NCBI GenBank assembly: GCA_965202585.1
Contig: OZ241831.1
Coordinates: 50,158,001 to 50,222,000 of the forward strand
DNA length: 64,000 bases
Direction: 5' to 3'
Source: Thalia democratica
Lineage: Eukaryota
Part shown: piece by piece, positions 1 through 64,000 of the stretch
Layout of the letters: each line of letters starts with the position of its first letter
How positions within the stretch are numbered: position 1 is the stretch's first letter
The notes under the pieces: model-generated
What the model was told of the DNA's origin: nothing
The model's database searches: none
What the model saw: only the letters and a program-made list of their open reading frames with translations
Position numbers and translations under genes: made by a program

Positions 1-88
1 ACAGTTAGATTAATGCTTAAAGCTTTGTTTTTCTAAAAAAACAGCAAAAACAGATTAACAAGTAAAGTTTCACTCTACTACCTAAATG

Positions 89-530
89 GGGTGGGTGTCA
101 CTTTTGCACGAGCGTCACTTTTGCACGAAGGGTCACTTTTGCACGAGGGGACACTTTTGCACGGCGACTCTTTTGCACGAGCGTCACTTTAGCATGAGGG
201 GACACTTTTGCACGGCGTCACTTTTGCACGCAGGGTCACTTTTGCACGAGGGGACACTTTTGCACGGCGACTCTTTTGCACGACTGTCACTTTTGCACAA
301 GGGGACAATTTTGCACGGCGACACTTTTGCACGGAGGGTCACTTTTGCACGATGTGACATTTTTGCACGGCGTGACTTTTGCACGAGGAGACACTTTTGC
401 ACGGCAAATTTTCTTTACGATGACAATTTTCTACAGCAGCATTGTTGCACAACGTCACATTTTTACGATGAAATTTTTGCACAGCGACATTTTGGCAAGA
501 TGAATTTTTTGTACGGAAAATCAATTTTGC
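89..530 (+). repeat. Left modular TIR minisatellite (TTTTGCACG core)
   Basis: Tandem 16-19-bp units, degenerating toward the element interior. Confidence 0.9.
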
Positions 531-1828
531 ATTCAGGCCGATTAAAAGTTGTTTAGCTATTACCAAGTCTGTAACATAAAAAGAAACTGAAAACCAAAAT
601 TTTATAATACACCTATATTAAAGGCAAAAATGAAAGATCTAAAACCTTAAACATTAAATGTTAATGTTAGAAACAAACTAACGAAAAGATAACATAAAAT
701 TATTTATAAAAGATTCATACCAGGGACAATAAAATTATTTTATTTAGAAACTAGGATAAAAATATATTAAGTGTAGGTAAGTTGTTCTAGTTTATTTTAA
801 GTTTTAATATATTAATCAACAACGAGGCCTTTTTATATATTTTACAAATTTATTGTTCATATGATGAACCTAGGCATCAAAACCTAGACCACTTAAACTG
901 GAAGACACATAAAGAAAAAATGAAAAAACACATACAATTTATTAATTAAAACAAAAACAAAAACATAATTTGATATAAAATTTATAGGTTATCATAAAAA
1001 GCAAAATTTTAACCACTAACTTATATTTATTTACGCTTTGATGTAGAACGATCAACATCAAGTATTTAAATGCATTGACTAACAACAAAAATAAAAACCT
1101 AACGCTCCAAGGACATTAACGTTAGGCTCTCATTGGCTTATTTCCTGATCATGGAATGCTGGTTTAAGCATCTCTTGATGCTTGTGATGAACATAAGTTC
1201 AATCTTCCAAATTTTACTCTCCCATTAACTTATCATGATCATGCAACATTATTGTAACGAAATAATCTAAGTTTAAATAATGAAAATGCGCTATTTTATT
1301 GTTTTTTTTATTCTCACGCTAAATTATAAAATAAAAATAAACATCAGGTGAAATCTGAAATAACTTTACACTTCATAAACTAACTAAATCTATATTTTTA
1401 ATTTAACAATTCTTTGAAATAAAAATAACTTTAAAATATATTTTTTAGCAGCTATATAATGCTATTTACAACATCAAGAGAAAATAAGTAAAAATAATAC
1501 TCAAAATTCGTGTTCTAAAGCATTACTAAATTAAGTTTATTTTTCTGTTTAAAAAGTAACAAAATTCAGATTATTTTGATTTAATGTATTTAAAGTTGTT
1601 TTTATTCAAAATTAAAATTATGTATTCAACTAGTTTATTTAAATTAAGCTAATAAATATAAATTAATGAATTGTGGTACGTTGTTACATTGTTCTACGTA
1701 AAAATTCAAATAAAAACTTTACAATAATATTTCATTAAAAAAGTACCACATTTTATTTAATCAAAACAACTTGCGTTTAAAAGCAAAGATTATTTAAGTT
1801 TAAAAGAAAAAAAAACTATTCAAAAAAA

Positions 1829-2269
1829 ATGTCGCCGTGCAAAAGTGTCACATCGTGCAAAAGTGACCCTCTGTGCAAAAGTGTCGCCATGCAAAAGTGT
1901 CCCCTCGTGCAAAAGTGACAGTCGTGCAAAAGAGTCGCCGTGCAAAAGTGTCCCCTCGTGCAAAAGTGACAGTCGTGCAAAAGAGTCGCCGTGCAAAAGT
2001 GTCCCCTCGTGCAAAAGTGACAGTCGTGCAAAAGAGTCGCCGTGCAAAAGTGTCCCCTCGTGCAAAAGTGACCCTGCGTGCAAAAGTGACGCCGTGAAAA
2101 AGTGTCCCCTCGTGCTAAAGTGACGCTCGTGCAAAAGAGTCGCCGTGCAAAAGTGTCCCCTCGTGCAAAAGTGACCCTTCGTGCAAAAGTGACCCTCGTG
2201 CAAAAGTGTCCCCTCGTGCAAAAGTGTCTTCGTGCAAAAGTGACGCTCGTGCAAAAGTGACCCGTTCCC
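1829..2269 (-). repeat. Right modular TIR minisatellite (CGTGCAAAA core, 51-bp trimer period)
   Basis: Reverse complement of the left array; GTGACA recurs at 1915 and 1966 (51-bp period). Confidence 0.9.
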
Positions 2270-2876
2270 ACCTAAATGATCTAAAAACTGAAGAGTTTTT
2301 GGTAAATATGTTGCTCTACATTAAAAAAAAAAGTATACAAATATATTTTCATCTGTTACAGTATAATTTAAAAGAATAAAACTTATAAAACTTAAGCGTC
2401 CTGGACAACACGTTAGACTGTATCCAAGTAGTGTGCGACTCGATAACCGAGTGTTTTTTGTTCACCAGGTCAAAGGACTAAATATTTTAACACTTTCTTT
2501 GTCGTTTAATGAACTCTAAACATTAACATACTAAATAATTTTTTAGTTGATTTTAAAACATACATCGTAGTAAAAACAAATATGGACATTTTTGCTAAAA
2601 AGTACATATAATTTTAAAGTGTTATTATCTAAAATTTTGTTAAGAAAAAAAAAAAAAAAAAACAAGCTTATTAAAAAAAAATTTTTTTGAATAAACACTT
2701 ATTTTTTCAAGAAGAACAGTAAAAATTACACCAAAGCTGTTTTTGACAGTTACTGAAGTTTTATAAAAAACGTACTTTAGCTCTAACTATAGTTAAAAAG
2801 CAATATTTTTATTTTTTTTTTGTTTTTAATAAAACTTATAAACAACGTAGCAAACTCTATACAACAAAAGTGTAAA

Positions 2877-4039
2877 ATGAACGTCAAAGACAAACTAGAA
2901 GCTCTTCTCCTAATCGAGAGAACGGACACAATCCAAAACATCTTCAGATCCTCCACGAACGAGGCATAGAAGAACTGTACGAAACAATTGCAAAGTACTT
3001 CAAATTGGTGCTGAAAATTCACTCCGAAGTGCGAGCCGGCTCCGGAACGATGAAATTTTACCTGAAGAAGCTGATGCGCGAAGTCATGTCTTCCATGCTC
3101 GATTATTGCAACAAGATAAAATCTGTGAGGAGTTTCAGCGGGGTCGGCGTTACGTTCGGTTTCGAGCGGTTCCGAGTCAGCTTCGACTTCAGCGGCTGCA
3201 AGACTCTCATCTCGTCAGAAGATCTTCAAAAGATGCACGAGCTCACGAACAGCGTCGACTCAGTTGAAATGAGGTTCACCGAAGGGAGTTTCTTCGACAA
3301 AACGGCGTCCGGATTGGTTGAAATAGAGCGCGAGTGGGGCAGGCAACGGGCGTTCAAGAGGTACCTCGAGTCGCTGCTGATCCGGTGCGAGAAACTGAAC
3401 AACGTCAGAAAGCACCACGAAAAGTACATTGCCGAGCAGAAGAATTTCAAGCAGTTTTGCCGCGGCGTGGCGCTGAAGGAAGAGCACAATCGAATGCAGA
3501 AAGTCGCTTGGGAGTAGGTTTACAGGAAGGAGGGGGAAGCCAAGCTGGAGAACGTGTTCATCGGGTACTTTTCGTTTTTTCAAAAAATTTTCTTTGTGCA
3601 GAGCAGCTTGAGAGAAGAAGACAGGATCGCGCCCAATGGTTATTCTGTGAAGATCAACAACGAGTTGGACGCGGCTTCGGAAGCGTTTAAAAAGTTCAGT
3701 TCGGACAACGAGTTCTTTTTGAACAACGCCGCAATCAAGCCGAACTTTTTAGTGGACGAACTGCTAGGTTATGAGATAAACGCCGGCAACGTACGCAACT
3801 TTTTCAACCACCGTGTGGCGCACGTGAGCAACTATTCACCCGACTACGAGTTCGACGTTCGAAACATGGTCCGTTTCGTCAACGGGGAGAGCGGAATGAA
3901 GTCCATGGTGCCTTAGGTGCAGCGGGTGAGCAGGAAGCTCACTGCAGGTAATAACTGCAAAATTTGCTTGAGTGAAGCAGAACGGGAGTTGAACTTGCTG
4001 AACAGCAAATACGACTTTGAAAACATTAAGTTGAATTAA
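2877..4039 (+). pseudogene. Progenitor orphan gene (reconstructs to 387 aa, MNVKDKLEALLLIERTDTIQKHLQILHERG...DFENIKLN), three lesions
   Basis: ATG in AAAATG context at 2877; adding one A to the A4 run at 2935-2938 joins it to the frame of ORF 3005-3517; in-frame TAG at 3515-3517 (TGG in array units) and at 3914-3916 (GAG in array units); TAA at 4037-4039; intronless and far more GC-rich than the flanks. Confidence 0.8.
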
Positions 4040-4136
4040 AACAATAACTTTCAAAGTTTTTTTTATTTAATTAATAACTAAATTTCATCAATGATAAGCT
4101 AAGTAAGTATTTAGATTTTTGCAATAAGAACTTATC

Positions 4137-5248
4137 ATGCGCCAAGGTGGCCAAGTGCGCCAAGTCGCATTGTCTATTGATTTTATGTTGCTATAGAAAT
4201 TCATTAGAACTCATAAGAAATCAATGCGTTTCGACACTGTTTCGAGGTCGTATGTTCATCGTTTTCATAAACGCCTCTTGTTTTCTTATCGAAGTAGCTA
4301 TGCCGAAGCTAGTATATATACGCGTCAGTTCGGTTGGAAGTGTGAATTTGTGTGCAAAATTCCACAGAAAGAGAGCTCATATATTCGAAAAGAAGAGAAT
4401 TATGCAAATTTTCGGACACAATTTTTGAATGATTTTGAGTCTACACCTGAAAGAGTTAGTGAAATCGACTGCGCAGAAACGAGTTTCACCGAAGGGAGTT
4501 TCTTCGACAAAGCGGCGTCCGGATTGGTTGAAATAGAGCGGGAGTGGGGCAGGCAACGGGCGTTCAAGAGGTACCTCGAGTCGCTGCTGATCCAGTGCGA
4601 GAAACTGAACAACGTCAGAAAGCACCACGAAAAGTACATCGCCGAGCAAAAGAATTTCAAGCAACTTTGCCGCGGCGTGGCGCTGAAGGAAGAGCACAAT
4701 CGAATGCAGAAAGTCGCTTGGGAGTGGGTTTACAGGAAGGAGGGGAAGCCAAGCTGGAGAACGTGTTCATCGGGTACTTTTCGTTTTTTCAAAAAATTTT
4801 CTTTGTGCTGAGCAGCTTGAGAGAAGAAGACAGGATCGCGCCAAATGGTTATTCTGTGAAGATCAACAACGAGTTAGACGCGGCTTCGGAAGCGTTTAAA
4901 AAGTTCAGTTCGGACAACGAGTTCTTTTTAAACAACGCCGCCATCAAGCCGAACTTTTTAGTGGACGAACTGCTAGGTTATGAGATAAACGCCGGCAACG
5001 TACGCAACTTTTTCAACCACCGTGTGGCGAACGTGAGCAACTATTCGCCCGACTACGAGTTCGACGTTCGAAACATGGTCCGTTTCGTCAACGGGGAGAG
5101 CGGAATGAAGTCCATGGTGCCTGAGGTTCAGCGGGTGAGCAGGAAGATCGCTGCAGGTAACAACTGCAAAATTTGCTTGAGTGAAGCAGAACGAGAGTTG
5201 AATTTGCTGAACAACAAATATGATTTTGAAAACATTAAGTTGAATTAA
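4137..5248 (+). pseudogene. Array-type unit (1,209 bp), frameshifted
   Basis: 8-bp loss in the GCCAAG repeats, 1-bp loss near AAAATTCC and G5 to G4 at GAGGGGAAG relative to intact units. Confidence 0.8.
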
Positions 5249-5345
5249 AACAATAACTTTCAAAGTTTTTTTTATTTAATTAATAACTAAATTTCATCAA
5301 TGATAAGCTAAGTAAGTATTTAGATTTTTGCAATAAGAACTTATC

Positions 5346-5884
5346 ATGCGCCAAGGTGGCCAAGTGCGCCAAGTCGCCAAGTCGCATTGTCTATTGATTT
5401 TATGTTGCTATAGAAATTCATTAGAACTCATAAGAAATCAATGCGTTTCGACACTGTTTCGAGGTCGTATGTTCATAAACGCCTCTTGTTTTCTTATCGA
5501 AGTAGCTATGCCGAAGCTAGTATATATACGCGTCAGTTCGGTTGCAAGTGTGAATTTGTGTGCAAAAAGTCCAGAGAAAGAGAGCTCATATATTCGAAAA
5601 GAAGAGAATTATGCAAATTTTCGGACACAATTTTTTAATGATTTTGAGCCTACACCTGAAAGAGTTAGTGAAATCGACTGCGCAGAAACGAGTTTCATCG
5701 AAGGGAGTTTCTTCGACAAAGCGGCGTCCGGATTGGTTGAAATAGAGCGGGAATGGGGCAGGCGACGGGCGTTCAAGAGGTACCTCGAGTCGCTGCTGAT
5801 CCGGTGCGAGAAACTGAGCAACGTCAGAAAGCACCACGAAAAGTACATCGCCGAGCAGAAGAATTTCAAGCAATTTTGCCGCGG
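5346..5884 (+). pseudogene. Array-type unit truncated at 5884
   Basis: Matches array units (with a 9-bp in-frame deletion, MFINASC) up to TTTTGCCGCGG, then switches to unrelated AT-rich DNA. Confidence 0.8.
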
Positions 5885-6863
5885 TGTAATTGTATGGGCA
5901 ATATAATATGGGCAATTATTAATATGGGCAATATAAACTAAAAAACTAAACAAAGTAAGAGAAAAAGAACGTTGTTTAAACTTGAAAAAAGTTATTTAGA
6001 ACAAAGAAAAAAGTGTAAGGGCTTTTATTAAAATATTTAAACTCTATATATAAGTTATAATATTTTAAAACGCTTAAAACTATATTTTTCTTTACTGAAA
6101 GTGTCTAGTTAATAATAACTAATTAATAAAAAAAAGATTGTACAAACCAAACAAATATGATCATAAGTGTTGTTTTCCAAAACCTAGCCATTAGGTCACA
6201 ATATAGTTTAACCTAACAAAAATTTGTTACCTTAAAAAATACTGTATTAAGTTACTAAAACAAAATAAAAAAAAATTCAAAAACACTAACTTGTTACTTA
6301 AAAAAGTAATAAATGTACTATGCGAAAAACAAGTATTTAAACTGTAAACTTTTTCTATTTTATTTAATAATAATGCAGGCAAAACTTAAAAAGTATTATT
6401 AATATCAAATACCAAAGTACAACTGTATGGTTTCAAGATTCATAATTAAAAAGTAAAACTGAACAGCTTTTAAGAATGAGTAGGCTGAAGCAGTAAGTTT
6501 TTTAATTAGTTACTACCAAATGATGAATTTCATTGTTTTGAAAACGAGATAAATCAGTAATAAATCAGTACTTCAATAACTTTTGAAACCATAAACCATT
6601 TTTCTAATAATTATCAATATTTTACCCAAATAAATACACCTTACCTAAGCGTGTAACAAATAAAGATAAATACAATAATTTAATATTTCAATAGTCAAAA
6701 TAAACAGTAATTAATATAAAACTAATTAAATATCATTAAAAATGTGTACGTAAGTAAGTACGTATAAATACATAAGTCATATAATTCTTTTAAAACTAAA
6801 TTATACAAGTTTTATGTATGTACAAACAAGTAATGAAAAAAAATTGAAGGTAAAATTTTGACT

Positions 6864-7510
6864 CTCTTGAGGTAGCCTAGTAAAATATTTTCAAGAGCAA
6901 CATTTGAGCATCATACGCGTATGCTTGATGTTACACTAGTAAGAGAGACGCTTTTGTGCGTTCGGTCGACTTGAAGCTTAGGGATTTTATAATGTGAAGG
7001 CTTGTATGCATTTAACGAAGAAATCCCTGGACGTCGAGACGGGTAGGCGTCAAGTCGTCGAGGCGGGTTGGTTGGTGGCAGAGATTCGTTATAGCTTGAG
7101 TCGACTGGCCGTCGACTTAAGCTGCCATCGAAAGGCCGTTAAATCGGCCAAAGGTCGTATAGCAGACCTGATTGAATGAGTAAGGAGGGAAATTAGAGCG
7201 AGAGAAGGCAAGTACCGTCCAAAAGCAGCCATAGAAGCCGGCTCTCGCAAGCAGTAAGCTCTGACATGATTCAGCCCAGTTAAAAGTACGTTTGAGTGCA
7301 TATATATGAATGATTGAACCTGTGCATTTGTAAAGGTGAAGCTTCAACCGGGCGACTGAAGCAGGGAAGGCGAGTTAGAAGAAAGTGCACAGGCGAAAGG
7401 CGAAGCACTCAAAATGTGACAGGCAGAGAAGCGGCTGCATCTCACAGTCGCTTTCACGTTCAGAGGTAAAATAAAGCAAAGTATTTTGTGAGGGAAGCAG
7501 AAGCTTTGAG
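6864..7510 (+). ncRNA. Candidate large structured RNA (or ssDNA structure) of unknown family
   Basis: GC-rich island with at least 11 mutually nested helices, e.g. TTTGAGTGC 7291-7299/GCACTCAAA 7405-7413, CCTGTGCATTT 7319-7329/AAGTGCACAGG 7383-7393, CTTGAGTCGAC 7095-7105/GTCGACTTAAG 7111-7121; the imperfect pairs are G-T on the + strand; no credible ORF. Confidence 0.5.
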
Positions 7511-7594
7511 AAAATAATTTAAAAACATGGGAGGGCCTGTTTTTTCGAAAAGTTGTCGGATGCAATTTTCGAATGGAAAGTGTAGGAATGGTGG

Positions 7595-7708
7595 AATATG
7601 GAAAGAAAAGATTGAAAAAAAATTCAGCAAAAAAGGCTCCGATTTCGCCCGCGGGCGAAATCGGAGCCTTTTTTGCTGAATTTTTTTTCAATCTTTTCTT
7701 TCCATATT
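7595..7708. repeat. Perfect 114-bp palindrome with no loop
   Basis: Arms checked as exact complements about the centre CGCCCG|CGGGCG (7651/7652), including the homopolymer lengths (A8/T8, A6/T6). Confidence 0.95.
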
Positions 7709-7901
7709 TTTTATAAAGACGCTCGTCGAAAGATGAGCGTCTTTTTTTTTGCTCAATTTTTTTTCAATCTTTTCTATTCATATTTTTTCAAAGACGCTCG
7801 TCGAAAGATGAGCGTCTTTTTTTTTTGCTCAATTTTTTTTCAATCTTTTCTTTCCATAATTTTTCAAAGACGCTCGTCGAAAGATGAGCGTCTTTTTTTT
7901 T
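7669..7901 (+). terminator. Three tandem 75-76-bp units, each ending in hairpin AAAGACGCTCGTC-GAAA-GATGAGCGTCTTT plus T9-10 (terminator-like)
   Basis: Hairpins at 7715-7744, 7790-7819 and 7866-7895; GNRA loop, one G-T pair, T-tract 3' of the stem; terminator function is inferred only. Confidence 0.45.
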
Positions 7902-10900
7902 ACCGAAAAATTTTTTTGGTTCTGGTTGTATTTTTATCAGTCAACTAACTGTATTTATGAAAATAAATTTTTTCATGTCTTAAGTTTCTAGAGGGTGCCA
8001 CCGAAGGGTTAGCACCTTTTATTTACCAATTTTTTAACTTTCTTCTTGACTGAACCAATAAAAAATCCCCTAACCTAAAACTGATTGATAGTCGCTTAAA
8101 TATTTTTAATTAATTAGTGTTAAATTTTTATTAAATAAAGCTATAAGCATGATGGTTCAAAGCTTCTTTTTTAAATCATACAATTAACTAGATATTAATG
8201 AACGAACGAATTTGTATAAAGTTAACCCGGGGTTTTAAAATGACAGCCTTTTATTTAGTTTTTTATGTTATAAATATGGAAATGGTAGTTTATTTAATTA
8301 TAATAGTTTTTACTAGTATAAAATACAATTAGTACTAAAACGATGATATTTTTGGCAAGGGAAATAAATCGAAAATTGTTAAAAAAGTTTAACAAATTTC
8401 GATACTTGCACTTATCATGTATGTTTTAGTTGATAAATTATTTTAAATAAATATATATATATATAAATATTTTCAATTGCATACAATGTGCTATGAAGAT
8501 CAAAAATTAAGTAACAGACTTTTGGATTTTCACTTAACTATGTCTATTTTTAATTGGTCATTTTAGTAAGCGTTTCAAATACAAAATATGATTAAATATT
8601 ACATTTTGAACATTTTTAAATAGAAATAAATAACGTTCTTGTAAACATTCAATTTTCAAGTATTTAAGTTCTAGTTGTTTATACATAAGTATTTGCATAT
8701 TAAATAACTTTTTTTAAAGCCCGTGATTTGAATCTTATTTGCATTGAATTATATTTATTTAATTTTACATACTGAATAGCGTTTTGTGGAAAAATATTCA
8801 AGTTGTCTTAATTTTTTTATAAAGGTAAATTACAAAATAAAATTCAACTTTTATTACTAAATGTATTAAACAGACTTCAATCTACTTTCTAAAAAATTTA
8901 TTAGAAACGATGATGTTTATTAAAGTTTAAACCTCTATTCGGGGTTTCCCCAAATTTGACAACACATCCCCTCTAAACCATTTTCGCTATCATGGGCGTA
9001 ATAAGTAGGGGGATGAAAAAAGTTTTGTGATTGGATACATTATAAAAACTAATCATTTATCAAAAACAGTTCAAGCTATAAATGGTTTTGGTAAAAAATT
9101 ACGATTTTGAAACGAACCTGACTTTAAATTGTTTTAAACTATTTGATATTACATACTAACTAGCATTTTGTAGAAATATATACAAATGTTAAATACATTT
9201 ACTAAAATAGAAAGCTGAGTCACTTAAAAAAGATAATAACTATATATAACGCGAACAAACTTGATATTTAGTTGATAAAAAATCCGTATAGGTCTTATGC
9301 AATACAAAACTCAAAAACCATTAAGAAAACTGACCAGCGTATCCTTGATTACAGTTGAAATTATCCGATCTTATACCAATAAGGACTGAAGACTTTTTGT
9401 ACATTTTGTATGCACCCATCGATCTAGAAATTTATTGATTAAATTTATTTTTTTATTTCATATATAAATTTATACAAGTATTATCATTTGGAAATTTATT
9501 ACTTGTTCCTTAACTTTTAATTGTTATGAAATCGATTGAATTTTATTTTATATGAAAATTTTTAGAAACAAACTTAGATTTAGAGAAGCAATAACTTGTC
9601 AGAATACTATTTAAATACAATAACCTCTCTCAAATCTATCCACTCTCGTTTTAAATAGACTTCTTAAAATACGCAAAAAGTATACTTAATTTAAACCTTT
9701 TAATGTACCAACAAATTTGTTGTATGTTTTCAATTAACAACAAAATGCTTTAAAATAATATATTTGATTGTTAAAATGTACATCTTGCAAATATTCAGTT
9801 GTTTTAACTTTGTAATATTGTTACATTCTCACGTTTAACTACAAAATTTTGCTGACAAATGTGCGTAAATTCGCGAGAGTTTACTGTAATGTATATACAC
9901 TAGCTATATTTAATACTTTAAAAACTTTGACATATTTAACAAAAACATTCTAAAATTAATTTCTAAAAGATTAACACAGTACAGTGCTTTCTCACTTATC
10001 CGGTAACGTTGGGTTATTTTGTAAACTTAATCGGATATTTATATTACGCAATGCACACAATAAAACAAACACTAAATTTAATACAGAAAGTCATAAAAGC
10101 TTGCAAATGAACAATAAAAAACTTGTTAACTTATTGTGCGCCAAAACTATTATTTAACAATATTAAGTTTGAGAAAAAAATTTAAACAATGAGGTAACTA
10201 TAAACTTATTGCCTAGTTGTAAAAATTGATTTTATCGTGTATTTGAAGCAAAACACTTTAAATTTTAACTTAAATAAACTGTTAGTGACGCATTTGTACA
10301 AGATTTATATCAGCCAGAATGAACCCAATAAAATTTGTAATGAATTACATTCACCTCTCACGAATCTACGCACTCATTTGGTTACGCACTCTCATTTAGT
10401 TACGTATTTTAGAATTCTTAAACAGTTGTAAAAATAAGACATTTCAAAATTTATAGATTGTATATAGAGTTTTAATTGTGAAAATAGATAAACGTTTTTT
10501 GACTTTTATTTAATCCAATATTTAATTCGGGCATTATCAACAAAGTTGAGATGTTCGTGCCATCAACAATAAATAATAAACTCCACCACACGACCAACAA
10601 CAACAGCATCCGAGACAACGTACGACCAGTTTCGTCCTTATTAGTACTCATCAAGCAGGCGTAGCCGCGAGAAACTGCTGTTGAGATCATTGTTTATTAA
10701 CATGATTTTACTTGAAATACCTTTTTTTAGAAAAATAAAGCGCCTTATACAACAACTAAGTGCAAAACACAACAAAAAATATTAAAAGACCTAGGCATTA
10801 TAAAAATTTGTATTTATCTAGCTCTCATATGTATCTAAATGTACGAAATAATCTATTTCTGAAAAAAATAACTATTGGCGCGAGTTAAAATACAAATGTA

Positions 10901-10992
10901 CATTAATATGATTTAATGATTAATGTGATGTAATAGTCTTTAAATAAAGTTTGAGTGTAAATTGTACACTTAAAAAAGTATCCAGTTTTTTT

Positions 10993-11324
10993 CTGGGTTG
11001 TCAAAAGTTTTATGTAAATGCCATCCAGGTTTAAAAAAAATTAGTTTATCGGACCACTTTAAAGTATAAAATTAAACTTAAGTTTAAAAAAATATCTTAA
11101 TATTGAGATAAAAAGATACTGTAAAACGTTCAAATAAGTTTTTTTAATGAAGAATAAGTTTAATGATATAAACACTTTTTATCCAACTGAAATTTCCTTA
11201 CTTTTTATATAAAATAGTTTGACATTTCTGATTTTTTAGTGATTTTAGTTAGAAACTCGACGTTTTTTTGTCTAATTTGTCAAATTCCTGGTTTTTCCTA
11301 TTTTCCAGGTATTTTGCAACACTG
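10993..11324. mobile_element. Degenerate MITE with CAGGGTTGCCA-type TIRs (copy at 23002-23333)
   Basis: CTGGGTTGTCA at 10993 and TTGCAACACTG at the right end; subterminal AATTTGTCAAATTCC(T/A)GGTTTTTC shared with 14918-15278. Confidence 0.4.
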
Positions 11325-12091
11325 TTTCTTGATACAATCTTTTTAAAAATGACACAATAATGAATAACTCTTGAAAAACGTAATTAAAGTACATAGAGAA
11401 TAGAAAGCAAAATCACAACGATATAAGTAACATAGTCCTTTGAATAATCATTTAACATCATAACAAAAAAAATTAAGACAAAACATAACAATAACTACAG
11501 TGGATTTCAGACTAATTCACACATAATTTTGTATATAACCTTAAACAAATTTAACTCAAGCTGTCAACCCTACAACAAACTATTTAATAACTTTATGCTA
11601 ATAAGAGTTAATAAAATAATTGAAGAAAAATATAAAACAAAAAACAATCACTTTTAACGATTAATTAAAGTTTTACATAACTTGAAATGACTCAGATTTT
11701 AAAACTGAATAAACAAACGTTTAAGAAAACACTCAACAGTAAATTCATCTAAATAAAGGTACCGGAATCAAAAACGAAATTGACAAACAAAAAACATACA
11801 AACTACAGCCGTAATCTGTTTTAAAAATTAAATTGAAACATTAGGTACAAACTTAAACTAAAGGCAGAACAGTTTTGCTTTTAATAATGAATCATATAAA
11901 CTTACAATCTGTCTTATTATCTTCTCAATCTAATTTTAAAGTTAAAAACTATTAGAAGCTTATACCTTATTATTTTCTTAGTTACAGCTAAGAAACTGAT
12001 CTATTTCTTTTTTTAAGTCTACTAATGAACATGAATCTAAACATATTTGTACATTTTTGTCTTGACAGTTTACTTCTAATACTTAACTCAC

Positions 12092-12176
12092 ATTTTCGAA
12101 AAAGACAGTTGCAAAAATCGTCTGGTGCCCATGGATTAGTGAATCTTTCCAGGTTCCATCCAATATCGTCACTGCT
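12092..12176 (-). CDS. Candidate internal exon of a spliced host gene (AVTILDGTWKDSLIHGHQTIFATVFFEN); copy at 24101-24185
   Basis: TTTTATTTTAACAG acceptor and AAT|GTGAGT donor on the - strand, stop-free, GC above background; no homologue recognised. Confidence 0.3.
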
Positions 12177-13839
12177 CTGTTAAAATAAAACTATATTACT
12201 TACTATTGTTACTCAAAGTTAAACTTTTTCAAAGAAGGTAGTTGAAATAAGTATGAATTTTATTTTTAACATTATAAAAAAAAAATACATAAGTATAAAA
12301 ATGACAACAAACAAAAAATTCAGATTTTCTATTAATTAAGCTGTGAGAGATGTTGTGCTAGTTTAATTATTATGTAATTTAAACATAATTTTGTTGCTGA
12401 ATGTTTTATTCTACAATTTTAATTTTGCCGTGAAATTTAATGTGCAAGTTCAGAAATAGATAGGACACCAATTTAATTACTTTGCACACTACCAAGTAGT
12501 TATATAAAATAAATTGTTTAAACTTTTGATTGCAAGGAAAATACTTAAAAACCTGATGGAAAAGAAATCAATAACGTTTTGATACAAAAAAAATAACAGA
12601 AATACATAACAAAGTTTGTTAAAAGTTAAGTAAGTGATGAACTAGAGCAGGACTTTAAGTGATAACTTATCAGTCAATTACCAACAACTTTAAGCACTAA
12701 GGGCAGAAGAAGCAGTTTAGATCATAAGATGTATTGCATGCCAAGACTTAAAAACACTTCTTTATTAAAAGACCATGGCGTTTGAAACATTCTAACAGAC
12801 AACTTCGAGGACTTCAGTTAAAAAATAACAAATAGAATAACGCAAACACCATTGAATAAACACCTTATCTTACAACATAAATATTTTATTCTAAACTGAT
12901 TTAATACTTAAACACTTATTGTAATGATAGGATAAGTAATAAAATAAATTGTTTTGCTAGTTTAATAAACTAAAAAAAAATCCAAAAACTAAGCAAACGG
13001 AGAATTCGGAAGTACTTTGTAGAGCAATGAGTGGCTTGAATAAAAAAATAACTAAAAATATATGTTCCTTCATTTTAGTTTTAAGTAATTCACTTCAAAT
13101 TTTCAGGAAACATCCCTTTATAATATTGCGATTAAAGTAAAAGAGGTGGAATTATGAAAAAAATATAGACGAAAATAGATAAAGATTTTTTTTTCTAATC
13201 AACAGATCAATAGAAAATCCTTTTTTACCAGTTGTTCAAAATTTATTAAATAGTTCTCAGAACAGTTTCTGAAATGATTGCTCAAAAACTGTAGGATGAG
13301 AAATGTTTTAAACGAATTAATCTACTTTTACCTTTTTAATTTGCATCTCCCACTAGGAACCTAGTAAACTCTTTAACTTTGATCTTTTTTTTTATCAAAA
13401 CTACTTAAATTTCTTGAAGTCACTGGTAGCTTAATCATTTATGTAAAAAAAAACATTAATCCAAAGTGTTTAGCCCCTGTGCCCTTAACATTATATTTAA
13501 TTGATGAAGTAAAAATACTATTTTGCAGTTTAATATCTAGTAGAATATTACACATATGGTATAATGTTATTAAACTTAAAATTCATGATTCTGATTAATT
13601 TATATACCATTAAGTCTAGTCAGGTTTATTTGTGTTTATACTAGTTATCTGAAAGATTATAAAATTTTGTTAAGCTTAAATAAAAGAAAAGTGTTCAAAC
13701 ACTTGTGGCTAATAATAATCTTAAAGCTTCTTTAATAAACACAATAAAAATATTTTCTGTAATTTGTGTTTAGAAATTAAAAAAGAATTTATTTTATTTT
13801 AGAAATTAAACTTTAGATAGACTTTATTAATTAACTAAC

Positions 13840-13913
13840 TAATAATGAAAAGGTTGCAGTCAAAAGCCATCTCAAAATGGAGTTAAGATTTTCAATGTCA
13901 TCACATTTGTAAG
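13840..13913 (-). CDS. Candidate internal exon (YKCDDIENLNSILRWLLTATFSLL); copy at 25849-25922
   Basis: TTTTTAACAG acceptor and TTA|GTTAGT donor on the - strand, stop-free. Confidence 0.28.
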
Positions 13914-14917
13914 CTGTTAAAAAATAATTAGTTTGCAATGTAAAAGTGAACTAAAAGGTAATATTTAAAAATTAAGCATTGCCCTTAAAACATATGAGAA
14001 CAAAATCTAAAATTATATTCAACAATTTGAAGTGGAGATATACTTCTTATCAGAATGTGATTTGAATGCAACTTTTGATTTAAACGTTGTTTTAGAGCAG
14101 TGCCTTCCAAAGAATGGGAAAAATTGTCTTTTGTGAGGATTGGCAATATAAAGTAAGGGGGTCAAAAAAAAGAGATTTAAAAACATTGTTTAAATATCAT
14201 TGTTAACTCGATTTGCTCAAACAAAATTTAACAACAATATCTTAAATGTCATAATTTATATATAGAAGAGTCGTTATATTATATTATAACTAAAGATTTT
14301 AGTTATAAATATTAAATAATAAATCAGTTTTAATTTTAGAATAAATTTACAAATACTTTTATTCAATAAAAAATATTAGTTTACAGAATTATCGACTATA
14401 TAAAACTTTCTTATGAGTATATGTCTCTGCCAAACTAATTAATGAAATAATTATTAGTTGAACAAAAAACTTAAAAAACAGTTTGGCCACAAGTTTTTTT
14501 TTTGAAATTTCTTCAAGGTTCTTAAAAGTACACAATTTTTTGTATATTTTAAGTTTGAAATAAAGTTTAGGGTAAAGAACTGTCTATCATTATTGAAAAG
14601 ATGTGTTAAACCTACTTCAAATGTATTTTTTGATGAAAAAAGCTTTTGATGATAAGAAATTATGTTATCTAGACCATAGGTTTTTTTATCAAACTGAAGT
14701 TTTACTACTTTACATGTTAACAATTTTTTAATTTCCAGGTTTTTTAGTGATATAAGTTTAAAATTTCCTTCAAGATTTCTCAACTTTCAGGTTTTTTTAG
14801 CCTTAACTGTCACATTCAACATTTTTCTAGGATTCCAGGTTAAGTGGCAACCCTAATTCTTGATGTAGAAAAAAGTCTGTCCTGAGAATTTTAAAAGTCC
14901 TGAAACTATCCTGAGAT

Positions 14918-15278
14918 CAGGATTGCCACTTGTTTTTTTAATTTTTTTTCAGGTTTTCCAAGTTTCTTCCAGGTTTTTAAAAGTACATATTTTTGGGTCT
15001 ATTTTTAGTTTTAAGTTAGGTAAGTAAGGTAAGAAAACTGTGTTAAATTGTATAAAAACATCAAAAAGATACTGAAAGCTACTTTTATTCCCTTATTTAA
15101 TATAGAAATTTTTTATGATGACAAAAAATGTTTATCTATGCAAAATATTTTTTGTTTTAAATTAAACATGTTAAAACTGTTTAAAATTCCAGGTTTTTTG
15201 CTTAATATTCCAGCTTTTTTTTGCCCAAATTGTCAAATTCCAGGTTTTTCAAGGTTTCCAGGTAAAGTGGCAACCCTG
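14918..15278. mobile_element. MITE with CAGG(A/G)TTGCCACTT ... AAGTGGCAACCCTG TIRs (copy at 26927-27287)
   Basis: Inverted 14-bp termini around a ~360-bp AT-rich body with TTCCAGGTT subterminal repeats; a further right end at ~14842-14855; TSD not clear. Confidence 0.5.
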
Positions 15279-18200
15279 TGAGGTTTTCATAAAAAATCAT
15301 AACTGTCCTCAGTCATCCTGGATTTTAAAAAAGTTAAAATATTCTGAGTTACCATAAGTCATTCTGAGATTTACTAGGATTATAAAATATCCTGAGTACC
15401 CTAAATGTGTGGCCAACCTGTCATTTTCTTGTTCATTAAATGTTTTAGCATAGTGGTTATAAAAAGACATAAACTTTTTGACTATTATTGTTTTTACAGA
15501 GAAAATATATTTTCTGAATAATTGTGGCATGTAACTTGATTAGTATCAGCCATTAAAATTGTTTTAAATTTGCAAAACAACTAGGAATTTTTTCTGACCA
15601 TTTCTAAATTTAAATACGAGGCTAATTAATATTAAAATATAAAACAGTTATGATTAATTTATAAAAAATTTTGATAAAATTATTCAAATAAAATTATTTT
15701 ATCAATTGTGTGTATCAAATAAAGATTTAAAGTACATTATAATGATATTTACTATTAAATTATAGAAAACATTACCATATCACAATATTTTTGTTATCAT
15801 TAATATTAACTACAATGATAATACTTACCTTTGTCACAGATATAAAATGGATGGCACCTATTTTAAGTCTATTTACAATATTTAGACTAGAAAATATGTG
15901 GGAAATAACAAATAGTCTCAAAGCAGTCGTGATAAACTAGGTACTTCAAGGATAGAAAATAAATTATTTTTATGTTTTAACAAACCATAAACTAAAAATA
16001 TTAGCTTGTCAATTAGGATAAACCATTTTTTGTACATGTTTAAATTAAAATAATAATTTGAAACAATTTTTTACATGCAATTTAAGTTCTTTAATGTTCA
16101 ACTGATTACTCTAGAATAAGTTACTAAACTGAGTTGTAAAAAATTTACGACCGTATAACAATTGCATAAAAGTTAAATGTTTTACGTTTTTTCTTTTTAC
16201 GTTTTTCTAAAATATATTATTAATGATTAGTTTGAAGTTTGAAACACTAGAATTTGAAAACGCTAAAAACGCAGTACATTTGTTGTATTTTAATTTAAAT
16301 AAACCATGCTGACTCAAAAAAAATTCAAAAATTTTGTACAGACGACAAAAGCAATAATAATATCCTAAAAAAATTGAACTTTTTATAAAATTGTTGTCAA
16401 ATGGCTAGAAAAAAAATAACGCGAAACTTTGTTTTATTTTAGTTTGAAATATTCGGTAAAAAAATGAAAAAGTCGGTAAAAGTTTTTTAGAGCCAAGCCT
16501 GTGCCACGAGACAAACTCAAGTTGTTAGTTAGAAGCAAGTTTAAGTAAGCTTTTGGTAAACTGTAACTTGGATTTCGTTTTTATTGAATACTGTCAGTCA
16601 CACCTAAATGTCAGCCAGTTACATCTAAAAACATTTTGTTCGTCAGTCTACAAACAGCTTAATTATATTTTATAACATTTTTTAAATACTTAGTGTAGCA
16701 TTTAAACTGAGTAAAAGAAAGACATCCGTTAAAATTGTTTTCTTGTTGCAACAAACAAACTTTGTAGAAGTAAATTCAACATTCAACTGTTTTTGTTTAT
16801 AATTTATAATTATTTCGATGTTAACACTTCTATAAATTTGAAGTTTTATAAAAACTGAACTTGTCTACCTACTTATTATTTTTATGATTAAATGTTACAA
16901 TGTGATATTTATATAAACTCACAAAAATGATTTTTACTTAATTAATTTTATTTTGATTTTTATTTTACTTGATTAATGAGTTTTTAACCTACTACATATA
17001 AGTAAAACATAATTCAATTTTTATCGTTTTACTTTGGCTTTATATTAATAGAACATGATTTTTAAACAAAAGTTTGTTTTAAATAAAGTAAGTTTATTTG
17101 AAATAGCTTAAACATTACAAACTAAATTACATCGAAAATAACATACCGCGGCAAATATATTATAAGTAAGCCCCTTAAATAAGTAACGTGTAATAAGGTG
17201 TAAAATAAAATACTATAATTTTAAATTTCGTTTTTCATTAGGAAATAGTATAATACGTTTTTCATTATTGCTTTTATCCTTAATGCTGTAAGATGTTTAC
17301 ATTTTAACTGATTTTATGTCAGCATACAATACATTAATACAGAGGTTGTTTTTGAAATTTAAATTAATCGTAAAACTTATTTTAAATATTTACTTTGACA
17401 TTGCATATTTTTTAGCTGTGGCTTAATTTTTTAAAACATACACTTATTTTAAATAAACATTTAAAAATTGATTTATAAATGCTATATCAAACTATAAGTT
17501 TTGCTACTTTCTTATACATAGTAATTTACAAAATGTATAATACATTTTCTAGTACAAAATGAATTTCAGCATAAAGTAAATGTTCTTAATTTTTTAGATA
17601 TAAAACTATAAAAATGACACTAAGTTTTGATAAAAGCAATTTGCAAATTTAAAACGTTGGAGTTGACCTTTAAAATTATCGCACCTTTGGAATTTTGAGA
17701 TTGTTTTAAAGATTAACTTTCGTTTAAGTACAATTTACACCAGTTTACAAACAATGAAAAGTCTTGTATTTGAAAAAATCCTTGACCGAACGCTTACAAC
17801 ATTTGCCAGTTGTTAAAGTAAATTGCTTGAAAGCTTATAGTTAATACTTTGATTAGTATATTTCTATTAAGACAATAATTGCAGTATTTATTTAAAATAC
17901 GAAACTATTTTATACAGCTGGACGGTTTTAAATTAAACTTAAAAACCTCAAAATATCAAGTAATTAGCTTTGCAAAAAAGTTGTTTAATTTTGTTTCGCT
18001 CTTAAAACAACACTCATAAAAAACTGTTTTTAAGAGTTTAAAGACATAAACAAAGCAAACAAAACTTGAAAATGATTGTTTTATTTTCTTTATGTTAACC
18101 AGAATTTTTCAACTCTGTTTGAACCACTTTGCAGTTATCTTATTACCAGATGGTCAAATAAATTTCCCCTGCACTGATAGAAGAGTTTTCATTAGTAACT

Positions 18201-19417
18201 TTTCATTTCAAAACACAGTAAGTGGTAAAAAAACTTTTGCACACAAAATTTACTTTAAACATCAAAGTCTTTTTACGGTTTTGAAAATTATCAATTTTAT
18301 GATTAATTAGTATATAAATGTATAAGTATAACTTTATCGAGACCGCAAATATTTTTTACTAAGTTAACAAGCCATAAATACGTCTCAATAGACCATAAAC
18401 TTGAAATACATATACGTTTTTACTAGTTAAAGTTATCATAATATAAAAAGCTCTTGTCTATGTAAGGACAATATGTTTTTTAAATAAATTTTCTTTTTGT
18501 TAGTTGTTGAAGTTTGTATAAAAACAATTGTAAAACTTTTATTTGTTTTGCTTATAACTTGATAAAATTGAAGTGAAAAGTTATAAAAGTTTGAATATTT
18601 TTTTCAAATATTTTACTTTAAAAAAATTTAATTTAAATTTTACCAGCACTAAGTACTTTGATAGTAATAGAAAGAGTTTTAAACGTAAGTTAACTATTAT
18701 TTGAAACTATTTAGTTAAATATAATGCTTAATACATAACATTTATGACTAGTATATATATCTAATTAGTAATTAAAAGTGTTGTTTCAAGAGTATATTGT
18801 ATGTTTCAATTCAAAAAACACTTATTTACGCAGAAATGTGTGAGTACAAACTAAAATTAAGTGTTAAAATTTCTTAATTTATATAGCTTTATTTATATTT
18901 TTTGAATAACTGATAAATTATACAAATAACGTTTAATGCAATTTACGATAACACTGATGTTTCCAATTACGTTTTATTATTTTTCTCATTAGTGCTTTCT
19001 ACAAAATTATTAAAAATACTGTAAAGTTTTGTACGTTTTGCGCAACATTTTGTACTACAAAGTACAAAGAAAAACAATATTTTTTAATCTTTCATATTAT
19101 TTTGAGATTAAAACACTACTTGTGTGATACTATATAAAAATTAAAGTGGTATAAATATGAATATTAAGTCGTTTTTAGTTAATTTAATGAATAAACGTTG
19201 AGAAATAAAACTTATATAAATAGTATATTGCAAAAATAGAACTAATAGAGTTTATTTTATTTTATTTTTACATTCTATTTAAATTTACTTAGAATTTTAA
19301 ATCTACAGTCTATTACTATCAATAATACTACAGTTAGATTAATGCTTAAAGCTTTGTTTTTCTAAAAAAACAGCAAAAACAGATTAACAAGTAAAGTTTC
19401 ACTCTACTACCTAAATG

Positions 19418-21511
19418 GGGTGGGTGTCACTTTTGCACGAGCGTCACTTTTGCACGAAGGGTCACTTTTGCACGAGGGGACACTTTTGCACGGCGACTCT
19501 TTTGCACGAGCGTCACTTTAGCATGAGGGGACACTTTTGCACGGCGTCACTTTTGCACGCAGGGTCACTTTTGCACGAGGGGACACTTTTGCACGGCGAC
19601 TCTTTTGCACGACTGTCACTTTTGCACAAGGGGACAATTTTGCACGGCGACACTTTTGCACGGAGGGTCACTTTTGCACGATGTGACATTTTTGCACGGC
19701 GTGACTTTTGCACGAGGAGACACTTTTGCACGGCAAATTTTCTTTACGATGACAATTTTCTACAGCAGCATTGTTGCACAACGTCACATTTTTACGATGA
19801 AATTTTTGCACAGCGACATTTTGGCAAGATGAATTTTTTGTACGGAAAATCAATTTTGCATTCAGGCCGATTAAAAGTTGTTTAGCTATTACCAAGTCTG
19901 TAACATAAAAAGAAACTGAAAACCAAAATTTTATAATACACCTATATTAAAGGCAAAAATGAAAGATCTAAAACCTTAAACATTAAATGTTAATGTTAGA
20001 AACAAACTAACGAAAAGATAACATAAAATTATTTATAAAAGATTCATACCAGGGACAATAAAATTATTTTATTTAGAAACTAGGATAAAAATATATTAAG
20101 TGTAGGTAAGTTGTTCTAGTTTATTTTAAGTTTTAATATATTAATCAACAACGAGGCCTTTTTATATATTTTACAAATTTATTGTTCATATGATGAACCT
20201 AGGCATCAAAACCTAGACCACTTAAACTGGAAGACACATAAAGAAAAAATGAAAAAACACATACAATTTATTAATTAAAACAAAAACAAAAACATAATTT
20301 GATATAAAATTTATAGGTTATCATAAAAAGCAAAATTTTAACCACTAACTTATATTTATTTACGCTTTGATGTAGAACGATCAACATAAAGTATTTAAAT
20401 GCATTGACTAACAACAAAAATAAAAACCTAACGCTCCAAGGACATTAACGTTAGGCTCTCATTGGCTTATTTCCTGATCATGGAATGCTGGTTTAAGCAT
20501 CTCTTGATGCTTGTGATGAACATAAGTTCAATCTTCCAAATTTTACTCTCCCATTAACTTATCATGATCATGCAACATTATTGTAACGAAATAATCTAAG
20601 TTTAAATAATGAAAATGCGCTATTTTATTGTTTTTTTTATTCTCACGCTAAATTATAAAATAAAAATAAACATCAGGTGAAATCTGAAATAACTTTACAC
20701 TTCATAAACTAACTAAATCTATATTTTTAATTTAACAATTCTTTGAAATAAAAATAACTTTAAAATATATTTTTTAGCAGCTATATAATGCTATTTACAA
20801 CATCAAGAGAAAATAAGTAAAAATAATACTCAAAATTCGTGTTCTAAAGCATTACTAAATTAAGTTTATTTTTCTGTTTAAAAAGTAACAAAATTCAGAT
20901 TATTTTGATTTAATGTATTTAAAGTTGTTTTTATTCAAAATTAAAAATATGTATTCAACTAGTTTATTTAAATTAAGCTAATAAATATAAATTAATGAAT
21001 TGTGGTACGTTGTTACATTGTTCTACGTAAAAATTCAAATAAAAACTTTACAATAATATTTCATTAAAAAAGTACCACATTTTATTTAATCAAAACAACT
21101 TGCGTTTAAAAGCAAAGATTATTTAAGTTTAAAAGAAAAAAAAACTATTCAAAAAAAATGTCGCCGTGCAAAAGTGTCACATCGTGCAAAAGTGACCCTC
21201 TGTGCAAAAGTGTCGCCATGCAAAAGTGTCCCCTCGTGCAAAAGTGACAGTCGTGCAAAAGAGTCGCCGTGCAAAAGTGTCCCCTCGTGCAAAAGTGACA
21301 GTCGTGCAAAGAGTCGCCGTGCAAAAGTGTCCCCTCGTGCAAAAGTGACAGTCGTGCAAAAGAGTCGCCGTGCAAAAGTGTCCCCTCGTGCAAAAGTGAC
21401 CCTGCGTGCAAAAGTGACGCCGTGAAAAAGTGTCCCCTCGTGCTAAAGTGACGCTCGTGCAAAAGAGTCGCCGTGCAAAAGTGTCCCCTCGTGCAAAAGT
21501 GACCCTTCGTG
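19418..21511. mobile_element. Foldback-like element copy 2, right TIR truncated
   Basis: Same left TSD ACCTAAATG (19409-19417); similarity stops at GACCCTTCGTG (21511), about 86 bp short of the element end. Confidence 0.85.
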
Positions 21512-21733
21512 ATTATAGAACTCTTTATAAAACAATTTAAAAAGTTCCCGTGAGTTCCAGTTCTGGATGCAAGCAAAAACCTATAAAAGCATCAAAATAT
21601 TTTTTTTACAGAACAGCACAATATTTTGTTAAGTCAACAAAACTTTACAGACCCGAGTTTTCTAAGTCTTGAAAAATTTAGGTGCATTTGACAACCCTGC
21701 ATTTGGTAACCCTGGAACTAATAAAATGATATA

Positions 21734-22435
21734 TAATAAGTAATAATAAGTCCCGCTATCAGCCGAGATCGGCTATGCGTGTTGTGCACAGAGAATAAAA
21801 AACAAAAAATTACATGTTAAAAAAAAAACATACACAGTGATGCAATAAACAAAACACAAACACAAAAAACAATTAAATTCATTCTGCTTCTTATTTCTTC
21901 ATCTTCTTCTTCGTTTTTCTAAAATATTCCTTTTCTCTTTCTTGCAGTCTTTTGTGTATAGTTGATCTCTATTTGGCACGGTCATTTGCAAGCAACTCCC
22001 AATCATCAGTTCCAATGTTCAAGCTTTTTAGGTCGCGCTTGCATACATCCTTAAAACGTAATTTTGGACGTTTCGTTTGCCAACGACCAACTCGCCATAC
22101 AATAGAAACTTTGGGATCCGCTCAGTATTCATTCTCAGGATATGACCGAGCCAGCGAAGCCTGCGCTGACTGAGGGTAAAGTACATAGTGGTAAGACCAG
22201 TACGTCTCAATACATCCTCATTGGTGATCTTTTGCTGCCATGTAATTCCAAAGATGCGACGAAGGCATCGTAGGTGGAAGGTATTGGTTTTCTTCTCCTG
22301 TACGCTAGGTAACGTCCATGTCTCGCTACCGTAAAGCAGAGTACTGCAGACACAGGAACGGTAAACGTTAGCCTTTGTTCGAATGCTTAGCTTTTGGTTA
22401 TCCTAAACTCTTGCAGTCAAGCGAGCGAAAGTGCC
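21734..22435 (-). mobile_element. RTE-clade non-LTR retrotransposon 3' fragment (post-RT C-terminal region, 3' UTR and TTA-type tail), decayed
   Basis: - strand translates to ...TLLYGSETWTL...FHLRCLRRIFGITWQQKITNEDVL...RRLRWLGHILRM...RIPKFLLYGEL...[frameshift ~22070]RPKLRFKDVCKRDLK, motifs typical of RTE LINEs; internal stops; 3' hairpin AGCCGA-TC-TCGGCT followed by TTATTATTAC tail; cut by the gap. Confidence 0.9.
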
Positions 22436-22635
22436 NNNNNNNNNNNNNNNNNNNNNNNNNNNNNNNNNNNNNNNNNNNNNNNNNNNNNNNNNNNNNNNNN
22501 NNNNNNNNNNNNNNNNNNNNNNNNNNNNNNNNNNNNNNNNNNNNNNNNNNNNNNNNNNNNNNNNNNNNNNNNNNNNNNNNNNNNNNNNNNNNNNNNNNNN
22601 NNNNNNNNNNNNNNNNNNNNNNNNNNNNNNNNNNN
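22436..22635. other. Assembly gap (200 N)
   Basis: Run of exactly 200 N. Confidence 1.
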
Positions 22636-25600
22636 CAGTTTCGTCCTTATTAGTACTCATCAAGCAGGCGTAGCCGCGAGAAACTGCTGTTGAGATCATT
22701 GTTTATTAACATGATTTTACTTGAAATACCTTTTTTTAGAAAAATAAAGCGCCTTATACAACAACTAAGTGCAAAACACAACAAAAAATATTAAAAGACC
22801 TAGGCATTATAAAAATTTGTATTTATCTAGCTCTCATATGTATCTAAATGTACGAAATAATCTATTTCTGAAAAAAATAACTATTGGCGCGAGTTAAAAT
22901 ACAAATGTACATTAATATGATTTAATGATTAATGTGATGTAATAGTCTTTAAATAAAGTTTGAGTGTAAATTGTACACTTAAAAAAGTATCCAGTTTTTT
23001 TCTGGGTTGTCAAAAGTTTTATGTAAATGCCATCCAGGTTTAAAAAAAATTAGTTTATCGGACCACTTTAAAGTATAAAATTAAACTTAAGTTTAAAAAA
23101 ATATCTTAATATTGAGATAAAAAGATACTGTAAAACGTTCAAATAAGTTTTTTTAATGAAGAATAAGTTTAATGATATAAACACTTTTTATCCAACTGAA
23201 ATTTCCTTACTTTTTATATAAAATAGTTTGACATTTCTGATTTTTTAGTGATTTTAGTTAGAAACTCGACGTTTTTTTGTCTAATTTGTCAAATTCCTGG
23301 TTTTTCCTATTTTCCAGGTATTTTGCAACACTGTTTCTTGATACAATCTTTTTAAAAATGACACAATAATGAATAACTCTTGAAAAACGTAATTAAAGTA
23401 CATAGAGAATAGAAAGCAAAATCACAACGATATAAGTAACATAGTCCTTTGAATAATCATTTAACATCATAACAAAAAAAATTAAGACAAAACATAACAA
23501 TAACTACAGTGGATTTCAGACTAATTCACACATAATTTTGTATATAACCTTAAACAAATTTAACTCAAGCTGTCAACCCTACAACAAACTATTTAATAAC
23601 TTTATGCTAATAAGAGTTAATAAAATAATTGAAGAAAAATATAAAACAAAAAACAATCACTTTTAACGATTAATTAAAGTTTTACATAACTTGAAATGAC
23701 TCAGATTTTAAAACTGAATAAACAAACGTTTAAGAAAACACTCAACAGTAAATTCATCTAAATAAAGGTACCGGAATCAAAAACGAAATTGACAAACAAA
23801 AAACATACAAACTACAGCCGTAATCTGTTTTAAAAATTAAATTGAAACATTAGGTACAAACTTAAACTAAAGGCAGAACAGTTTTGCTTTTAATAATGAA
23901 TCATATAAACTTACAATCTGTCTTATTATCTTCTCAATCTAATTTTAAAGTTAAAAACTATTAGAAGCTTATACCTTATTATTTTCTTAGTTACAGCTAA
24001 GAAACTGATCTATTTCTTTTTTTAAGTCTACTAATGAACATGAATCTAAACATATTTGTACATTTTTGTCTTGACAGTTTACTTCTAATACTTAACTCAC
24101 ATTTTCGAAAAAGACAGTTGCAAAAATCGTCTGGTGCCCATGGATTAGTGAATCTTTCCAGGTTCCATCCAATATCGTCACTGCTCTGTTAAAATAAAAC
24201 TATATTACTTACTATTGTTACTCAAAGTTAAACTTTTTCAAAGAAGGTAGTTGAAATAAGTATGAATTTTATTTTTAACATTATAAAAAAAAAATACATA
24301 AGTATAAAAATGACAACAAACAAAAAATTCAGATTTTCTATTAATTAAGCTGTGAGAGATGTTGTGCTAGTTTAATTATTATGTAATTTAAACATAATTT
24401 TGTTGCTGAATGTTTTATTCTACAATTTTAATTTTGCCGTGAAATTTAATGTGCAAGTTCAGAAATAGATAGGACACCAATTTAATTACTTTGCACACTA
24501 CCAAGTAGTTATATAAAATAAATTGTTTAAACTTTTGATTGCAAGGAAAATACTTAAAAACCTGATGGAAAAGAAATCAATAACGTTTTGATACAAAAAA
24601 AATAACAGAAATACATAACAAAGTTTGTTAAAAGTTAAGTAAGTGATGAACTAGAGCAGGACTTTAAGTGATAACTTATCAGTCAATTACCAACAACTTT
24701 AAGCACTAAGGGCAGAAGAAGCAGTTTAGATCATAAGATGTATTGCATGCCAAGACTTAAAAACACTTCTTTATTAAAAGACCATGGCGTTTGAAACATT
24801 CTAACAGACAACTTCGAGGACTTCAGTTAAAAAATAACAAATAGAATAACGCAAACACCATTGAATAAACACCTTATCTTACAACATAAATATTTTATTC
24901 TAAACTGATTTAATACTTAAACACTTATTGTAATGATAGGATAAGTAATAAAATAAATTGTTTTGCTAGTTTAATAAACTAAAAAAAAATCCAAAAACTA
25001 AGCAAACGGAGAATTCGGAAGTACTTTGTAGAGCAATGAGTGGCTTGAATAAAAAAATAACTAAAAATATATGTTCCTTCATTTTAGTTTTAAGTAATTC
25101 ACTTCAAATTTTCAGGAAACATCCCTTTATAATATTGCGATTAAAGTAAAAGAGGTGGAATTATGAAAAAAATATAGACGAAAATAGATAAAGATTTTTT
25201 TTTCTAATCAACAGATCAATAGAAAATCCTTTTTTACCAGTTGTTCAAAATTTATTAAATAGTTCTCAGAACAGTTTCTGAAATGATTGCTCAAAAACTG
25301 TAGGATGAGAAATGTTTTAAACGAATTAATCTACTTTTACCTTTTTAATTTGCATCTCCCACTAGGAACCTAGTAAACTCTTTAACTTTGATCTTTTTTT
25401 TTATCAAAACTACTTAAATTTCTTGAAGTCACTGGTAGCTTAATCATTTATGTAAAAAAAAACATTAATCCAAAGTGTTTAGCCCCTGTGCCCTTAACAT
25501 TATATTTAATTGATGAAGTAAAAATACTATTTTGCAGTTTAATATCTAGTAGAATATTACACATATGGTATAATGTTATTAAACTTAAAATTCATGATTC

Positions 25601-28600
25601 TGATTAATTTATATACCATTAAGTCTAGTCAGGTTTATTTGTGTTTATACTAGTTATCTGAAAGATTATAAAATTTTGTTAAGCTTAAATAAAAGAAAAG
25701 TGTTCAAACACTTGTGGCTAATAATAATCTTAAAGCTTCTTTAATAAACACAATAAAAATATTTTCTGTAATTTGTGTTTAGAAATTAAAAAAGAATTTA
25801 TTTTATTTTAGAAATTAAACTTTAGATAGACTTTATTAATTAACTAACTAATAATGAAAAGGTTGCAGTCAAAAGCCATCTCAAAATGGAGTTAAGATTT
25901 TCAATGTCATCACATTTGTAAGCTGTTAAAAAATAATTAGTTTGCAATGTAAAAGTGAACTAAAAGGTAATATTTAAAAATTAAGCATTGCCCTTAAAAC
26001 ATATGAGAACAAAATCTAAAATTATATTCAACAATTTGAAGTGGAGATATACTTCTTATCAGAATGTGATTTGAATGCAACTTTTGATTTAAACGTTGTT
26101 TTAGAGCAGTGCCTTCCAAAGAATGGGAAAAATTGTCTTTTGTGAGGATTGGCAATATAAAGTAAGGGGGTCAAAAAAAAGAGATTTAAAAACATTGTTT
26201 AAATATCATTGTTAACTCGATTTGCTCAAACAAAATTTAACAACAATATCTTAAATGTCATAATTTATATATAGAAGAGTCGTTATATTATATTATAACT
26301 AAAGATTTTAGTTATAAATATTAAATAATAAATCAGTTTTAATTTTAGAATAAATTTACAAATACTTTTATTCAATAAAAAATATTAGTTTACAGAATTA
26401 TCGACTATATAAAACTTTCTTATGAGTATATGTCTCTGCCAAACTAATTAATGAAATAATTATTAGTTGAACAAAAAACTTAAAAAACAGTTTGGCCACA
26501 AGTTTTTTTTTTGAAATTTCTTCAAGGTTCTTAAAAGTACACAATTTTTTGTATATTTTAAGTTTGAAATAAAGTTTAGGGTAAAGAACTGTCTATCATT
26601 ATTGAAAAGATGTGTTAAACCTACTTCAAATGTATTTTTTGATGAAAAAAGCTTTTGATGATAAGAAATTATGTTATCTAGACCATAGGTTTTTTTATCA
26701 AACTGAAGTTTTACTACTTTACATGTTAACAATTTTTTAATTTCCAGGTTTTTTAGTGATATAAGTTTAAAATTTCCTTCAAGATTTCTCAACTTTCAGG
26801 TTTTTTTAGCCTTAACTGTCACATTCAACATTTTTCTAGGATTCCAGGTTAAGTGGCAACCCTAATTCTTGATGTAGAAAAAAGTCTGTCCTGAGAATTT
26901 TAAAAGTCCTGAAACTATCCTGAGATCAGGATTGCCACTTGTTTTTTTAATTTTTTTTCAGGTTTTCCAAGTTTCTTCCAGGTTTTTAAAAGTACATATT
27001 TTTGGGTCTATTTTTAGTTTTAAGTTAGGTAAGTAAGGTAAGAAAACTGTGTTAAATTGTATAAAAACATCAAAAAGATACTGAAAGCTACTTTTATTCC
27101 CTTATTTAATATAGAAATTTTTTATGATGACAAAAAATGTTTATCTATGCAAAATATTTTTTGTTTTAAATTAAACATGTTAAAACTGTTTAAAATTCCA
27201 GGTTTTTTGCTTAATATTCCAGCTTTTTTTTGCCCAAATTGTCAAATTCCAGGTTTTTCAAGGTTTCCAGGTAAAGTGGCAACCCTGTGAGGTTTTCATA
27301 AAAAATCATAACTGTCCTCAGTCATCCTGGATTTTAAAAAAGTTAAAATATTCTGAGTTACCATAAGTCATTCTGAGATTTACTAGGATTATAAAATATC
27401 CTGAGTACCCTAAATGTGTGGCCAACCTGTCATTTTCTTGTTCATTAAATGTTTTAGCATAGTGGTTATAAAAAGACATAAACTTTTTGACTATTATTGT
27501 TTTTACAGAGAAAATATATTTTCTGAATAATTGTGGCATGTAACTTGATTAGTATCAGCCATTAAAATTGTTTTAAATTTGCAAAACAACTAGGAATTTT
27601 TTCTGACCATTTCTAAATTTAAATACGAGGCTAATTAATATTAAAATATAAAACAGTTATGATTAATTTATAAAAAATTTTGATAAAATTATTCAAATAA
27701 AATTATTTTATCAATTGTGTGTATCAAATAAAGATTTAAAGTACATTATAATGATATTTACTATTAAATTATAGAAAACATTACCATATCACAATATTTT
27801 TGTTATCATTAATATTAACTACAATGATAATACTTACCTTTGTCACAGATATAAAATGGATGGCACCTATTTTAAGTCTATTTACAATATTTAGACTAGA
27901 AAATATGTGGGAAATAACAAATAGTCTCAAAGCAGTCGTGATAAACTAGGTACTTCAAGGATAGAAAATAAATTATTTTTATGTTTTAACAAACCATAAA
28001 CTAAAAATATTAGCTTGTCAATTAGGATAAACCATTTTTTGTACATGTTTAAATTAAAATAATAATTTGAAACAATTTTTTACATGCAATTTAAGTTCTT
28101 TAATGTTCAACTGATTACTCTAGAATAAGTTACTAAACTGAGTTGTAAAAAATTTACGACCGTATAACAATTGCATAAAAGTTAAATGTTTTACGTTTTT
28201 TCTTTTTACGTTTTTCTAAAATATATTATTAATGATTAGTTTGAAGTTTGAAACACTAGAATTTGAAAACGCTAAAAACGCAGTACATTTGTTGTATTTT
28301 AATTTAAATAAACCATGCTGACTCAAAAAAAATTCAAAAATTTTGTACAGACGACAAAAGCAATAATAATATCCTAAAAAAATTGAACTTTTTATAAAAT
28401 TGTTGTCAAATGGCTAGAAAAAAAATAACGCGAAACTTTGTTTTATTTTAGTTTGAAATATTCGGTAAAAAAATGAAAAAGTCGGTAAAAGTTTTTTAGA
28501 GCCAAGCCTGTGCCACGAGACAAACTCAAGTTGTTAGTTAGAAGCAAGTTTAAGTAAGCTTTTGGTAAACTGTAACTTGGATTTCGTTTTTATTGAATAC

Positions 28601-31426
28601 TGTCAGTCACACCTAAATGTCAGCCAGTTACATCTAAAAACATTTTGTTCGTCAGTCTACAAACAGCTTAATTATATTTTATAACATTTTTTAAATACTT
28701 AGTGTAGCATTTAAACTGAGTAAAAGAAAGACATCCGTTAAAATTGTTTTCTTGTTGCAACAAACAAACTTTGTAGAAGTAAATTCAACATTCAACTGTT
28801 TTTGTTTATAATTTATAATTATTTCGATGTTAACACTTCTATAAATTTGAAGTTTTATAAAAACTGAACTTGTCTACCTACTTATTATTTTTATGATTAA
28901 ATGTTACAATGTGATATTTATATAAACTCACAAAAATGATTTTTACTTAATTAATTTTATTTTGATTTTTATTTTACTTGATTAATGAGTTTTTAACCTA
29001 CTACATATAAGTAAAACATAATTCAATTTTTATCGTTTTACTTTGGCTTTATATTAATAGAACATGATTTTTAAACAAAAGTTTGTTTTAAATAAAGTAA
29101 GTTTATTTGAAATAGCTTAAACATTACAAACTAAATTACATCGAAAATAACATACCGCGGCAAATATATTATAAGTAAGCCCCTTAAATAAGTAACGTGT
29201 AATAAGGTGTAAAATAAAATACTATAATTTTAAATTTCGTTTTTCATTAGGAAATAGTATAATACGTTTTTCATTATTGCTTTTATCCTTAATGCTGTAA
29301 GATGTTTACATTTTAACTGATTTTATGTCAGCATACAATACATTAATACAGAGGTTGTTTTTGAAATTTAAATTAATCGTAAAACTTATTTTAAATATTT
29401 ACTTTGACATTGCATATTTTTTAGCTGTGGCTTAATTTTTTAAAACATACACTTATTTTAAATAAACATTTAAAAATTGATTTATAAATGCTATATCAAA
29501 CTATAAGTTTTGCTACTTTCTTATACATAGTAATTTACAAAATGTATAATACATTTTCTAGTACAAAATGAATTTCAGCATAAAGTAAATGTTCTTAATT
29601 TTTTAGATATAAAACTATAAAAATGACACTAAGTTTTGATAAAAGCAATTTGCAAATTTAAAACGTTGGAGTTGACCTTTAAAATTATCGCACCTTTGGA
29701 ATTTTGAGATTGTTTTAAAGATTAACTTTCGTTTAAGTACAATTTACACCAGTTTACAAACAATGAAAAGTCTTGTATTTGAAAAAATCCTTGACCGAAC
29801 GCTTACAACATTTGCCAGTTGTTAAAGTAAATTGCTTGAAAGCTTATAGTTAATACTTTGATTAGTATATTTCTATTAAGACAATAATTGCAGTATTTAT
29901 TTAAAATACGAAACTATTTTATACAGCTGGACGGTTTTAAATTAAACTTAAAAACCTCAAAATATCAAGTAATTAGCTTTGCAAAAAAGTTGTTTAATTT
30001 TGTTTCGCTCTTAAAACAACACTCATAAAAAACTGTTTTTAAGAGTTTAAAGACATAAACAAAGCAAACAAAACTTGAAAATGATTGTTTTATTTTCTTT
30101 ATGTTAACCAGAATTTTTCAACTCTGTTTGAACCACTTTGCAGTTATCTTATTACCAGATGGTCAAATAAATTTCCCCTGCACTGATAGAAGAGTTTTCA
30201 TTAGTAACTTTTCATTTCAAAACACAGTAAGTGGTAAAAAAACTTTTGCACACAAAATTTACTTTAAACATCAAAGTCTTTTTACGGTTTTGAAAATTAT
30301 CAATTTTATGATTAATTAGTATATAAATGTATAAGTATAACTTTATCGAGACCGCAAATATTTTTTACTAAGTTAACAAGCCATAAATACGTCTCAATAG
30401 ACCATAAACTTGAAATACATATACGTTTTTACTAGTTAAAGTTATCATAATATAAAAAGCTCTTGTCTATGTAAGGACAATATGTTTTTTAAATAAATTT
30501 TCTTTTTGTTAGTTGTTGAAGTTTGTATAAAAACAATTGTAAAACTTTTATTTGTTTTGCTTATAACTTGATAAAATTGAAGTGAAAAGTTATAAAAGTT
30601 TGAATATTTTTTTCAAATATTTTACTTTAAAAAAATTTAATTTAAATTTTACCAGCACTAAGTACTTTGATAGTAATAGAAAGAGTTTTAAACGTAAGTT
30701 AACTATTATTTGAAACTATTTAGTTAAATATAATGCTTAATACATAACATTTATGACTAGTATATATATCTAATTAGTAATTAAAAGTGTTGTTTCAAGA
30801 GTATATTGTATGTTTCAATTCAAAAAACACTTATTTACGCAGAAATGTGTGAGTACAAACTAAAATTAAGTGTTAAAATTTCTTAATTTATATAGCTTTA
30901 TTTATATTTTTTGAATAACTGATAAATTATACAAATAACGTTTAATGCAATTTACGATAACACTGATGTTTCCAATTACGTTTTATTATTTTTCTCATTA
31001 GTGCTTTCTACAAAATTATTAAAAATACTGTAAAGTTTTGTACGTTTTGCGCAACATTTTGTACTACAAAGTACAAAGAAAAACAATATTTTTTAATCTT
31101 TCATATTATTTTGAGATTAAAACACTACTTGTGTGATACTATATAAAAATTAAAGTGGTATAAATATGAATATTAAGTCGTTTTTAGTTAATTTAATGAA
31201 TAAACGTTGAGAAATAAAACTTATATAAATAGTATATTGCAAAAATAGAACTAATAGAGTTTATTTTATTTTATTTTTACATTCTATTTAAATTTACTTA
31301 GAATTTTAAATCTACAGTCTATTACTATCAATAATACTACAGTTAGATTAATGCTTAAAGCTTTGTTTTTCTAAAAAAACAGCAAAAACAGATTAACAAG
31401 TAAAGTTTCACTCTACTACCTAAATG

Positions 31427-33607
31427 GGGTGGGTGTCACTTTTGCACGAGCGTCACTTTTGCACGAAGGGTCACTTTTGCACGAGGGGACACTTTTGCAC
31501 GGCGACTCTTTTGCACGAGCGTCACTTTAGCATGAGGGGACACTTTTGCACGGCGTCACTTTTGCACGCAGGGTCACTTTTGCACGAGGGGACACTTTTG
31601 CACGGCGACTCTTTTGCACGACTGTCACTTTTGCACAAGGGGACAATTTTGCACGGCGACACTTTTGCACGGAGGGTCACTTTTGCACGATGTGACATTT
31701 TTGCACGGCGTGACTTTTGCACGAGGAGACACTTTTGCACGGCAAATTTTCTTTACGATGACAATTTTCTACAGCAGCATTGTTGCACAACGTCACATTT
31801 TTACGATGAAATTTTTGCACAGCGACATTTTGGCAAGATGAATTTTTTGTACGGAAAATCAATTTTGCATTCAGGCCGATTAAAAGTTGTTTAGCTATTA
31901 CCAAGTCTGTAACATAAAAAGAAACTGAAAACCAAAATTTTATAATACACCTATATTAAAGGCAAAAATGAAAGATCTAAAACCTTAAACATTAAATGTT
32001 AATGTTAGAAACAAACTAACGAAAAGATAACATAAAATTATTTATAAAAGATTCATACCAGGGACAATAAAATTATTTTATTTAGAAACTAGGATAAAAA
32101 TATATTAAGTGTAGGTAAGTTGTTCTAGTTTATTTTAAGTTTTAATATATTAATCAACAACGAGGCCTTTTTATATATTTTACAAATTTATTGTTCATAT
32201 GATGAACCTAGGCATCAAAACCTAGACCACTTAAACTGGAAGACACATAAAGAAAAAATGAAAAAACACATACAATTTATTAATTAAAACAAAAACAAAA
32301 ACATAATTTGATATAAAATTTATAGGTTATCATAAAAAGCAAAATTTTAACCACTAACTTATATTTATTTACGCTTTGATGTAGAACGATCAACATAAAG
32401 TATTTAAATGCATTGACTAACAACAAAAATAAAAACCTAACGCTCCAAGGACATTAACGTTAGGCTCTCATTGGCTTATTTCCTGATCATGGAATGCTGG
32501 TTTAAGCATCTCTTGATGCTTGTGATGAACATAAGTTCAATCTTCCAAATTTTACTCTCCCATTAACTTATCATGATCATGCAACATTATTGTAACGAAA
32601 TAATCTAAGTTTAAATAATGAAAATGCGCTATTTTATTGTTTTTTTTATTCTCACGCTAAATTATAAAATAAAAATAAACATCAGGTGAAATCTGAAATA
32701 ACTTTACACTTCATAAACTAACTAAATCTATATTTTTAATTTAACAATTCTTTGAAATAAAAATAACTTTAAAATATATTTTTTAGCAGCTATATAATGC
32801 TATTTACAACATCAAGAGAAAATAAGTAAAAATAATACTCAAAATTCGTGTTCTAAAGCATTACTAAATTAAGTTTATTTTTCTGTTTAAAAAGTAACAA
32901 AATTCAGATTATTTTGATTTAATGTATTTAAAGTTGTTTTTATTCAAAATTAAAAATATGTATTCAACTAGTTTATTTAAATTAAGCTAATAAATATAAA
33001 TTAATGAATTGTGGTACGTTGTTACATTGTTCTACGTAAAAATTCAAATAAAAACTTTACAATAATATTTCATTAAAAAAGTACCACATTTTATTTAATC
33101 AAAACAACTTGCGTTTAAAAGCAAAGATTATTTAAGTTTAAAAGAAAAAAAAACTATTCAAAAAAAATGTCGCCGTGCAAAAGTGTCACATCGTGCAAAA
33201 GTGACCCTCTGTGCAAAAGTGTCGCCATGCAAAAGTGTCCCCTCGTGCAAAAGTGACAGTCGTGCAAAAGAGTCGCCGTGCAAAAGTGTCCCCTCGTGCA
33301 AAAGTGACAGTCGTGCAAAAGAGTCGCCGTGCAAAAGTGTCCCCTCGTGCAAAAGTGACAGTCGTGCAAAAGAGTCGCCGTGCAAAAGTGTCCCCTCGTG
33401 CAAAAGTGACCCTGCGTGCAAAAGTGACGCCGTGAAAAAGTGTCCCCTCGTGCTAAAGTGACGCTCGTGCAAAAGAGTCGCCGTGCAAAAGTGTCCCCTC
33501 GTGCAAAAGTGACCCTTCGTGCAAAAGTGACCCTCGTGCAAAAGTGTCCCCTCGTGCAAAAGTGTCTTCGTGCAAAAGTGACGCTCGTGCAAAAGTGACC
33601 CGTTCCC
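31427..33607. mobile_element. Foldback-like element copy 3, complete
   Basis: TSD ACCTAAATG at 31418-31426 and 33608-33616; same TIRs as copy 1. Confidence 0.85.
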
Positions 33608-34214
33608 ACCTAAATGATCTAAAAACTGAAGAGTTTTTGGTAAATATGTTGCTCTACATTAAAAAAAAAAGTATACAAATATATTTTCATCTGTTACAGT
33701 ATAATTTAAAAGAATAAAACTTATAAAACTTAAGCGTCCTGGACAACACGTTAGACTGTATCCAAGTAGTGTGCGACTCGATAACCGAGTGTTTTTTGTT
33801 CACCAGGTCAAAGGACTAAATATTTTAACACTTTCTTTGTCGTTTAATGAACTCTAAACATTAACATACTAAATAATTTTTTAGTTGATTTTAAAACATA
33901 CATCGTAGTAAAAACAAATATGGACATTTTTGCTAAAAAGTACATATAATTTTAAAGTGTTATTATCTAAAATTTTGTTAAGAAAAAAAAAAAAAAAAAA
34001 CAAGCTTATTAAAAAAAAATTTTTTTGAATAAACACTTATTTTTTCAAGAAGAACAGTAAAAATTACACCAAAGCTGTTTTTGACAGTTACTGAAGTTTT
34101 ATAAAAAACGTACTTTAGCTCTAACTATAGTTAAAAAGCAATATTTTTATTTTTTTTTTGTTTTTAATAAAACTTATAAACAACGTAGCAAACTCTATAC
34201 AACAAAAGTGTAAA

Positions 34215-35377
34215 ATGAACGTCAAAGACAAACTAGAAGCTCTTCTCCTAATCGAGAGAACGGACACAATCCAAAACATCTTCAGATCCTCCACGAACGA
34301 GGCATAGAAGAACTGTACGAAACAATTGCAAAGTACTTCAAATTGGTGCTGAAAATTCACTCCGAAGTGCGAGCCGGCTCCGGAACGATGAAATTTTACC
34401 TGAAGAAGCTGATGCGCGAAGTCATGTCTTCCATGCTCGATTATTGCAACAAGATAAAATCTGTGAGGAGTTTCAGCGGGGTCGGCGTTACGTTCGGTTT
34501 CGAGCGGTTCCGAGTCAGCTTCGACTTCAGCGGCTGCAAGACTCTCATCTCGTCAGAAGATCTTCAAAAGATGCACGAGCTCACGAACAGCGTCGACTCA
34601 GTTGAAATGAGGTTCACCGAAGGGAGTTTCTTCGACAAAACGGCGTCCGGATTGGTTGAAATAGAGCGCGAGTGGGGCAGGCAACGGGCGTTCAAGAGGT
34701 ACCTCGAGTCGCTGCTGATCCGGTGCGAGAAACTGAACAACGTCAGAAAGCACCACGAAAAGTACATTGCCGAGCAGAAGAATTTCAAGCAGTTTTGCCG
34801 CGGCGTGGCGCTGAAGGAAGAGCACAATCGAATGCAGAAAGTCGCTTGGGAGTAGGTTTACAGGAAGGAGGGGGAAGCCAAGCTGGAGAACGTGTTCATC
34901 GGGTACTTTTCGTTTTTTCAAAAAATTTTCTTTGTGCAGAGCAGCTTGAGAGAAGAAGACAGGATCGCGCCCAATGGTTATTCTGTGAAGATCAACAACG
35001 AGTTGGACGCGGCTTCGGAAGCGTTTAAAAAGTTCAGTTCGGACAACGAGTTCTTTTTGAACAACGCCGCAATCAAGCCGAACTTTTTAGTGGACGAACT
35101 GCTAGGTTATGAGATAAACGCCGGCAACGTACGCAACTTTTTCAACCACCGTGTGGCGCACGTGAGCAACTATTCACCCGACTACGAGTTCGACGTTCGA
35201 AACATGGTCCGTTTCGTCAACGGGGAGAGCGGAATGAAGTCCATGGTGCCTTAGGTGCAGCGGGTGAGCAGGAAGCTCACTGCAGGTAATAACTGCAAAA
35301 TTTGCTTGAGTGAAGCAGAACGGGAGTTGAACTTGCTGAACAGCAAATACGACTTTGAAAACATTAAGTTGAATTAA
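34215..35377 (+). pseudogene. Progenitor orphan gene, second copy with the same three lesions
   Basis: Identical to 2877-4039 at offset +31338. Confidence 0.8.
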
Positions 35378-35474
35378 AACAATAACTTTCAAAGTTTTTT
35401 TTATTTAATTAATAACTAAATTTCATCAATGATAAGCTAAGTAAGTATTTAGATTTTTGCAATAAGAACTTATC

Positions 35475-36586
35475 ATGCGCCAAGGTGGCCAAGTGCGCCA
35501 AGTCGCATTGTCTATTGATTTTATGTTGCTATAGAAATTCATTAGAACTCATAAGAAATCAATGCGTTTCGACACTGTTTCGAGGTCGTATGTTCATCGT
35601 TTTCATAAACGCCTCTTGTTTTCTTATCGAAGTAGCTATGCCGAAGCTAGTATATATACGCGTCAGTTCGGTTGGAAGTGTGAATTTGTGTGCAAAATTC
35701 CACAGAAAGAGAGCTCATATATTCGAAAAGAAGAGAATTATGCAAATTTTCGGACACAATTTTTGAATGATTTTGAGTCTACACCTGAAAGAGTTAGTGA
35801 AATCGACTGCGCAGAAACGAGTTTCACCGAAGGGAGTTTCTTCGACAAAGCGGCGTCCGGATTGGTTGAAATAGAGCGGGAGTGGGGCAGGCAACGGGCG
35901 TTCAAGAGGTACCTCGAGTCGCTGCTGATCCAGTGCGAGAAACTGAACAACGTCAGAAAGCACCACGAAAAGTACATCGCCGAGCAAAAGAATTTCAAGC
36001 AACTTTGCCGCGGCGTGGCGCTGAAGGAAGAGCACAATCGAATGCAGAAAGTCGCTTGGGAGTGGGTTTACAGGAAGGAGGGGAAGCCAAGCTGGAGAAC
36101 GTGTTCATCGGGTACTTTTCGTTTTTTCGAAAAATTTTCTTCGTGCTGAGCAGCTTGAGAGAAGAAGACAGGATCGCGCCAAATGGTTATTCTGTGAAGA
36201 TCAACAACGAGTTAGACGCGGCTTCGGAAGCGTTTAAAAAGTTCAGTTCGGACAACGAGTTCTTTTTAAACAACGCCGCCATCAAGCCGAACTTTTTAGT
36301 GGACGAACTGCTAGGTTATGAGATAAACGCCGGCAACGTACGCAACTTTTTCAACCACCGTGTGGCGAACGTGAGCAACTATTCGCCCGACTACGAGTTC
36401 GACGTTCGAAACATGGTCCGTTTCGTCAACGGGGAGAGCGGAATGAAGTCCATGGTGCCTGAGGTTCAGCGGGTGAGCAGGAAGATCGCTGCAGGTAACA
36501 ACTGCAAAATTTGCTTGAGTGAAGCAGAACGAGAGTTGAATTTGCTGAACAACAAATATGATTTTGAAAACATTAAGTTGAATTAA
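35475..36586 (+). pseudogene. Array unit 1, frameshifted (1,209-bp type)
   Basis: Same three indels as 4137-5248. Confidence 0.75.
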
Positions 36587-36683
36587 AACAATAACTTTCA
36601 AAGTTTTTTTTATTTAATTAATAACTAAATTTCATCAATGATAAGCTAAGTAAGTATTTAGATTTTTGCAATAAGAACTTATC

Positions 36684-37805
36684 ATGCGCCAAGGTGGCCA
36701 AGTGCGCCAAGTCGCCAAGTCGCATTGTCTATTGATTTTATGTTGCTATAGAAATTCATTAGAACTCATAAGAAATCAATGCGTTTCGACACTGTTTCGA
36801 GGTCGTATGTTCATCGTTTTCATAAACGCCTCTTGTTTTCTTATCGAAGTAGCTATGCCGAAGCTAGTATATATACGCGTCAGTTCGGTTGGAAGTGTGA
36901 ATTTATGTGCAAAAAGTCCAGAGAAAGAGAGCTCATATATTCGAAAAGAAGAGAATTATGCAAATTTTCGGACACAATTTTTTAATGATTTTGAGTCTAC
37001 ACCTGAAAGAGTTAGTGAAATCGACTGCGCAGAAACGAGTTTCACCAAAGGGAGTTTCTTTGACAAAGCGGCGTCCGGATTGGTTGAAATAGAGCGGGAG
37101 TGGGGCAGACGACGGGCGTTCAAGAGGTACCTCGAGTCGCTGCTGATCCAGTGCGAGGAACTGAGCAACGTCAGAAAGCACCACGAAAAGTACATTGCCG
37201 AGCAGAAAAAGTTCAAGCAATTTTGCCACCATATGGCGCTGAAGGAAGAGCACAATCGAATGCAGAAAGTCGCTTGGGAGTGGGTTTACAGGAAGGAGGG
37301 GGGAGCCAAGCTGGAGAACGTGTTCATCGGGTACTTTTCGTTTTTTCGAAAAATTTTCTTCGTGCAGAGCAGCTTGAGAGAAGAAGAAAGGATCGCGCCA
37401 AATGGTTGTTCTGTGCAGATCAACAACGAGTTGGACGCGGCTTCGGAAGCGTTTAAAAAGTTCAGTTCGGACAACGAGTTCTTTTTGAACAACGCCGCAA
37501 TCAAGCCGAACTTTTTAGTGGACGAACTGCTAGGTTATGAGATAAACGCCGGCAACGTACGCAACTTTTTCAACCACCGTGTGGCGTACGTGAGCAACTA
37601 TTCACCCGACTACGAGTTCGACGTTCGAAACATGGTCCGTTTCGTCAACGGGGAGAGCGGAATGAAGTCCATGGTGCCTTAGGTGCAGCGGGTGAGCAGG
37701 AAGCTCACTGCAGGTAATAACTGCAAAATTTGCTTGAGTGAAGCAGAACGGGAGTTGAACTTGCTGAACAGCAAATACGACTTTGAAAACATTAAGTTGA
37801 ATTAA
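36684..37805 (+). pseudogene. Array unit 2, premature TAG (ORF 36684-37682, 332 aa)
   Basis: Carries the same GAG to TAG stop as the progenitor gene. Confidence 0.75.
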
Positions 37806-37902
37806 AACAATAACTTTCAAAGTTTTTTTTATTTAATTAATAACTAAATTTCATCAATGATAAGCTAAGTAAGTATTTAGATTTTTGCAATAAGAACTTA
37901 TC

Positions 37903-39014
37903 ATGCGCCAAGGTGGCCAAGTGCGCCAAGTCGCATTGTCTATTGATTTTATGTTGCTATAGAAATTCATTAGAACTCATAAGAAATCAATGCGTTTCGA
38001 CACTGTTTCGAGGTCGTATGTTCATCGTTTTCATAAACGCCTCTTGTTTTCTTATCGAAGTAGCTATGCCGAAGCTAGTATATATACGCGTCAGTTCGGT
38101 TGGAAGTGTGAATTTGTGTGCAAAATTCCACAGAAAGAGAGCTCATATATTCGAAAAGAAGAGAATTATGCAAATTTTCGGACACAATTTTTGAATGATT
38201 TTGAGTCTACACCTGAAAGAGTTAGTGAAATCGACTGCGCAGAAACGAGTTTCACCGAAGGGAGTTTCTTCGACAAAGCGGCGTCCGGATTGGTTGAAAT
38301 AGAGCGGGAGTGGGGCAGGCAACGGGCGTTCAAGAGGTACCTCGAGTCGCTGCTGATCCAGTGCGAGAAACTGAACAACGTCAGAAAGCACCACGAAAAG
38401 TACATCGCCGAGCAAAAGAATTTCAAGCAACTTTGCCGCGGCGTGGCGCTGAAGGAAGAGCACAATCGAATGCAGAAAGTCGCTTGGGAGTGGGTTTACA
38501 GGAAGGAGGGGAAGCCAAGCTGGAGAACGTGTTCATCGGGTACTTTTCGTTTTTTCGAAAAATTTTCTTCGTGCTGAGCAGCTTGAGAGAAGAAGACAGG
38601 ATCGCGCCAAATGGTTATTCTGTGAAGATCAACAACGAGTTAGACGCGGCTTCGGAAGCGTTTAAAAAGTTCAGTTCGGACAACGAGTTCTTTTTAAACA
38701 ACGCCGCCATCAAGCCGAACTTTTTAGTGGACGAACTGCTAGGTTATGAGATAAACGCCGGCAACGTACGCAACTTTTTCAACCACCGTGTGGCGAACGT
38801 GAGCAACTATTCGCCCGACTACGAGTTCGACGTTCGAAACATGGTCCGTTTCGTCAACGGGGAGAGCGGAATGAAGTCCATGGTGCCTGAGGTTCAGCGG
38901 GTGAGCAGGAAGATCGCTGCAGGTAACAACTGCAAAATTTGCTTGAGTGAAGCAGAACGAGAGTTGAATTTGCTGAACAACAAATATGATTTTGAAAACA
39001 TTAAGTTGAATTAA
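37903..39014 (+). pseudogene. Array unit 3, frameshifted (1,209-bp type)
   Basis: Duplicate of unit 1. Confidence 0.75.
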
Positions 39015-39111
39015 AACAATAACTTTCAAAGTTTTTTTTATTTAATTAATAACTAAATTTCATCAATGATAAGCTAAGTAAGTATTTAGATTTTTGCAAT
39101 AAGAACTTATC

Positions 39112-40233
39112 ATGCGCCAAGGTGGCCAAGTGCGCCAAGTCGCCAAGTCGCATTGTCTATTGATTTTATGTTGCTATAGAAATTCATTAGAACTCATAAG
39201 AAATCAATGCGTTTCGACACTGTTTCGAGGTCGTATGTTCATCGTTTTCATAAACGCCTCTTGTTTTCTTATCGAAGTAGCTATGCCGAAGCTAGTATAT
39301 ATACGCGTCAGTTCGGTTGGAAGTGTGAATTTATGTGCAAAAAGTCCAGAGAAAGAGAGCTCATATATTCGAAAAGAAGAGAATTATGCAAATTTTCGGA
39401 CACAATTTTTTAATGATTTTGAGTCTACACCTGAAAGAGTTAGTGAAATCGACTGCGCAGAAACGAGTTTCACCAAAGGGAGTTTCTTTGACAAAGCGGC
39501 GTCCGGATTGGTTGAAATAGAGCGGGAGTGGGGCAGACGACGGGCGTTCAAGAGGTACCTCGAGTCGCTGCTGATCCAGTGCGAGGAACTGAGCAACGTC
39601 AGAAAGCACCACGAAAAGTACATTGCCGAGCAGAAAAAGTTCAAGCAATTTTGCCACCATATGGCGCTGAAGGAAGAGCACAATCGAATGCAGAAAGTCG
39701 CTTGGGAGTGGGTTTACAGGAAGGAGGGGGGAGCCAAGCTGGAGAACGTGTTCATCGGGTACTTTTCGTTTTTTCGAAAAATTTTCTTCGTGCAGAGCAG
39801 CTTGAGAGAAGAAGAAAGGATCGCGCCAAATGGTTGTTCTGTGCAGATCAACAACGAGTTGGACGCGGCTTCGGAAGCGTTTAAAAAGTTCAGTTCGGAC
39901 AACGAGTTCTTTTTAAACAACGCCGCCATCAAGCCGAACTTTTTAGTGGACGAACTGCTGGGTTATGAGATAAACGCCGGCAACGTACGCAACTTTTTCA
40001 ACCACCGTGTGGCGTACGTGAGCAACTATTCACCCGACTACGAGTTCGACGTTCGAAACATGGTCCGTTTCGTCAACGGGGAGAGCAGAATGAAGTCCAT
40101 GGTGCCTGAGGTGCAGCGGGTGAGCAGGAAGCTCGCTGCAGGTAACAACTGCAAAATTTGCTTGAGTGAAGCAGAACGAGAGTTGAATTTGCTGAACAAC
40201 AAATACGACTTTAAAAACATTAAGTTGAATTAA
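39112..40233 (+). CDS. Array unit 4, intact 373-aa orphan ORF (true start may be Met58)
   Basis: ATG-to-TAA open frame; codons 114-373 homologous to the progenitor gene. Confidence 0.6.
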   Translation: MRQGGQVRQVAKSHCLLILCCYRNSLELIRNQCVSTLFRGRMFIVFINASCFLIEVAMPKLVYIRVSSVGSVNLCAKSPEKESSYIRKEENYANFRTQFFNDFESTPERVSEIDCAETSFTKGSFFDKAASGLVEIEREWGRRRAFKRYLESLLIQCEELSNVRKHHEKYIAEQKKFKQFCHHMALKEEHNRMQKVAWEWVYRKEGGAKLENVFIGYFSFFRKIFFVQSSLREEERIAPNGCSVQINNELDAASEAFKKFSSDNEFFLNNAAIKPNFLVDELLGYEINAGNVRNFFNHRVAYVSNYSPDYEFDVRNMVRFVNGESRMKSMVPEVQRVSRKLAAGNNCKICLSEAERELNLLNNKYDFKNIKLN

Positions 40234-40330
40234 AGCAATAACTTTCAAAGTTTTTTTTATTTAATTAATAACTAAATTTCATCAATGATAAGCTAAGTAA
40301 GTATTTAGATTTTTGCAATAAGAACTTATC

Positions 40331-41452
40331 ATGCGCCAAGGTGGCCAAGTGCGCCAAGTCGCCAAGTCGCATTGTCTATTGATTTTATGTTGCTATAGAA
40401 ATTCATTAGAACTCATAAGAAATCAATGCGTTTCGACACTGTTTCGAGGTCGTATGTTCATCGTTTTCATAAACGCCTCTTGTTTTCTTATCGAAGTAGC
40501 TATGCCGAAGCTCGTATATATACGCGTCAGTTCGGTTGGAAGTGTGAATTTGTGTGCAAAAAGTCCAGAGAAAGAGAGCTCATATATTCGAAAAGAAGAG
40601 AATTATGCAAATTTTCGGACACAATTTTTTAATGATTTTGAGTCTACACCTGAAAGAGTTAGTGAAATCGACTTGGTTGAAACGAGTTTCACCAAAGGGA
40701 GTTTCTTCGACAAAGCGGCGTCCGGATTGGTTGAAATAGAGCGGGAGTGGGGCAGGCAACGGGCGTTCAAGAGGTACCTCGAGTCGCTGCTGGTGCAGTG
40801 CGAGAAACTGAACAACGTCAGAAAGCACCACGAAAAGTACATCGCCGAGCAGAAGAATTTCAAGCAGTTTTGCCGCGGCGTGGCGCTGAAGGAAGAACAC
40901 AATCGAATGCAGAAAGTCGCTTGGGAGTGGGTTTGCAGGAAGGAGGGGGAAGCCAAGCTGGAGAACGTGTTCATCGGGTACTTTTCGTTTTTTCGAAAAA
41001 TTTTCTTCGTGCTGAGCAGCTTGAGAGAAGAAGACAGGATCGCGCCAAATGGTTATTCTGTGAAGATCAACAACGAGTTAGACGCGGCTTCGGAAGCGTT
41101 TAAAAAGTTCAGTTCGGACAACGAGTTCTTTTTAAACAACGCCGCCATCAAGCCGAACTTTTTAGTGGACGAACTGCTAGGTTATGAGATAAACGCCGGC
41201 AACGTACGCAACTTTTTCAACCACCGTGTGGCGAACGTGAGCAACTATTCGCCCGACTACGAGTTCGACGTTCGAAACATGGTCCGTTTCGTCAACGGGG
41301 AGAGCGGAATGAAGTCCATGGTGCCTGAGGTTCAGCGGGTGAGCAGGAAGATCGCTGCAGGTAACAACTGCAAAATTTGCTTGAGTGAAGCAGAACGAGA
41401 GTTGAATTTGCTGAACAACAAATATGATTTTGAAAACATTAAGTTGAATTAA
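40331..41452 (+). CDS. Array unit 5, intact 373-aa orphan ORF
   Basis: Open frame; IDLVET variant. Confidence 0.6.
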   Translation: MRQGGQVRQVAKSHCLLILCCYRNSLELIRNQCVSTLFRGRMFIVFINASCFLIEVAMPKLVYIRVSSVGSVNLCAKSPEKESSYIRKEENYANFRTQFFNDFESTPERVSEIDLVETSFTKGSFFDKAASGLVEIEREWGRQRAFKRYLESLLVQCEKLNNVRKHHEKYIAEQKNFKQFCRGVALKEEHNRMQKVAWEWVCRKEGEAKLENVFIGYFSFFRKIFFVLSSLREEDRIAPNGYSVKINNELDAASEAFKKFSSDNEFFLNNAAIKPNFLVDELLGYEINAGNVRNFFNHRVANVSNYSPDYEFDVRNMVRFVNGESGMKSMVPEVQRVSRKIAAGNNCKICLSEAERELNLLNNKYDFENIKLN

Positions 41453-41549
41453 AACAATAACTTTCAAAGTTTTTTTTATTTAATTAATAACTAAATTTCA
41501 TCAATGATAAGCTAAGTAAGTATTTAGATTTTTGCAATAAGAACTTATC

Positions 41550-42671
41550 ATGCGCCAAGGTGGCCAAGTGCGCCAAGTCGCCAAGTCGCATTGTCTATTG
41601 ATTTTATGTTGCTATAGAAATTCATTAGAACTCATAAGAAATCAATGCGTTTCGACACTGTTTCGAGGTCGTATGTTCATCGTTTTCATAAACGCCTCTT
41701 GTTTTCTTATCGAAGTAGCTATGCCGAAGCTAGTATATATACGCGTCAGTTCGGTTGGAAGTGTGAATTTATGTGCAAAAAGTCCAGAGAAAGAGAGCTC
41801 ATATATTCGAAAAGAAGAGAATTATGCAAATTTTCGGACACAATTTTTTAATGATTTTGAGTCTACACCTGAAAGAGTTAGTGAAATCGACTGCGCAGAA
41901 ACGAGTTTCACCAAAGGGAGTTTCTTTGACAAAGCGGCGTCCGGATTGGTTGAAATAGAGCGGGAGTGGGGCAGACGACGGGCGTTCAAGAGGTACCTCG
42001 AGTCGCTGCTGATCCAGTGCGAGGAACTGAGCAACGTCAGAAAGCACCACGAAAAGTACATTGCCGAGCAGAAAAAGTTCAAGCAATTTTGCCACCATAT
42101 GGCGCTGAAGGAAGAGCACAATCGAATGCAGAAAGTCGCTTGGGAGTGGGTTTACAGGAAGGAGGGGGGAGCCAAGCTGGAGAACGTGTTCATCGGGTAT
42201 TTTTCGTTTTTCCGAAAAATTTTCTTCGTGCAGAGCAGCTTGAGAGAAGAAGAAAGGATCGCGCCAAATGGTTGTTCTGTGAAGATCAACAACGAGTTGG
42301 ACGCGGCTTCGGAAGCGTTTAAAAAGTTCAGTTCGGACAACGAGTTCTTTTTAAACAACGCCGCCATCAAGCCGAACTTTTTAGTGGACGAACTGCTGGG
42401 TTATGAGATAAACGCCGGCAACGTACGCAACTTTTTCAACCACCGTGTGGCGTACGTGAGCAACTATTCACCCGACTACGAGTTCGACGTTCGAAACATG
42501 GTCCGTTTCGTCAACGGGGAGAGCAGAATGAAGTCCATGGTGCCTGAGGTGCAGCGGGTGAGCAGGAAGCTCGCTGCAGGTAACAACTGCAAAATTTGCT
42601 TGAGTGAAGCAGAACGAGAGTTGAATTTGCTGAACAACAAATACGACTTTAAAAACATTAAGTTGAATTAA
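41550..42671 (+). CDS. Array unit 6, intact 373-aa orphan ORF
   Basis: Open frame; near-copy of unit 4. Confidence 0.6.
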   Translation: MRQGGQVRQVAKSHCLLILCCYRNSLELIRNQCVSTLFRGRMFIVFINASCFLIEVAMPKLVYIRVSSVGSVNLCAKSPEKESSYIRKEENYANFRTQFFNDFESTPERVSEIDCAETSFTKGSFFDKAASGLVEIEREWGRRRAFKRYLESLLIQCEELSNVRKHHEKYIAEQKKFKQFCHHMALKEEHNRMQKVAWEWVYRKEGGAKLENVFIGYFSFFRKIFFVQSSLREEERIAPNGCSVKINNELDAASEAFKKFSSDNEFFLNNAAIKPNFLVDELLGYEINAGNVRNFFNHRVAYVSNYSPDYEFDVRNMVRFVNGESRMKSMVPEVQRVSRKLAAGNNCKICLSEAERELNLLNNKYDFKNIKLN

Positions 42672-42768
42672 AGCAATAACTTTCAAAGTTTTTTTTATTT
42701 AATTAATAACTAAATTTCATCAATGATAAGCTAAGTAAGTATTTAGATTTTTGCAATAAGAACTTATC

Positions 42769-43890
42769 ATGCGCCAAGGTGGCCAAGTGCGCCAAGTCGC
42801 CAAGTCGCATTGTCTATTGATTTTATGTTGCTATAGAAATTCATTAGAACTCATAAGAAATCAATGCGTTTCGACACTGTTTCGAGGTCGTATGTTCATC
42901 GTTTTCATAAACGCCTCTTGTTTTCTTATCGAAGTAGCTATGCCGAAGCTCGTATATATACGCGTCAGTTCGGTTGGAAGTGTGAATTTGTGTGCAAAAA
43001 GTCCAGAGAAAGAGAGCTCATATATTCGAAAAGAAGAGAATTATGCAAATTTTCGGACACAATTTTTTAATGATTTTGAGTCTACACCTGAAAGAGTTAG
43101 TGAAATCGACTTGGTTGAAACGAGTTTCACCAAAGGGAGTTTCTTCGACAAAGCGGCGTCCGGATTGGTTGAAATAGAGCGGGAGTGGGGCAGGCAACGG
43201 GCGTTCAAGAGGTACCTCGAGTCGCTGCTGGTGCAGTGCGAGAAACTGAACAACGTCAGAAAGCACCACGAAAAGTACATCGCCGAGCAGAAGAATTTCA
43301 AGCAGTTTTGCCGCGGCGTGGCGCTGAAGGAAGAACACAATCGAATGCAGAAAGTCGCTTGGGAGTGGGTTTGCAGGAAGGAGGGGGAAGCCAAGCTGGA
43401 GAACGTGTTCATCGGGTACTTTTCGTTTTTTCGAAAAATTTTCTTCGTGCTGAGCAGCTTGAGAGAAGAAGACAGGATCGCGCCAAATGGTTATTCTGTG
43501 AAGATCAACAACGAGTTAGACGCGGCTTCGGAAGCGTTTAAAAAGTTCAGTTCGGACAACGAGTTCTTTTTGAACAACGCCGCCATCAAGCCGAACTTTT
43601 TAGTTGACGAGCTGCTTGGTTATGAGATAAACGCCGGCAACGTACGCAACTTTTTCAACCACCGTGTGGCGAATGTGAGCAACTATTCACCCGACTACGA
43701 GTTCGACGTTCGAAACATGGCCCGTTTCGTCAACGGGGAGAGCGGAATGAAGTCCATGGTGCCTGAGGTGCAGCGGGTGAGCAGGAAGCTCGCTGCAGGT
43801 AACAACTGCAAAATTTGCTTGAGTGAAGCAGAACGAGAGTTGAATTTGCTGAACAGCAAATACGACTTTGAAAACATTAAGTTGAATTAA
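42769..43890 (+). CDS. Array unit 7, intact 373-aa orphan ORF
   Basis: Open frame. Confidence 0.6.
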   Translation: MRQGGQVRQVAKSHCLLILCCYRNSLELIRNQCVSTLFRGRMFIVFINASCFLIEVAMPKLVYIRVSSVGSVNLCAKSPEKESSYIRKEENYANFRTQFFNDFESTPERVSEIDLVETSFTKGSFFDKAASGLVEIEREWGRQRAFKRYLESLLVQCEKLNNVRKHHEKYIAEQKNFKQFCRGVALKEEHNRMQKVAWEWVCRKEGEAKLENVFIGYFSFFRKIFFVLSSLREEDRIAPNGYSVKINNELDAASEAFKKFSSDNEFFLNNAAIKPNFLVDELLGYEINAGNVRNFFNHRVANVSNYSPDYEFDVRNMARFVNGESGMKSMVPEVQRVSRKLAAGNNCKICLSEAERELNLLNSKYDFENIKLN

Positions 43891-43988
43891 AACAATAACT
43901 TTCAAAGTTTTTTTTTATTTAATTAATAACTAAATTTCATCAATGATAAACAAAGTAAGTATTTAGATTTTTGCAATAAGAACTTATC

Positions 43989-45110
43989 ATGCGCCAAGGT
44001 GGCCAAGTGCGCCAAGTCGCCAAGTCGCATTGTCTATTGATTTTATGTTGCTATAGAAATTCATTAGAACTCATAAGAAATCAATGCGTTTCGACACTGT
44101 TTCGAGGTCGTATGTTCATCGTTTTCATAAACGCCTCTTGTTTTCTTATCGAAGTAGCTATGCCGAAGCTCGTATATATACGCGTCAGTTCGGTTGGAAG
44201 TGTGAATTTGTGTGCAAAAAGTCCAGAGAAAGAGAGCTCATATATTCGAAAAGAAGAGAATTATGCAAATTTTCGGACACAATTTTTTAATGATTTTGAG
44301 TCTACACCTGAAAGAGTTAGTGAAATCGACTTGGTTGAAACGAGTTTCACCAAAGGGAGTTTCTTCGACAAAGCGGCGTCCGGATTGGTTGAAATAGAGC
44401 GGGAGTGGGGCAGGCAACGGGCGTTCAAGAGGTACCTCGAGTCGCTGCTGGTGCAGTGCGAGAAACTGAACAACGTCAGAAAGCACCACGAAAAGTACAT
44501 CGCCGAGCAGAAGAATTTCAAGCAGTTTTGCCGCGGCGTGGCGCTGAAGGAAGAACACAATCGAATGCAGAAAGTCGCTTGGGAGTGGGTTTGCAGGAAG
44601 GAGGGGGAAGCCAAGCTGGAGAACGTGTTCATCGGGTACTTTTCGTTTTTTCGAAAAATTTTCTTCGTGCTGAGCAGCTTGAGAGAAGAAGACAGGATCG
44701 CGCCAAATGGTTATTCTGTGAAGATCAACAACGAGTTAGACGCGGCTTCGGAAGCGTTTAAAAAGTTCAGTTCGGACAACGAGTTCTTTTTGAACAACGC
44801 CGCCATCAAGCCGAACTTTTTAGTTGACGAGCTGCTTGGTTATGAGATAAACGCCGGCAACGTACGCAACTTTTTCAACCACCGTGTGGCGAATGTGAGC
44901 AACTATTCACCCGACTACGAGTTCGACGTTCGAAACATGGCCCGTTTCGTCAACGGGGAGAGCGGAATGAAGTCCATGGTGCCTGAGGTGCAGCGGGTGA
45001 GCAGGAAGCTCGCTGCAGGTAACAACTGCAAAATTTGCTTGAGTGAAGCAGAACGAGAGTTGAATTTGCTGAACAGCAAATACGACTTTGAAAACATTAA
45101 GTTGAATTAA
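43989..45110 (+). CDS. Array unit 8, intact 373-aa orphan ORF
   Basis: Open frame; same protein as unit 7. Confidence 0.6.
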   Translation: MRQGGQVRQVAKSHCLLILCCYRNSLELIRNQCVSTLFRGRMFIVFINASCFLIEVAMPKLVYIRVSSVGSVNLCAKSPEKESSYIRKEENYANFRTQFFNDFESTPERVSEIDLVETSFTKGSFFDKAASGLVEIEREWGRQRAFKRYLESLLVQCEKLNNVRKHHEKYIAEQKNFKQFCRGVALKEEHNRMQKVAWEWVCRKEGEAKLENVFIGYFSFFRKIFFVLSSLREEDRIAPNGYSVKINNELDAASEAFKKFSSDNEFFLNNAAIKPNFLVDELLGYEINAGNVRNFFNHRVANVSNYSPDYEFDVRNMARFVNGESGMKSMVPEVQRVSRKLAAGNNCKICLSEAERELNLLNSKYDFENIKLN

Positions 45111-45208
45111 AACAATAACTTTCAAAGTTTTTTTTTATTTAATTAATAACTAAATTTCATCAATGATAAACAAAGTAAGTATTTAGATTTTTGCAATAAG
45201 AACTTATC

Positions 45209-46330
45209 ATGCGCCAAGGTGGCCAAGTGCGCCAAGTCGCCAAGTCGCATTGTCTATTGATTTTATGTTGCTATAGAAATTCATTAGAACTCATAAGAAA
45301 TCAATGCGTTTCGACACTGTTTCGAGGTCGTATGTTCATCGTTTTCATAAACGCCTCTTGTTTTCTTATCGAAGTAGCTATGCCGAAGCTCGTATATATA
45401 CGCGTCAGTTCGGTTGGAAGTGTGAATTTGTGTGCAAAAAGTCCAGAGAAAGAGAGCTCATATATTCGAAAAGAAGAGAATTATGCAAATTTTCGGACAC
45501 AATTTTTTAATGATTTTGAGTCTACACCTGAAAGAGTTAGTGAAATCGACTTGGTTGAAACGAGTTTCACCAAAGGGAGTTTCTTCGACAAAGCGGCGTC
45601 CGGATTGGTTGAAATAGAGCGGGAGTGGGGCAGGCAACGGGCGTTCAAGAGGTACCTCGAGTCGCTGCTGGTGCAGTGCGAGAAACTGAACAACGTCAGA
45701 AAGCACCACGAAAAGTACATCGCCGAGCAGAAGAATTTCAAGCAGTTTTGCCGCGGCGTGGCGCTGAAGGAAGAACACAATCGAATGCAGAAAGTCGCTT
45801 GGGAGTGGGTTTGCAGGAAGGAGGGGGAAGCCAAGCTGGAGAACGTGTTCATCGGGTACTTTTCGTTTTTTCGAAAAATTTTCTTCGTGCTGAGCAGCTT
45901 GAGAGAAGAAGACAGGATCGCGCCAAATGGTTATTCTGTGAAGATCAACAACGAGTTAGACGCGGCTTCGGAAGCGTTTAAAAAGTTCAGTTCGGACAAC
46001 GAGTTCTTTTTGAACAACGCCGCCATCAAGCCGAACTTTTTAGTTGACGAGCTGCTTGGTTATGAGATAAACGCCGGCAACGTACGCAACTTTTTCAACC
46101 ACCGTGTGGCGAATGTGAGCAACTATTCACCCGACTACGAGTTCGACGTTCGAAACATGGCCCGTTTCGTCAACGGGGAGAGCGGAATGAAGTCCATGGT
46201 GCCTGAGGTGCAGCGGGTGAGCAGGAAGCTCGCTGCAGGTAACAACTGCAAAATTTGCTTGAGTGAAGCAGAACGAGAGTTGAATTTGCTGAACAGCAAA
46301 TACGACTTTGAAAACATTAAGTTGAATTAA
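45209..46330 (+). CDS. Array unit 9, intact 373-aa orphan ORF
   Basis: Open frame; same protein as unit 7. Confidence 0.6.
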   Translation: MRQGGQVRQVAKSHCLLILCCYRNSLELIRNQCVSTLFRGRMFIVFINASCFLIEVAMPKLVYIRVSSVGSVNLCAKSPEKESSYIRKEENYANFRTQFFNDFESTPERVSEIDLVETSFTKGSFFDKAASGLVEIEREWGRQRAFKRYLESLLVQCEKLNNVRKHHEKYIAEQKNFKQFCRGVALKEEHNRMQKVAWEWVCRKEGEAKLENVFIGYFSFFRKIFFVLSSLREEDRIAPNGYSVKINNELDAASEAFKKFSSDNEFFLNNAAIKPNFLVDELLGYEINAGNVRNFFNHRVANVSNYSPDYEFDVRNMARFVNGESGMKSMVPEVQRVSRKLAAGNNCKICLSEAERELNLLNSKYDFENIKLN

Positions 46331-46428
46331 AACAATAACTTTCAAAGTTTTTTTTTATTTAATTAATAACTAAATTTCATCAATGATAAACAAAGTAAGT
46401 ATTTAGATTTTTGCAATAAGAACTTATC

Positions 46429-47549
46429 ATGCGCCAAGGTGGCCAAGTGCGCCAAGTCGCCAAGTCGCATTGTCTATTGATTTTATGTTGCTATAGAAAT
46501 TCATTAGAACTCATAAGAAATCAATGCGTTTCGACACTGTTTCGAGGTCGTATGTTCATCGTTTTCATAAACGCCTCTTGTTTTCTTATCGAAGTAGCTA
46601 TGCCGAAGCTAGTATATATACGCGTCAGTTCGGTTGGAAGTGTGAATTTGTGTGCAAAAAGTCCAGAGAAAGAGAGCTCATATATTCGAAAAGAAGAGAA
46701 TTATGCAAATTTTCGGACACAATTTTTGAATGATTTTGAGTCTACACCTGAAAGAGTTAGTGAAATCGACTGCGCAGAAACGAGTTTCACCGAAGGGAGT
46801 TTCTTCGACAAAGCGGCGTCCGGATTGGTTGAAATAGAGCGGGAGTGGGGCAGGCAACGGGCGTTCAAGAGGTACCTCGAGTCGCTGCTGATCCAGTGCG
46901 AGAAACTGAACAACGTCAGAAAGCACCACGAAAAGTACATCGCCGAGCAAAAGAATTTCAAGCAACTTTGCCGCGGCGTGGCGCTGAAGGAAGAGCACAA
47001 TCGAATGCAGAAAGTCGCTTGGGAGTGGGTTTACAGGAAGGAGGGGAAGCCAAGCTGGAGAACGTGTTCATCGGGTACTTTTCGTTTTTTCGAAAAATTT
47101 TCTTCGTGCAGAGCAGCTTGAGAGAAGAAGACAGGATCGCGCCCAATGGTTATTCTGTGCAGATCAACAACGAGTTAGACGCGGCTTCGGAAGCGTTCAA
47201 AAAGTTCAGTTCGGACAACGAGTTCTTTTTGAACGACGCCGCCATCAAGCCGAACTTTTTAGTGGACGAACTGCTGGGTTATGAGATAAACGCCGGCAAC
47301 GTACGCAACTTTTTCAACCACCGTGTGGCGAACGTGAGCAACTATTCACCCGACTACGAGTTCGACGTTCGAAACATGGTCCGTTTCGTCAACGGGGAGA
47401 GCAGAATGAAGTCCATGGTGCCTGAGGTGCAGCGGGTGAGCAGGAAGGTCGCTGCAGGTAGCCACTGCAAAATTTGCTTGAGTGAAGCAGAACGAGAGTT
47501 GAATTTGCTGAACAACAAATATGATTTTGAAAACATTAAGTTGAATTAA
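46429..47549 (+). pseudogene. Array unit 10, -1 frameshift in the G-run
   Basis: GAGGGGAAG instead of GAGGGGGAAG; split ORFs 46429-47121 and 46845-47549. Confidence 0.7.
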
Positions 47550-47646
47550 AACAATAACTTTCAAAGTTTTTTTTATTTAATTAATAACTAAATTTCATCA
47601 ATGATAAGCTAAGTAAGTATTTAGATTTTTGCAATAAGAACTTATC

Positions 47647-48767
47647 ATGCGCCAAGGTGGCCAAGTGCGCCAAGTCGCCAAGTCGCATTGTCTATTGATT
47701 TTATGTTGCTATAGAAATTCATTAGAACTCATAAGAAATCAATGCGTTTCGACACTGTTTCGAGGTCGTATGTTCATCGTTTTCATAAACGCCTCTTGTT
47801 TTCTTATCGAAGTAGCTATGCCGAAGCTAGTATATATACGCGTCAGTTCGGTTGGAAGTGTGAATTTGTGTGCAAAAAGTCCAGAGAAAGAGAGCTCATA
47901 TATTCGAAAAGAAGAGAATTATGCAAATTTTCGGACACAATTTTTGAATGATTTTGAGTCTACACCTGAAAGAGTTAGTGAAATCGACTGCGCAGAAACG
48001 AGTTTCACCGAAGGGAGTTTCTTCGACAAAGCGGCGTCCGGATTGGTTGAAATAGAGCGGGAGTGGGGCAGGCAACGGGCGTTCAAGAGGTACCTCGAGT
48101 CGCTGCTGATCCAGTGCGAGAAACTGAACAACGTCAGAAAGCACCACGAAAAGTACATCGCCGAGCAAAAGAATTTCAAGCAACTTTGCCGCGGCGTGGC
48201 GCTGAAGGAAGAGCACAATCGAATGCAGAAAGTCGCTTGGGAGTGGGTTTACAGGAAGGAGGGGAAGCCAAGCTGGAGAACGTGTTCATCGGGTACTTTT
48301 CGTTTTTTCGAAAAATTTTCTTCGTGCAGAGCAGCTTGAGAGAAGAAGACAGGATCGCGCCCAATGGTTATTCTGTGCAGATCAACAACGAGTTAGACGC
48401 GGCTTCGGAAGCGTTCAAAAAGTTCAGTTCGGACAACGAGTTCTTTTTGAACGACGCCGCCATCAAGCCGAACTTTTTAGTGGACGAACTGCTGGGTTAT
48501 GAGATAAACGCCGGCAACGTACGCAACTTTTTCAACCACCGTGTGGCGAACGTGAGCAACTATTCACCCGACTACGAGTTCGACGTTCGAAACATGGTCC
48601 GTTTCGTCAACGGGGAGAGCAGAATGAAGTCCATGGTGCCTGAGGTGCAGCGGGTGAGCAGGAAGGTCGCTGCAGGTAGCCACTGCAAAATTTGCTTGAG
48701 TGAAGCAGAACGAGAGTTGAATTTGCTGAACAACAAATATGATTTTGAAAACATTAAGTTGAATTAA
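47647..48767 (+). pseudogene. Array unit 11, -1 frameshift in the G-run
   Basis: Same split ORFs as unit 10. Confidence 0.7.
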
Positions 48768-48864
48768 AACAATAACTTTCAAAGTTTTTTTTATTTAATT
48801 AATAACTAAATTTCATCAATGATAAGCTAAGTAAGTATTTAGATTTTTGCAATAAGAACTTATC

Positions 48865-49985
48865 ATGCGCCAAGGTGGCCAAGTGCGCCAAGTCGCCAAG
48901 TCGCATTGTCTATTGATTTTATGTTGCTATAGAAATTCATTAGAACTCATAAGAAATCAATGCGTTTCGACACTGTTTCGAGGTCGTATGTTCATCGTTT
49001 TCATAAACGCCTCTTGTTTTCTTATCGAAGTAGCTATGCCGAAGCTAGTATATATACGCGTCAGTTCGGTTGGAAGTGTGAATTTGTGTGCAAAAAGTCC
49101 AGAGAAAGAGAGCTCATATATTCGAAAAGAAGAGAATTATGCAAATTTTCGGACACAATTTTTGAATGATTTTGAGTCTACACCTGAAAGAGTTAGTGAA
49201 ATCGACTGCGCAGAAACGAGTTTCACCGAAGGGAGTTTCTTCGACAAAGCGGCGTCCGGATTGGTTGAAATAGAGCGGGAGTGGGGCAGGCAACGGGCGT
49301 TCAAGAGGTACCTCGAGTCGCTGCTGATCCAGTGCGAGAAACTGAACAACGTCAGAAAGCACCACGAAAAGTACATCGCCGAGCAAAAGAATTTCAAGCA
49401 ACTTTGCCGCGGCGTGGCGCTGAAGGAAGAGCACAATCGAATGCAGAAAGTCGCTTGGGAGTGGGTTTACAGGAAGGAGGGGAAGCCAAGCTGGAGAACG
49501 TGTTCATCGGGTACTTTTCGTTTTTTCGAAAAATTTTCTTCGTGCAGAGCAGCTTGAGAGAAGAAGACAGGATCGCGCCCAATGGTTATTCTGTGCAGAT
49601 CAACAACGAGTTAGACGCGGCTTCGGAAGCGTTCAAAAAGTTCAGTTCGGACAACGAGTTCTTTTTGAACGACGCCGCCATCAAGCCGAACTTTTTAGTG
49701 GACGAACTGCTGGGTTATGAGATAAACGCCGGCAACGTACGCAACTTTTTCAACCACCGTGTGGCGAACGTGAGCAACTATTCACCCGACTACGAGTTCG
49801 ACGTTCGAAACATGGTCCGTTTCGTCAACGGGGAGAGCAGAATGAAGTCCATGGTGCCTGAGGTGCAGCGGGTGAGCAGGAAGGTCGCTGCAGGTAGCCA
49901 CTGCAAAATTTGCTTGAGTGAAGCAGAACGAGAGTTGAATTTGCTGAACAACAAATATGATTTTGAAAACATTAAGTTGAATTAA
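48865..49985 (+). pseudogene. Array unit 12, -1 frameshift in the G-run
   Basis: Same split ORFs as unit 10. Confidence 0.7.
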
Positions 49986-50082
49986 AACAATAACTTTCAA
50001 AGTTTTTTTTATTTAATTAATAACTAAATTTCATCAATGATAAGCTAAGTAAGTATTTAGATTTTTGCAATAAGAACTTATC

Positions 50083-51203
50083 ATGCGCCAAGGTGGCCAA
50101 GTGCGCCAAGTCGCCAAGTCGCATTGTCTATTGATTTTATGTTGCTATAGAAATTCATTAGAACTCATAAGAAATCAATGCGTTTCGACACTGTTTCGAG
50201 GTCGTATGTTCATCGTTTTCATAAACGCCTCTTGTTTTCTTATCGAAGTAGCTATGCCGAAGCTAGTATATATACGCGTCAGTTCGGTTGGAAGTGTGAA
50301 TTTATGTGCAAAAAGTCCAGAGAAAGAGAGCTCATATATTCGAAAAGAAGAGAATTATGCAAATTTTCGGACACAATTTTTTAATGATTTTGAGTCTACA
50401 CCTGAAAGAGTTAGTGAAATCGACTTGGTTGAAACGAGTTTCACCAAAGGGAGTTTCTTCGACAAAGCGGCGTCCGGATTGGTTGAAATAGAGCGGGAGT
50501 GGGGCAGGCAACGGGCGTTCAAGAGGTACCTCGAGTCGCTGCTGATCCAGTGCGAGAAACTGAACAACGTCAGAAAGCACCACGAAAAGTACATCGCCGA
50601 GCAAAAGAATTTCAAGCAACTTTGCCGCGGCGTGGCGCTGAAGGAAGAGCACAATCGAATGCAGAAAGTCGCTTGGGAGTGGGTTTACAGGAAGGAGGGG
50701 AAGCCAAGCTGGAGAACGTGTTCATCGGGTACTTTTCGTTTTTTCGAAAAATTTTCCTCGTGCACAGCAGCTTGAGAGAAGAAGACAGGATCGCGCCAAA
50801 TGGTTATTCTGCGAAGATCAACAACGAGTTAGACGCGGCTTCGGAAGCGTTCAAAAAGTTCAGTTCGGACAACGAGTTCTTTTTGAACAACGCCGCCATC
50901 AAGCCGAACTTTTTAGTGGACGAGCTGCTAGGTTATGAGATAAACGCCGGCAACATTTGCAACTTTTTCAACCACCGTGTGGCGAACGTGAGCAACTATT
51001 CACCCGACTACGAGTTCGACGTTCGAAACATGGTCCGTTTCGTCAACGGGGAGAGCAGAATGAAGTCCATGGTGCCTGAGGTGCAGCGGGTGAGCAGGAA
51101 GCTCGCTGCAGGTAGCCACTGCAAAATTTGCTTGAGTGAAGCAGAACGAGAGTTGAATTTGCTGAACAACAAATATGATTTTGAAAACATTAAGTTGAAT
51201 TAA
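50083..51203 (+). pseudogene. Array unit 13, -1 frameshift in the G-run
   Basis: Split ORFs 50083-50775 and 50499-51203. Confidence 0.7.
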
Positions 51204-51300
51204 AACAATAACTTTCAAAGTTTTTTTTATTTAATTAATAACTAAATTTCATCAATGATAAGCTAAGTAAGTATTTAGATTTTTGCAATAAGAACTTATC

Positions 51301-52421
51301 ATGCGCCAAGGTGGCCAAGTGCGCCAAGTCGCCAAGTCGCATTGTCTATTGATTTTATGTTGCTATAGAAATTCATTAGAACTCATAAGAAATCAATGCG
51401 TTTCGACACTGTTTCGAGGTCGTATGTTCATCGTTTTCATAAACGCCTCTTGTTTTCTTATCGAAGTAGCTATGCCGAAGCTAGTATATATACGCGTCAG
51501 TTCGGTTGGAAGTGTGAATTTATGTGCAAAAAGTCCAGAGAAAGAGAGCTCATATATTCGAAAAGAAGAGAATTATGCAAATTTTCGGACACAATTTTTT
51601 AATGATTTTGAGTCTACACCTGAAAGAGTTAGTGAAATCGACTTGGTTGAAACGAGTTTCACCAAAGGGAGTTTCTTCGACAAAGCGGCGTCCGGATTGG
51701 TTGAAATAGAGCGGGAGTGGGGCAGGCAACGGGCGTTCAAGAGGTACCTCGAGTCGCTGCTGATCCAGTGCGAGAAACTGAACAACGTCAGAAAGCACCA
51801 CGAAAAGTACATCGCCGAGCAAAAGAATTTCAAGCAACTTTGCCGCGGCGTGGCGCTGAAGGAAGAGCACAATCGAATGCAGAAAGTCGCTTGGGAGTGG
51901 GTTTACAGGAAGGAGGGGAAGCCAAGCTGGAGAACGTGTTCATCGGGTACTTTTCGTTTTTTCGAAAAATTTTCCTCGTGCACAGCAGCTTGAGAGAAGA
52001 AGACAGGATCGCGCCAAATGGTTATTCTGCGAAGATCAACAACGAGTTAGACGCGGCTTCGGAAGCGTTCAAAAAGTTCAGTTCGGACAACGAGTTCTTT
52101 TTGAACAACGCCGCCATCAAGCCGAACTTTTTAGTGGACGAACTGCTGGGTTATGAGATAAACGCCGGCAACGTACGCAACTTTTTCAACCACCGTGTGG
52201 CGAACGTGAGCAACTATTCACCCGACTACGAGTTCGACGTTCGAAACATGGTCCGTTTCGTCAACGGGGAGAGCAGAATGAAGTCCATGGTGCCTGAGGT
52301 GCAGCGGGTGAGCAGGAAGGTCGCTGCAGGTAGCCACTGCAAAATTTGCTTGAGTGAAGCAGAACGAGAGTTGAATTTGCTGAACAACAAATATGATTTT
52401 GAAAACATTAAGTTGAATTAA
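51301..52421 (+). pseudogene. Array unit 14, -1 frameshift in the G-run
   Basis: Split ORFs 51301-51993 and 51717-52421. Confidence 0.7.
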
Positions 52422-52518
52422 AACAATAACTTTCAAAGTTTTTTTTATTTAATTAATAACTAAATTTCATCAATGATAAGCTAAGTAAGTATTTAGATTT
52501 TTGCAATAAGAACTTATC

Positions 52519-53640
52519 ATGCGCCAAGGTGGCCAAGTGCGCCAAGTCGCCAAGTCGCATTGTCTATTGATTTTATGTTGCTATAGAAATTCATTAGAAC
52601 TCATAAGAAATCAATGCGTTTCGACACTGTTTCGAGGTCGTATGTTCATCGTTTTCATAAACGCCTCTTGTTTTCTTATCGAAGTAGCTATGCCGAAGCT
52701 CGTATATATACGCGTCAGTTCGGTTGGAAGTGTGAATTTGTGTGCAAAAAGTCCAGAGAAAGAGAGCTCATATATTCGAAAAGAAGAGAATTATGCAAAT
52801 TTTCGGACACAATTTTTTAATGATTTTGAGTCTACACCTGAAAGAGTTAGTGAAATCGACTGCGCAGAAACGAGTTTCACCGAAGGGAGTTTTTTCGACA
52901 AAGCGGCGTCCGGATTGGTTGAAATAGAGCGGGAATGGGGCAGGCGACGGGCGTTCAAGAGGTACCTCGAGTCGCTGCTGGTCCGGTGCGAGAATCTGAA
53001 CAACGTCAGAAAGCACCACGAAAAGTACATTGCCGAGCAGAAGAATTTCAAGCAATTTTGCCGCGGCGTGGCGCTGAAGGGAGAGCACAATCGAATGCAG
53101 AAAGTCGCTTGGGAGTGGGTTTACAGGAAGGAGGGGGAAGCCAAGCTGGAGAACGTGTTCATCGGGTACTTTTCGTTTTTTCGAAAAATTTTCTTCGTGC
53201 AGAGCAGCTTGAGAGAAGAAGACAGGATCGCGCTCGATGGTTATTCTGTGCAGATCAACAACGAGTTAGACGCGGCTTCGGAAGCGTTCAAAAAGTTCAG
53301 TTCGGACAACGAGTTCTTTCTAAACAACGCCGCCATCAAGCCGAACTTTTCAGTGGACGAACTGCTAGGTTATGAGATAAACGCCAGCAACGTACGCAAC
53401 TTTTTCAACCACCGTGTGGCGCACGCGAGCAACTATTCACCCGACTACGAGTTCGACGTTCGAAACATGGTCCGTTTCGTCAACGGGGAGAGCAGAATGA
53501 AGTTCATGGTGCCTGAGGTGCAGCGGGTGAGCAGGAAGCTCGCTGCAGGTAACCACTGCAAAATTTGCTTGAGTGAAGCAGAACGAGAGTTGAACTTACT
53601 GAACAACAAATACGACTTTGAAAACATTAAGTTGAATTAA
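52519..53640 (+). CDS. Array unit 15, intact 373-aa orphan ORF
   Basis: Open frame; VRCENL/ALDG variant. Confidence 0.6.
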   Translation: MRQGGQVRQVAKSHCLLILCCYRNSLELIRNQCVSTLFRGRMFIVFINASCFLIEVAMPKLVYIRVSSVGSVNLCAKSPEKESSYIRKEENYANFRTQFFNDFESTPERVSEIDCAETSFTEGSFFDKAASGLVEIEREWGRRRAFKRYLESLLVRCENLNNVRKHHEKYIAEQKNFKQFCRGVALKGEHNRMQKVAWEWVYRKEGEAKLENVFIGYFSFFRKIFFVQSSLREEDRIALDGYSVQINNELDAASEAFKKFSSDNEFFLNNAAIKPNFSVDELLGYEINASNVRNFFNHRVAHASNYSPDYEFDVRNMVRFVNGESRMKFMVPEVQRVSRKLAAGNHCKICLSEAERELNLLNNKYDFENIKLN

Positions 53641-53737
53641 AACAATAACTTTCAAAGTTTTTTTTATTTAATTAATAACTAAATTTCATCAATGATAAGC
53701 TAAGTAAGTATTTCGATTTTTGCAATAAGAACTTATC

Positions 53738-54859
53738 ATGCGCCAAGGTGGCCAAGTGCGCCAAGTCGCCAAGTCGCATTGTCTATTGATTTTATGTTGC
53801 TATAGAAATTCATTAGAACTCATAAGAAATCAATGCGTTTCGACACTGTTTCGAGGTCGTATGTTCATCGTTTTCATAAACGCCTCTTGTTTTCTTATCG
53901 AAGTAGCTATGCCGAAGCTCGTATATATACGCGTCAGTTCGGTTGGAAGTGTGAATTTGTGTGCAAAAAGTCCAGAGAAAGAGAGCTCATATATTCGAAA
54001 AGAAGAGAATTATGCAAATTTTCGGACACAATTTTTTAATGATTTTGAGTCTACACCTGAAAGAGTTAGTGAAATCGACTGCGCAGAAACGAGTTTCACC
54101 GAAGGGAGTTTTTTCGACAAAGCGGCGTCCGGATTGGTTGAAATAGAGCGGGAATGGGGCAGGCGACGGGCGTTCAAGAGGTACCTCGAGTCGCTGCTGG
54201 TCCGGTGCGAGAATCTGAACAACGTCAGAAAGCACCACGAAAAGTACATTGCCGAGCAGAAGAATTTCAAGCAATTTTGCCGCGGCGTGGCGCTGAAGGG
54301 AGAGCACAATCGAATGCAGAAAGTCGCTTGGGAGTGGGTTTACAGGAAGGAGGGGGAAGCCAAGCTGGAGAACGTGTTCATCGGGTACTTTTCGTTTTTT
54401 CGAAAAATTTTCTTCGTGCAGAGCAGCTTGAGAGAAGAAGACAGGATCGCGCTCGATGGTTATTCTGTGCAGATCAACAACGAGTTAGACGCGGCTTCGG
54501 AAGCGTTCAAAAAGTTCAGTTCGGACAACGAGTTCTTTCTAAACAACGCCGCCATCAAGCCGAACTTTTCAGTGGACGAACTGCTAGGTTATGAGATAAA
54601 CGCCAGCAACGTACGCAACTTTTTCAACCACCGTGTGGTGCACGTGAGCAACTATTCACCCGACTACGAGTTCGACGTTCGAAACATGGTCCGTTTCGTC
54701 AACGGGGAGAGCAGAATGAAGTTCATGGTGCCTGAGGTGCAGCGGGTGAGCAGGAAGCTCGCTGCAGGTAACCACTGCAAAATTTGCTTGAGTGAAGCAG
54801 AACGAGAGTTGAACTTACTGAACAACAAATACGACTTTGAAAACATTAAGTTGAATTAA
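53738..54859 (+). CDS. Array unit 16, intact 373-aa orphan ORF
   Basis: Open frame. Confidence 0.6.
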   Translation: MRQGGQVRQVAKSHCLLILCCYRNSLELIRNQCVSTLFRGRMFIVFINASCFLIEVAMPKLVYIRVSSVGSVNLCAKSPEKESSYIRKEENYANFRTQFFNDFESTPERVSEIDCAETSFTEGSFFDKAASGLVEIEREWGRRRAFKRYLESLLVRCENLNNVRKHHEKYIAEQKNFKQFCRGVALKGEHNRMQKVAWEWVYRKEGEAKLENVFIGYFSFFRKIFFVQSSLREEDRIALDGYSVQINNELDAASEAFKKFSSDNEFFLNNAAIKPNFSVDELLGYEINASNVRNFFNHRVVHVSNYSPDYEFDVRNMVRFVNGESRMKFMVPEVQRVSRKLAAGNHCKICLSEAERELNLLNNKYDFENIKLN

Positions 54860-54956
54860 AACAATAACTTTCAAAGTTTTTTTTATTTAATTAATAACTA
54901 AATTTCATCAATGATAAGCTAAGTAAGTATTTAGATTTTTGCAATAAGAACTTATC

Positions 54957-56078
54957 ATGCGCCAAGGTGGCCAAGTGCGCCAAGTCGCCAAGTCGCATTG
55001 TCTATTGATTTTATGTTGCTATAGAAATTCATTAGAACTCATAAGAAATCAATGCGTTTCGACACTGTTTCGAGGTCGTATGTTCATCGTTTTCATAAAC
55101 GCCTCTTGTTTTCTTATCGAAGTAGCTATGCCGAAGCTCGTATATATACGCGTCAGTTCGGTTGGAAGTGTGAATTTGTGTGCAAAAAGTCCAGAGAAAG
55201 AGAGCTCATATATTCGAAAAGAAGAGAATTATGCAAATTTTCGGACACAATTTTTTAATGATTTTGAGTCTACACCTGAAAGAGTTAGTGAAATCGACTG
55301 CGCAGAAACGAGTTTCACCGAAGGGAGTTTTTTCGACAAAGCGGCGTCCGGATTGGTTGAAATAGAGCGGGAATGGGGCAGGCGACGGGCGTTCAAGAGG
55401 TACCTCGAGTCGCTGCTGGTCCGGTGCGAGAATCTGAACAACGTCAGAAAGCACCACGAAAAGTACATTGCCGAGCAGAAGAATTTCAAGCAATTTTGCC
55501 GCGGCGTGGCGCTGAAGGGAGAGCACAATCGAATGCAGAAAGTCGCTTGGGAGTGGGTTTACAGGAAGGAGGGGGAAGCCAAGCTGGAGAACGTGTTCAT
55601 CGGGTACTTTTCGTTTTTTCGAAAAATTTTCTTCGTGCAGAGCAGCTTGAGAGAAGAAGACAGGATCGCGCTCGATGGTTATTCTGTGCAGATCAACAAC
55701 GAGTTAGACGCGGCTTCGGAAGCGTTCAAAAAGTTCAGTTCGGACAACGAGTTCTTTCTAAACAACGCCGCCATCAAGCCGAACTTTTCAGTGGACGAAC
55801 TGCTAGGTTATGAGATAAACGCCAGCAACGTACGCAACTTTTTCAACCACCGTGTGGCGCACGCGAGCAACTATTCACCCGACTACGAGTTCGACGTTCG
55901 AAACATGGTCCGTTTCGTCAACGGGGAGAGCAGAATGAAGTTCATGGTGCCTGAGGTGCAGCGGGTGAGCAGGAAGCTCGCTGCAGGTAACCACTGCAAA
56001 ATTTGCTTGAGTGAAGCAGAACGAGAGTTGAACTTACTGAACAACAAATACGACTTTGAAAACATTAAGTTGAATTAA
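54957..56078 (+). CDS. Array unit 17, intact 373-aa orphan ORF
   Basis: Open frame; same protein as unit 15. Confidence 0.6.
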   Translation: MRQGGQVRQVAKSHCLLILCCYRNSLELIRNQCVSTLFRGRMFIVFINASCFLIEVAMPKLVYIRVSSVGSVNLCAKSPEKESSYIRKEENYANFRTQFFNDFESTPERVSEIDCAETSFTEGSFFDKAASGLVEIEREWGRRRAFKRYLESLLVRCENLNNVRKHHEKYIAEQKNFKQFCRGVALKGEHNRMQKVAWEWVYRKEGEAKLENVFIGYFSFFRKIFFVQSSLREEDRIALDGYSVQINNELDAASEAFKKFSSDNEFFLNNAAIKPNFSVDELLGYEINASNVRNFFNHRVAHASNYSPDYEFDVRNMVRFVNGESRMKFMVPEVQRVSRKLAAGNHCKICLSEAERELNLLNNKYDFENIKLN

Positions 56079-56175
56079 AACAATAACTTTCAAAGTTTTT
56101 TTTATTTAATTAATAACTAAATTTCATCAATGATAAGCTAAGTAAGTATTTAGATTTTTGCAATAAGAACTTATC

Positions 56176-57297
56176 ATGCGCCAAGGTGGCCAAGTGCGCC
56201 AAGTCGCCAAGTCGCATTGTCTATTGATTTTATGTTGCTATAGAAATTCATTAGAACTCATAAGAAATCAATGCGTTTCGACACTGTTTCGAGGTCGTAT
56301 GTTCATCGTTTTCATAAACGCCTCTTGTTTTCTTATCGAAGTAGCTATGCCGAAGCTCGTATATATACGCGTCAGTTCGGTTGGAAGTGTGAATTTGTGT
56401 GCAAAAAGTCCAGAGAAAGAGAGCTCATATATTCGAAAAGAAGAGAATTATGCAAATTTTCGGACACAATTTTTTAATGATTTTGAGTCTACACCTGAAA
56501 GAGTTAGTGAAATCGACTGCGCAGAAACGAGTTTCACCGAAGGGAGTTTTTTCGACAAAGCGGCGTCCGGATTGGTTGAAATAGAGCGGGAATGGGGCAG
56601 GCGACGGGCGTTCAAGAGGTACCTCGAGTCGCTGCTGATCCAGTGCGAGAAACTGAACAACGTCAGAAAGCACCACGAAAAGTACATTGCCGAGCAGAAG
56701 AATTTCAAGCAATTTTGCCGCGGCGTGGCGCTGAAGGGAGAGCACAATCGAATGCAGAAAGTCGCTTGGGAGTGGGTTTACAGGAAGGAGGGGGAAGCCA
56801 AGCTGGAGAACGTGTTCATCGGGTACTTTTCGTTTTTTCGAAAAATTTTCTTCGTGCAGAGCAGCTTGAGAGAAGAAGACAGGATCGCGCTCGATGGTTA
56901 TTCTGTGCAGATCAACAACGAGTTAGACGCGGCTTCGGAAGCGTTCAAAAAGTTCAGTTCGGACAACGAGTTCTTTCTAAACAACGCCGCCATCAAGCCG
57001 AACTTTTCAGTGGACGAACTGCTAGGTTATGAGATAAACGCCAGCAACGTACGCAACTTTTTCAACCACCGTGTGGCGCACGTGAGCAACTATTCACCCG
57101 ACTACGAGTTCGACGTTCGAAACATGGTCCGTTTCGTCAACGGGGAGAGCAGAATGAAGTCCATGGTGCCTGAGGTGCAGCGGGTGAGCAGGAAGCTCAC
57201 TGCAGGTAACCACTGCAAAATTTGCTTGAGTGAAGCAGAACAGGAGTTGAACTTGCTGAACAGCAAATACGACTTTGAAAACATTAAGTTGAATTAA
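56176..57297 (+). CDS. Array unit 18, intact 373-aa orphan ORF
   Basis: Open frame; mosaic of unit 15-17 and unit 19 variants. Confidence 0.6.
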   Translation: MRQGGQVRQVAKSHCLLILCCYRNSLELIRNQCVSTLFRGRMFIVFINASCFLIEVAMPKLVYIRVSSVGSVNLCAKSPEKESSYIRKEENYANFRTQFFNDFESTPERVSEIDCAETSFTEGSFFDKAASGLVEIEREWGRRRAFKRYLESLLIQCEKLNNVRKHHEKYIAEQKNFKQFCRGVALKGEHNRMQKVAWEWVYRKEGEAKLENVFIGYFSFFRKIFFVQSSLREEDRIALDGYSVQINNELDAASEAFKKFSSDNEFFLNNAAIKPNFSVDELLGYEINASNVRNFFNHRVAHVSNYSPDYEFDVRNMVRFVNGESRMKSMVPEVQRVSRKLTAGNHCKICLSEAEQELNLLNSKYDFENIKLN

Positions 57298-57394
57298 AAC
57301 AATAACTTTCAAAGTTTTTTTTATTTAATTAATAACTAAATTTCATCAATGATAAGCTAAGTAAGTATTTAGATTTTTGCAATAAGAACTTATC

Positions 57395-58516
57395 ATGCGC
57401 CAAGGTGGCCAAGTGCGCCAAGTCGCCAAGTCGCATTGTCTATTGATTTTATGTTGCTATAGAAATTCATTAGAACTCATAAGAAATCAATGCGTTTCGA
57501 CACTGTTTCGAGGTCGTATGTTCATCGTTTTCATAAACGCCTCTTGTTTTCTTATCGAAGTAGCTATGCCGAAGCTAGTATATATACGCGTCAGTTCGGT
57601 TGGAAGTGTGAATTTGTGTGCAAAAAGTCCAGAGAAAGAGAGCTCATATATTCGAAAAGAAGAGAATTATGCAAATTTTCGGACACAATTTTTTAATGAT
57701 TTTGAGTCTACACCTGAAAGAGTTAGTGAAATCGACTGCGCAGAAACGAGTTTCACCGAAGGGAGTTTCTTCGACAAAGCGGCGTCCGGATTGGTTGAAA
57801 TAGAGCGGGAGTGGGGCAGGCGACGGGCGTTCAAGAGGTACCTCGAGTCGCTGCTGATCCGGTGCGAGAAACTGAACAACGTCAGAAAGCACCACGAGAA
57901 GTACATCGCCGAGCAGAAAAAGTTCAAGCAGTTTTGCCGCGGCGTGGCGCTGAAGAAAGAGCACAACCGAATGCAGAAAGTCGCTTGGGAGTGGGTTTAC
58001 AGGAAGGAGGGGGAAGCAAAGTTGGAAAACGTGTTCATCGGGTACTTTTCGTTTTTTCGAAAAATTTTCTTCGTGCAGAGCAGCTTGAGAGAAGAAGACA
58101 GGATCGCGCCCAATGGTTATTCTGTGCAGATCAACAACGAGTTGGACGCGGCTTCGGAAGCGTTCAAAAAGTTCAGTTCGGACAACGAGTTCTTTTTGAA
58201 CAACGCCGCTATCAAGCCGAACTTTTTAGTGGACGAGCTGCTGGGTTATGAGATAAATGCCGGCAACGTACGCAACTTTTTCAACCACCGTGTGGCGAAC
58301 GTGAGCAACTATTCACCCGACTACGAGTTCGACGTTCGAAACATGGTCCGTTTCGTCAACGGGGAGAGCAGAATGAAGTCCATGGTGCCTGAGGTGCAGC
58401 GGGTGAGCAGGAAGCTCACTGCAGGTAACCACTGCAAAATTTGCTTGAGTGAAGCAGAACAGGAGTTGAACTTGCTGAACAGCAAATACGACTTTGAAAA
58501 CATTAAGTTGAATTAA
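57395..58516 (+). CDS. Array unit 19, intact 373-aa orphan ORF
   Basis: Open frame; many synonymous variants. Confidence 0.6.
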   Translation: MRQGGQVRQVAKSHCLLILCCYRNSLELIRNQCVSTLFRGRMFIVFINASCFLIEVAMPKLVYIRVSSVGSVNLCAKSPEKESSYIRKEENYANFRTQFFNDFESTPERVSEIDCAETSFTEGSFFDKAASGLVEIEREWGRRRAFKRYLESLLIRCEKLNNVRKHHEKYIAEQKKFKQFCRGVALKKEHNRMQKVAWEWVYRKEGEAKLENVFIGYFSFFRKIFFVQSSLREEDRIAPNGYSVQINNELDAASEAFKKFSSDNEFFLNNAAIKPNFLVDELLGYEINAGNVRNFFNHRVANVSNYSPDYEFDVRNMVRFVNGESRMKSMVPEVQRVSRKLTAGNHCKICLSEAEQELNLLNSKYDFENIKLN

Positions 58517-58613
58517 AACAATAACTTTCAAAGTTTTTTTTATTTAATTAATAACTAAATTTCATCAATGATAAGCTAAGTAAGTATTTAGATTTTTGCA
58601 ATAAGAACTTATC

Positions 58614-59729
58614 ATGCGCCAAGGTGGCCAAGTGCGCCAAGTCGCCAAGTCGCATTGTCTATTGATTTTATGTTGCTATAGAAATTCATTAGAACTCATA
58701 AGAAATCAATGCGTTTCGACACTGTTTCGAGGTCGTATGTTCATCGTTTTCATAAACGCCTCTTGTTTTCTTATCGAAGTAGCTATGCCGAAGCTAGTAT
58801 ATATACGCGTCAGTTCGGTTGGAAGTGTGAATTTGTGTGCAAAAAGTCCAGAGAAAGAGAGCTCATATATTCGAAAAGAAGAGAATTATGCAAATTTTCG
58901 GACACAATTTTTTAATGATTTTGAGTCTACACCTGAAAGAGTTAGTGAAATCGACTGCGCAGAAACGAGTTTCACCGAAGGGAGTTTCTTCGACAAAGCG
59001 GCGTCCGGATTGGTTGAAATAGAGCTGGAGTGGGGCAGGCAACGGGCGTTCAAGAGGTACCTCGAGTCGCTGCTGATCCGGTGCGAGAAACTGAGCAACG
59101 TCAGAAAGCACCACGAAAAGTACATCGCCGAGCAGAAAATGTTCAAGCATATTTGCCGCGGCGTGGCGCTGAAGGAAGAGCACAATCGAATGCGGAAAGT
59201 CGCTTGGGAGTGGGTTTACAGGAAGGAGGGGGAAGCCAAGCTGGAGAACGTGTTCATTGGGTACTTTTCGTTTTTTCAAAAAACTTTCTTCGTGCAGAGC
59301 AGCTTGAGAGAAGAAGACAGGATCGCGCCAAATGGTTATTCTGCGAAGATCAACAACGAGTTGGACGCGGCTTCGGAAGCGTTTAAAAAGTTCAGTTCGG
59401 ACAACGAGTTCTTTTTAAACAACGCCGCCATCAAGCCGAACTTTTTAGTGGTCGAGCTGCTAGGTTATGAGATAAACGCCGGCAGCAACTTTTTCAACCA
59501 CCGTGTGGCGAACGTGAGCAACTATTCACCCGACTACGAGTTCGACGTTCGAAACATGGTCCGTTTCGTCAACGGGGAGAGCAGAATGAAATTCATGGTG
59601 CCTGAGGTGCAGCGGGTGAGCAGGAAGCTCGCTGCAGGTAACAACTGCAAAATTTGCTTGAGTGAAGCAGAACGAGAGTTGAACTTGCTGAACAGCAAAT
59701 ACGACTTTGAAAACATTAAGTTGAATTAA
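58614..59729 (+). CDS. Array unit 20, intact 371-aa orphan ORF (6-bp in-frame deletion)
   Basis: Open frame; NAGSNFF instead of NAGNVRNFF. Confidence 0.6.
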   Translation: MRQGGQVRQVAKSHCLLILCCYRNSLELIRNQCVSTLFRGRMFIVFINASCFLIEVAMPKLVYIRVSSVGSVNLCAKSPEKESSYIRKEENYANFRTQFFNDFESTPERVSEIDCAETSFTEGSFFDKAASGLVEIELEWGRQRAFKRYLESLLIRCEKLSNVRKHHEKYIAEQKMFKHICRGVALKEEHNRMRKVAWEWVYRKEGEAKLENVFIGYFSFFQKTFFVQSSLREEDRIAPNGYSAKINNELDAASEAFKKFSSDNEFFLNNAAIKPNFLVVELLGYEINAGSNFFNHRVANVSNYSPDYEFDVRNMVRFVNGESRMKFMVPEVQRVSRKLAAGNNCKICLSEAERELNLLNSKYDFENIKLN

Positions 59730-59826
59730 AACAATAACTTTCAAAGTTTTTTTTATTTAATTAATAACTAAATTTCATCAATGATAAGCTAAGTAAGTAT
59801 TTAGATTTTTGCAATAAGAACTTATC

Positions 59827-60948
59827 ATGCGCCAAGGTGGCCAAGTGCGCCAAGTCGCCAAGTCGCATTGTCTATTGATTTTATGTTGCTATAGAAATTC
59901 ATTAGAACTCATAAGAAATCAATGCGTTTCGACACTGTTTCGAGGTCGTATGTTCATCGTTTTCATAAACGCCTCTTGTTTTCTTATCGAAGTAGCTATG
60001 CCGAAGCTAGTATATATACGCGTCAGTTCGGTTGGAAGTGTGAATTTGTGTGCAAAAAGTCCAGAGAAAGAGAGCTCATATATTCGAAAAGAAGAGAATT
60101 ATGCAAATTTTCGGACACAATTTTTTAATGATTTTGAGTCTACACCTGAAAGAGTTAGTGAAATCGACTGCGCAGAAACGAGTTTCACCGAAGGGAGTTT
60201 CTTCGACAAAGCGGCGTCCGGATTGGTTGAAATAGAGCGGGAGTGGGGCAGGCGACGGGCGTTCAAGAGGTACCTCGAGTCGCTGCTGATCCAGTGCGAG
60301 AATCTGAACAACGTCAGAAAGCACCACGAGAAGTACATCGCCGAGCAGAAGAATTTCAAGCAATTTTGCCGCGGCGTGGCGCTGAAGGAAGAGCACAATC
60401 GAATGCAGAAAGTCGCTTGGGAGTGGGTTTACAGGAAGGAGGGGGAAGCCAAGCTGGAAAACGTGTTCATCGGGTATTTTTCGTTTTTTCGAAAAATTTT
60501 CTTCGTGCAGAGCAGCTTGAGAGAAGAAGACAGGATCGCGCCAAATGGTTGTTCTGTGCAGATCAACAACGAGTTGGACGCGGCTTCGGAAGCGTTTAAA
60601 AAGTTCAGTTCGGACAACGAGTTCTTTTTAAACAACGCCGCCATCAAGCCGAACTTTTTAGTGGACGAACTGCTAGGTTATGAGATAAACGCCGGCAACG
60701 TACGCAACTTTTTCAACCACCGTGTGGCGAACGTGAGCAACTATTCACCCGACTACGAGTTCGACGTTCGAAACATGGTCCGTTTCGTCAACGGGGAGAG
60801 CAGAATGAAATTCATGGTGCCTGAGGTGCAGCGGGTGAGCAGGAAGCTCACTGCAGGTAACCACTGCAAAATTTGCTTGAGTGAAGCAGAACGGGAGTTG
60901 AACTTACTGAACAGCAAATACGACTTTGAAAACATTAAGTTGAATTAA
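59827..60948 (+). CDS. Array unit 21, intact 373-aa orphan ORF
   Basis: Open frame. Confidence 0.6.
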   Translation: MRQGGQVRQVAKSHCLLILCCYRNSLELIRNQCVSTLFRGRMFIVFINASCFLIEVAMPKLVYIRVSSVGSVNLCAKSPEKESSYIRKEENYANFRTQFFNDFESTPERVSEIDCAETSFTEGSFFDKAASGLVEIEREWGRRRAFKRYLESLLIQCENLNNVRKHHEKYIAEQKNFKQFCRGVALKEEHNRMQKVAWEWVYRKEGEAKLENVFIGYFSFFRKIFFVQSSLREEDRIAPNGCSVQINNELDAASEAFKKFSSDNEFFLNNAAIKPNFLVDELLGYEINAGNVRNFFNHRVANVSNYSPDYEFDVRNMVRFVNGESRMKFMVPEVQRVSRKLTAGNHCKICLSEAERELNLLNSKYDFENIKLN

Positions 60949-61045
60949 AACAATAACTTTCAAAGTTTTTTTTATTTAATTAATAACTAAATTTCATCAA
61001 TGATAAGCTAAGTAAGTATTTAGATTTTTGCAATAAGAACTTATC

Positions 61046-61738
61046 ATGCGCCAAGGTGGCCAAGTGCGCCAAGTCGCATTGTCTATTGATTTTATGTTGC
61101 TATAGAAATTCATTAGAACTCATAAGAAATCAATGCGTTTCGACACTGTTTCGAGGTCGTATGTTCATCGTTTTCATAAACGCCTCTTGTTTTCTTATCG
61201 AAGTAGCTATGCCGAAGCTAGTATATATACGCGTCAGTTCGGTTGGAAGTGTGAATTTGTGTGCAAAATGTCAGAGAAAGAGAGCTCATATATTCGAAAA
61301 GAAGAGAATTATGCAAATTTTCGGACACAATTTTTTAATGATTTTGAGTCTACACCTGAAAGAGTTAGTGAAATCGACTGCGCAGAAACGAGTTTCACCA
61401 AAGGGAGTTTCTTCGACAAAGCGGCGTCCGGATTGGTTGAAATAGAGCGGGAATGGGGCAGGCGACGGGCGTTCAAAAGGTACCTCGAGTCGCTGCTGAT
61501 CCGGTGCGAGGAACTGAACAACGTCAGAAAGCACCACGAAAAGTACATCGCCGAGCAGAAGAATTTCAAGCAATTTTGCCGCGGCGTGGCGCTGAAGGAA
61601 GAGCACAATCGAATGCAGAAAGTCGCTTGGGAGTGGGTTTGAGGAAGGAGGGGGAAGCAAAGTTGGAAAACGTGTTCAGAACGAAAGTTGAATTTGCTGA
61701 ACAACAAATACGACTTTGAAAACATTAAGTTGAATTAA
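61046..61738 (+). pseudogene. Array unit 22 (790-bp unit), 5' frameshifts, TGA stop and ~420-bp internal deletion
   Basis: Junction AACGTGTTCA|GAACGAAAGTTG at ~61678. Confidence 0.8.
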
Positions 61739-61835
61739 AACAATAACTTTCAAAGTTTTTTTTATTTAATTAACAACTAAATTTCATCAATGATAAGCTA
61801 AGTAAGTATTTAGATTTTTGCAATAAGAACTTATC

Positions 61836-62957
61836 ATGCGCCAAGGTGGCCAAGTGCGCAAAGTCGCCAAGTCGCATTGTCTATTGATTTTATGTTGCTA
61901 TAGAAATTCATTAGAACTCATAAGAAATCAATGCGTTTCGACACTGTTTCGAAGTCGTATGTTCATCGTTTTCATAAACGCCTCTTGTTTTCTTATCGAA
62001 GTAGCTATGCCGAAGCTCGTATATATACGCGTCAGTTCGGTTGGAAGTGTGAATTTGTGTGCAAAAAGTCCAGAGAAAGAGAGCTCATATATTCGAAAAG
62101 AAGAGAATTATGCAAATTTTCGGACACAATTTTTTAATGATTTTGAGTCTACACCTGAAAGAGTTAGTGAAATCGACTGCGCAGAAACGAGTTTCACCAA
62201 AGGGAGTTTCTTCGACAAAGCGGCGTCCGGATTGGTTGAAATAGAGCGGGAGTGGGGCAGGCGACGGGCGTTCAAGAGGTACCTCGAGTCGCTGCTGATC
62301 CGGTGCGAGAAACTGAACAACGTCAGAAAGCACCACGAAAAGTACATTGCTGAGCAGAAGAATTTCAAGCAATTTTGCCACGGCGTGGCGCTGAAGGAAG
62401 AACACAATCGAATGCAGAAAGTCGCTTGGGAGTGGGTTTACAGGAAGGAGGGGGAAGCCAAGCTGGAGAACGTGTTTATCGGGTATTTTTCGCTTTTTAG
62501 AAAAATTTTCCTCGTGCAGAGCAGCTTGAGAGAAGAAGACAGGATCGCGCTCGATGGTTATTCTGTGCAGATCAACAACGAGTTGGACGCGGCTTCGGAA
62601 GCGTTTAAAAAGTTCAGTTCGGACAACGAGTTCTTTTTAAACGACGCCGCCATCAAGCCGAACTTTTTAGTGGACGAACTGCTGGGTTATGAGATAAACG
62701 CCGGCAACATTTGCAACTTTTTCAACCACCGTGTGGCGAACGTGAGCAACTATTCACCCGACTACGAGTTCGACGTTCGAAACATGGTCCGTTTCGTCAA
62801 CGGGGAGAGCAGAATGAAGTCCATGGTGCCTGAGGTGCAGCGGGTGAGCAGGAAGCTCGCTGCAGGTAACAACTGCAAAATTTGCTTGGATGAAGCAGAA
62901 CAGGAGTTGAACTTACTGAACAGCAAATACGACTTTGAAAACATTAAGTTGAATTAA
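61836..62957 (+). CDS. Array unit 23, intact 373-aa orphan ORF
   Basis: Open frame. Confidence 0.6.
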   Translation: MRQGGQVRKVAKSHCLLILCCYRNSLELIRNQCVSTLFRSRMFIVFINASCFLIEVAMPKLVYIRVSSVGSVNLCAKSPEKESSYIRKEENYANFRTQFFNDFESTPERVSEIDCAETSFTKGSFFDKAASGLVEIEREWGRRRAFKRYLESLLIRCEKLNNVRKHHEKYIAEQKNFKQFCHGVALKEEHNRMQKVAWEWVYRKEGEAKLENVFIGYFSLFRKIFLVQSSLREEDRIALDGYSVQINNELDAASEAFKKFSSDNEFFLNDAAIKPNFLVDELLGYEINAGNICNFFNHRVANVSNYSPDYEFDVRNMVRFVNGESRMKSMVPEVQRVSRKLAAGNNCKICLDEAEQELNLLNSKYDFENIKLN

Positions 62958-63054
62958 AACAACAACTTTCAAAGTTTTTTTTATTTAATTAATAACTAAA
63001 TTTCATCAATGATAAGCTAAGTAAGTATTTAGATTTTTGCAATAAGAACTTATC

Positions 63055-64000
63055 ATGCGCCAAGGTGACAAGTGCGCCAAGTCGCCAAGTCGCATTGTCT
63101 ATTGATTTTATGTTGCTATAGAAATTCATTAGAACTCATAAGAAATCAATGCGTTTCGACACTGTTTCGAGGTCGTATGTTCATCGTTTTCATAAACGCC
63201 TCTTGTTTTCTTATCGAAGTAGCTATGCCGAAGCTCGTATATATACGCGTCAGTTCGGTTGGAAGTGTGAATTTGTGTGCAAAAATTCCAGAGAAAGAGA
63301 GCTCATATATTCGAAAAGAAGAGAATTATGCAAATTTTCGGACACAATTTTTTAATGATTTTGAGTCTACACCTGAAAGAGTTAGTGAAATCGACTGCGC
63401 AGAAACGAGTTTCACCGAAGGGAGTTTCTTCGACAAAGCGGCGTCCGGATTGGTTGAAATAGAGCGCGAGTGGGGCAGGCGACGGGCGTTTAAGAGGTAC
63501 CTCGAGTCGCTGCTGGTTCATTGCGAGAAACTGAACAACGTCAGAAAGCACCACGAAAAGTACATCGCCGAGCAGAAGAATTTCAAGCAGTTTTGCCGCG
63601 GCGTGGCGCTGAAGGAAGAGCACAACCGAATGCAGAAAGTCGCTTGGGAGTGGGTTTACAGGAAGGAGGGGGAAGCCAAGCTGGAGAACGTGTTCATCGG
63701 GTACTTTTTGTTTTTTCGAAAAATTTTCCTCGTGCAGAGCAGCTTGTGAGAAGAAGACAGGATCGCGCCAGATGGTTGTTTTGCGAAGATCAACAACGAG
63801 TTAGACGCGGCTTCGGAAGCGTTTAAAAAGTTCAGTTCCGACAACGAGTTCTTTTTAAACAACGCCGCCATCAAGCCGAACTTTTTAGTGGACGAACTGC
63901 TAGGTTATGAGATAAACTCCGGCAGCATACGCAACTTTTTCAACCACCGTGTGGCGAACGTGAGCAACTATTCACCCGACTACGAGTTCGACGTTCGAAA
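63055..64000 (+). pseudogene. Array unit 24, 5' -1 frameshift and premature TGA (63747-63749), cut by the window end
   Basis: GGTGACAAG instead of GGTGGCCAAG; AGCTTGTGA instead of AGCTTGAGA. Confidence 0.7.

Follow-up and report, generated by a model that had tools for sequence, protein, structure and literature searches.

Layout and genomic distribution of the cassette

The window analysed here is a stretch of 64,000 nucleotides from Thalia democratica (C7:50158001-50222000), taken from an AT-rich assembly of 801.8 Mb. Within it lies a cassette of ~1.3 kb at about 6744-8107 (Table 1), whose middle part (6864-7510) had been singled out in a preliminary description as a structured RNA candidate. 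The layout of the cassette was established from 15 aligned copies and their flanks (upstream alignment: 13 copies) and from the distant L026 family. Its order is fixed: an upstream motif pair comes first, then a TATA-like box with its A/G-rich leader, the 19-mer that is invariant, a short palindrome and the core of 0.6-0.75 kb; behind the core there follow a run of T6-7, a large palindrome and hairpin/T-run modules. Behind these modules there is usually a further 19-mer, and then another hairpin and a conserved block to ~8107. This layout is kept even in L026, of which BLAST can align no more than the first ~100 nt.

Table 1. Features of the cassette in window coordinates
Feature	Position	Strand	Remarks
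Upstream motif pair (GTGTACGTAAGTAAGTACGTATAAATAC)	6744..6771	+	Diverged form, in the window family, of GTGCGTAC...GTGCGTACC; from the upstream alignment of 13 copies
TATA-like AT-rich stretch TTTTATGTATGTACAAA (TATAGGTATAAA in other families), then A/G-rich leader	6810..6858	+	From the alignment
Invariant 19-mer TGACTCTCTTGAGGTAGCC	6859..6877	+	
Imperfect conserved palindrome AGCATCATACG/CGTATGCTTGAT	6907..6929	+	Core CATACGCGTATG at 6912-6923
Core	6930..7539	+	GC- and purine-rich, non-coding; contains the stretch of the preliminary description
Core hairpins kept in most subfamilies, first part	6980-87/7021-28, 7095-7105/7111-21, 7134-38/7145-49, 7152-56/7165-69, 7198-7204/7242-48	+	
Core hairpins kept in most subfamilies, second part	7291-99/7405-13, 7323-29/7383-89, 7341-46/7357-62, 7430-36/7446-52	+	
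Two helices added in this analysis	7259-64/7460-65, 7494-98/7503-07	+	First helix: CTCTGA with TCAGAG
T6 run within TTTTTTCGAAAA	7540..7551 (run 7540-7545)	+	T6-7 in all 15 aligned copies and L026
Perfect loop-less palindrome	7595..7708	.	114 bp, 57-nt arms, CCGCGG centre
Three 76-bp tandem modules	7669..7901	+	Each with a 10-bp stem, GAAA loop, then T9-10
Module hairpins	7718-7741, 7793-7816, 7869-7892	+	
Further hairpin GGTGCCACC-GAAG-GGTTAGCACC, then TTTTATTT	7994..8024	+	Versions in other subfamilies
Downstream block ...AATAAAAAATCCCCTAACCTAAAACTGATTGATAGTCGCT	8055..8107	+	Mostly common to L026; L009 shares ...AAAAAATCCCCTAACCA; from direct comparison

In most families homology begins abruptly at the upstream motif pair, ~150-170 bp ahead of the 19-mer, and the conserved cassette ends at about the downstream block. 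The distance from the TATA-like box to the 19-mer that follows it varies, at roughly 30-60 bp. Positions 6834-6847 match, as inverted complement, the T-run part of the 76-bp modules further downstream. Within 1 mismatch, the genome contains 758 copies of the 19-mer. Most other subfamilies have a further copy towards the 3' end of the cassette, inverted in most of them; this 3' copy forms an abutted inverted-plus-direct pair in L025, is direct in L026 and L032, and is deleted in the window family.

The stretch, described earlier as a structured RNA candidate, is not unique in the genome. BLAST returned at least 65 matches in the same genome, at identities of 100, 97-99, 85, 83, 80 and 74% with further subfamilies at 70-73%, and a 29-mer motif was matched 124 times within 2 mismatches. 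The exact pattern of 19-mer plus palindrome was present in 108 copies. Nearly all copies found with these two patterns stand in arrays, at spacings of 17-60 kb, on C1, C2, C4, C5, C6, C7, C9 and many unplaced contigs. As a rule, each unit of the 18-45-kb head-to-tail arrays, which lie on at least seven chromosomes, contains one cassette (copy spacing in separate arrays: 18.4, 19.5, 22.5, 22.6 and 24.9 kb). The repeat unit within the window measures ~19.3 kb; positions 1-5880 recur at 31339-37227 with 99.6% identity, and positions 10627-21511 recur at 22636-33521 with 99.99% identity. Being composed of head-to-tail multi-kilobase units of high internal identity, these are macrosatellites, or large-unit tandem arrays.

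The AT-rich bulk of the unit was found only in the array family of the window (C7 near 50 Mb, C6 at 2.0-2.5 Mb and a few unplaced contigs). The cassette diverges more slowly than its flanks: between the window family and L009-L012 it is 81-83% identical and the homologous downstream DNA 68-71%, and in more distant pairs the cassette alone can still be aligned. L009, a copy that stands alone, is accompanied by ~1.9 kb of flank of the array type. These comparisons suggest that the array units share ancestry well past the cassette and that the cassette has changed more slowly than the remainder of the unit. Within the alignment of 15 copies, invariant blocks of 15-21 nt adjoin freely varying stretches.

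No homologue was obtained by exact-pattern scans of metagenome contigs (two patterns), viral contigs and prokaryotic genomes, or by blastn against phages and plasmids. ORF-like pieces in the upstream satellite gave no Pfam match above cut-off, and a full-text literature search on cassette motifs returned no relevant paper. What lies at this locus is a cassette that is repeated and specific to its lineage, with a stop zone of an unusual kind and palindromes that appear to renew themselves.

Composition and fold of the core

Several statements of the preliminary description were borne out by the window copy. The stretch is a GC-rich island (GC content of 0.456, compared with 0.21-0.24 in the flanks), and purines make up 59% of its bases. 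It has no ORF, each frame containing 6-19 stops with none open; protein coding was rejected, with six frames closed in six subfamilies and indels that are not multiples of three. The stretch had also been said to match no recognisable family. Rfam gave 0 matches across the 64-kb window at gathering scores and nothing within the core at E<=10 (window) or E<=1 (five other subfamilies); at the permissive E-values only the palindromes drew generic sub-threshold matches to miRNA hairpins. Group I/II introns, RNase P/MRP, HEARO, OLE, GOLLD, ROOL and small ribozymes were thereby rejected, as were 7SK, 7SL and telomerase RNA, none of which reached the Rfam gathering score.

All 11 stems listed earlier were present as placed, with 87 pairs made up of 83 Watson-Crick and 4 G-T pairs and 0 mismatches. 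Perfect stems of at least 8 bp within 130 nt numbered 4, compared with a mean of 0.55 in shuffled sequences. The minimum free energy of the 647-nt stretch was -208.4 kcal/mol on the + strand (z -4.24) and -162.9 kcal/mol on the - strand (z -3.02), so that the window copy did better than the shuffled controls named earlier as a check. The minimum free energy fold pairs domains 1 and 3 otherwise than had been proposed.

Conservation of the fold was assessed on a core alignment of 15 copies, termed A1, in which both the original helices and a refined helix set (the trimmed structure plus two added helices) were scored. The original structure was 90.9% paired in A1 and 90.3% paired in shuffles (5/500). 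Double changes were found at 7 pairs of the original helices, compared with 3.4 in shuffles (9/500), and at 5 pairs of the refined set, compared with 2.4 (37/1000); covariation, the second check named earlier, was marginal. Some compensatory change was present in core hairpins 5, 9 and 11. Nine of the 11 helices were 88-99% paired across copies, mostly because the sequence itself is conserved.

The proposed nesting of domains breaks down when subfamilies are compared: seven copies have lost the outer helix of domain 1, and the helix 7074-81/7122-29 is paired in only 60% of cells. Subfamilies also show internal duplications of ~84-180 nt and the loss of whole helices, which fit relaxed constraint. 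The earlier claim that imperfect pairs are only G-T and never A-C is correct for the listed helices of the window copy, which contain 4 G-T pairs, a pattern that arises because the helices were chosen that way. It fails across the 15 copies, where G-U was found in 26 and A-C in 15 pair columns of the original helices, and in 20 and 13 columns, respectively, of the refined set. The strand bias of the core is accordingly modest.

Fold scores varied likewise among families. On the + strand, L009 (z -1.2) and L010 (z -0.6) folded no better than shuffles; L014, L025 and L031 gave z-scores of ~-4 on either strand, the - strand equalling or surpassing the + strand; and L026 reached -4.9 on the + strand and -3.5 on the - strand. 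The - strand scored as well or better in four subfamilies. The fold z-scores of the core are therefore inconsistent between families and without strand bias, and RNA structure in the core is weakly supported. The stretch had been offered as a new large ncRNA, ribozyme or mobile-RNA element. The mobile option fits the repetition; a single novel ncRNA gene does not fit at least 124 copies, and a ribozyme or intron family is opposed by the lack of a match.

The stop zone and the large palindrome

The palindrome and terminator-like hairpins that had been noted directly behind the stretch proved to be a perfect 114-bp palindrome and three modules of a hairpin plus T9. Across subfamilies, 1-8 hairpin/T-run modules are present per cassette, with T7-10 after each. 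The hairpins occur in 12 sequence variants, every one of which combines a stem of 10 bp with a loop of GAAA, AAAA or GTAA and is followed by at least T6; in L026 this place is taken by a different stem, of 13 bp. The two main hairpin types differ at three positions that are changed on both sides of the stem (A-T to G-C, C-G to T-A, T-A to A-T). Non-Watson-Crick pairs in the stop-zone hairpins, which are distributed over six stem positions, are 19 G-T and 0 A-C. Among the hairpin plus T-run variants in the loci, 36 of 37 fold better on the + strand (for example, -13.6 compared with -5.0 kcal/mol), the lone exception (L030) being located outside the cassette. Apart from these hairpins, the 20-kb unit has no strong terminator-like site.

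Compensation in the hairpins, together with their strand-biased folding, indicates that a single-stranded form of the + strand is under selection in the stop zone. The GNRA loops and the tolerance of G-U pairs point to RNA as the selected form, single-stranded DNA being the less probable alternative. Given the downstream hairpins with compensation and G-U bias, transcription of the + strand is plausible.

The large palindrome is a different case. Its inner part is a GC hairpin between A6 and T6, and its size ranges across families from 104 to 118 bp. Perfect arms over 47-59 nt were found in 18 of 21 arm variants. The arms differ between families by many substitutions and indels, and those of L026 cannot be aligned to those of the window. 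Arms that stay perfect, though selection at the RNA level would tolerate G-U, point to arm-to-arm copying of DNA. Both the perfect palindromes and the inverted 19-mers have the appearance of DNA-level features. Since the palindromes vary between subfamilies and are perfect in each copy, they provide a clean natural case of arm-to-arm sequence copying. Abutted palindromes of an inverted and a direct 19-mer also occur, and L025 has a 279-bp tandem derivative consisting of 19-mers and a hairpin module only. A Transib/RAG1-like transposon family also contains the 19-mer, ~215 bp in from its ...CCCACTGTG 3' end, and an ORF fragment of this family gave a weak match to the C-terminus of the RAG1 recombinase; cassette and Transib copies share only ~50 nt around the 19-mer.

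Public sequencing runs were searched for the stretch. Four runs contained it at a flat, DNA-like depth, and among the RNA runs listed in two run searches none was shown to contain it. Runs X2 and X4, ascribed to relatives, contain 64% and 32% of the sampled words, respectively. One marine metatranscriptome contig of 313 nt matched positions 6890-6973 only (84 nt, 89%). A Pol III gene of type 3 has an external promoter, with a TATA box ~30 bp upstream and a proximal element, and a T-run terminator. The cassette has an invariant T6-7 run and a TATA-like box at the variable distance given above; it also contains four internal T4 runs, which would hinder Pol III.

Interpretation and comparison with known systems

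Our preferred reading, which we hold tentatively and rate somewhat short of probable, is that the stretch would be the core of a repeated, one-way, non-coding transcription unit on the + strand, and the constrained part of a macrosatellite family. The region with the GTGCGTAC motif pair, the TATA-like box and the A/G-rich leader would act as a promoter. A moderately structured RNA of 0.65-0.85 kb would start near the invariant 19-mer and carry several locally conserved hairpins. Transcription would end in a stop zone made up of the T6-7 run, the perfect palindrome, in which an A-run and a T-run border the inner hairpin, and 1-8 hairpins that have a GNRA loop and T7-10 behind them. Such stop signals resemble those for a polymerase that terminates at T-runs, and the enzyme may be one such as Pol III. 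The RNA, or the act of transcription, may serve the arrays or the cell.

Other readings were weighed against the same data. The cassette could be a DNA-level repeat module, that is, a non-autonomous foldback, TIR or rolling-circle (Helentron/HINE-like) element or an amplification/recombination module by which the arrays are seeded or maintained, with hairpins and palindromes that act in single-stranded + strand DNA and no stable RNA of importance. We regard this as rather unlikely, though it is the strongest of the competing readings. It would account for the 19-mer being inverted at both ends in most families, for its 758 copies, for the abutted 19-mer palindromes and the short L025 derivative, and for large palindromes of 104-118 bp that are perfect despite the differences between families, as arm-to-arm DNA copying predicts and RNA-level selection does not. 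Fold z-scores that are similar on either strand agree with it as well, and HINEs, too, combine subterminal inverted repeats with a palindrome at the 3' side, tandem repeats in the centre and boundaries rich in T (PMC4067079). The ends of homology speak on both sides: in several distant pairs it starts 0-17 nt from the 19-mer and stops at the inverted copy, whereas in most families it reaches ~150-170 bp beyond the 19-mer on the upstream side and at least 70-200 bp past the inverted copy, so that the 19-mers are not termini. No target-site duplication or empty site was found, and the isolated copy L009 bears array-type flank. The small hairpins accept G-T and never A-C and have GNRA loops, which is typical of RNA. 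The genome gave no match to Helitron_like_N (PF14214), which is a weak negative, since control genomes were likewise blank. Particular element classes were rejected on similar grounds. For a TIR-bounded MITE with target duplication, homology passes both 19-mers and the flanks hold only A- and T-runs. LTR-like traits are present, with TG...CA ends formed by the two 19-mers and an A/G-rich composition over the 15-30 nt upstream; an LTR or solo LTR was rejected because the T-rich sequence that follows ...GAGAGTCA lacks a TGG-type primer site in every family and conservation runs past both ends. A Transib-derived MITE with shared CACWRTG-type termini does not agree with the internal position of the 19-mer in Transib and the ~50 nt shared, and a Helentron or HINE, judged by the position of its subterminal repeats, does not agree with the conserved DNA upstream of the 5' 19-mer.

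It is quite improbable that the cassette is a neutral, decaying repeat, in which the stems are by-products of local inverted and tandem duplications and conservation stems from gene conversion within arrays and from the easy alignment of GC-rich sequence. The marginal covariation of the core, the poor + strand folds of L009 and L010, the large indels and duplications among families and the strong homogenisation implied by within-array identities of 99.6-99.99% would all be expected from it. An ordered layout that persists as far as L026 would not, nor would terminator hairpins with three fully compensated positions and a G-T to A-C ratio of 19:0, or invariant blocks of 15-21 nt beside freely varying stretches. 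Intergenic spacers of rDNA have a promoter-like region, a structured GC-rich stretch and tandem terminator modules. By analogy the cassette might descend from such a spacer, its parts being a promoter of the spacer, a short structured RNA made from it and Pol I terminators in several copies, and might have been detached from the rRNA genes and amplified as separate arrays; the similar arrangement and unit sizes in the rDNA range would suit this origin, which we nevertheless consider very unlikely. The 64-kb window is without rRNA, and the rDNA unit of this genome, located with an ITS1 primer pattern, measures 15.1-15.8 kb and lies on other contigs, among them the starts of C9 and C10, as judged from the first 100 of 279 matches listed.

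Returning to the transcription unit, a more far-reaching form of it would be an undescribed multicopy RNA gene of eukaryotes: a 0.65-0.85-kb ncRNA transcribed from macrosatellites by a polymerase that terminates at T-runs, with ends of bacterial style formed by GNRA hairpins and U-tracts, and with a palindrome renewed by hairpin-templated DNA copying that also drives amplification of the arrays. We think this unlikely. If the cassette is transcribed, more than 100 copies of a long non-coding RNA gene are kept in the genome, the stop signals have the look of bacterial intrinsic terminators, an unusual trait in a eukaryotic nucleus, and a handle on the maintenance or amplification of very large tandem arrays would be gained. 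If it is merely a repeat module, it is an ordinary lineage-specific repeat. Pending RNA data, the finding is of moderate interest.

The large structured bacterial RNAs OLE, GOLLD, HEARO and ROOL are similar to the putative transcript in being 0.6-0.8 kb long and rich in hairpins, in lacking an ORF and in being followed by a terminator. The cassette differs from these, and from ribozymes and introns, by the lack of a covariance-model match, by weak covariation and by its eukaryotic host. Its stop zone is like bacterial Rho-independent terminators and the T-run termination of Pol III, with a GC-rich 10-bp stem, a GNRA tetraloop and T7-10 on the same strand; several such signals are lined up after a structured non-coding stretch, and the large palindrome, composed of A-run, hairpin and T-run, resembles a two-way terminator. 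In contrast to bacterial terminators, the host is a eukaryotic nuclear genome, and no similar sequence was found in prokaryotic genomes, plasmids, phages or viral contigs. Compared with typical Pol III products, the presumed RNA would be far longer and would contain four internal T4 runs.

HINE/DINE-1 elements are non-autonomous, Helentron-associated rolling-circle transposons whose subterminal inverted repeats are located 2-4 nt from the 5' end and 38-60 bp from the 3' end (PMC4067079). They are like the cassette in having inverted repeats of 12-19 bp near both ends, 3' palindromes, central tandem repeats and T-rich boundaries (PMC4067079), and the 5' repeat of the window family nests a short inverted repeat (CTCTTGAG...CAAGAG). 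Unlike in HINEs, ~165 bp of conserved DNA precede the 19-mer, and the copies are mostly bound to arrays rather than dispersed. No Rep/helicase partner was indicated by PF14214, for which control genomes were blank too, and no TT-flanked empty sites were found.

The arrays themselves can be compared with human DXZ4, D4Z4 and the RNU1 and RNU2 snRNA arrays, which are macrosatellites or large-unit arrays with a conserved non-coding or small-RNA gene. They share with these systems head-to-tail units of kilobases to tens of kilobases, very high identity within arrays and a short GC-rich conserved segment in fast-drifting unit DNA. The present cassette differs in that it is without a match to a known snRNA or lncRNA and carries a battery of hairpins and T-runs together with a perfect palindrome, and in its distribution over dozens of arrays on seven chromosomes, between which the cassettes are 71-100% identical.

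Palindromes of the cassette

Among 21 arm variants of the large palindrome in the ~1.3-kb non-coding cassette, 18 had both arms perfect over 47-59 nt. Between families, the arms diverged by many substitutions and indels, and those of the distant cassette family L026 could not be aligned with the arms in the window. Perfect arms within variants, combined with divergence between families, imply copying from arm to arm at the DNA level.

Read depth over the segment containing the short imperfect palindrome (window 6840-7023) was 10-15x that of neighbouring array DNA in three DNA-like runs, with loose ends at 6890 and 6947. The loose ends show that the palindrome segment is common to many more copies, in which it has different flanks. 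The same A-rich flank upstream of the segment was present in a metatranscriptome contig.

Array structure and accompanying repeats

The largest cassette array (C2:92.58-94.01 Mb) comprised ~30 units at a spacing of 26-33 kb. Orientation changed blockwise from + to - and back to +; the array is thus built as large inverted segments. In the window, an assembly gap (N run, ~22440-22640) coincided with a jump in the second array unit, where sequence corresponding to position 2183 continues as sequence corresponding to 10627.

Copies of a 1.2-kb tandem repeat were 95-98% identical. At ~1219 bp, the unit length is not divisible by three, and a Pfam scan of the ORF-like pieces (≤234 aa) gave no match. 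An AT-rich stretch of ~1.4 kb was bordered on both sides by arrays of a 17-18-nt unit (CACTTTTGCACGAGGGG) in opposite orientations, a foldback-like layout.

Repeats and palindromes in the window and at other loci of the same genome
Feature	Position	Strand	Basis or copies
Loop-less palindrome	window 7595-7708; equivalent position in L009-L035 and L026		arm comparison
1.2-kb GC-rich, purine-skewed tandem repeat	window 3266-5884; 34604-64000		2.2 copies; at least 24 copies
Inverted arrays, 17-18-nt unit	window 99-403 / 1831-2263	+ / -	
Recurrences of the inverted array pair	window 19428-19732 / 21160-21511; 31437-31741 / 33169-33601		
Transib-type transposon family	L027-L030, L033, L034, L036-L038, L040, L041; e.g. 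L040:3900-5400	- (L040 example)	

Sequence context of the invariant 19-mer

Window 6858-6886 contained TTGACT, a 17-nt spacer and TAAAAT, resembling the hexamers of bacterial sigma-70 promoters. TTGACT lies within the invariant 19-mer, and a TAnAAT hexamer 17-18 nt downstream was retained in 11 of the 15 aligned cassette copies, as judged from the alignment. Sigma-70-like hexamer pairs numbered 14 versus 14.5 expected by chance; such matches are frequent by chance in AT-rich DNA.

The 19-mer, together with ~30 flanking nt, was also present in the Transib-type family, ~215 bp inside its 3' end (...CCCACTGTG). The ORF fragment of this family weakly matched the C-terminus of the RAG1 recombinase (Pfam E 0.018).

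Follow-up and report, generated by a model that had tools for sequence, protein, structure and literature searches.

A tandem array of chimeric open reading frames joining a dispersed repeat to a fragment of a predicted RING-family gene

Stellate and Su(Ste), like other ampliconic conflict arrays, consist of tandem housekeeping-type gene derivatives in which intact and degenerate copies are mixed. Sdic of Drosophila melanogaster is a chimeric, truncated and tandemly amplified young gene (PMC7475035), and the protein-coding macrosatellites of humans include RS447, which carries USP17/DUB3 (PMC2874809), and D4Z4, which carries DUX4 (reviewed in PMC5687341). Here we analysed a 64-kb stretch of Thalia democratica DNA (the window) that holds head-to-tail units of at least 1 kb, each with an open reading frame (ORF), as in a protein-coding macrosatellite.

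Layout and surroundings of the array

We searched the whole window by blastn with one 1,219-bp unit (39015-40233, the reference unit). The search revealed an unbroken head-to-tail series on the plus strand from 34593 to 64000, consisting of one partial head copy (34593-35377, unit positions 435-1219) and 24 units of about 1,219 bp (U01-U24) with 94.5-100% identity to the reference unit. Full-length units, 1,209-1,220 bp each, number 22. The reference ORF (39112-40233) is 1,122 bp long including the stop codon, and the next ATG (40331) lies 97 bp further on. The frame is open in 14 of the 24 units (U04-U09, U15-U21 and U23), with 373 codons in 13 units and 371 in U20, and is broken in the other 10 (U01-U03, U10-U14, U22 and U24). 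The blastn series and the frame count confirm the initial annotation, which had described a macrosatellite of at least 24 tandem copies with this unit length, this gap and this division into intact and disrupted copies, and with a unit made up mostly of open reading frame. As U24 is cut by the window end, the array runs on past the window. The features of the locus are as follows.

2877-5880, plus strand: second head gene copy (2877-4039) and short array (units 4040-5248 and 5249-5880)
33774-34214, plus strand: upstream region of the head gene, 24% GC, conserved with L001:1-436, which lies upstream of a full-length relative
34215-35377, plus strand: head copy, a dead, intronless, 3'-truncated parent-type RING-family gene (from tblastn of P0002 and translation)
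35378-39014, plus strand: U01-U03, all broken, U01 and U03 having the same sequence
39015-46330, plus strand: U04-U09, open, 373 codons each
46331-52421, plus strand: U10-U14, all broken by one common 1-bp deletion
52422-60948, plus strand: U15-U21, all open, U20 having 371 codons through an in-frame 6-bp deletion
60949-61738, plus strand: U22, broken, lacking 419 internal bp and also carrying an 8-bp deletion and two deletions of 1 bp
61739-62957, plus strand: U23, open, 373 codons
62958-64000, plus strand: U24, broken by loss of 1 bp at unit position 112 and by a nonsense change at codon 232

Among the first broken units, U01 and U03 carry one 8-bp deletion and two 1-bp deletions, and U02 has a nonsense change at codon 333 in common with the head copy. 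The head copy retains the true N-terminal region of the family (codons 1-130), which is missing from the array units, and L001:1-1597 aligns to window positions 33774-35362 at 88.6%. In a tblastn search with the full-length relative P0002, residues 1-25 matched 34215-34289 and residues 26-389 matched 34289-35368 in a different frame. The frame shifts near 34289 and meets two in-frame stops further on (34853-34855 and 35252-35254), and the copy has no RING. This progenitor-like neighbour of the array is therefore dead, as the initial annotation had stated. A second, short array of 2.6 units (3255-5880), absent from that annotation, forms part of a 5.9-kb duplication in which 1-5880 matches 31339-37227 at 99.56%; it breaks off at unit position 641, beside a 14-bp repeat. 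The main array is set in repeat-rich, gene-poor DNA adjoining a foldback-type element. Rfam and tRNA scans of the window returned no matches, and the flank ORFs had no Pfam matches.

Composition of the unit and its parent family

The gene-derived part (P) and the remainder of the unit, which comprises a repeat-derived part (X) and a filler, have separate homologies. As in Sdic, two unrelated sequences are fused and the coding region has a new 5' end. In the reference unit the parts are placed as follows.

39015-39095, plus strand: filler, 19% GC, matching neither the parent gene nor X
39096-39446, plus strand: X part, 351 bp, unit positions 82-432
39447-40218, plus strand: P part, 772 bp, unit positions 433-1204, corresponding to L001:827-1597

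Both the previous unit's stop codon and the spacer that precedes the ATG lie in the AT-rich filler, which totals 96 bp (39015-39095 plus 40219-40233). The X part is composed of a dispersed repeat of about 325 bp (unit positions about 70/82 to 407) and 25 bp of the local flank of that repeat, and it gives the ORF its ATG (39112) and codons 1-113. The P part corresponds to codons ~131-387 of the 491-aa relative P0002, that is, to the helical middle domain, and stops about 50 codons short of the RING; DNA alignment to the full-length relative on L001 is confined to unit positions 433-1204. The 373-codon frame is a chimera, running for 113 codons through X, crossing the junction between X and the gene in phase, continuing through 260 middle-domain codons and ending 12 nt past the end of gene homology. 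The units lack parent codons 1-130 and everything beyond about codon 387, RING included. By a rough estimate, a 113-codon stop-free run through the AT-rich X in phase with the gene fragment has a chance of a few percent.

Further X copies with 75-91% identity were found in unrelated contexts (L010, L011/L012, L013 and L016), the one on L016 being an additional copy from a metagenome scan with an X motif. Compared with L011, the frame through X showed 69% protein identity at 87% DNA identity; since the amino acid identity is not above the expectation from neutral DNA divergence, X is not conserved as coding sequence. Other X copies have no open frame from the first ATG, and the array frame relies on a slippage duplication of 8 bp, which is absent from native X copies. 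Residues 1-137 of the array ORF were modelled by AlphaFold with a pLDDT of about 20. These results show that codons 1-113 read non-coding DNA and not a conserved protein. X also contains a TATA-like motif, and on L011 it lies upstream of a Kelch ORF in the same orientation; read from the sequence, the ATGs 3' of this motif are out of frame. No named protein was among the matches to the Kelch protein beside the X copy.

Codons 114-373 of the ORF share 66-83% identity with the full-length relatives P0002, P0003 and P0004, the highest value being that to the 491-aa protein, and members as distant as P0009, P0012 and P0013 showed 23-27% identity. The array ORF contains the shared helical middle domain (P0002 residues ~130-390, including a CxxC at 365-368), and the P part was predicted by AlphaFold to adopt a helical fold with a pLDDT of 70-90. 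Full-length members consist of an N-terminal region, the middle domain, a linker and a C-terminal RING, an architecture that the units do not share: in the protein alignment the array ORF ends where its relatives run on into linker and RING. Pfam placed a RING (zf-RING_2, PF13639) in P0002, P0009 and P0013 with E values of about 1e-8 to 1e-11, and the RING-H2 of the P0002 model superposed on the RNF38 RING in a structure search. The array ORF had no Pfam RING match and no C3H2C3 RING pattern, and tblastn found no RING-coding DNA anywhere in the 64-kb window. Other searches with the array ORF returned only a sub-threshold MATalpha match in Pfam, two weak matches in PHROGs, amounting to no PHROG membership, and PDB sequence matches with a best E of 0.05 or worse. 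No solved-structure neighbour and no Pfam family were found for the middle domain, the structure matches of P0002 being limited to the RING.

All relatives came from marine metagenome contigs, which belong to several ENA assemblies, among them Tara Oceans and one with the label LARK21-1, and scans of viral and JGI metagenome collections with the family alignment found no relatives. A homolog on L005 is interrupted by a 487-bp GT-AG intron, and the relatives show the same GC contrast as the window, with 43-51% in coding and 22-25% in non-coding DNA. Judged by its sequence, the parent is a small, lineage-specific family of predicted RING-H2 (E3-ubiquitin-ligase-type) proteins recorded solely in marine metagenomes. 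The array protein had at first been called an orphan and foreign-looking; its membership of this family removes the former label, and the intron, the GC contrast and the lack of viral relatives speak against the latter. An origin as foreign DNA or an endogenous viral element was rejected on the same grounds and for want of a PHROG match. Logan contigs L006-L008 had been reached via the cluster member P0025, which proved unrelated to the family, and were discarded.

Growth, diversity and selection

Four pairs of units are identical (U01 and U03, U08 and U09, U11 and U12, U15 and U17), and a two-unit periodicity extends across U01-U07. Haplotypes are mosaic: the 5' part of U02 resembles U04 and its 3' part resembles the head copy, whose stop codon it carries. 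At unit position 712, at least seven window units (U10-U14, U01 and U03) and S1 of the short array have lost 1 bp from a G run. Since a frameshifted type could reach seven or more copies in this way, amplification takes no account of coding capacity. The unit-to-unit junction also occurs on the environmental contigs L002, L009 and L017 at 96-98% identity, and since these contigs are independent, the tandem arrangement is not an artefact of assembly. At the right array end, L009 is about 99% identical to the array-free locus L010 from mid-X onward; the two differ by about 13% in the 5' half of X (counted by eye) and are unrelated further upstream. L017 has a different left end, where array homology begins at the X edge, adjoining a BTB-BACK gene fragment.

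The two parts of the unit differ in diversity. Variable sites amounted to 8 of 351 in X versus 110 of 772 in P (Fisher p = 2e-11; U22 removed), and mean pairwise diversity was 0.5% in X and 3.9% in P, which makes P about seven-fold more diverse. The shift is abrupt at the junction, and the X part with the start-codon region is far more uniform than the gene part. An earlier description of the copies as diversified thus applies to the gene-derived part and fails for the X part. Three technical or mutational causes of the contrast were rejected: CpG is not depleted, with 39 of 121 variable P sites in CpG context, which speaks against CpG decay; AT-ward mutation bias in the GC-rich insert gives only about a 1.2-fold effect by composition arithmetic; and the contrast persists without U22, contrary to misalignment. 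A promoter or 5' end under constraint could account for the uniformity of X and the start region, and an abrupt boundary would be equally expected from gene conversion importing diversity into P from P-only paralogs. In U13 and U23, a three-base change gives NIC instead of NVR, as in the distant relatives P0003 and P0004.

Within the array, dN/dS was 0.32 pairwise and 0.43-0.51 by site count, compared with 0.29-0.41 among family orthologs and 0.22 between the array consensus and the dead head copy. As matching values are seen in the family background and against the dead head copy, those of the array do not demonstrate function. By our own count, about 5 frameshift and 2 nonsense events occurred per about 120 substitution events, and the nonsense events show no significant shortfall from the 4.7 expected under neutrality (P = 0.15). 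Recent private derived changes (9 synonymous, 17 non-synonymous and 1 stop) could not be distinguished from neutral (p = 0.16-0.27). Over all changes, synonymous variation was in excess (49 of 117 sites; p = 7e-6 to 2e-4). Environmental units whose part from codon 60 to the stop lay wholly within the contig (P0001, P0015 and P0017) were open in 3 of 3 cases from this internal Met to the stop. Open units of the window also carry changes at family-invariant residues, namely R222Q and I224T in U20 and L341I in U05.

Explanations and comparison with known systems

On balance, we lean towards the view that the array is a young macrosatellite of decaying, most probably non-functional RING-gene fragments. 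A truncated gene copy would have come to adjoin an X copy, and the first repeat may then have arisen by a single non-homologous tandem duplication that linked X position 432 with gene position 827. Expansion and rearrangement, the pattern of which is visible in the units, would have proceeded by unequal crossing-over and gene conversion, and ectopic exchange between X copies may set or shift the array ends. The 14 open frames would then reflect the youth and repeated re-amplification of the array, not a need for the protein. As counterpoints, this fraction is high if new neutral mutation is the source of the 3.9% mean diversity in the gene part, and the synonymous excess, the moderately unlikely in-phase open stretch through X and the uniform X and start region also fit the gene-fragment account less well. 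The initial suggestion of a selfish, antiviral or dosage system gained no support in our tests. A frameshifted unit type was amplified like the intact ones, and the dead head copy also gave a sub-neutral dN/dS.

We consider it rather unlikely that the array is a young, dosage-amplified chimeric gene, with X as promoter of each intact unit and a product that would retain the helical middle domain and act as a RING-less decoy or dominant-negative partner of full-length RING ligases or their binding targets. Such a gene could serve in genetic conflict (drive or host-virus interaction) or be a new structural gene. It would accord with open frames in the window and in environmental contigs, the synonymous excess, the confidently predicted P fold, the highly uniform X and start region, and the TATA-like motif and Kelch-upstream placement of X, which fit a promoter-bearing element; parent-acting truncated duplicates and chimeric tandem families such as Sdic (PMC7475035) provide precedents. 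However, dN/dS is equally low against the dead head copy, frameshifted units were amplified, family-invariant residues are changed in the open units U20 and U05, the first 113 codons show no conservation at the protein level and are predicted to be unstructured, and the ATGs after the TATA-like motif are out of frame. We would likewise give little credence to the intact units being expressed as a battery of RING-less variants of a fast-evolving, lineage-specific E3-ligase family, with the binding domain diversified by templated conversion from paralogs and the X-derived promoter and 5' end kept uniform, that might act as decoys or dominant negatives in drive or antiviral conflict. Array transcripts, possibly from both strands, might instead yield small RNAs silencing the full-length RING family in the manner of Su(Ste)-Stellate or of pseudogene siRNAs, which seems quite improbable. 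Many copies of a 772-bp stretch with 77-90% identity to family members, in a repeat-rich, gene-poor location beside a foldback-type element, would suit this role, but all units found by blastn in the window are direct and on the plus strand with no inverted copies for hairpin RNA, there is no sequence sign of antisense promoters, and the uniformity of X rather than of the targeting part is left unaccounted for. The low variability of X, its abrupt end at the junction and the coincidence of the array ends with X would all be explained if X were the selected entity, as a battery of promoters, binding sites or recombination hotspots with the gene fragment as passenger. The chance of this is slim: dispersed X copies diverge freely, which argues against a general constraint, and import into P by gene conversion, as the NIC state in U13 and U23 may indicate, would equally produce the sharp boundary. 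A mis-expanded repeat in the assembly can hardly be credited; a 12,009-bp duplication of 99.99% identity abuts the upstream assembly gap, but the unit haplotypes are structured, with differences of up to 46 substitutions, and three independent environmental contigs span unit-to-unit junctions.

Under the favoured gene-fragment account, the array is a clear example of macrosatellite birth from a gene fragment and a dispersed repeat, in which the founding junction can be seen together with the two array ends, and the units recur in metagenomes of wild plankton. A second lesson is that neither 'orphan' tandem ORFs nor a sub-neutral within-array dN/dS is evidence of function. If expressed, the units would amount to naturally amplified ligase fragments without catalytic activity and would offer a testable way into the function of an uncharacterised RING family.

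The parent relatives end in a RING of the type found in RNF38/RNF165-type RING-H2 ligases (PF13639), whereas the array ORF is RING-less. Stellate and Su(Ste) resemble the locus as tandem amplified gene derivatives with intact and degenerate copies, but the window has no opposing antisense or inverted array. RS447 and D4Z4 share with it kilobase-scale units, long head-to-tail arrays and an intronless ORF per unit, and the RS447 ORF, too, comes from the ubiquitin system. Their units are longer (3.3-4.7 kb versus 1.2 kb), and their ORFs encode complete proteins with catalytic or DNA-binding domains, whereas the array ORF is a fragment without the catalytic domain, fused to codons derived from non-coding DNA. 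Sdic has shown expression and a sperm-competition phenotype, with about 4-7 intron-containing copies; the present array has at least 24 copies, 10 of them broken, and has lost the catalytic domain of a RING ligase family parent. Sdic and this locus nevertheless have in common the joining of two unrelated neighbouring sequences, a truncated parent with a new N-terminus, and head-to-tail amplification with unequal exchange.

Layout of the array and its surroundings

The window was searched by blastn with the 1,219-bp reference unit (39015-40233) as query. Plus-strand matches ran without a break from 34593 to 64000, with 22 array units of 1,209-1,220 bp each and a final unit truncated at the window end. 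Open frames occur in 14 units (U04-U09, U15-U21 and U23), 13 of 373 codons and one of 371, according to the ORF list and a per-unit translation; the other 10 units are broken. Each unit ORF spans 1,122 bp, and the next ATG lies 97 bp further on. These data confirmed the head-to-tail series described in the initial annotation, including its open and broken counts, ORF length and spacing. The mean GC content of the array was 42-46%, compared with ~24-26% in the flanks.

Features of the array and of its unit (unit positions count along the reference unit)
34593-35377, + strand: partial first copy, equal to unit positions 435-1219
60949-61738, + strand: unit with a 419-bp internal deletion
Unit positions 433-1204 (39447-40218 in the reference unit): P, 772 bp, gene middle; 110/772 variable sites, mean pairwise diversity 3.9%
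Unit positions 1205-1219 and 1-81: filler, 96 bp, AT-rich; 6/96 variable sites, mean pairwise diversity 1.1%
Unit positions 82-432 (39096-39446 in the reference unit): X, 351 bp, other DNA; 8/351 variable sites, mean pairwise diversity 0.5%

A second, short array of 2.6 units, absent from the initial annotation, was found at 3255-5880. It ends at unit position 641 and is followed directly by a 14-bp repeat (TATGGGCAATATAA) in three copies and by AT-rich DNA (5881-5936). It is contained in a 5.9-kb segmental duplication (1-5880 versus 31339-37227, 99.56% identity) that copies a foldback-type element, the gene at the array head and the first array units. Only four single-base differences lie outside the third unit (5249-5880), which holds 13 of the 17 mismatches and a 9-bp indel; this concentration shows exchange after the duplication. 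The foldback element lies at 31432-33600, some 600 bp before the conserved region that precedes the head gene, and has two further copies in the window, at about 94-2271 and 19423-21511. Its inverted arms, ~1.4-1.6 kb apart, are made of 17/51/103-bp subrepeats (CACTTTTGCACG… motif) and include a 240-nt stretch with 97% complementarity. A 12,009-bp tandem duplication (10627-21511 and 22636-33521, 99.99% identity) directly adjoins an assembly gap (N run 22436-22635) and is either very recent or an assembly artefact. A 76-bp tandem repeat (3.1 copies, 7669-7901) lies in ORF-free DNA of 24% GC, and its consensus reads as a unit holding the inverted repeat AAAGACGCTC…GAGCGTCTTT.

A RING-family gene fragment and a dispersed repeat

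The 373-aa product gave no significant match in Pfam, PHROGs or the PDB sequence search, and relatives were found in large protein collections. Three full-length relatives, P0002, P0003 and P0004, carry a C-terminal RING-H2 finger (zf-RING_2; E = 5e-11 for P0002); P0002 is 491 aa long and 83% identical to the array ORF. The alignment with these proteins is restricted to ORF codon 114 onward, a match that removes the "orphan" label of the initial annotation. The array ORF terminates with …FKNIKLN*; the relatives go on through a linker into the RING. No RING-coding sequence was found across the window, and the RING-less array ORF is therefore not a RING ligase member. The environmental contig that carries P0002 (L001) matches window positions 33774-35362 with 88.6% DNA identity, over codons 1-387 plus 436 bp upstream, and its DNA match to each array unit is confined to L001:827-1597.

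The head copy at 34215-35377 is of the parent type: it has the 130 N-terminal codons absent from the units, and it is truncated before the RING, as the units are. It carries a frameshift near 34289 and stops at 34853-34855 and 35252-35254. The progenitor, previously described as dead, is indeed dead with regard to this copy, whereas intact full-length relatives occur in related genomes.

In the AlphaFold model, the parent has a long helical middle region (pLDDT 70-92), and its RING can be superposed on RINGs of the RNF38 type; no structural neighbours of the parent were found outside the RING. For the array ORF, residues 1-137 were modeled with a pLDDT of ~20 and the P part retained the helical fold. 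These predicted structures agree with the unit anatomy derived from DNA.

Public data contain very few members of the RING family, none of them named; every related contig comes from a marine metagenome assembly, in several cases from Tara Oceans. One homolog is split by a 487-bp GT-AG phase-2 intron after …ALKR (L005:313-799), and the called proteins P0035-P0037 represent exon 1 alone, terminating at that site. The intron is missing in the head copy (site at 34697-34700), the array units and L001, so the window's lineage either lost it or descends from a retrocopy. GC content among the relatives is 43-51% in coding sequence and 22-25% in introns and intergenic DNA, exactly the contrast between array and flanks. 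Searches of viral contigs and phage families were negative. The intron, the shared GC contrast and these negative searches mark the RING genes as an ordinary nuclear family and contradict the earlier "foreign" label.

Short metagenomic ORFs that match nothing beyond codons 47-113 led us to contigs that share with X an element of ~325 bp (unit positions about 70/82 to 407). This non-coding repeat is dispersed: its copies are 75-91% identical and occur in unrelated contexts (L010, L011/L012, L013 and L016), and on L011/L012 the copy precedes a Kelch-repeat ORF by ~180 bp. Protein conservation of the frame through X does not exceed the expectation from neutral DNA divergence, the reading frame that begins at the first ATG is interrupted in several X copies, and the frame requires an 8-bp slippage duplication missing in native copies. 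The evidence points to a sequence accident, not an old protein, as the source of the first 113 codons.

X stands beside BTB/BACK/Kelch-type genes (Cullin-3 adaptor-like) in two environmental contigs: on L011 X occupies 269-596 with the ORF downstream at 776-1372 in the same orientation, and on L017 the gene (2-709, - strand) and X (from about 947) are divergently arranged. With the RING fragment, X thus has three ubiquitin-system neighbours, which may be coincidence.

Exchange among units and at the array ends

Identical or near-identical neighbouring units were observed (U01 and U03, U08 and U09, U11 and U12, U15 and U17), and two unit types alternate over U01-U07. Haplotypes are mosaic: the 5' part of U02 resembles U04, and its 3' part and stop codon resemble the head copy. 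Unit variants also recur on environmental contigs L002, L009 and L017. These patterns provide evidence for unequal exchange and conversion among units. Lesions trace to few events inherited by many units, including an 8-bp deletion (U01, U03, U22 and the short-array unit S1) and a 1-bp G-run deletion at unit position 712 (U01, U03, U10-U14 and S1). Because this frameshifted unit type was amplified at least seven-fold, amplification ignores coding capacity.

P was about seven times more diverse than X among units (Fisher p = 2e-11), with a sudden shift where the two parts meet. None of the explanations tested accounts for the contrast; CpG decay, base-composition bias and misalignment were rejected as causes. 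Gene conversion into P, from paralogs whose homology is limited to P, would best explain the sharp boundary. In U13 and U23, for example, a three-base change replaces NVR by NIC, as found in the distant relatives P0003 and P0004. Otherwise, X may contain conversion hotspots or be under constraint.

At the right array end, L009 leads from an array unit across X into AT-rich DNA. From mid-X onward it is ~99% identical to L010, a contig free of the array; the two differ by roughly 13% in the 5' half of X (our own count from the alignment) and are unrelated upstream. This pattern marks a crossover inside X. A different left end, on L017, consists of a BTB-BACK gene fragment followed by array homology beginning at the X edge. 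The L009/L010 crossover and the L017 edge together suggest that X copies mediate rearrangements bounding or moving the array. A second X copy (83% identical) lies ~1,236 bp downstream of the array-ending X (L009:2185-2365; L010:1458-1634), so that the X period at this locus is near the 1,219-bp array unit.

Selection on the units and comparison with known arrays

Measures of selection
P part, intact units pairwise: dN/dS 0.32, pS 0.086
P part, site counts: 49 synonymous, 66 non-synonymous, 2 stop; synonymous excess over neutral, p = 7e-6 to 2e-4
Family orthologs: dN/dS 0.29-0.41
Array consensus versus dead head copy: dN/dS 0.22
Recent private derived changes: 9 synonymous, 17 non-synonymous, 1 stop; indistinguishable from neutral

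The site-count synonymous excess on its face speaks against plain neutral decay; the newest changes nevertheless look neutral, and the comparison with the head copy is likewise low. Since orthologs and the demonstrably dead head copy give a like signature, the low array dN/dS is most simply inherited or imported from functional family members, and it is no evidence that the array protein is needed. Against about 120 substitution events we counted roughly 5 frameshifts and 2 nonsense events, the nonsense count being in agreement with neutral expectation. Open units also change some residues that do not vary among the eight family members aligned (R222Q and I224T in U20, L341I in U05). We consider an expressed RING-less decoy, its diversified version included, possible but unlikely. 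A selfish, antiviral or dosage role, as proposed earlier, is not supported by the findings.

The array is a further macrosatellite of a kind already known, in which a truncated gene fragment is joined to a repeat. It is alike in origin to Sdic (PMC7475035) and alike in format to RS447/USP17 and D4Z4 (PMC2874809, PMC5687341).

Follow-up and report, generated by a model that had tools for sequence, protein, structure and literature searches.

Uniform leader and variable RING-less core in a tandem array of Thalia democratica

A head-to-tail array of at least 24 units was analysed in Thalia democratica, in which a nearly uniform leader precedes a variable coding core. This array is probably a partial gene duplicate that was joined once to a recruited leader and amplified in tandem, with a core that would have imported old paralogue variation by gene conversion. 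The pattern itself is real and statistically strong, and its explanation lies mostly in ordinary recombination. The window analysed is the whole stretch of 64,000 nucleotides at positions 50,158,001 to 50,222,000 of the forward strand of contig OZ241831.1 (assembly GCA_965202585.1); all coordinates below are those of this window.

Array layout and the diversity of its two parts

Units of about 1219 bp (U01 to U24) occupy positions 35378 to 64000 of the plus strand and continue past the window end. U24 is cut by this end and U22 is internally deleted, about 420 bp of its core being missing at 61677-61678. An intact open reading frame (ORF) of 371-373 aa was found in 14 of the 24 units and a broken one in the other 10; in U10-U14 one frameshift, shared and amplified, breaks five consecutive units. 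The array contains no N, and the single gap in the window, of 200 N, lies at 22436-22635. Immediately upstream of U01, a leaderless copy designated G0 (34215-35377, plus strand) forms the head of the array. A second copy of the locus (1-5884, plus strand) comprises a foldback-like element, a copy of G0, one unit (Ua1) and a truncated unit (Ua2). It is 99.56% identical to 31339-37227, with its first 4039 bp differing at 2 positions. It breaks off inside the core of Ua2, which is a mosaic of its own, and is followed by a short 14-bp tandem repeat (5884-5936).

The flanks in the window have about 24% GC, and the scaffold is AT-rich and eukaryotic. No neighbouring genes were recognised in the window, and nine flank ORFs gave no Pfam match at the cut-off. 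An element of about 2.2 kb (approximately 97-2266 and 31435-33604, with a truncated copy at 19426-21511) ends in inverted arrays of a 17-18 bp repeat, is flanked by a 9-bp direct repeat and sits about 600 bp upstream of G0; we take it to be akin to foldback or Mutator-like elements. The 200-N gap is flanked by a 10.9-kb stretch at 99.99% identity (10627-21511 and 22636-33521), probably an uncollapsed contig overlap of the assembly. Beside the gap, a fragment on the minus strand (21900-22402) resembles the C-terminus of the reverse-transcriptase ORF found in LINE elements, presumably of the RTE type, without Pfam support. A long hairpin at 7566-7901, with weak miRNA-model scores that were all below gathering thresholds, is followed by three 76-bp tandem repeats and adjoined by a GC-richer stretch (approximately 6900-7500) without Pfam match.

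Each unit carries a leader block of 434 bp and a core of 785 bp. In U04 the block is made up of an AT-rich spacer (39015-39111, unit positions 1-97) and the leader proper (39112-39448, unit positions 98-434; 38% GC, pi 0.005), followed by the core at 39449-40233 (49% GC, GC3 0.69, pi 0.037), all on the plus strand. Comparison of U04 (39015-40233) with the adjacent U05 (40234-41452) gave 3 differences in the 434 bp of the leader block (0.69%) and 37 in the 785 bp of the core (4.71%), close to the figures of about 3 and about 39 that an earlier note had reached by manual comparison. Across the 22 complete units, a set that leaves out U22, U24 and both units of the second locus, pi was 0.006 in the leader and 0.037 in the core. 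Segregating sites numbered 12/434 and 101/785, respectively (Fisher p = 4e-10), and 10 distinct leader and 16 distinct core haplotypes were counted. Haplotype tables were used in place of separate leader and core trees because the leader has just 12 variable sites. Comparison by 100-bp windows, following the sliding-window check suggested in the note, separated the two parts fully: the leader maximum (0.012) lay below the core minimum (0.018), every core window being more diverse than every leader window. The note's statement that the contrast holds along the array stands for 15 of the 23 adjacent pairs, which show 17-39 core differences, and fails for the other eight, which are recent duplicates with 0-10 core differences.

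A change-point fit, made without using the homology boundary, placed the step in diversity at unit position 440 (interval 422-441), and homology to G0 begins at about 435. Beyond the 3' junction diversity falls again (5/97 vs 101/785, p = 0.03). Within the core, diversity is spread over the full length with no hypervariable region, and variants are found as near as about 10 bp to either junction (positions 441-445 and 1199). Adjacent variable sites were not significantly clustered (18 vs 12.9 expected, p = 0.07). Synonymous diversity was 0.081 in the core and 0.012 at the synonymous sites of the leader ORF, so that protein constraint on the leader is no explanation and the two parts differ in age, not in constraint alone. 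The premise of the note, that spacers should diverge faster than coding DNA, needs leader and core to be equally old, and the data speak for unequal ages.

The contrast was repeated in six chimeric proteins from ENA records. In these, the leader showed 0-1 differences in 55-71 residues and the core 6-12 differences in 193-261 residues for long pairs, or 1-4 differences in 69-93 residues for pairs that include a short protein. Their cores are mostly absent from the window, and neither of the two window units that were queried was identical to any of them. These records speak against an assembly artefact in the window, with the reservation that contigs built from short reads may be chimeric too.

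Origin of core and leader

The core of U04 corresponds to residues 131-389 (approximately) of a 491-aa RING-H2 family protein, P0002, followed by a novel two-residue tail and a stop. Only the middle of the parental ORF was copied, the parental N-terminus and the RING being missing from the units. With the 373-aa unit ORF as query, four relatives were found among 1645 candidates. P0002, with 84% identity across the core, carries a helical region at its N-terminus and a RING-H2 domain at its C-terminus (PF13639, residues 439-486, 43.2 bits, above the Pfam cut-off). A RING match was obtained in 10 of 12 aligned family members; none was obtained in U04, in the scanned stretches of G0 or in the chimeric proteins P0006 and P0008. 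The intact relatives are RING-H2 E3 ligases with a C-terminal RING, whereas the array units and G0 lack it. A profile search against 1.84 billion representatives added two remote relatives that span the full domain, P0015 and, at 26% identity to P0002, P0014; the remaining matches listed in this search mainly covered the RING.

The N-terminal 430 or so residues of the family matched no Pfam family at the cut-off and no Atlas cluster, ESM Atlas giving no usable match for P0002 1-425 or P0014 1-430. Two AlphaFold runs on the parent reached a mean pLDDT of 38.4 and 47.7. In neither BFVD nor PDB did Foldseek, run with the low-confidence model of mean pLDDT 47.7, find a match at E ≤ 0.001; matches to this model were weak throughout, and a fold search on it says little. 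The viral-origin check of the intronless, GC-rich parent, with 0 BFVD matches at E ≤ 0.001, was made with this same model (pLDDT 47.7). The parental family is one of intronless, orphan RING-H2 ligases with an unmatched N-terminal domain. A literature survey by title or start of abstract, selective in its coverage, yielded nothing about this family or architecture. Four RING-bearing relatives (P0004 and P0011-P0013) all start at MALKEE, the methionine of which is also present as an allele in U02, U04 and U06; this start may mark a shorter natural variant of the family protein.

In the array, one 434-bp block separates successive cores and stands in for both the RING and the N-terminus. The leader was found in 24/24 units, and both junctions are common to all of them. 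Compared with P0002, the leader peptide gave a best E of 4.5 and no similarity to the parental N-terminus, and a diverged family N-terminus was rejected. The non-array part of the window held no real match to it. When 38 candidate proteins (197-2000 aa) were searched, only P0001 matched, which is the chimeric cluster itself; an origin as a piece of another known protein was set aside on this result, weak evidence given that proteins of at least 197 aa were covered. Similarly, a reading of the leader as a small-RNA gene, the core then being its spacer, was rejected, as Rfam gave no match to the array up to E 0.1 (window 1-41500) and the leader showed neither a tRNA nor a stable RNA fold (z-scores 1.06 and -0.36); a lineage-specific unstructured RNA would escape these searches. 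A transposon with terminal repeats was rejected as well, no long terminal inverted or direct repeats being present. Codon-position bias is absent from the leader (p = 0.51) and pronounced in the core (p near 0). The leader looks like recruited non-coding DNA.

In U04 the leader is open and in the core frame from the ATG at 39112. The leader reading frame is open over 115 codons in the core frame, a length matched by 3 of 5000 shuffles (p = 0.0006). Neutral recruitment would leave such a frame unexplained, which makes it the main reason against dismissing a function. The leader also contains TATATATA at 39299-39315, with TCAGTT 8-14 bp further on. This pair resembles a TATA and initiator pair, but its spacing is too short, and the three in-frame ATGs of the leader (39112, 39235 and 39283 in U04) are all upstream of it.

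Recombination and exchange with leaderless copies

The common junctions show a single fusion event, in which a 434-bp block unrelated to the gene was joined to the copied middle of the ORF. Repeated independent capture, as put forward in the earlier note, is unlikely with the same two junctions in all units. Unequal exchange then produced unit and two-unit duplications, its breakpoints often falling inside the core and giving rise to mosaics. U05 (plus strand) is a mosaic in which unit positions 435-900 are those of U07-U09 and positions 901-1219 are identical to U01/U03. Four-gamete incompatibility increases with the distance between sites, 8% growing to 45% (permutation p = 0.0002), and a minimum of 23 recombination events was obtained for 17 distinct cores.

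As a third step, gene conversion would have carried paralogue variation into the core. For G0 this step is shown. The N-terminus of G0 is parental (78% identity to P0002 over 103 aa) and is followed by the core, with a 3' end that is RING-less as in the units. G0 is a pseudogene, with a frameshift near codon 25 and two in-frame TAG stops, and its two copies are the only leaderless copies within the window. It lies inside the diversity cloud of the cores: it differs from the units at 31-44 positions, the units differ from each other at up to 45, and just 6 of its alleles are absent from all units. So few private alleles may reflect exchange in both directions, or G0 may simply be the first member of the array. 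U02 is a patchwork of U04 and G0 (runs p = 1e-5). U04-type alleles occupy its first 31 informative sites; of the final 12, 11 are of the G0 type, the G0 stop codon among them (37487-37785, plus strand). Ua1 agrees with U01 at 32 of 34 informative sites; the other two, which are adjacent, are G0 alleles and form a short conversion patch (4791-4804, plus strand).

Exchange with the parent is confined to the homologous region, as seen in the G0 tracts of U02 and Ua1 and in the step at the homology boundary. One proposal of the earlier note, that recombination has placed older variants of the family behind a fixed leader, is supported by the tracts in these two units and by the allele matches to intact relatives given below, and the leaderless donor it had suggested looking for was found within the window in G0, a donor-type copy that exchanged tracts with both. 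Conversion would be limited to the core because older family members, which have no leader, share homology with this part alone. The leader would exchange only with its own young copies and so stay uniform. The contrast would thus be one of age, not of mutation rate, and no dedicated machinery would be needed.

Older exchange partners of the cores are suggested by protein patches. U24 carries a patch, DGCFAKIN (63768-63789, plus strand), identical to the distant intact relative P0003. U23 (62706-62714, plus strand) and U13 (50952-50960) have NIC instead of NVR, as do P0003 and P0004, and all four read NICNFF. Of 63 minor amino-acid alleles, 21 matched intact relatives (null 7-10%, p = 7e-7), a count inflated by cases where the minor allele is the ancestral one and open to recurrence of tolerated residues; in a stricter test, 12 of 57 sites had both alleles represented in relatives (p = 0.012). 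We infer that intact paralogue donors lie outside the window, from protein matches to ENA records that may belong to other species; the 64-kb window holds no intact RING-bearing donor. Counting against this explanation are also the few private alleles of G0 and the position of variants, which lie nearer the junctions than would be predicted for tracts that have to resolve within the homologous part.

Core variants that reach the junctions fit an alternative in which the array is old, leader and core are equal in age, the cores diverged in place and one leader haplotype recently spread by biased conversion or promoter selection. This is the most serious alternative, though an unlikely one. It predicts the same pi contrast, and purifying selection on the cores would fit formerly functional gene units, just as the open leader frame would fit a leader that matters. 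However, it gives no reason for the step to coincide with both homology boundaries, leaves unexplained the patches identical to a relative that is only 69% identical overall, and has to contend with low diversity also in the AT-rich spacer and at synonymous sites. We infer that the leader is young, and not that it swept through older units.

Selection, function and comparable systems

For the core, dN/dS was 0.33 by counting and 0.38-0.43 by codon models with kappa estimated, the likelihood being 15.5-19.4 units better than at dN/dS = 1; tree-based values are biased by recombination. Ratios of 0.33-0.43 indicate variation filtered in working genes, not made by a mutator, and under the conversion explanation the imported paralogue variation would already have passed purifying selection. 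The earlier note had also considered that the core is being actively diversified; the codon-model values and the lack of a sequence-context hotspot do not support this.

The predicted unit protein comprises the central helical domain but no RING, and so could not ligate ubiquitin. If made, it would most plausibly compete with the intact ligase for substrate binding; if not, the array would be a decaying by-product. A functional variant library, in which selection would maintain diversity among the RING-less cores, be it to supply sequence that diversifies an intact ligase or to provide a panel of decoys that differ in what they bind, is improbable. It would fit the 16 distinct cores in 22 units with their heavy mosaicism, the 14/24 intact ORFs with an open leader frame, and the additional core variants in independent records. 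It is at odds with a dN/dS well below 1, the lack of a hypervariable region, the amplification of broken units up to five in succession (U10-U14), and the presence of a leader on each unit with no expression site seen. The cassette library of the earlier note, taken as functional, is likewise not supported, since every unit has its own leader and 10/24 are broken.

Targeted mutagenesis (DGR, AID/APOBEC, RIP) leaves a base- or context-specific mutation spectrum. Hypermutation of the core, targeted or composition-driven (CpG decay, deaminase, error-prone retro-copying), has very little to recommend it. Transitions do account for 73 of the 101 segregating core sites (A/G 42, C/T 31), and GC and CpG are higher in the core than in the leader. 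The contrast persists, however, at non-CpG sites (10/395 leader vs 69/644 core segregating, p = 4e-7) and at A/T sites (6/286 leader vs 47/399 core), and CpG or GC mutability was rejected as the cause, including the CpG hypermutability alone that the note had named. No depletion of CpG was seen, the observed/expected ratio being 1.24 for the core, 1.42 for leader positions 98-434 and 0.89 for the flank. C-to-T polymorphism was found at 26 of 130 CpG positions and at 47 of 300 others, the 5' base showing no preference and the context profile being flat; there is no nonsynonymous excess (dN/dS 0.38-0.43), and core alleles are shared with intact relatives. Least credible of all is an assembly artefact in which consensus or polishing collapsed leaders or shuffled cores: the 200-N gap with its flanking 10.9-kb repeat marks the region as hard to assemble and single patches, e.g. 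that of Ua1, could be polishing errors, but 10 leader haplotypes in 22 units imply that leaders were not collapsed, the independent ENA proteins with cores not in the window show the same contrast, and no N occurs in the array.

Known systems share parts of this architecture. In Drosophila melanogaster, Sdic is described as tandem copies from a neighbouring parental gene with rampant gene conversion (PMC7475035). Conversion with the parental gene sw is limited there to one part of the repeat, differences between copies are mostly 3', and 3-5 protein types per strain are given, with positive selection at the C-terminus. Sdic, as described there, resembles the array in that parental conversion is confined to part of the repeat. 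In the array, by contrast, intronless copies number at least 24, the 22 complete units carry 16 different cores that diverge by 4-5%, dN/dS stays below 1 and the leader has no identified source gene.

For C. elegans fog-2/ftr-1 and Drosophila Hun, a review (PMC3449122) reports that part of a gene and recruited non-homologous sequence formed a new ORF, and that parental conversion acts across the homologous region only, leaving the recruited part untouched. The array fits partial duplication with recruitment, as in fog-2 on that account. In fog-2/Hun, as presented there, conversion keeps the homologous part near one parent, whereas in the array several diverged partners would make the core variable; moreover, the unit is amplified at least 24-fold and both its ends are replaced by one block.

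In Arabidopsis RPP8 (10.1101/694240), paralogue exchange raises diversity and gives shared polymorphism in the homologous region; the copies are full-length immune receptors, and balancing selection was needed for their diversity. Interlocus gene conversion is also given as a source of diversity in human segmental duplications (PMC10172114). The array is like RPP8 in having paralogue exchange as a source of diversity within the homologous region.

The likeness to Pneumocystis msg, a constant leader joined to variable mosaic coding sequence, is superficial. For msg-I (UCS, CRJE), leader and promoter are described as single-copy and about 80 genes as silent and leaderless (PMC10622565). In the array, unlike in that description, the leader is on every unit and the leaderless copy in the window is the pseudogene G0. 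Of the features of cassette switching, mosaic coding sequence is thus present, the leader is multi-copy (24/24), and the window holds two G0 pseudogene copies in place of an archive of intact leaderless cassettes.

In the conversion explanation, the array is a natural example of how interlocus conversion would raise diversity exactly within homology boundaries. The old, mosaic core would have an internal clock in the young leader next to it, and in one haplotype the tracts received from a neighbouring leaderless copy can be seen. There is a slim chance that the array is an expressed and selected young family, which would combine a de novo 112-codon leader with the substrate-binding middle of an orphan E3 ligase. 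If so, it would comprise two dozen RING-less decoys with specificities refreshed by conversion from intact paralogues, or copies that would feed variants back into the intact ligase. Such a system would be a conversion-fed repertoire for ubiquitin-ligase specificity, e.g. in immunity or genetic conflict, and the importance of the array would be much greater if its RING-less products are expressed and under selection.
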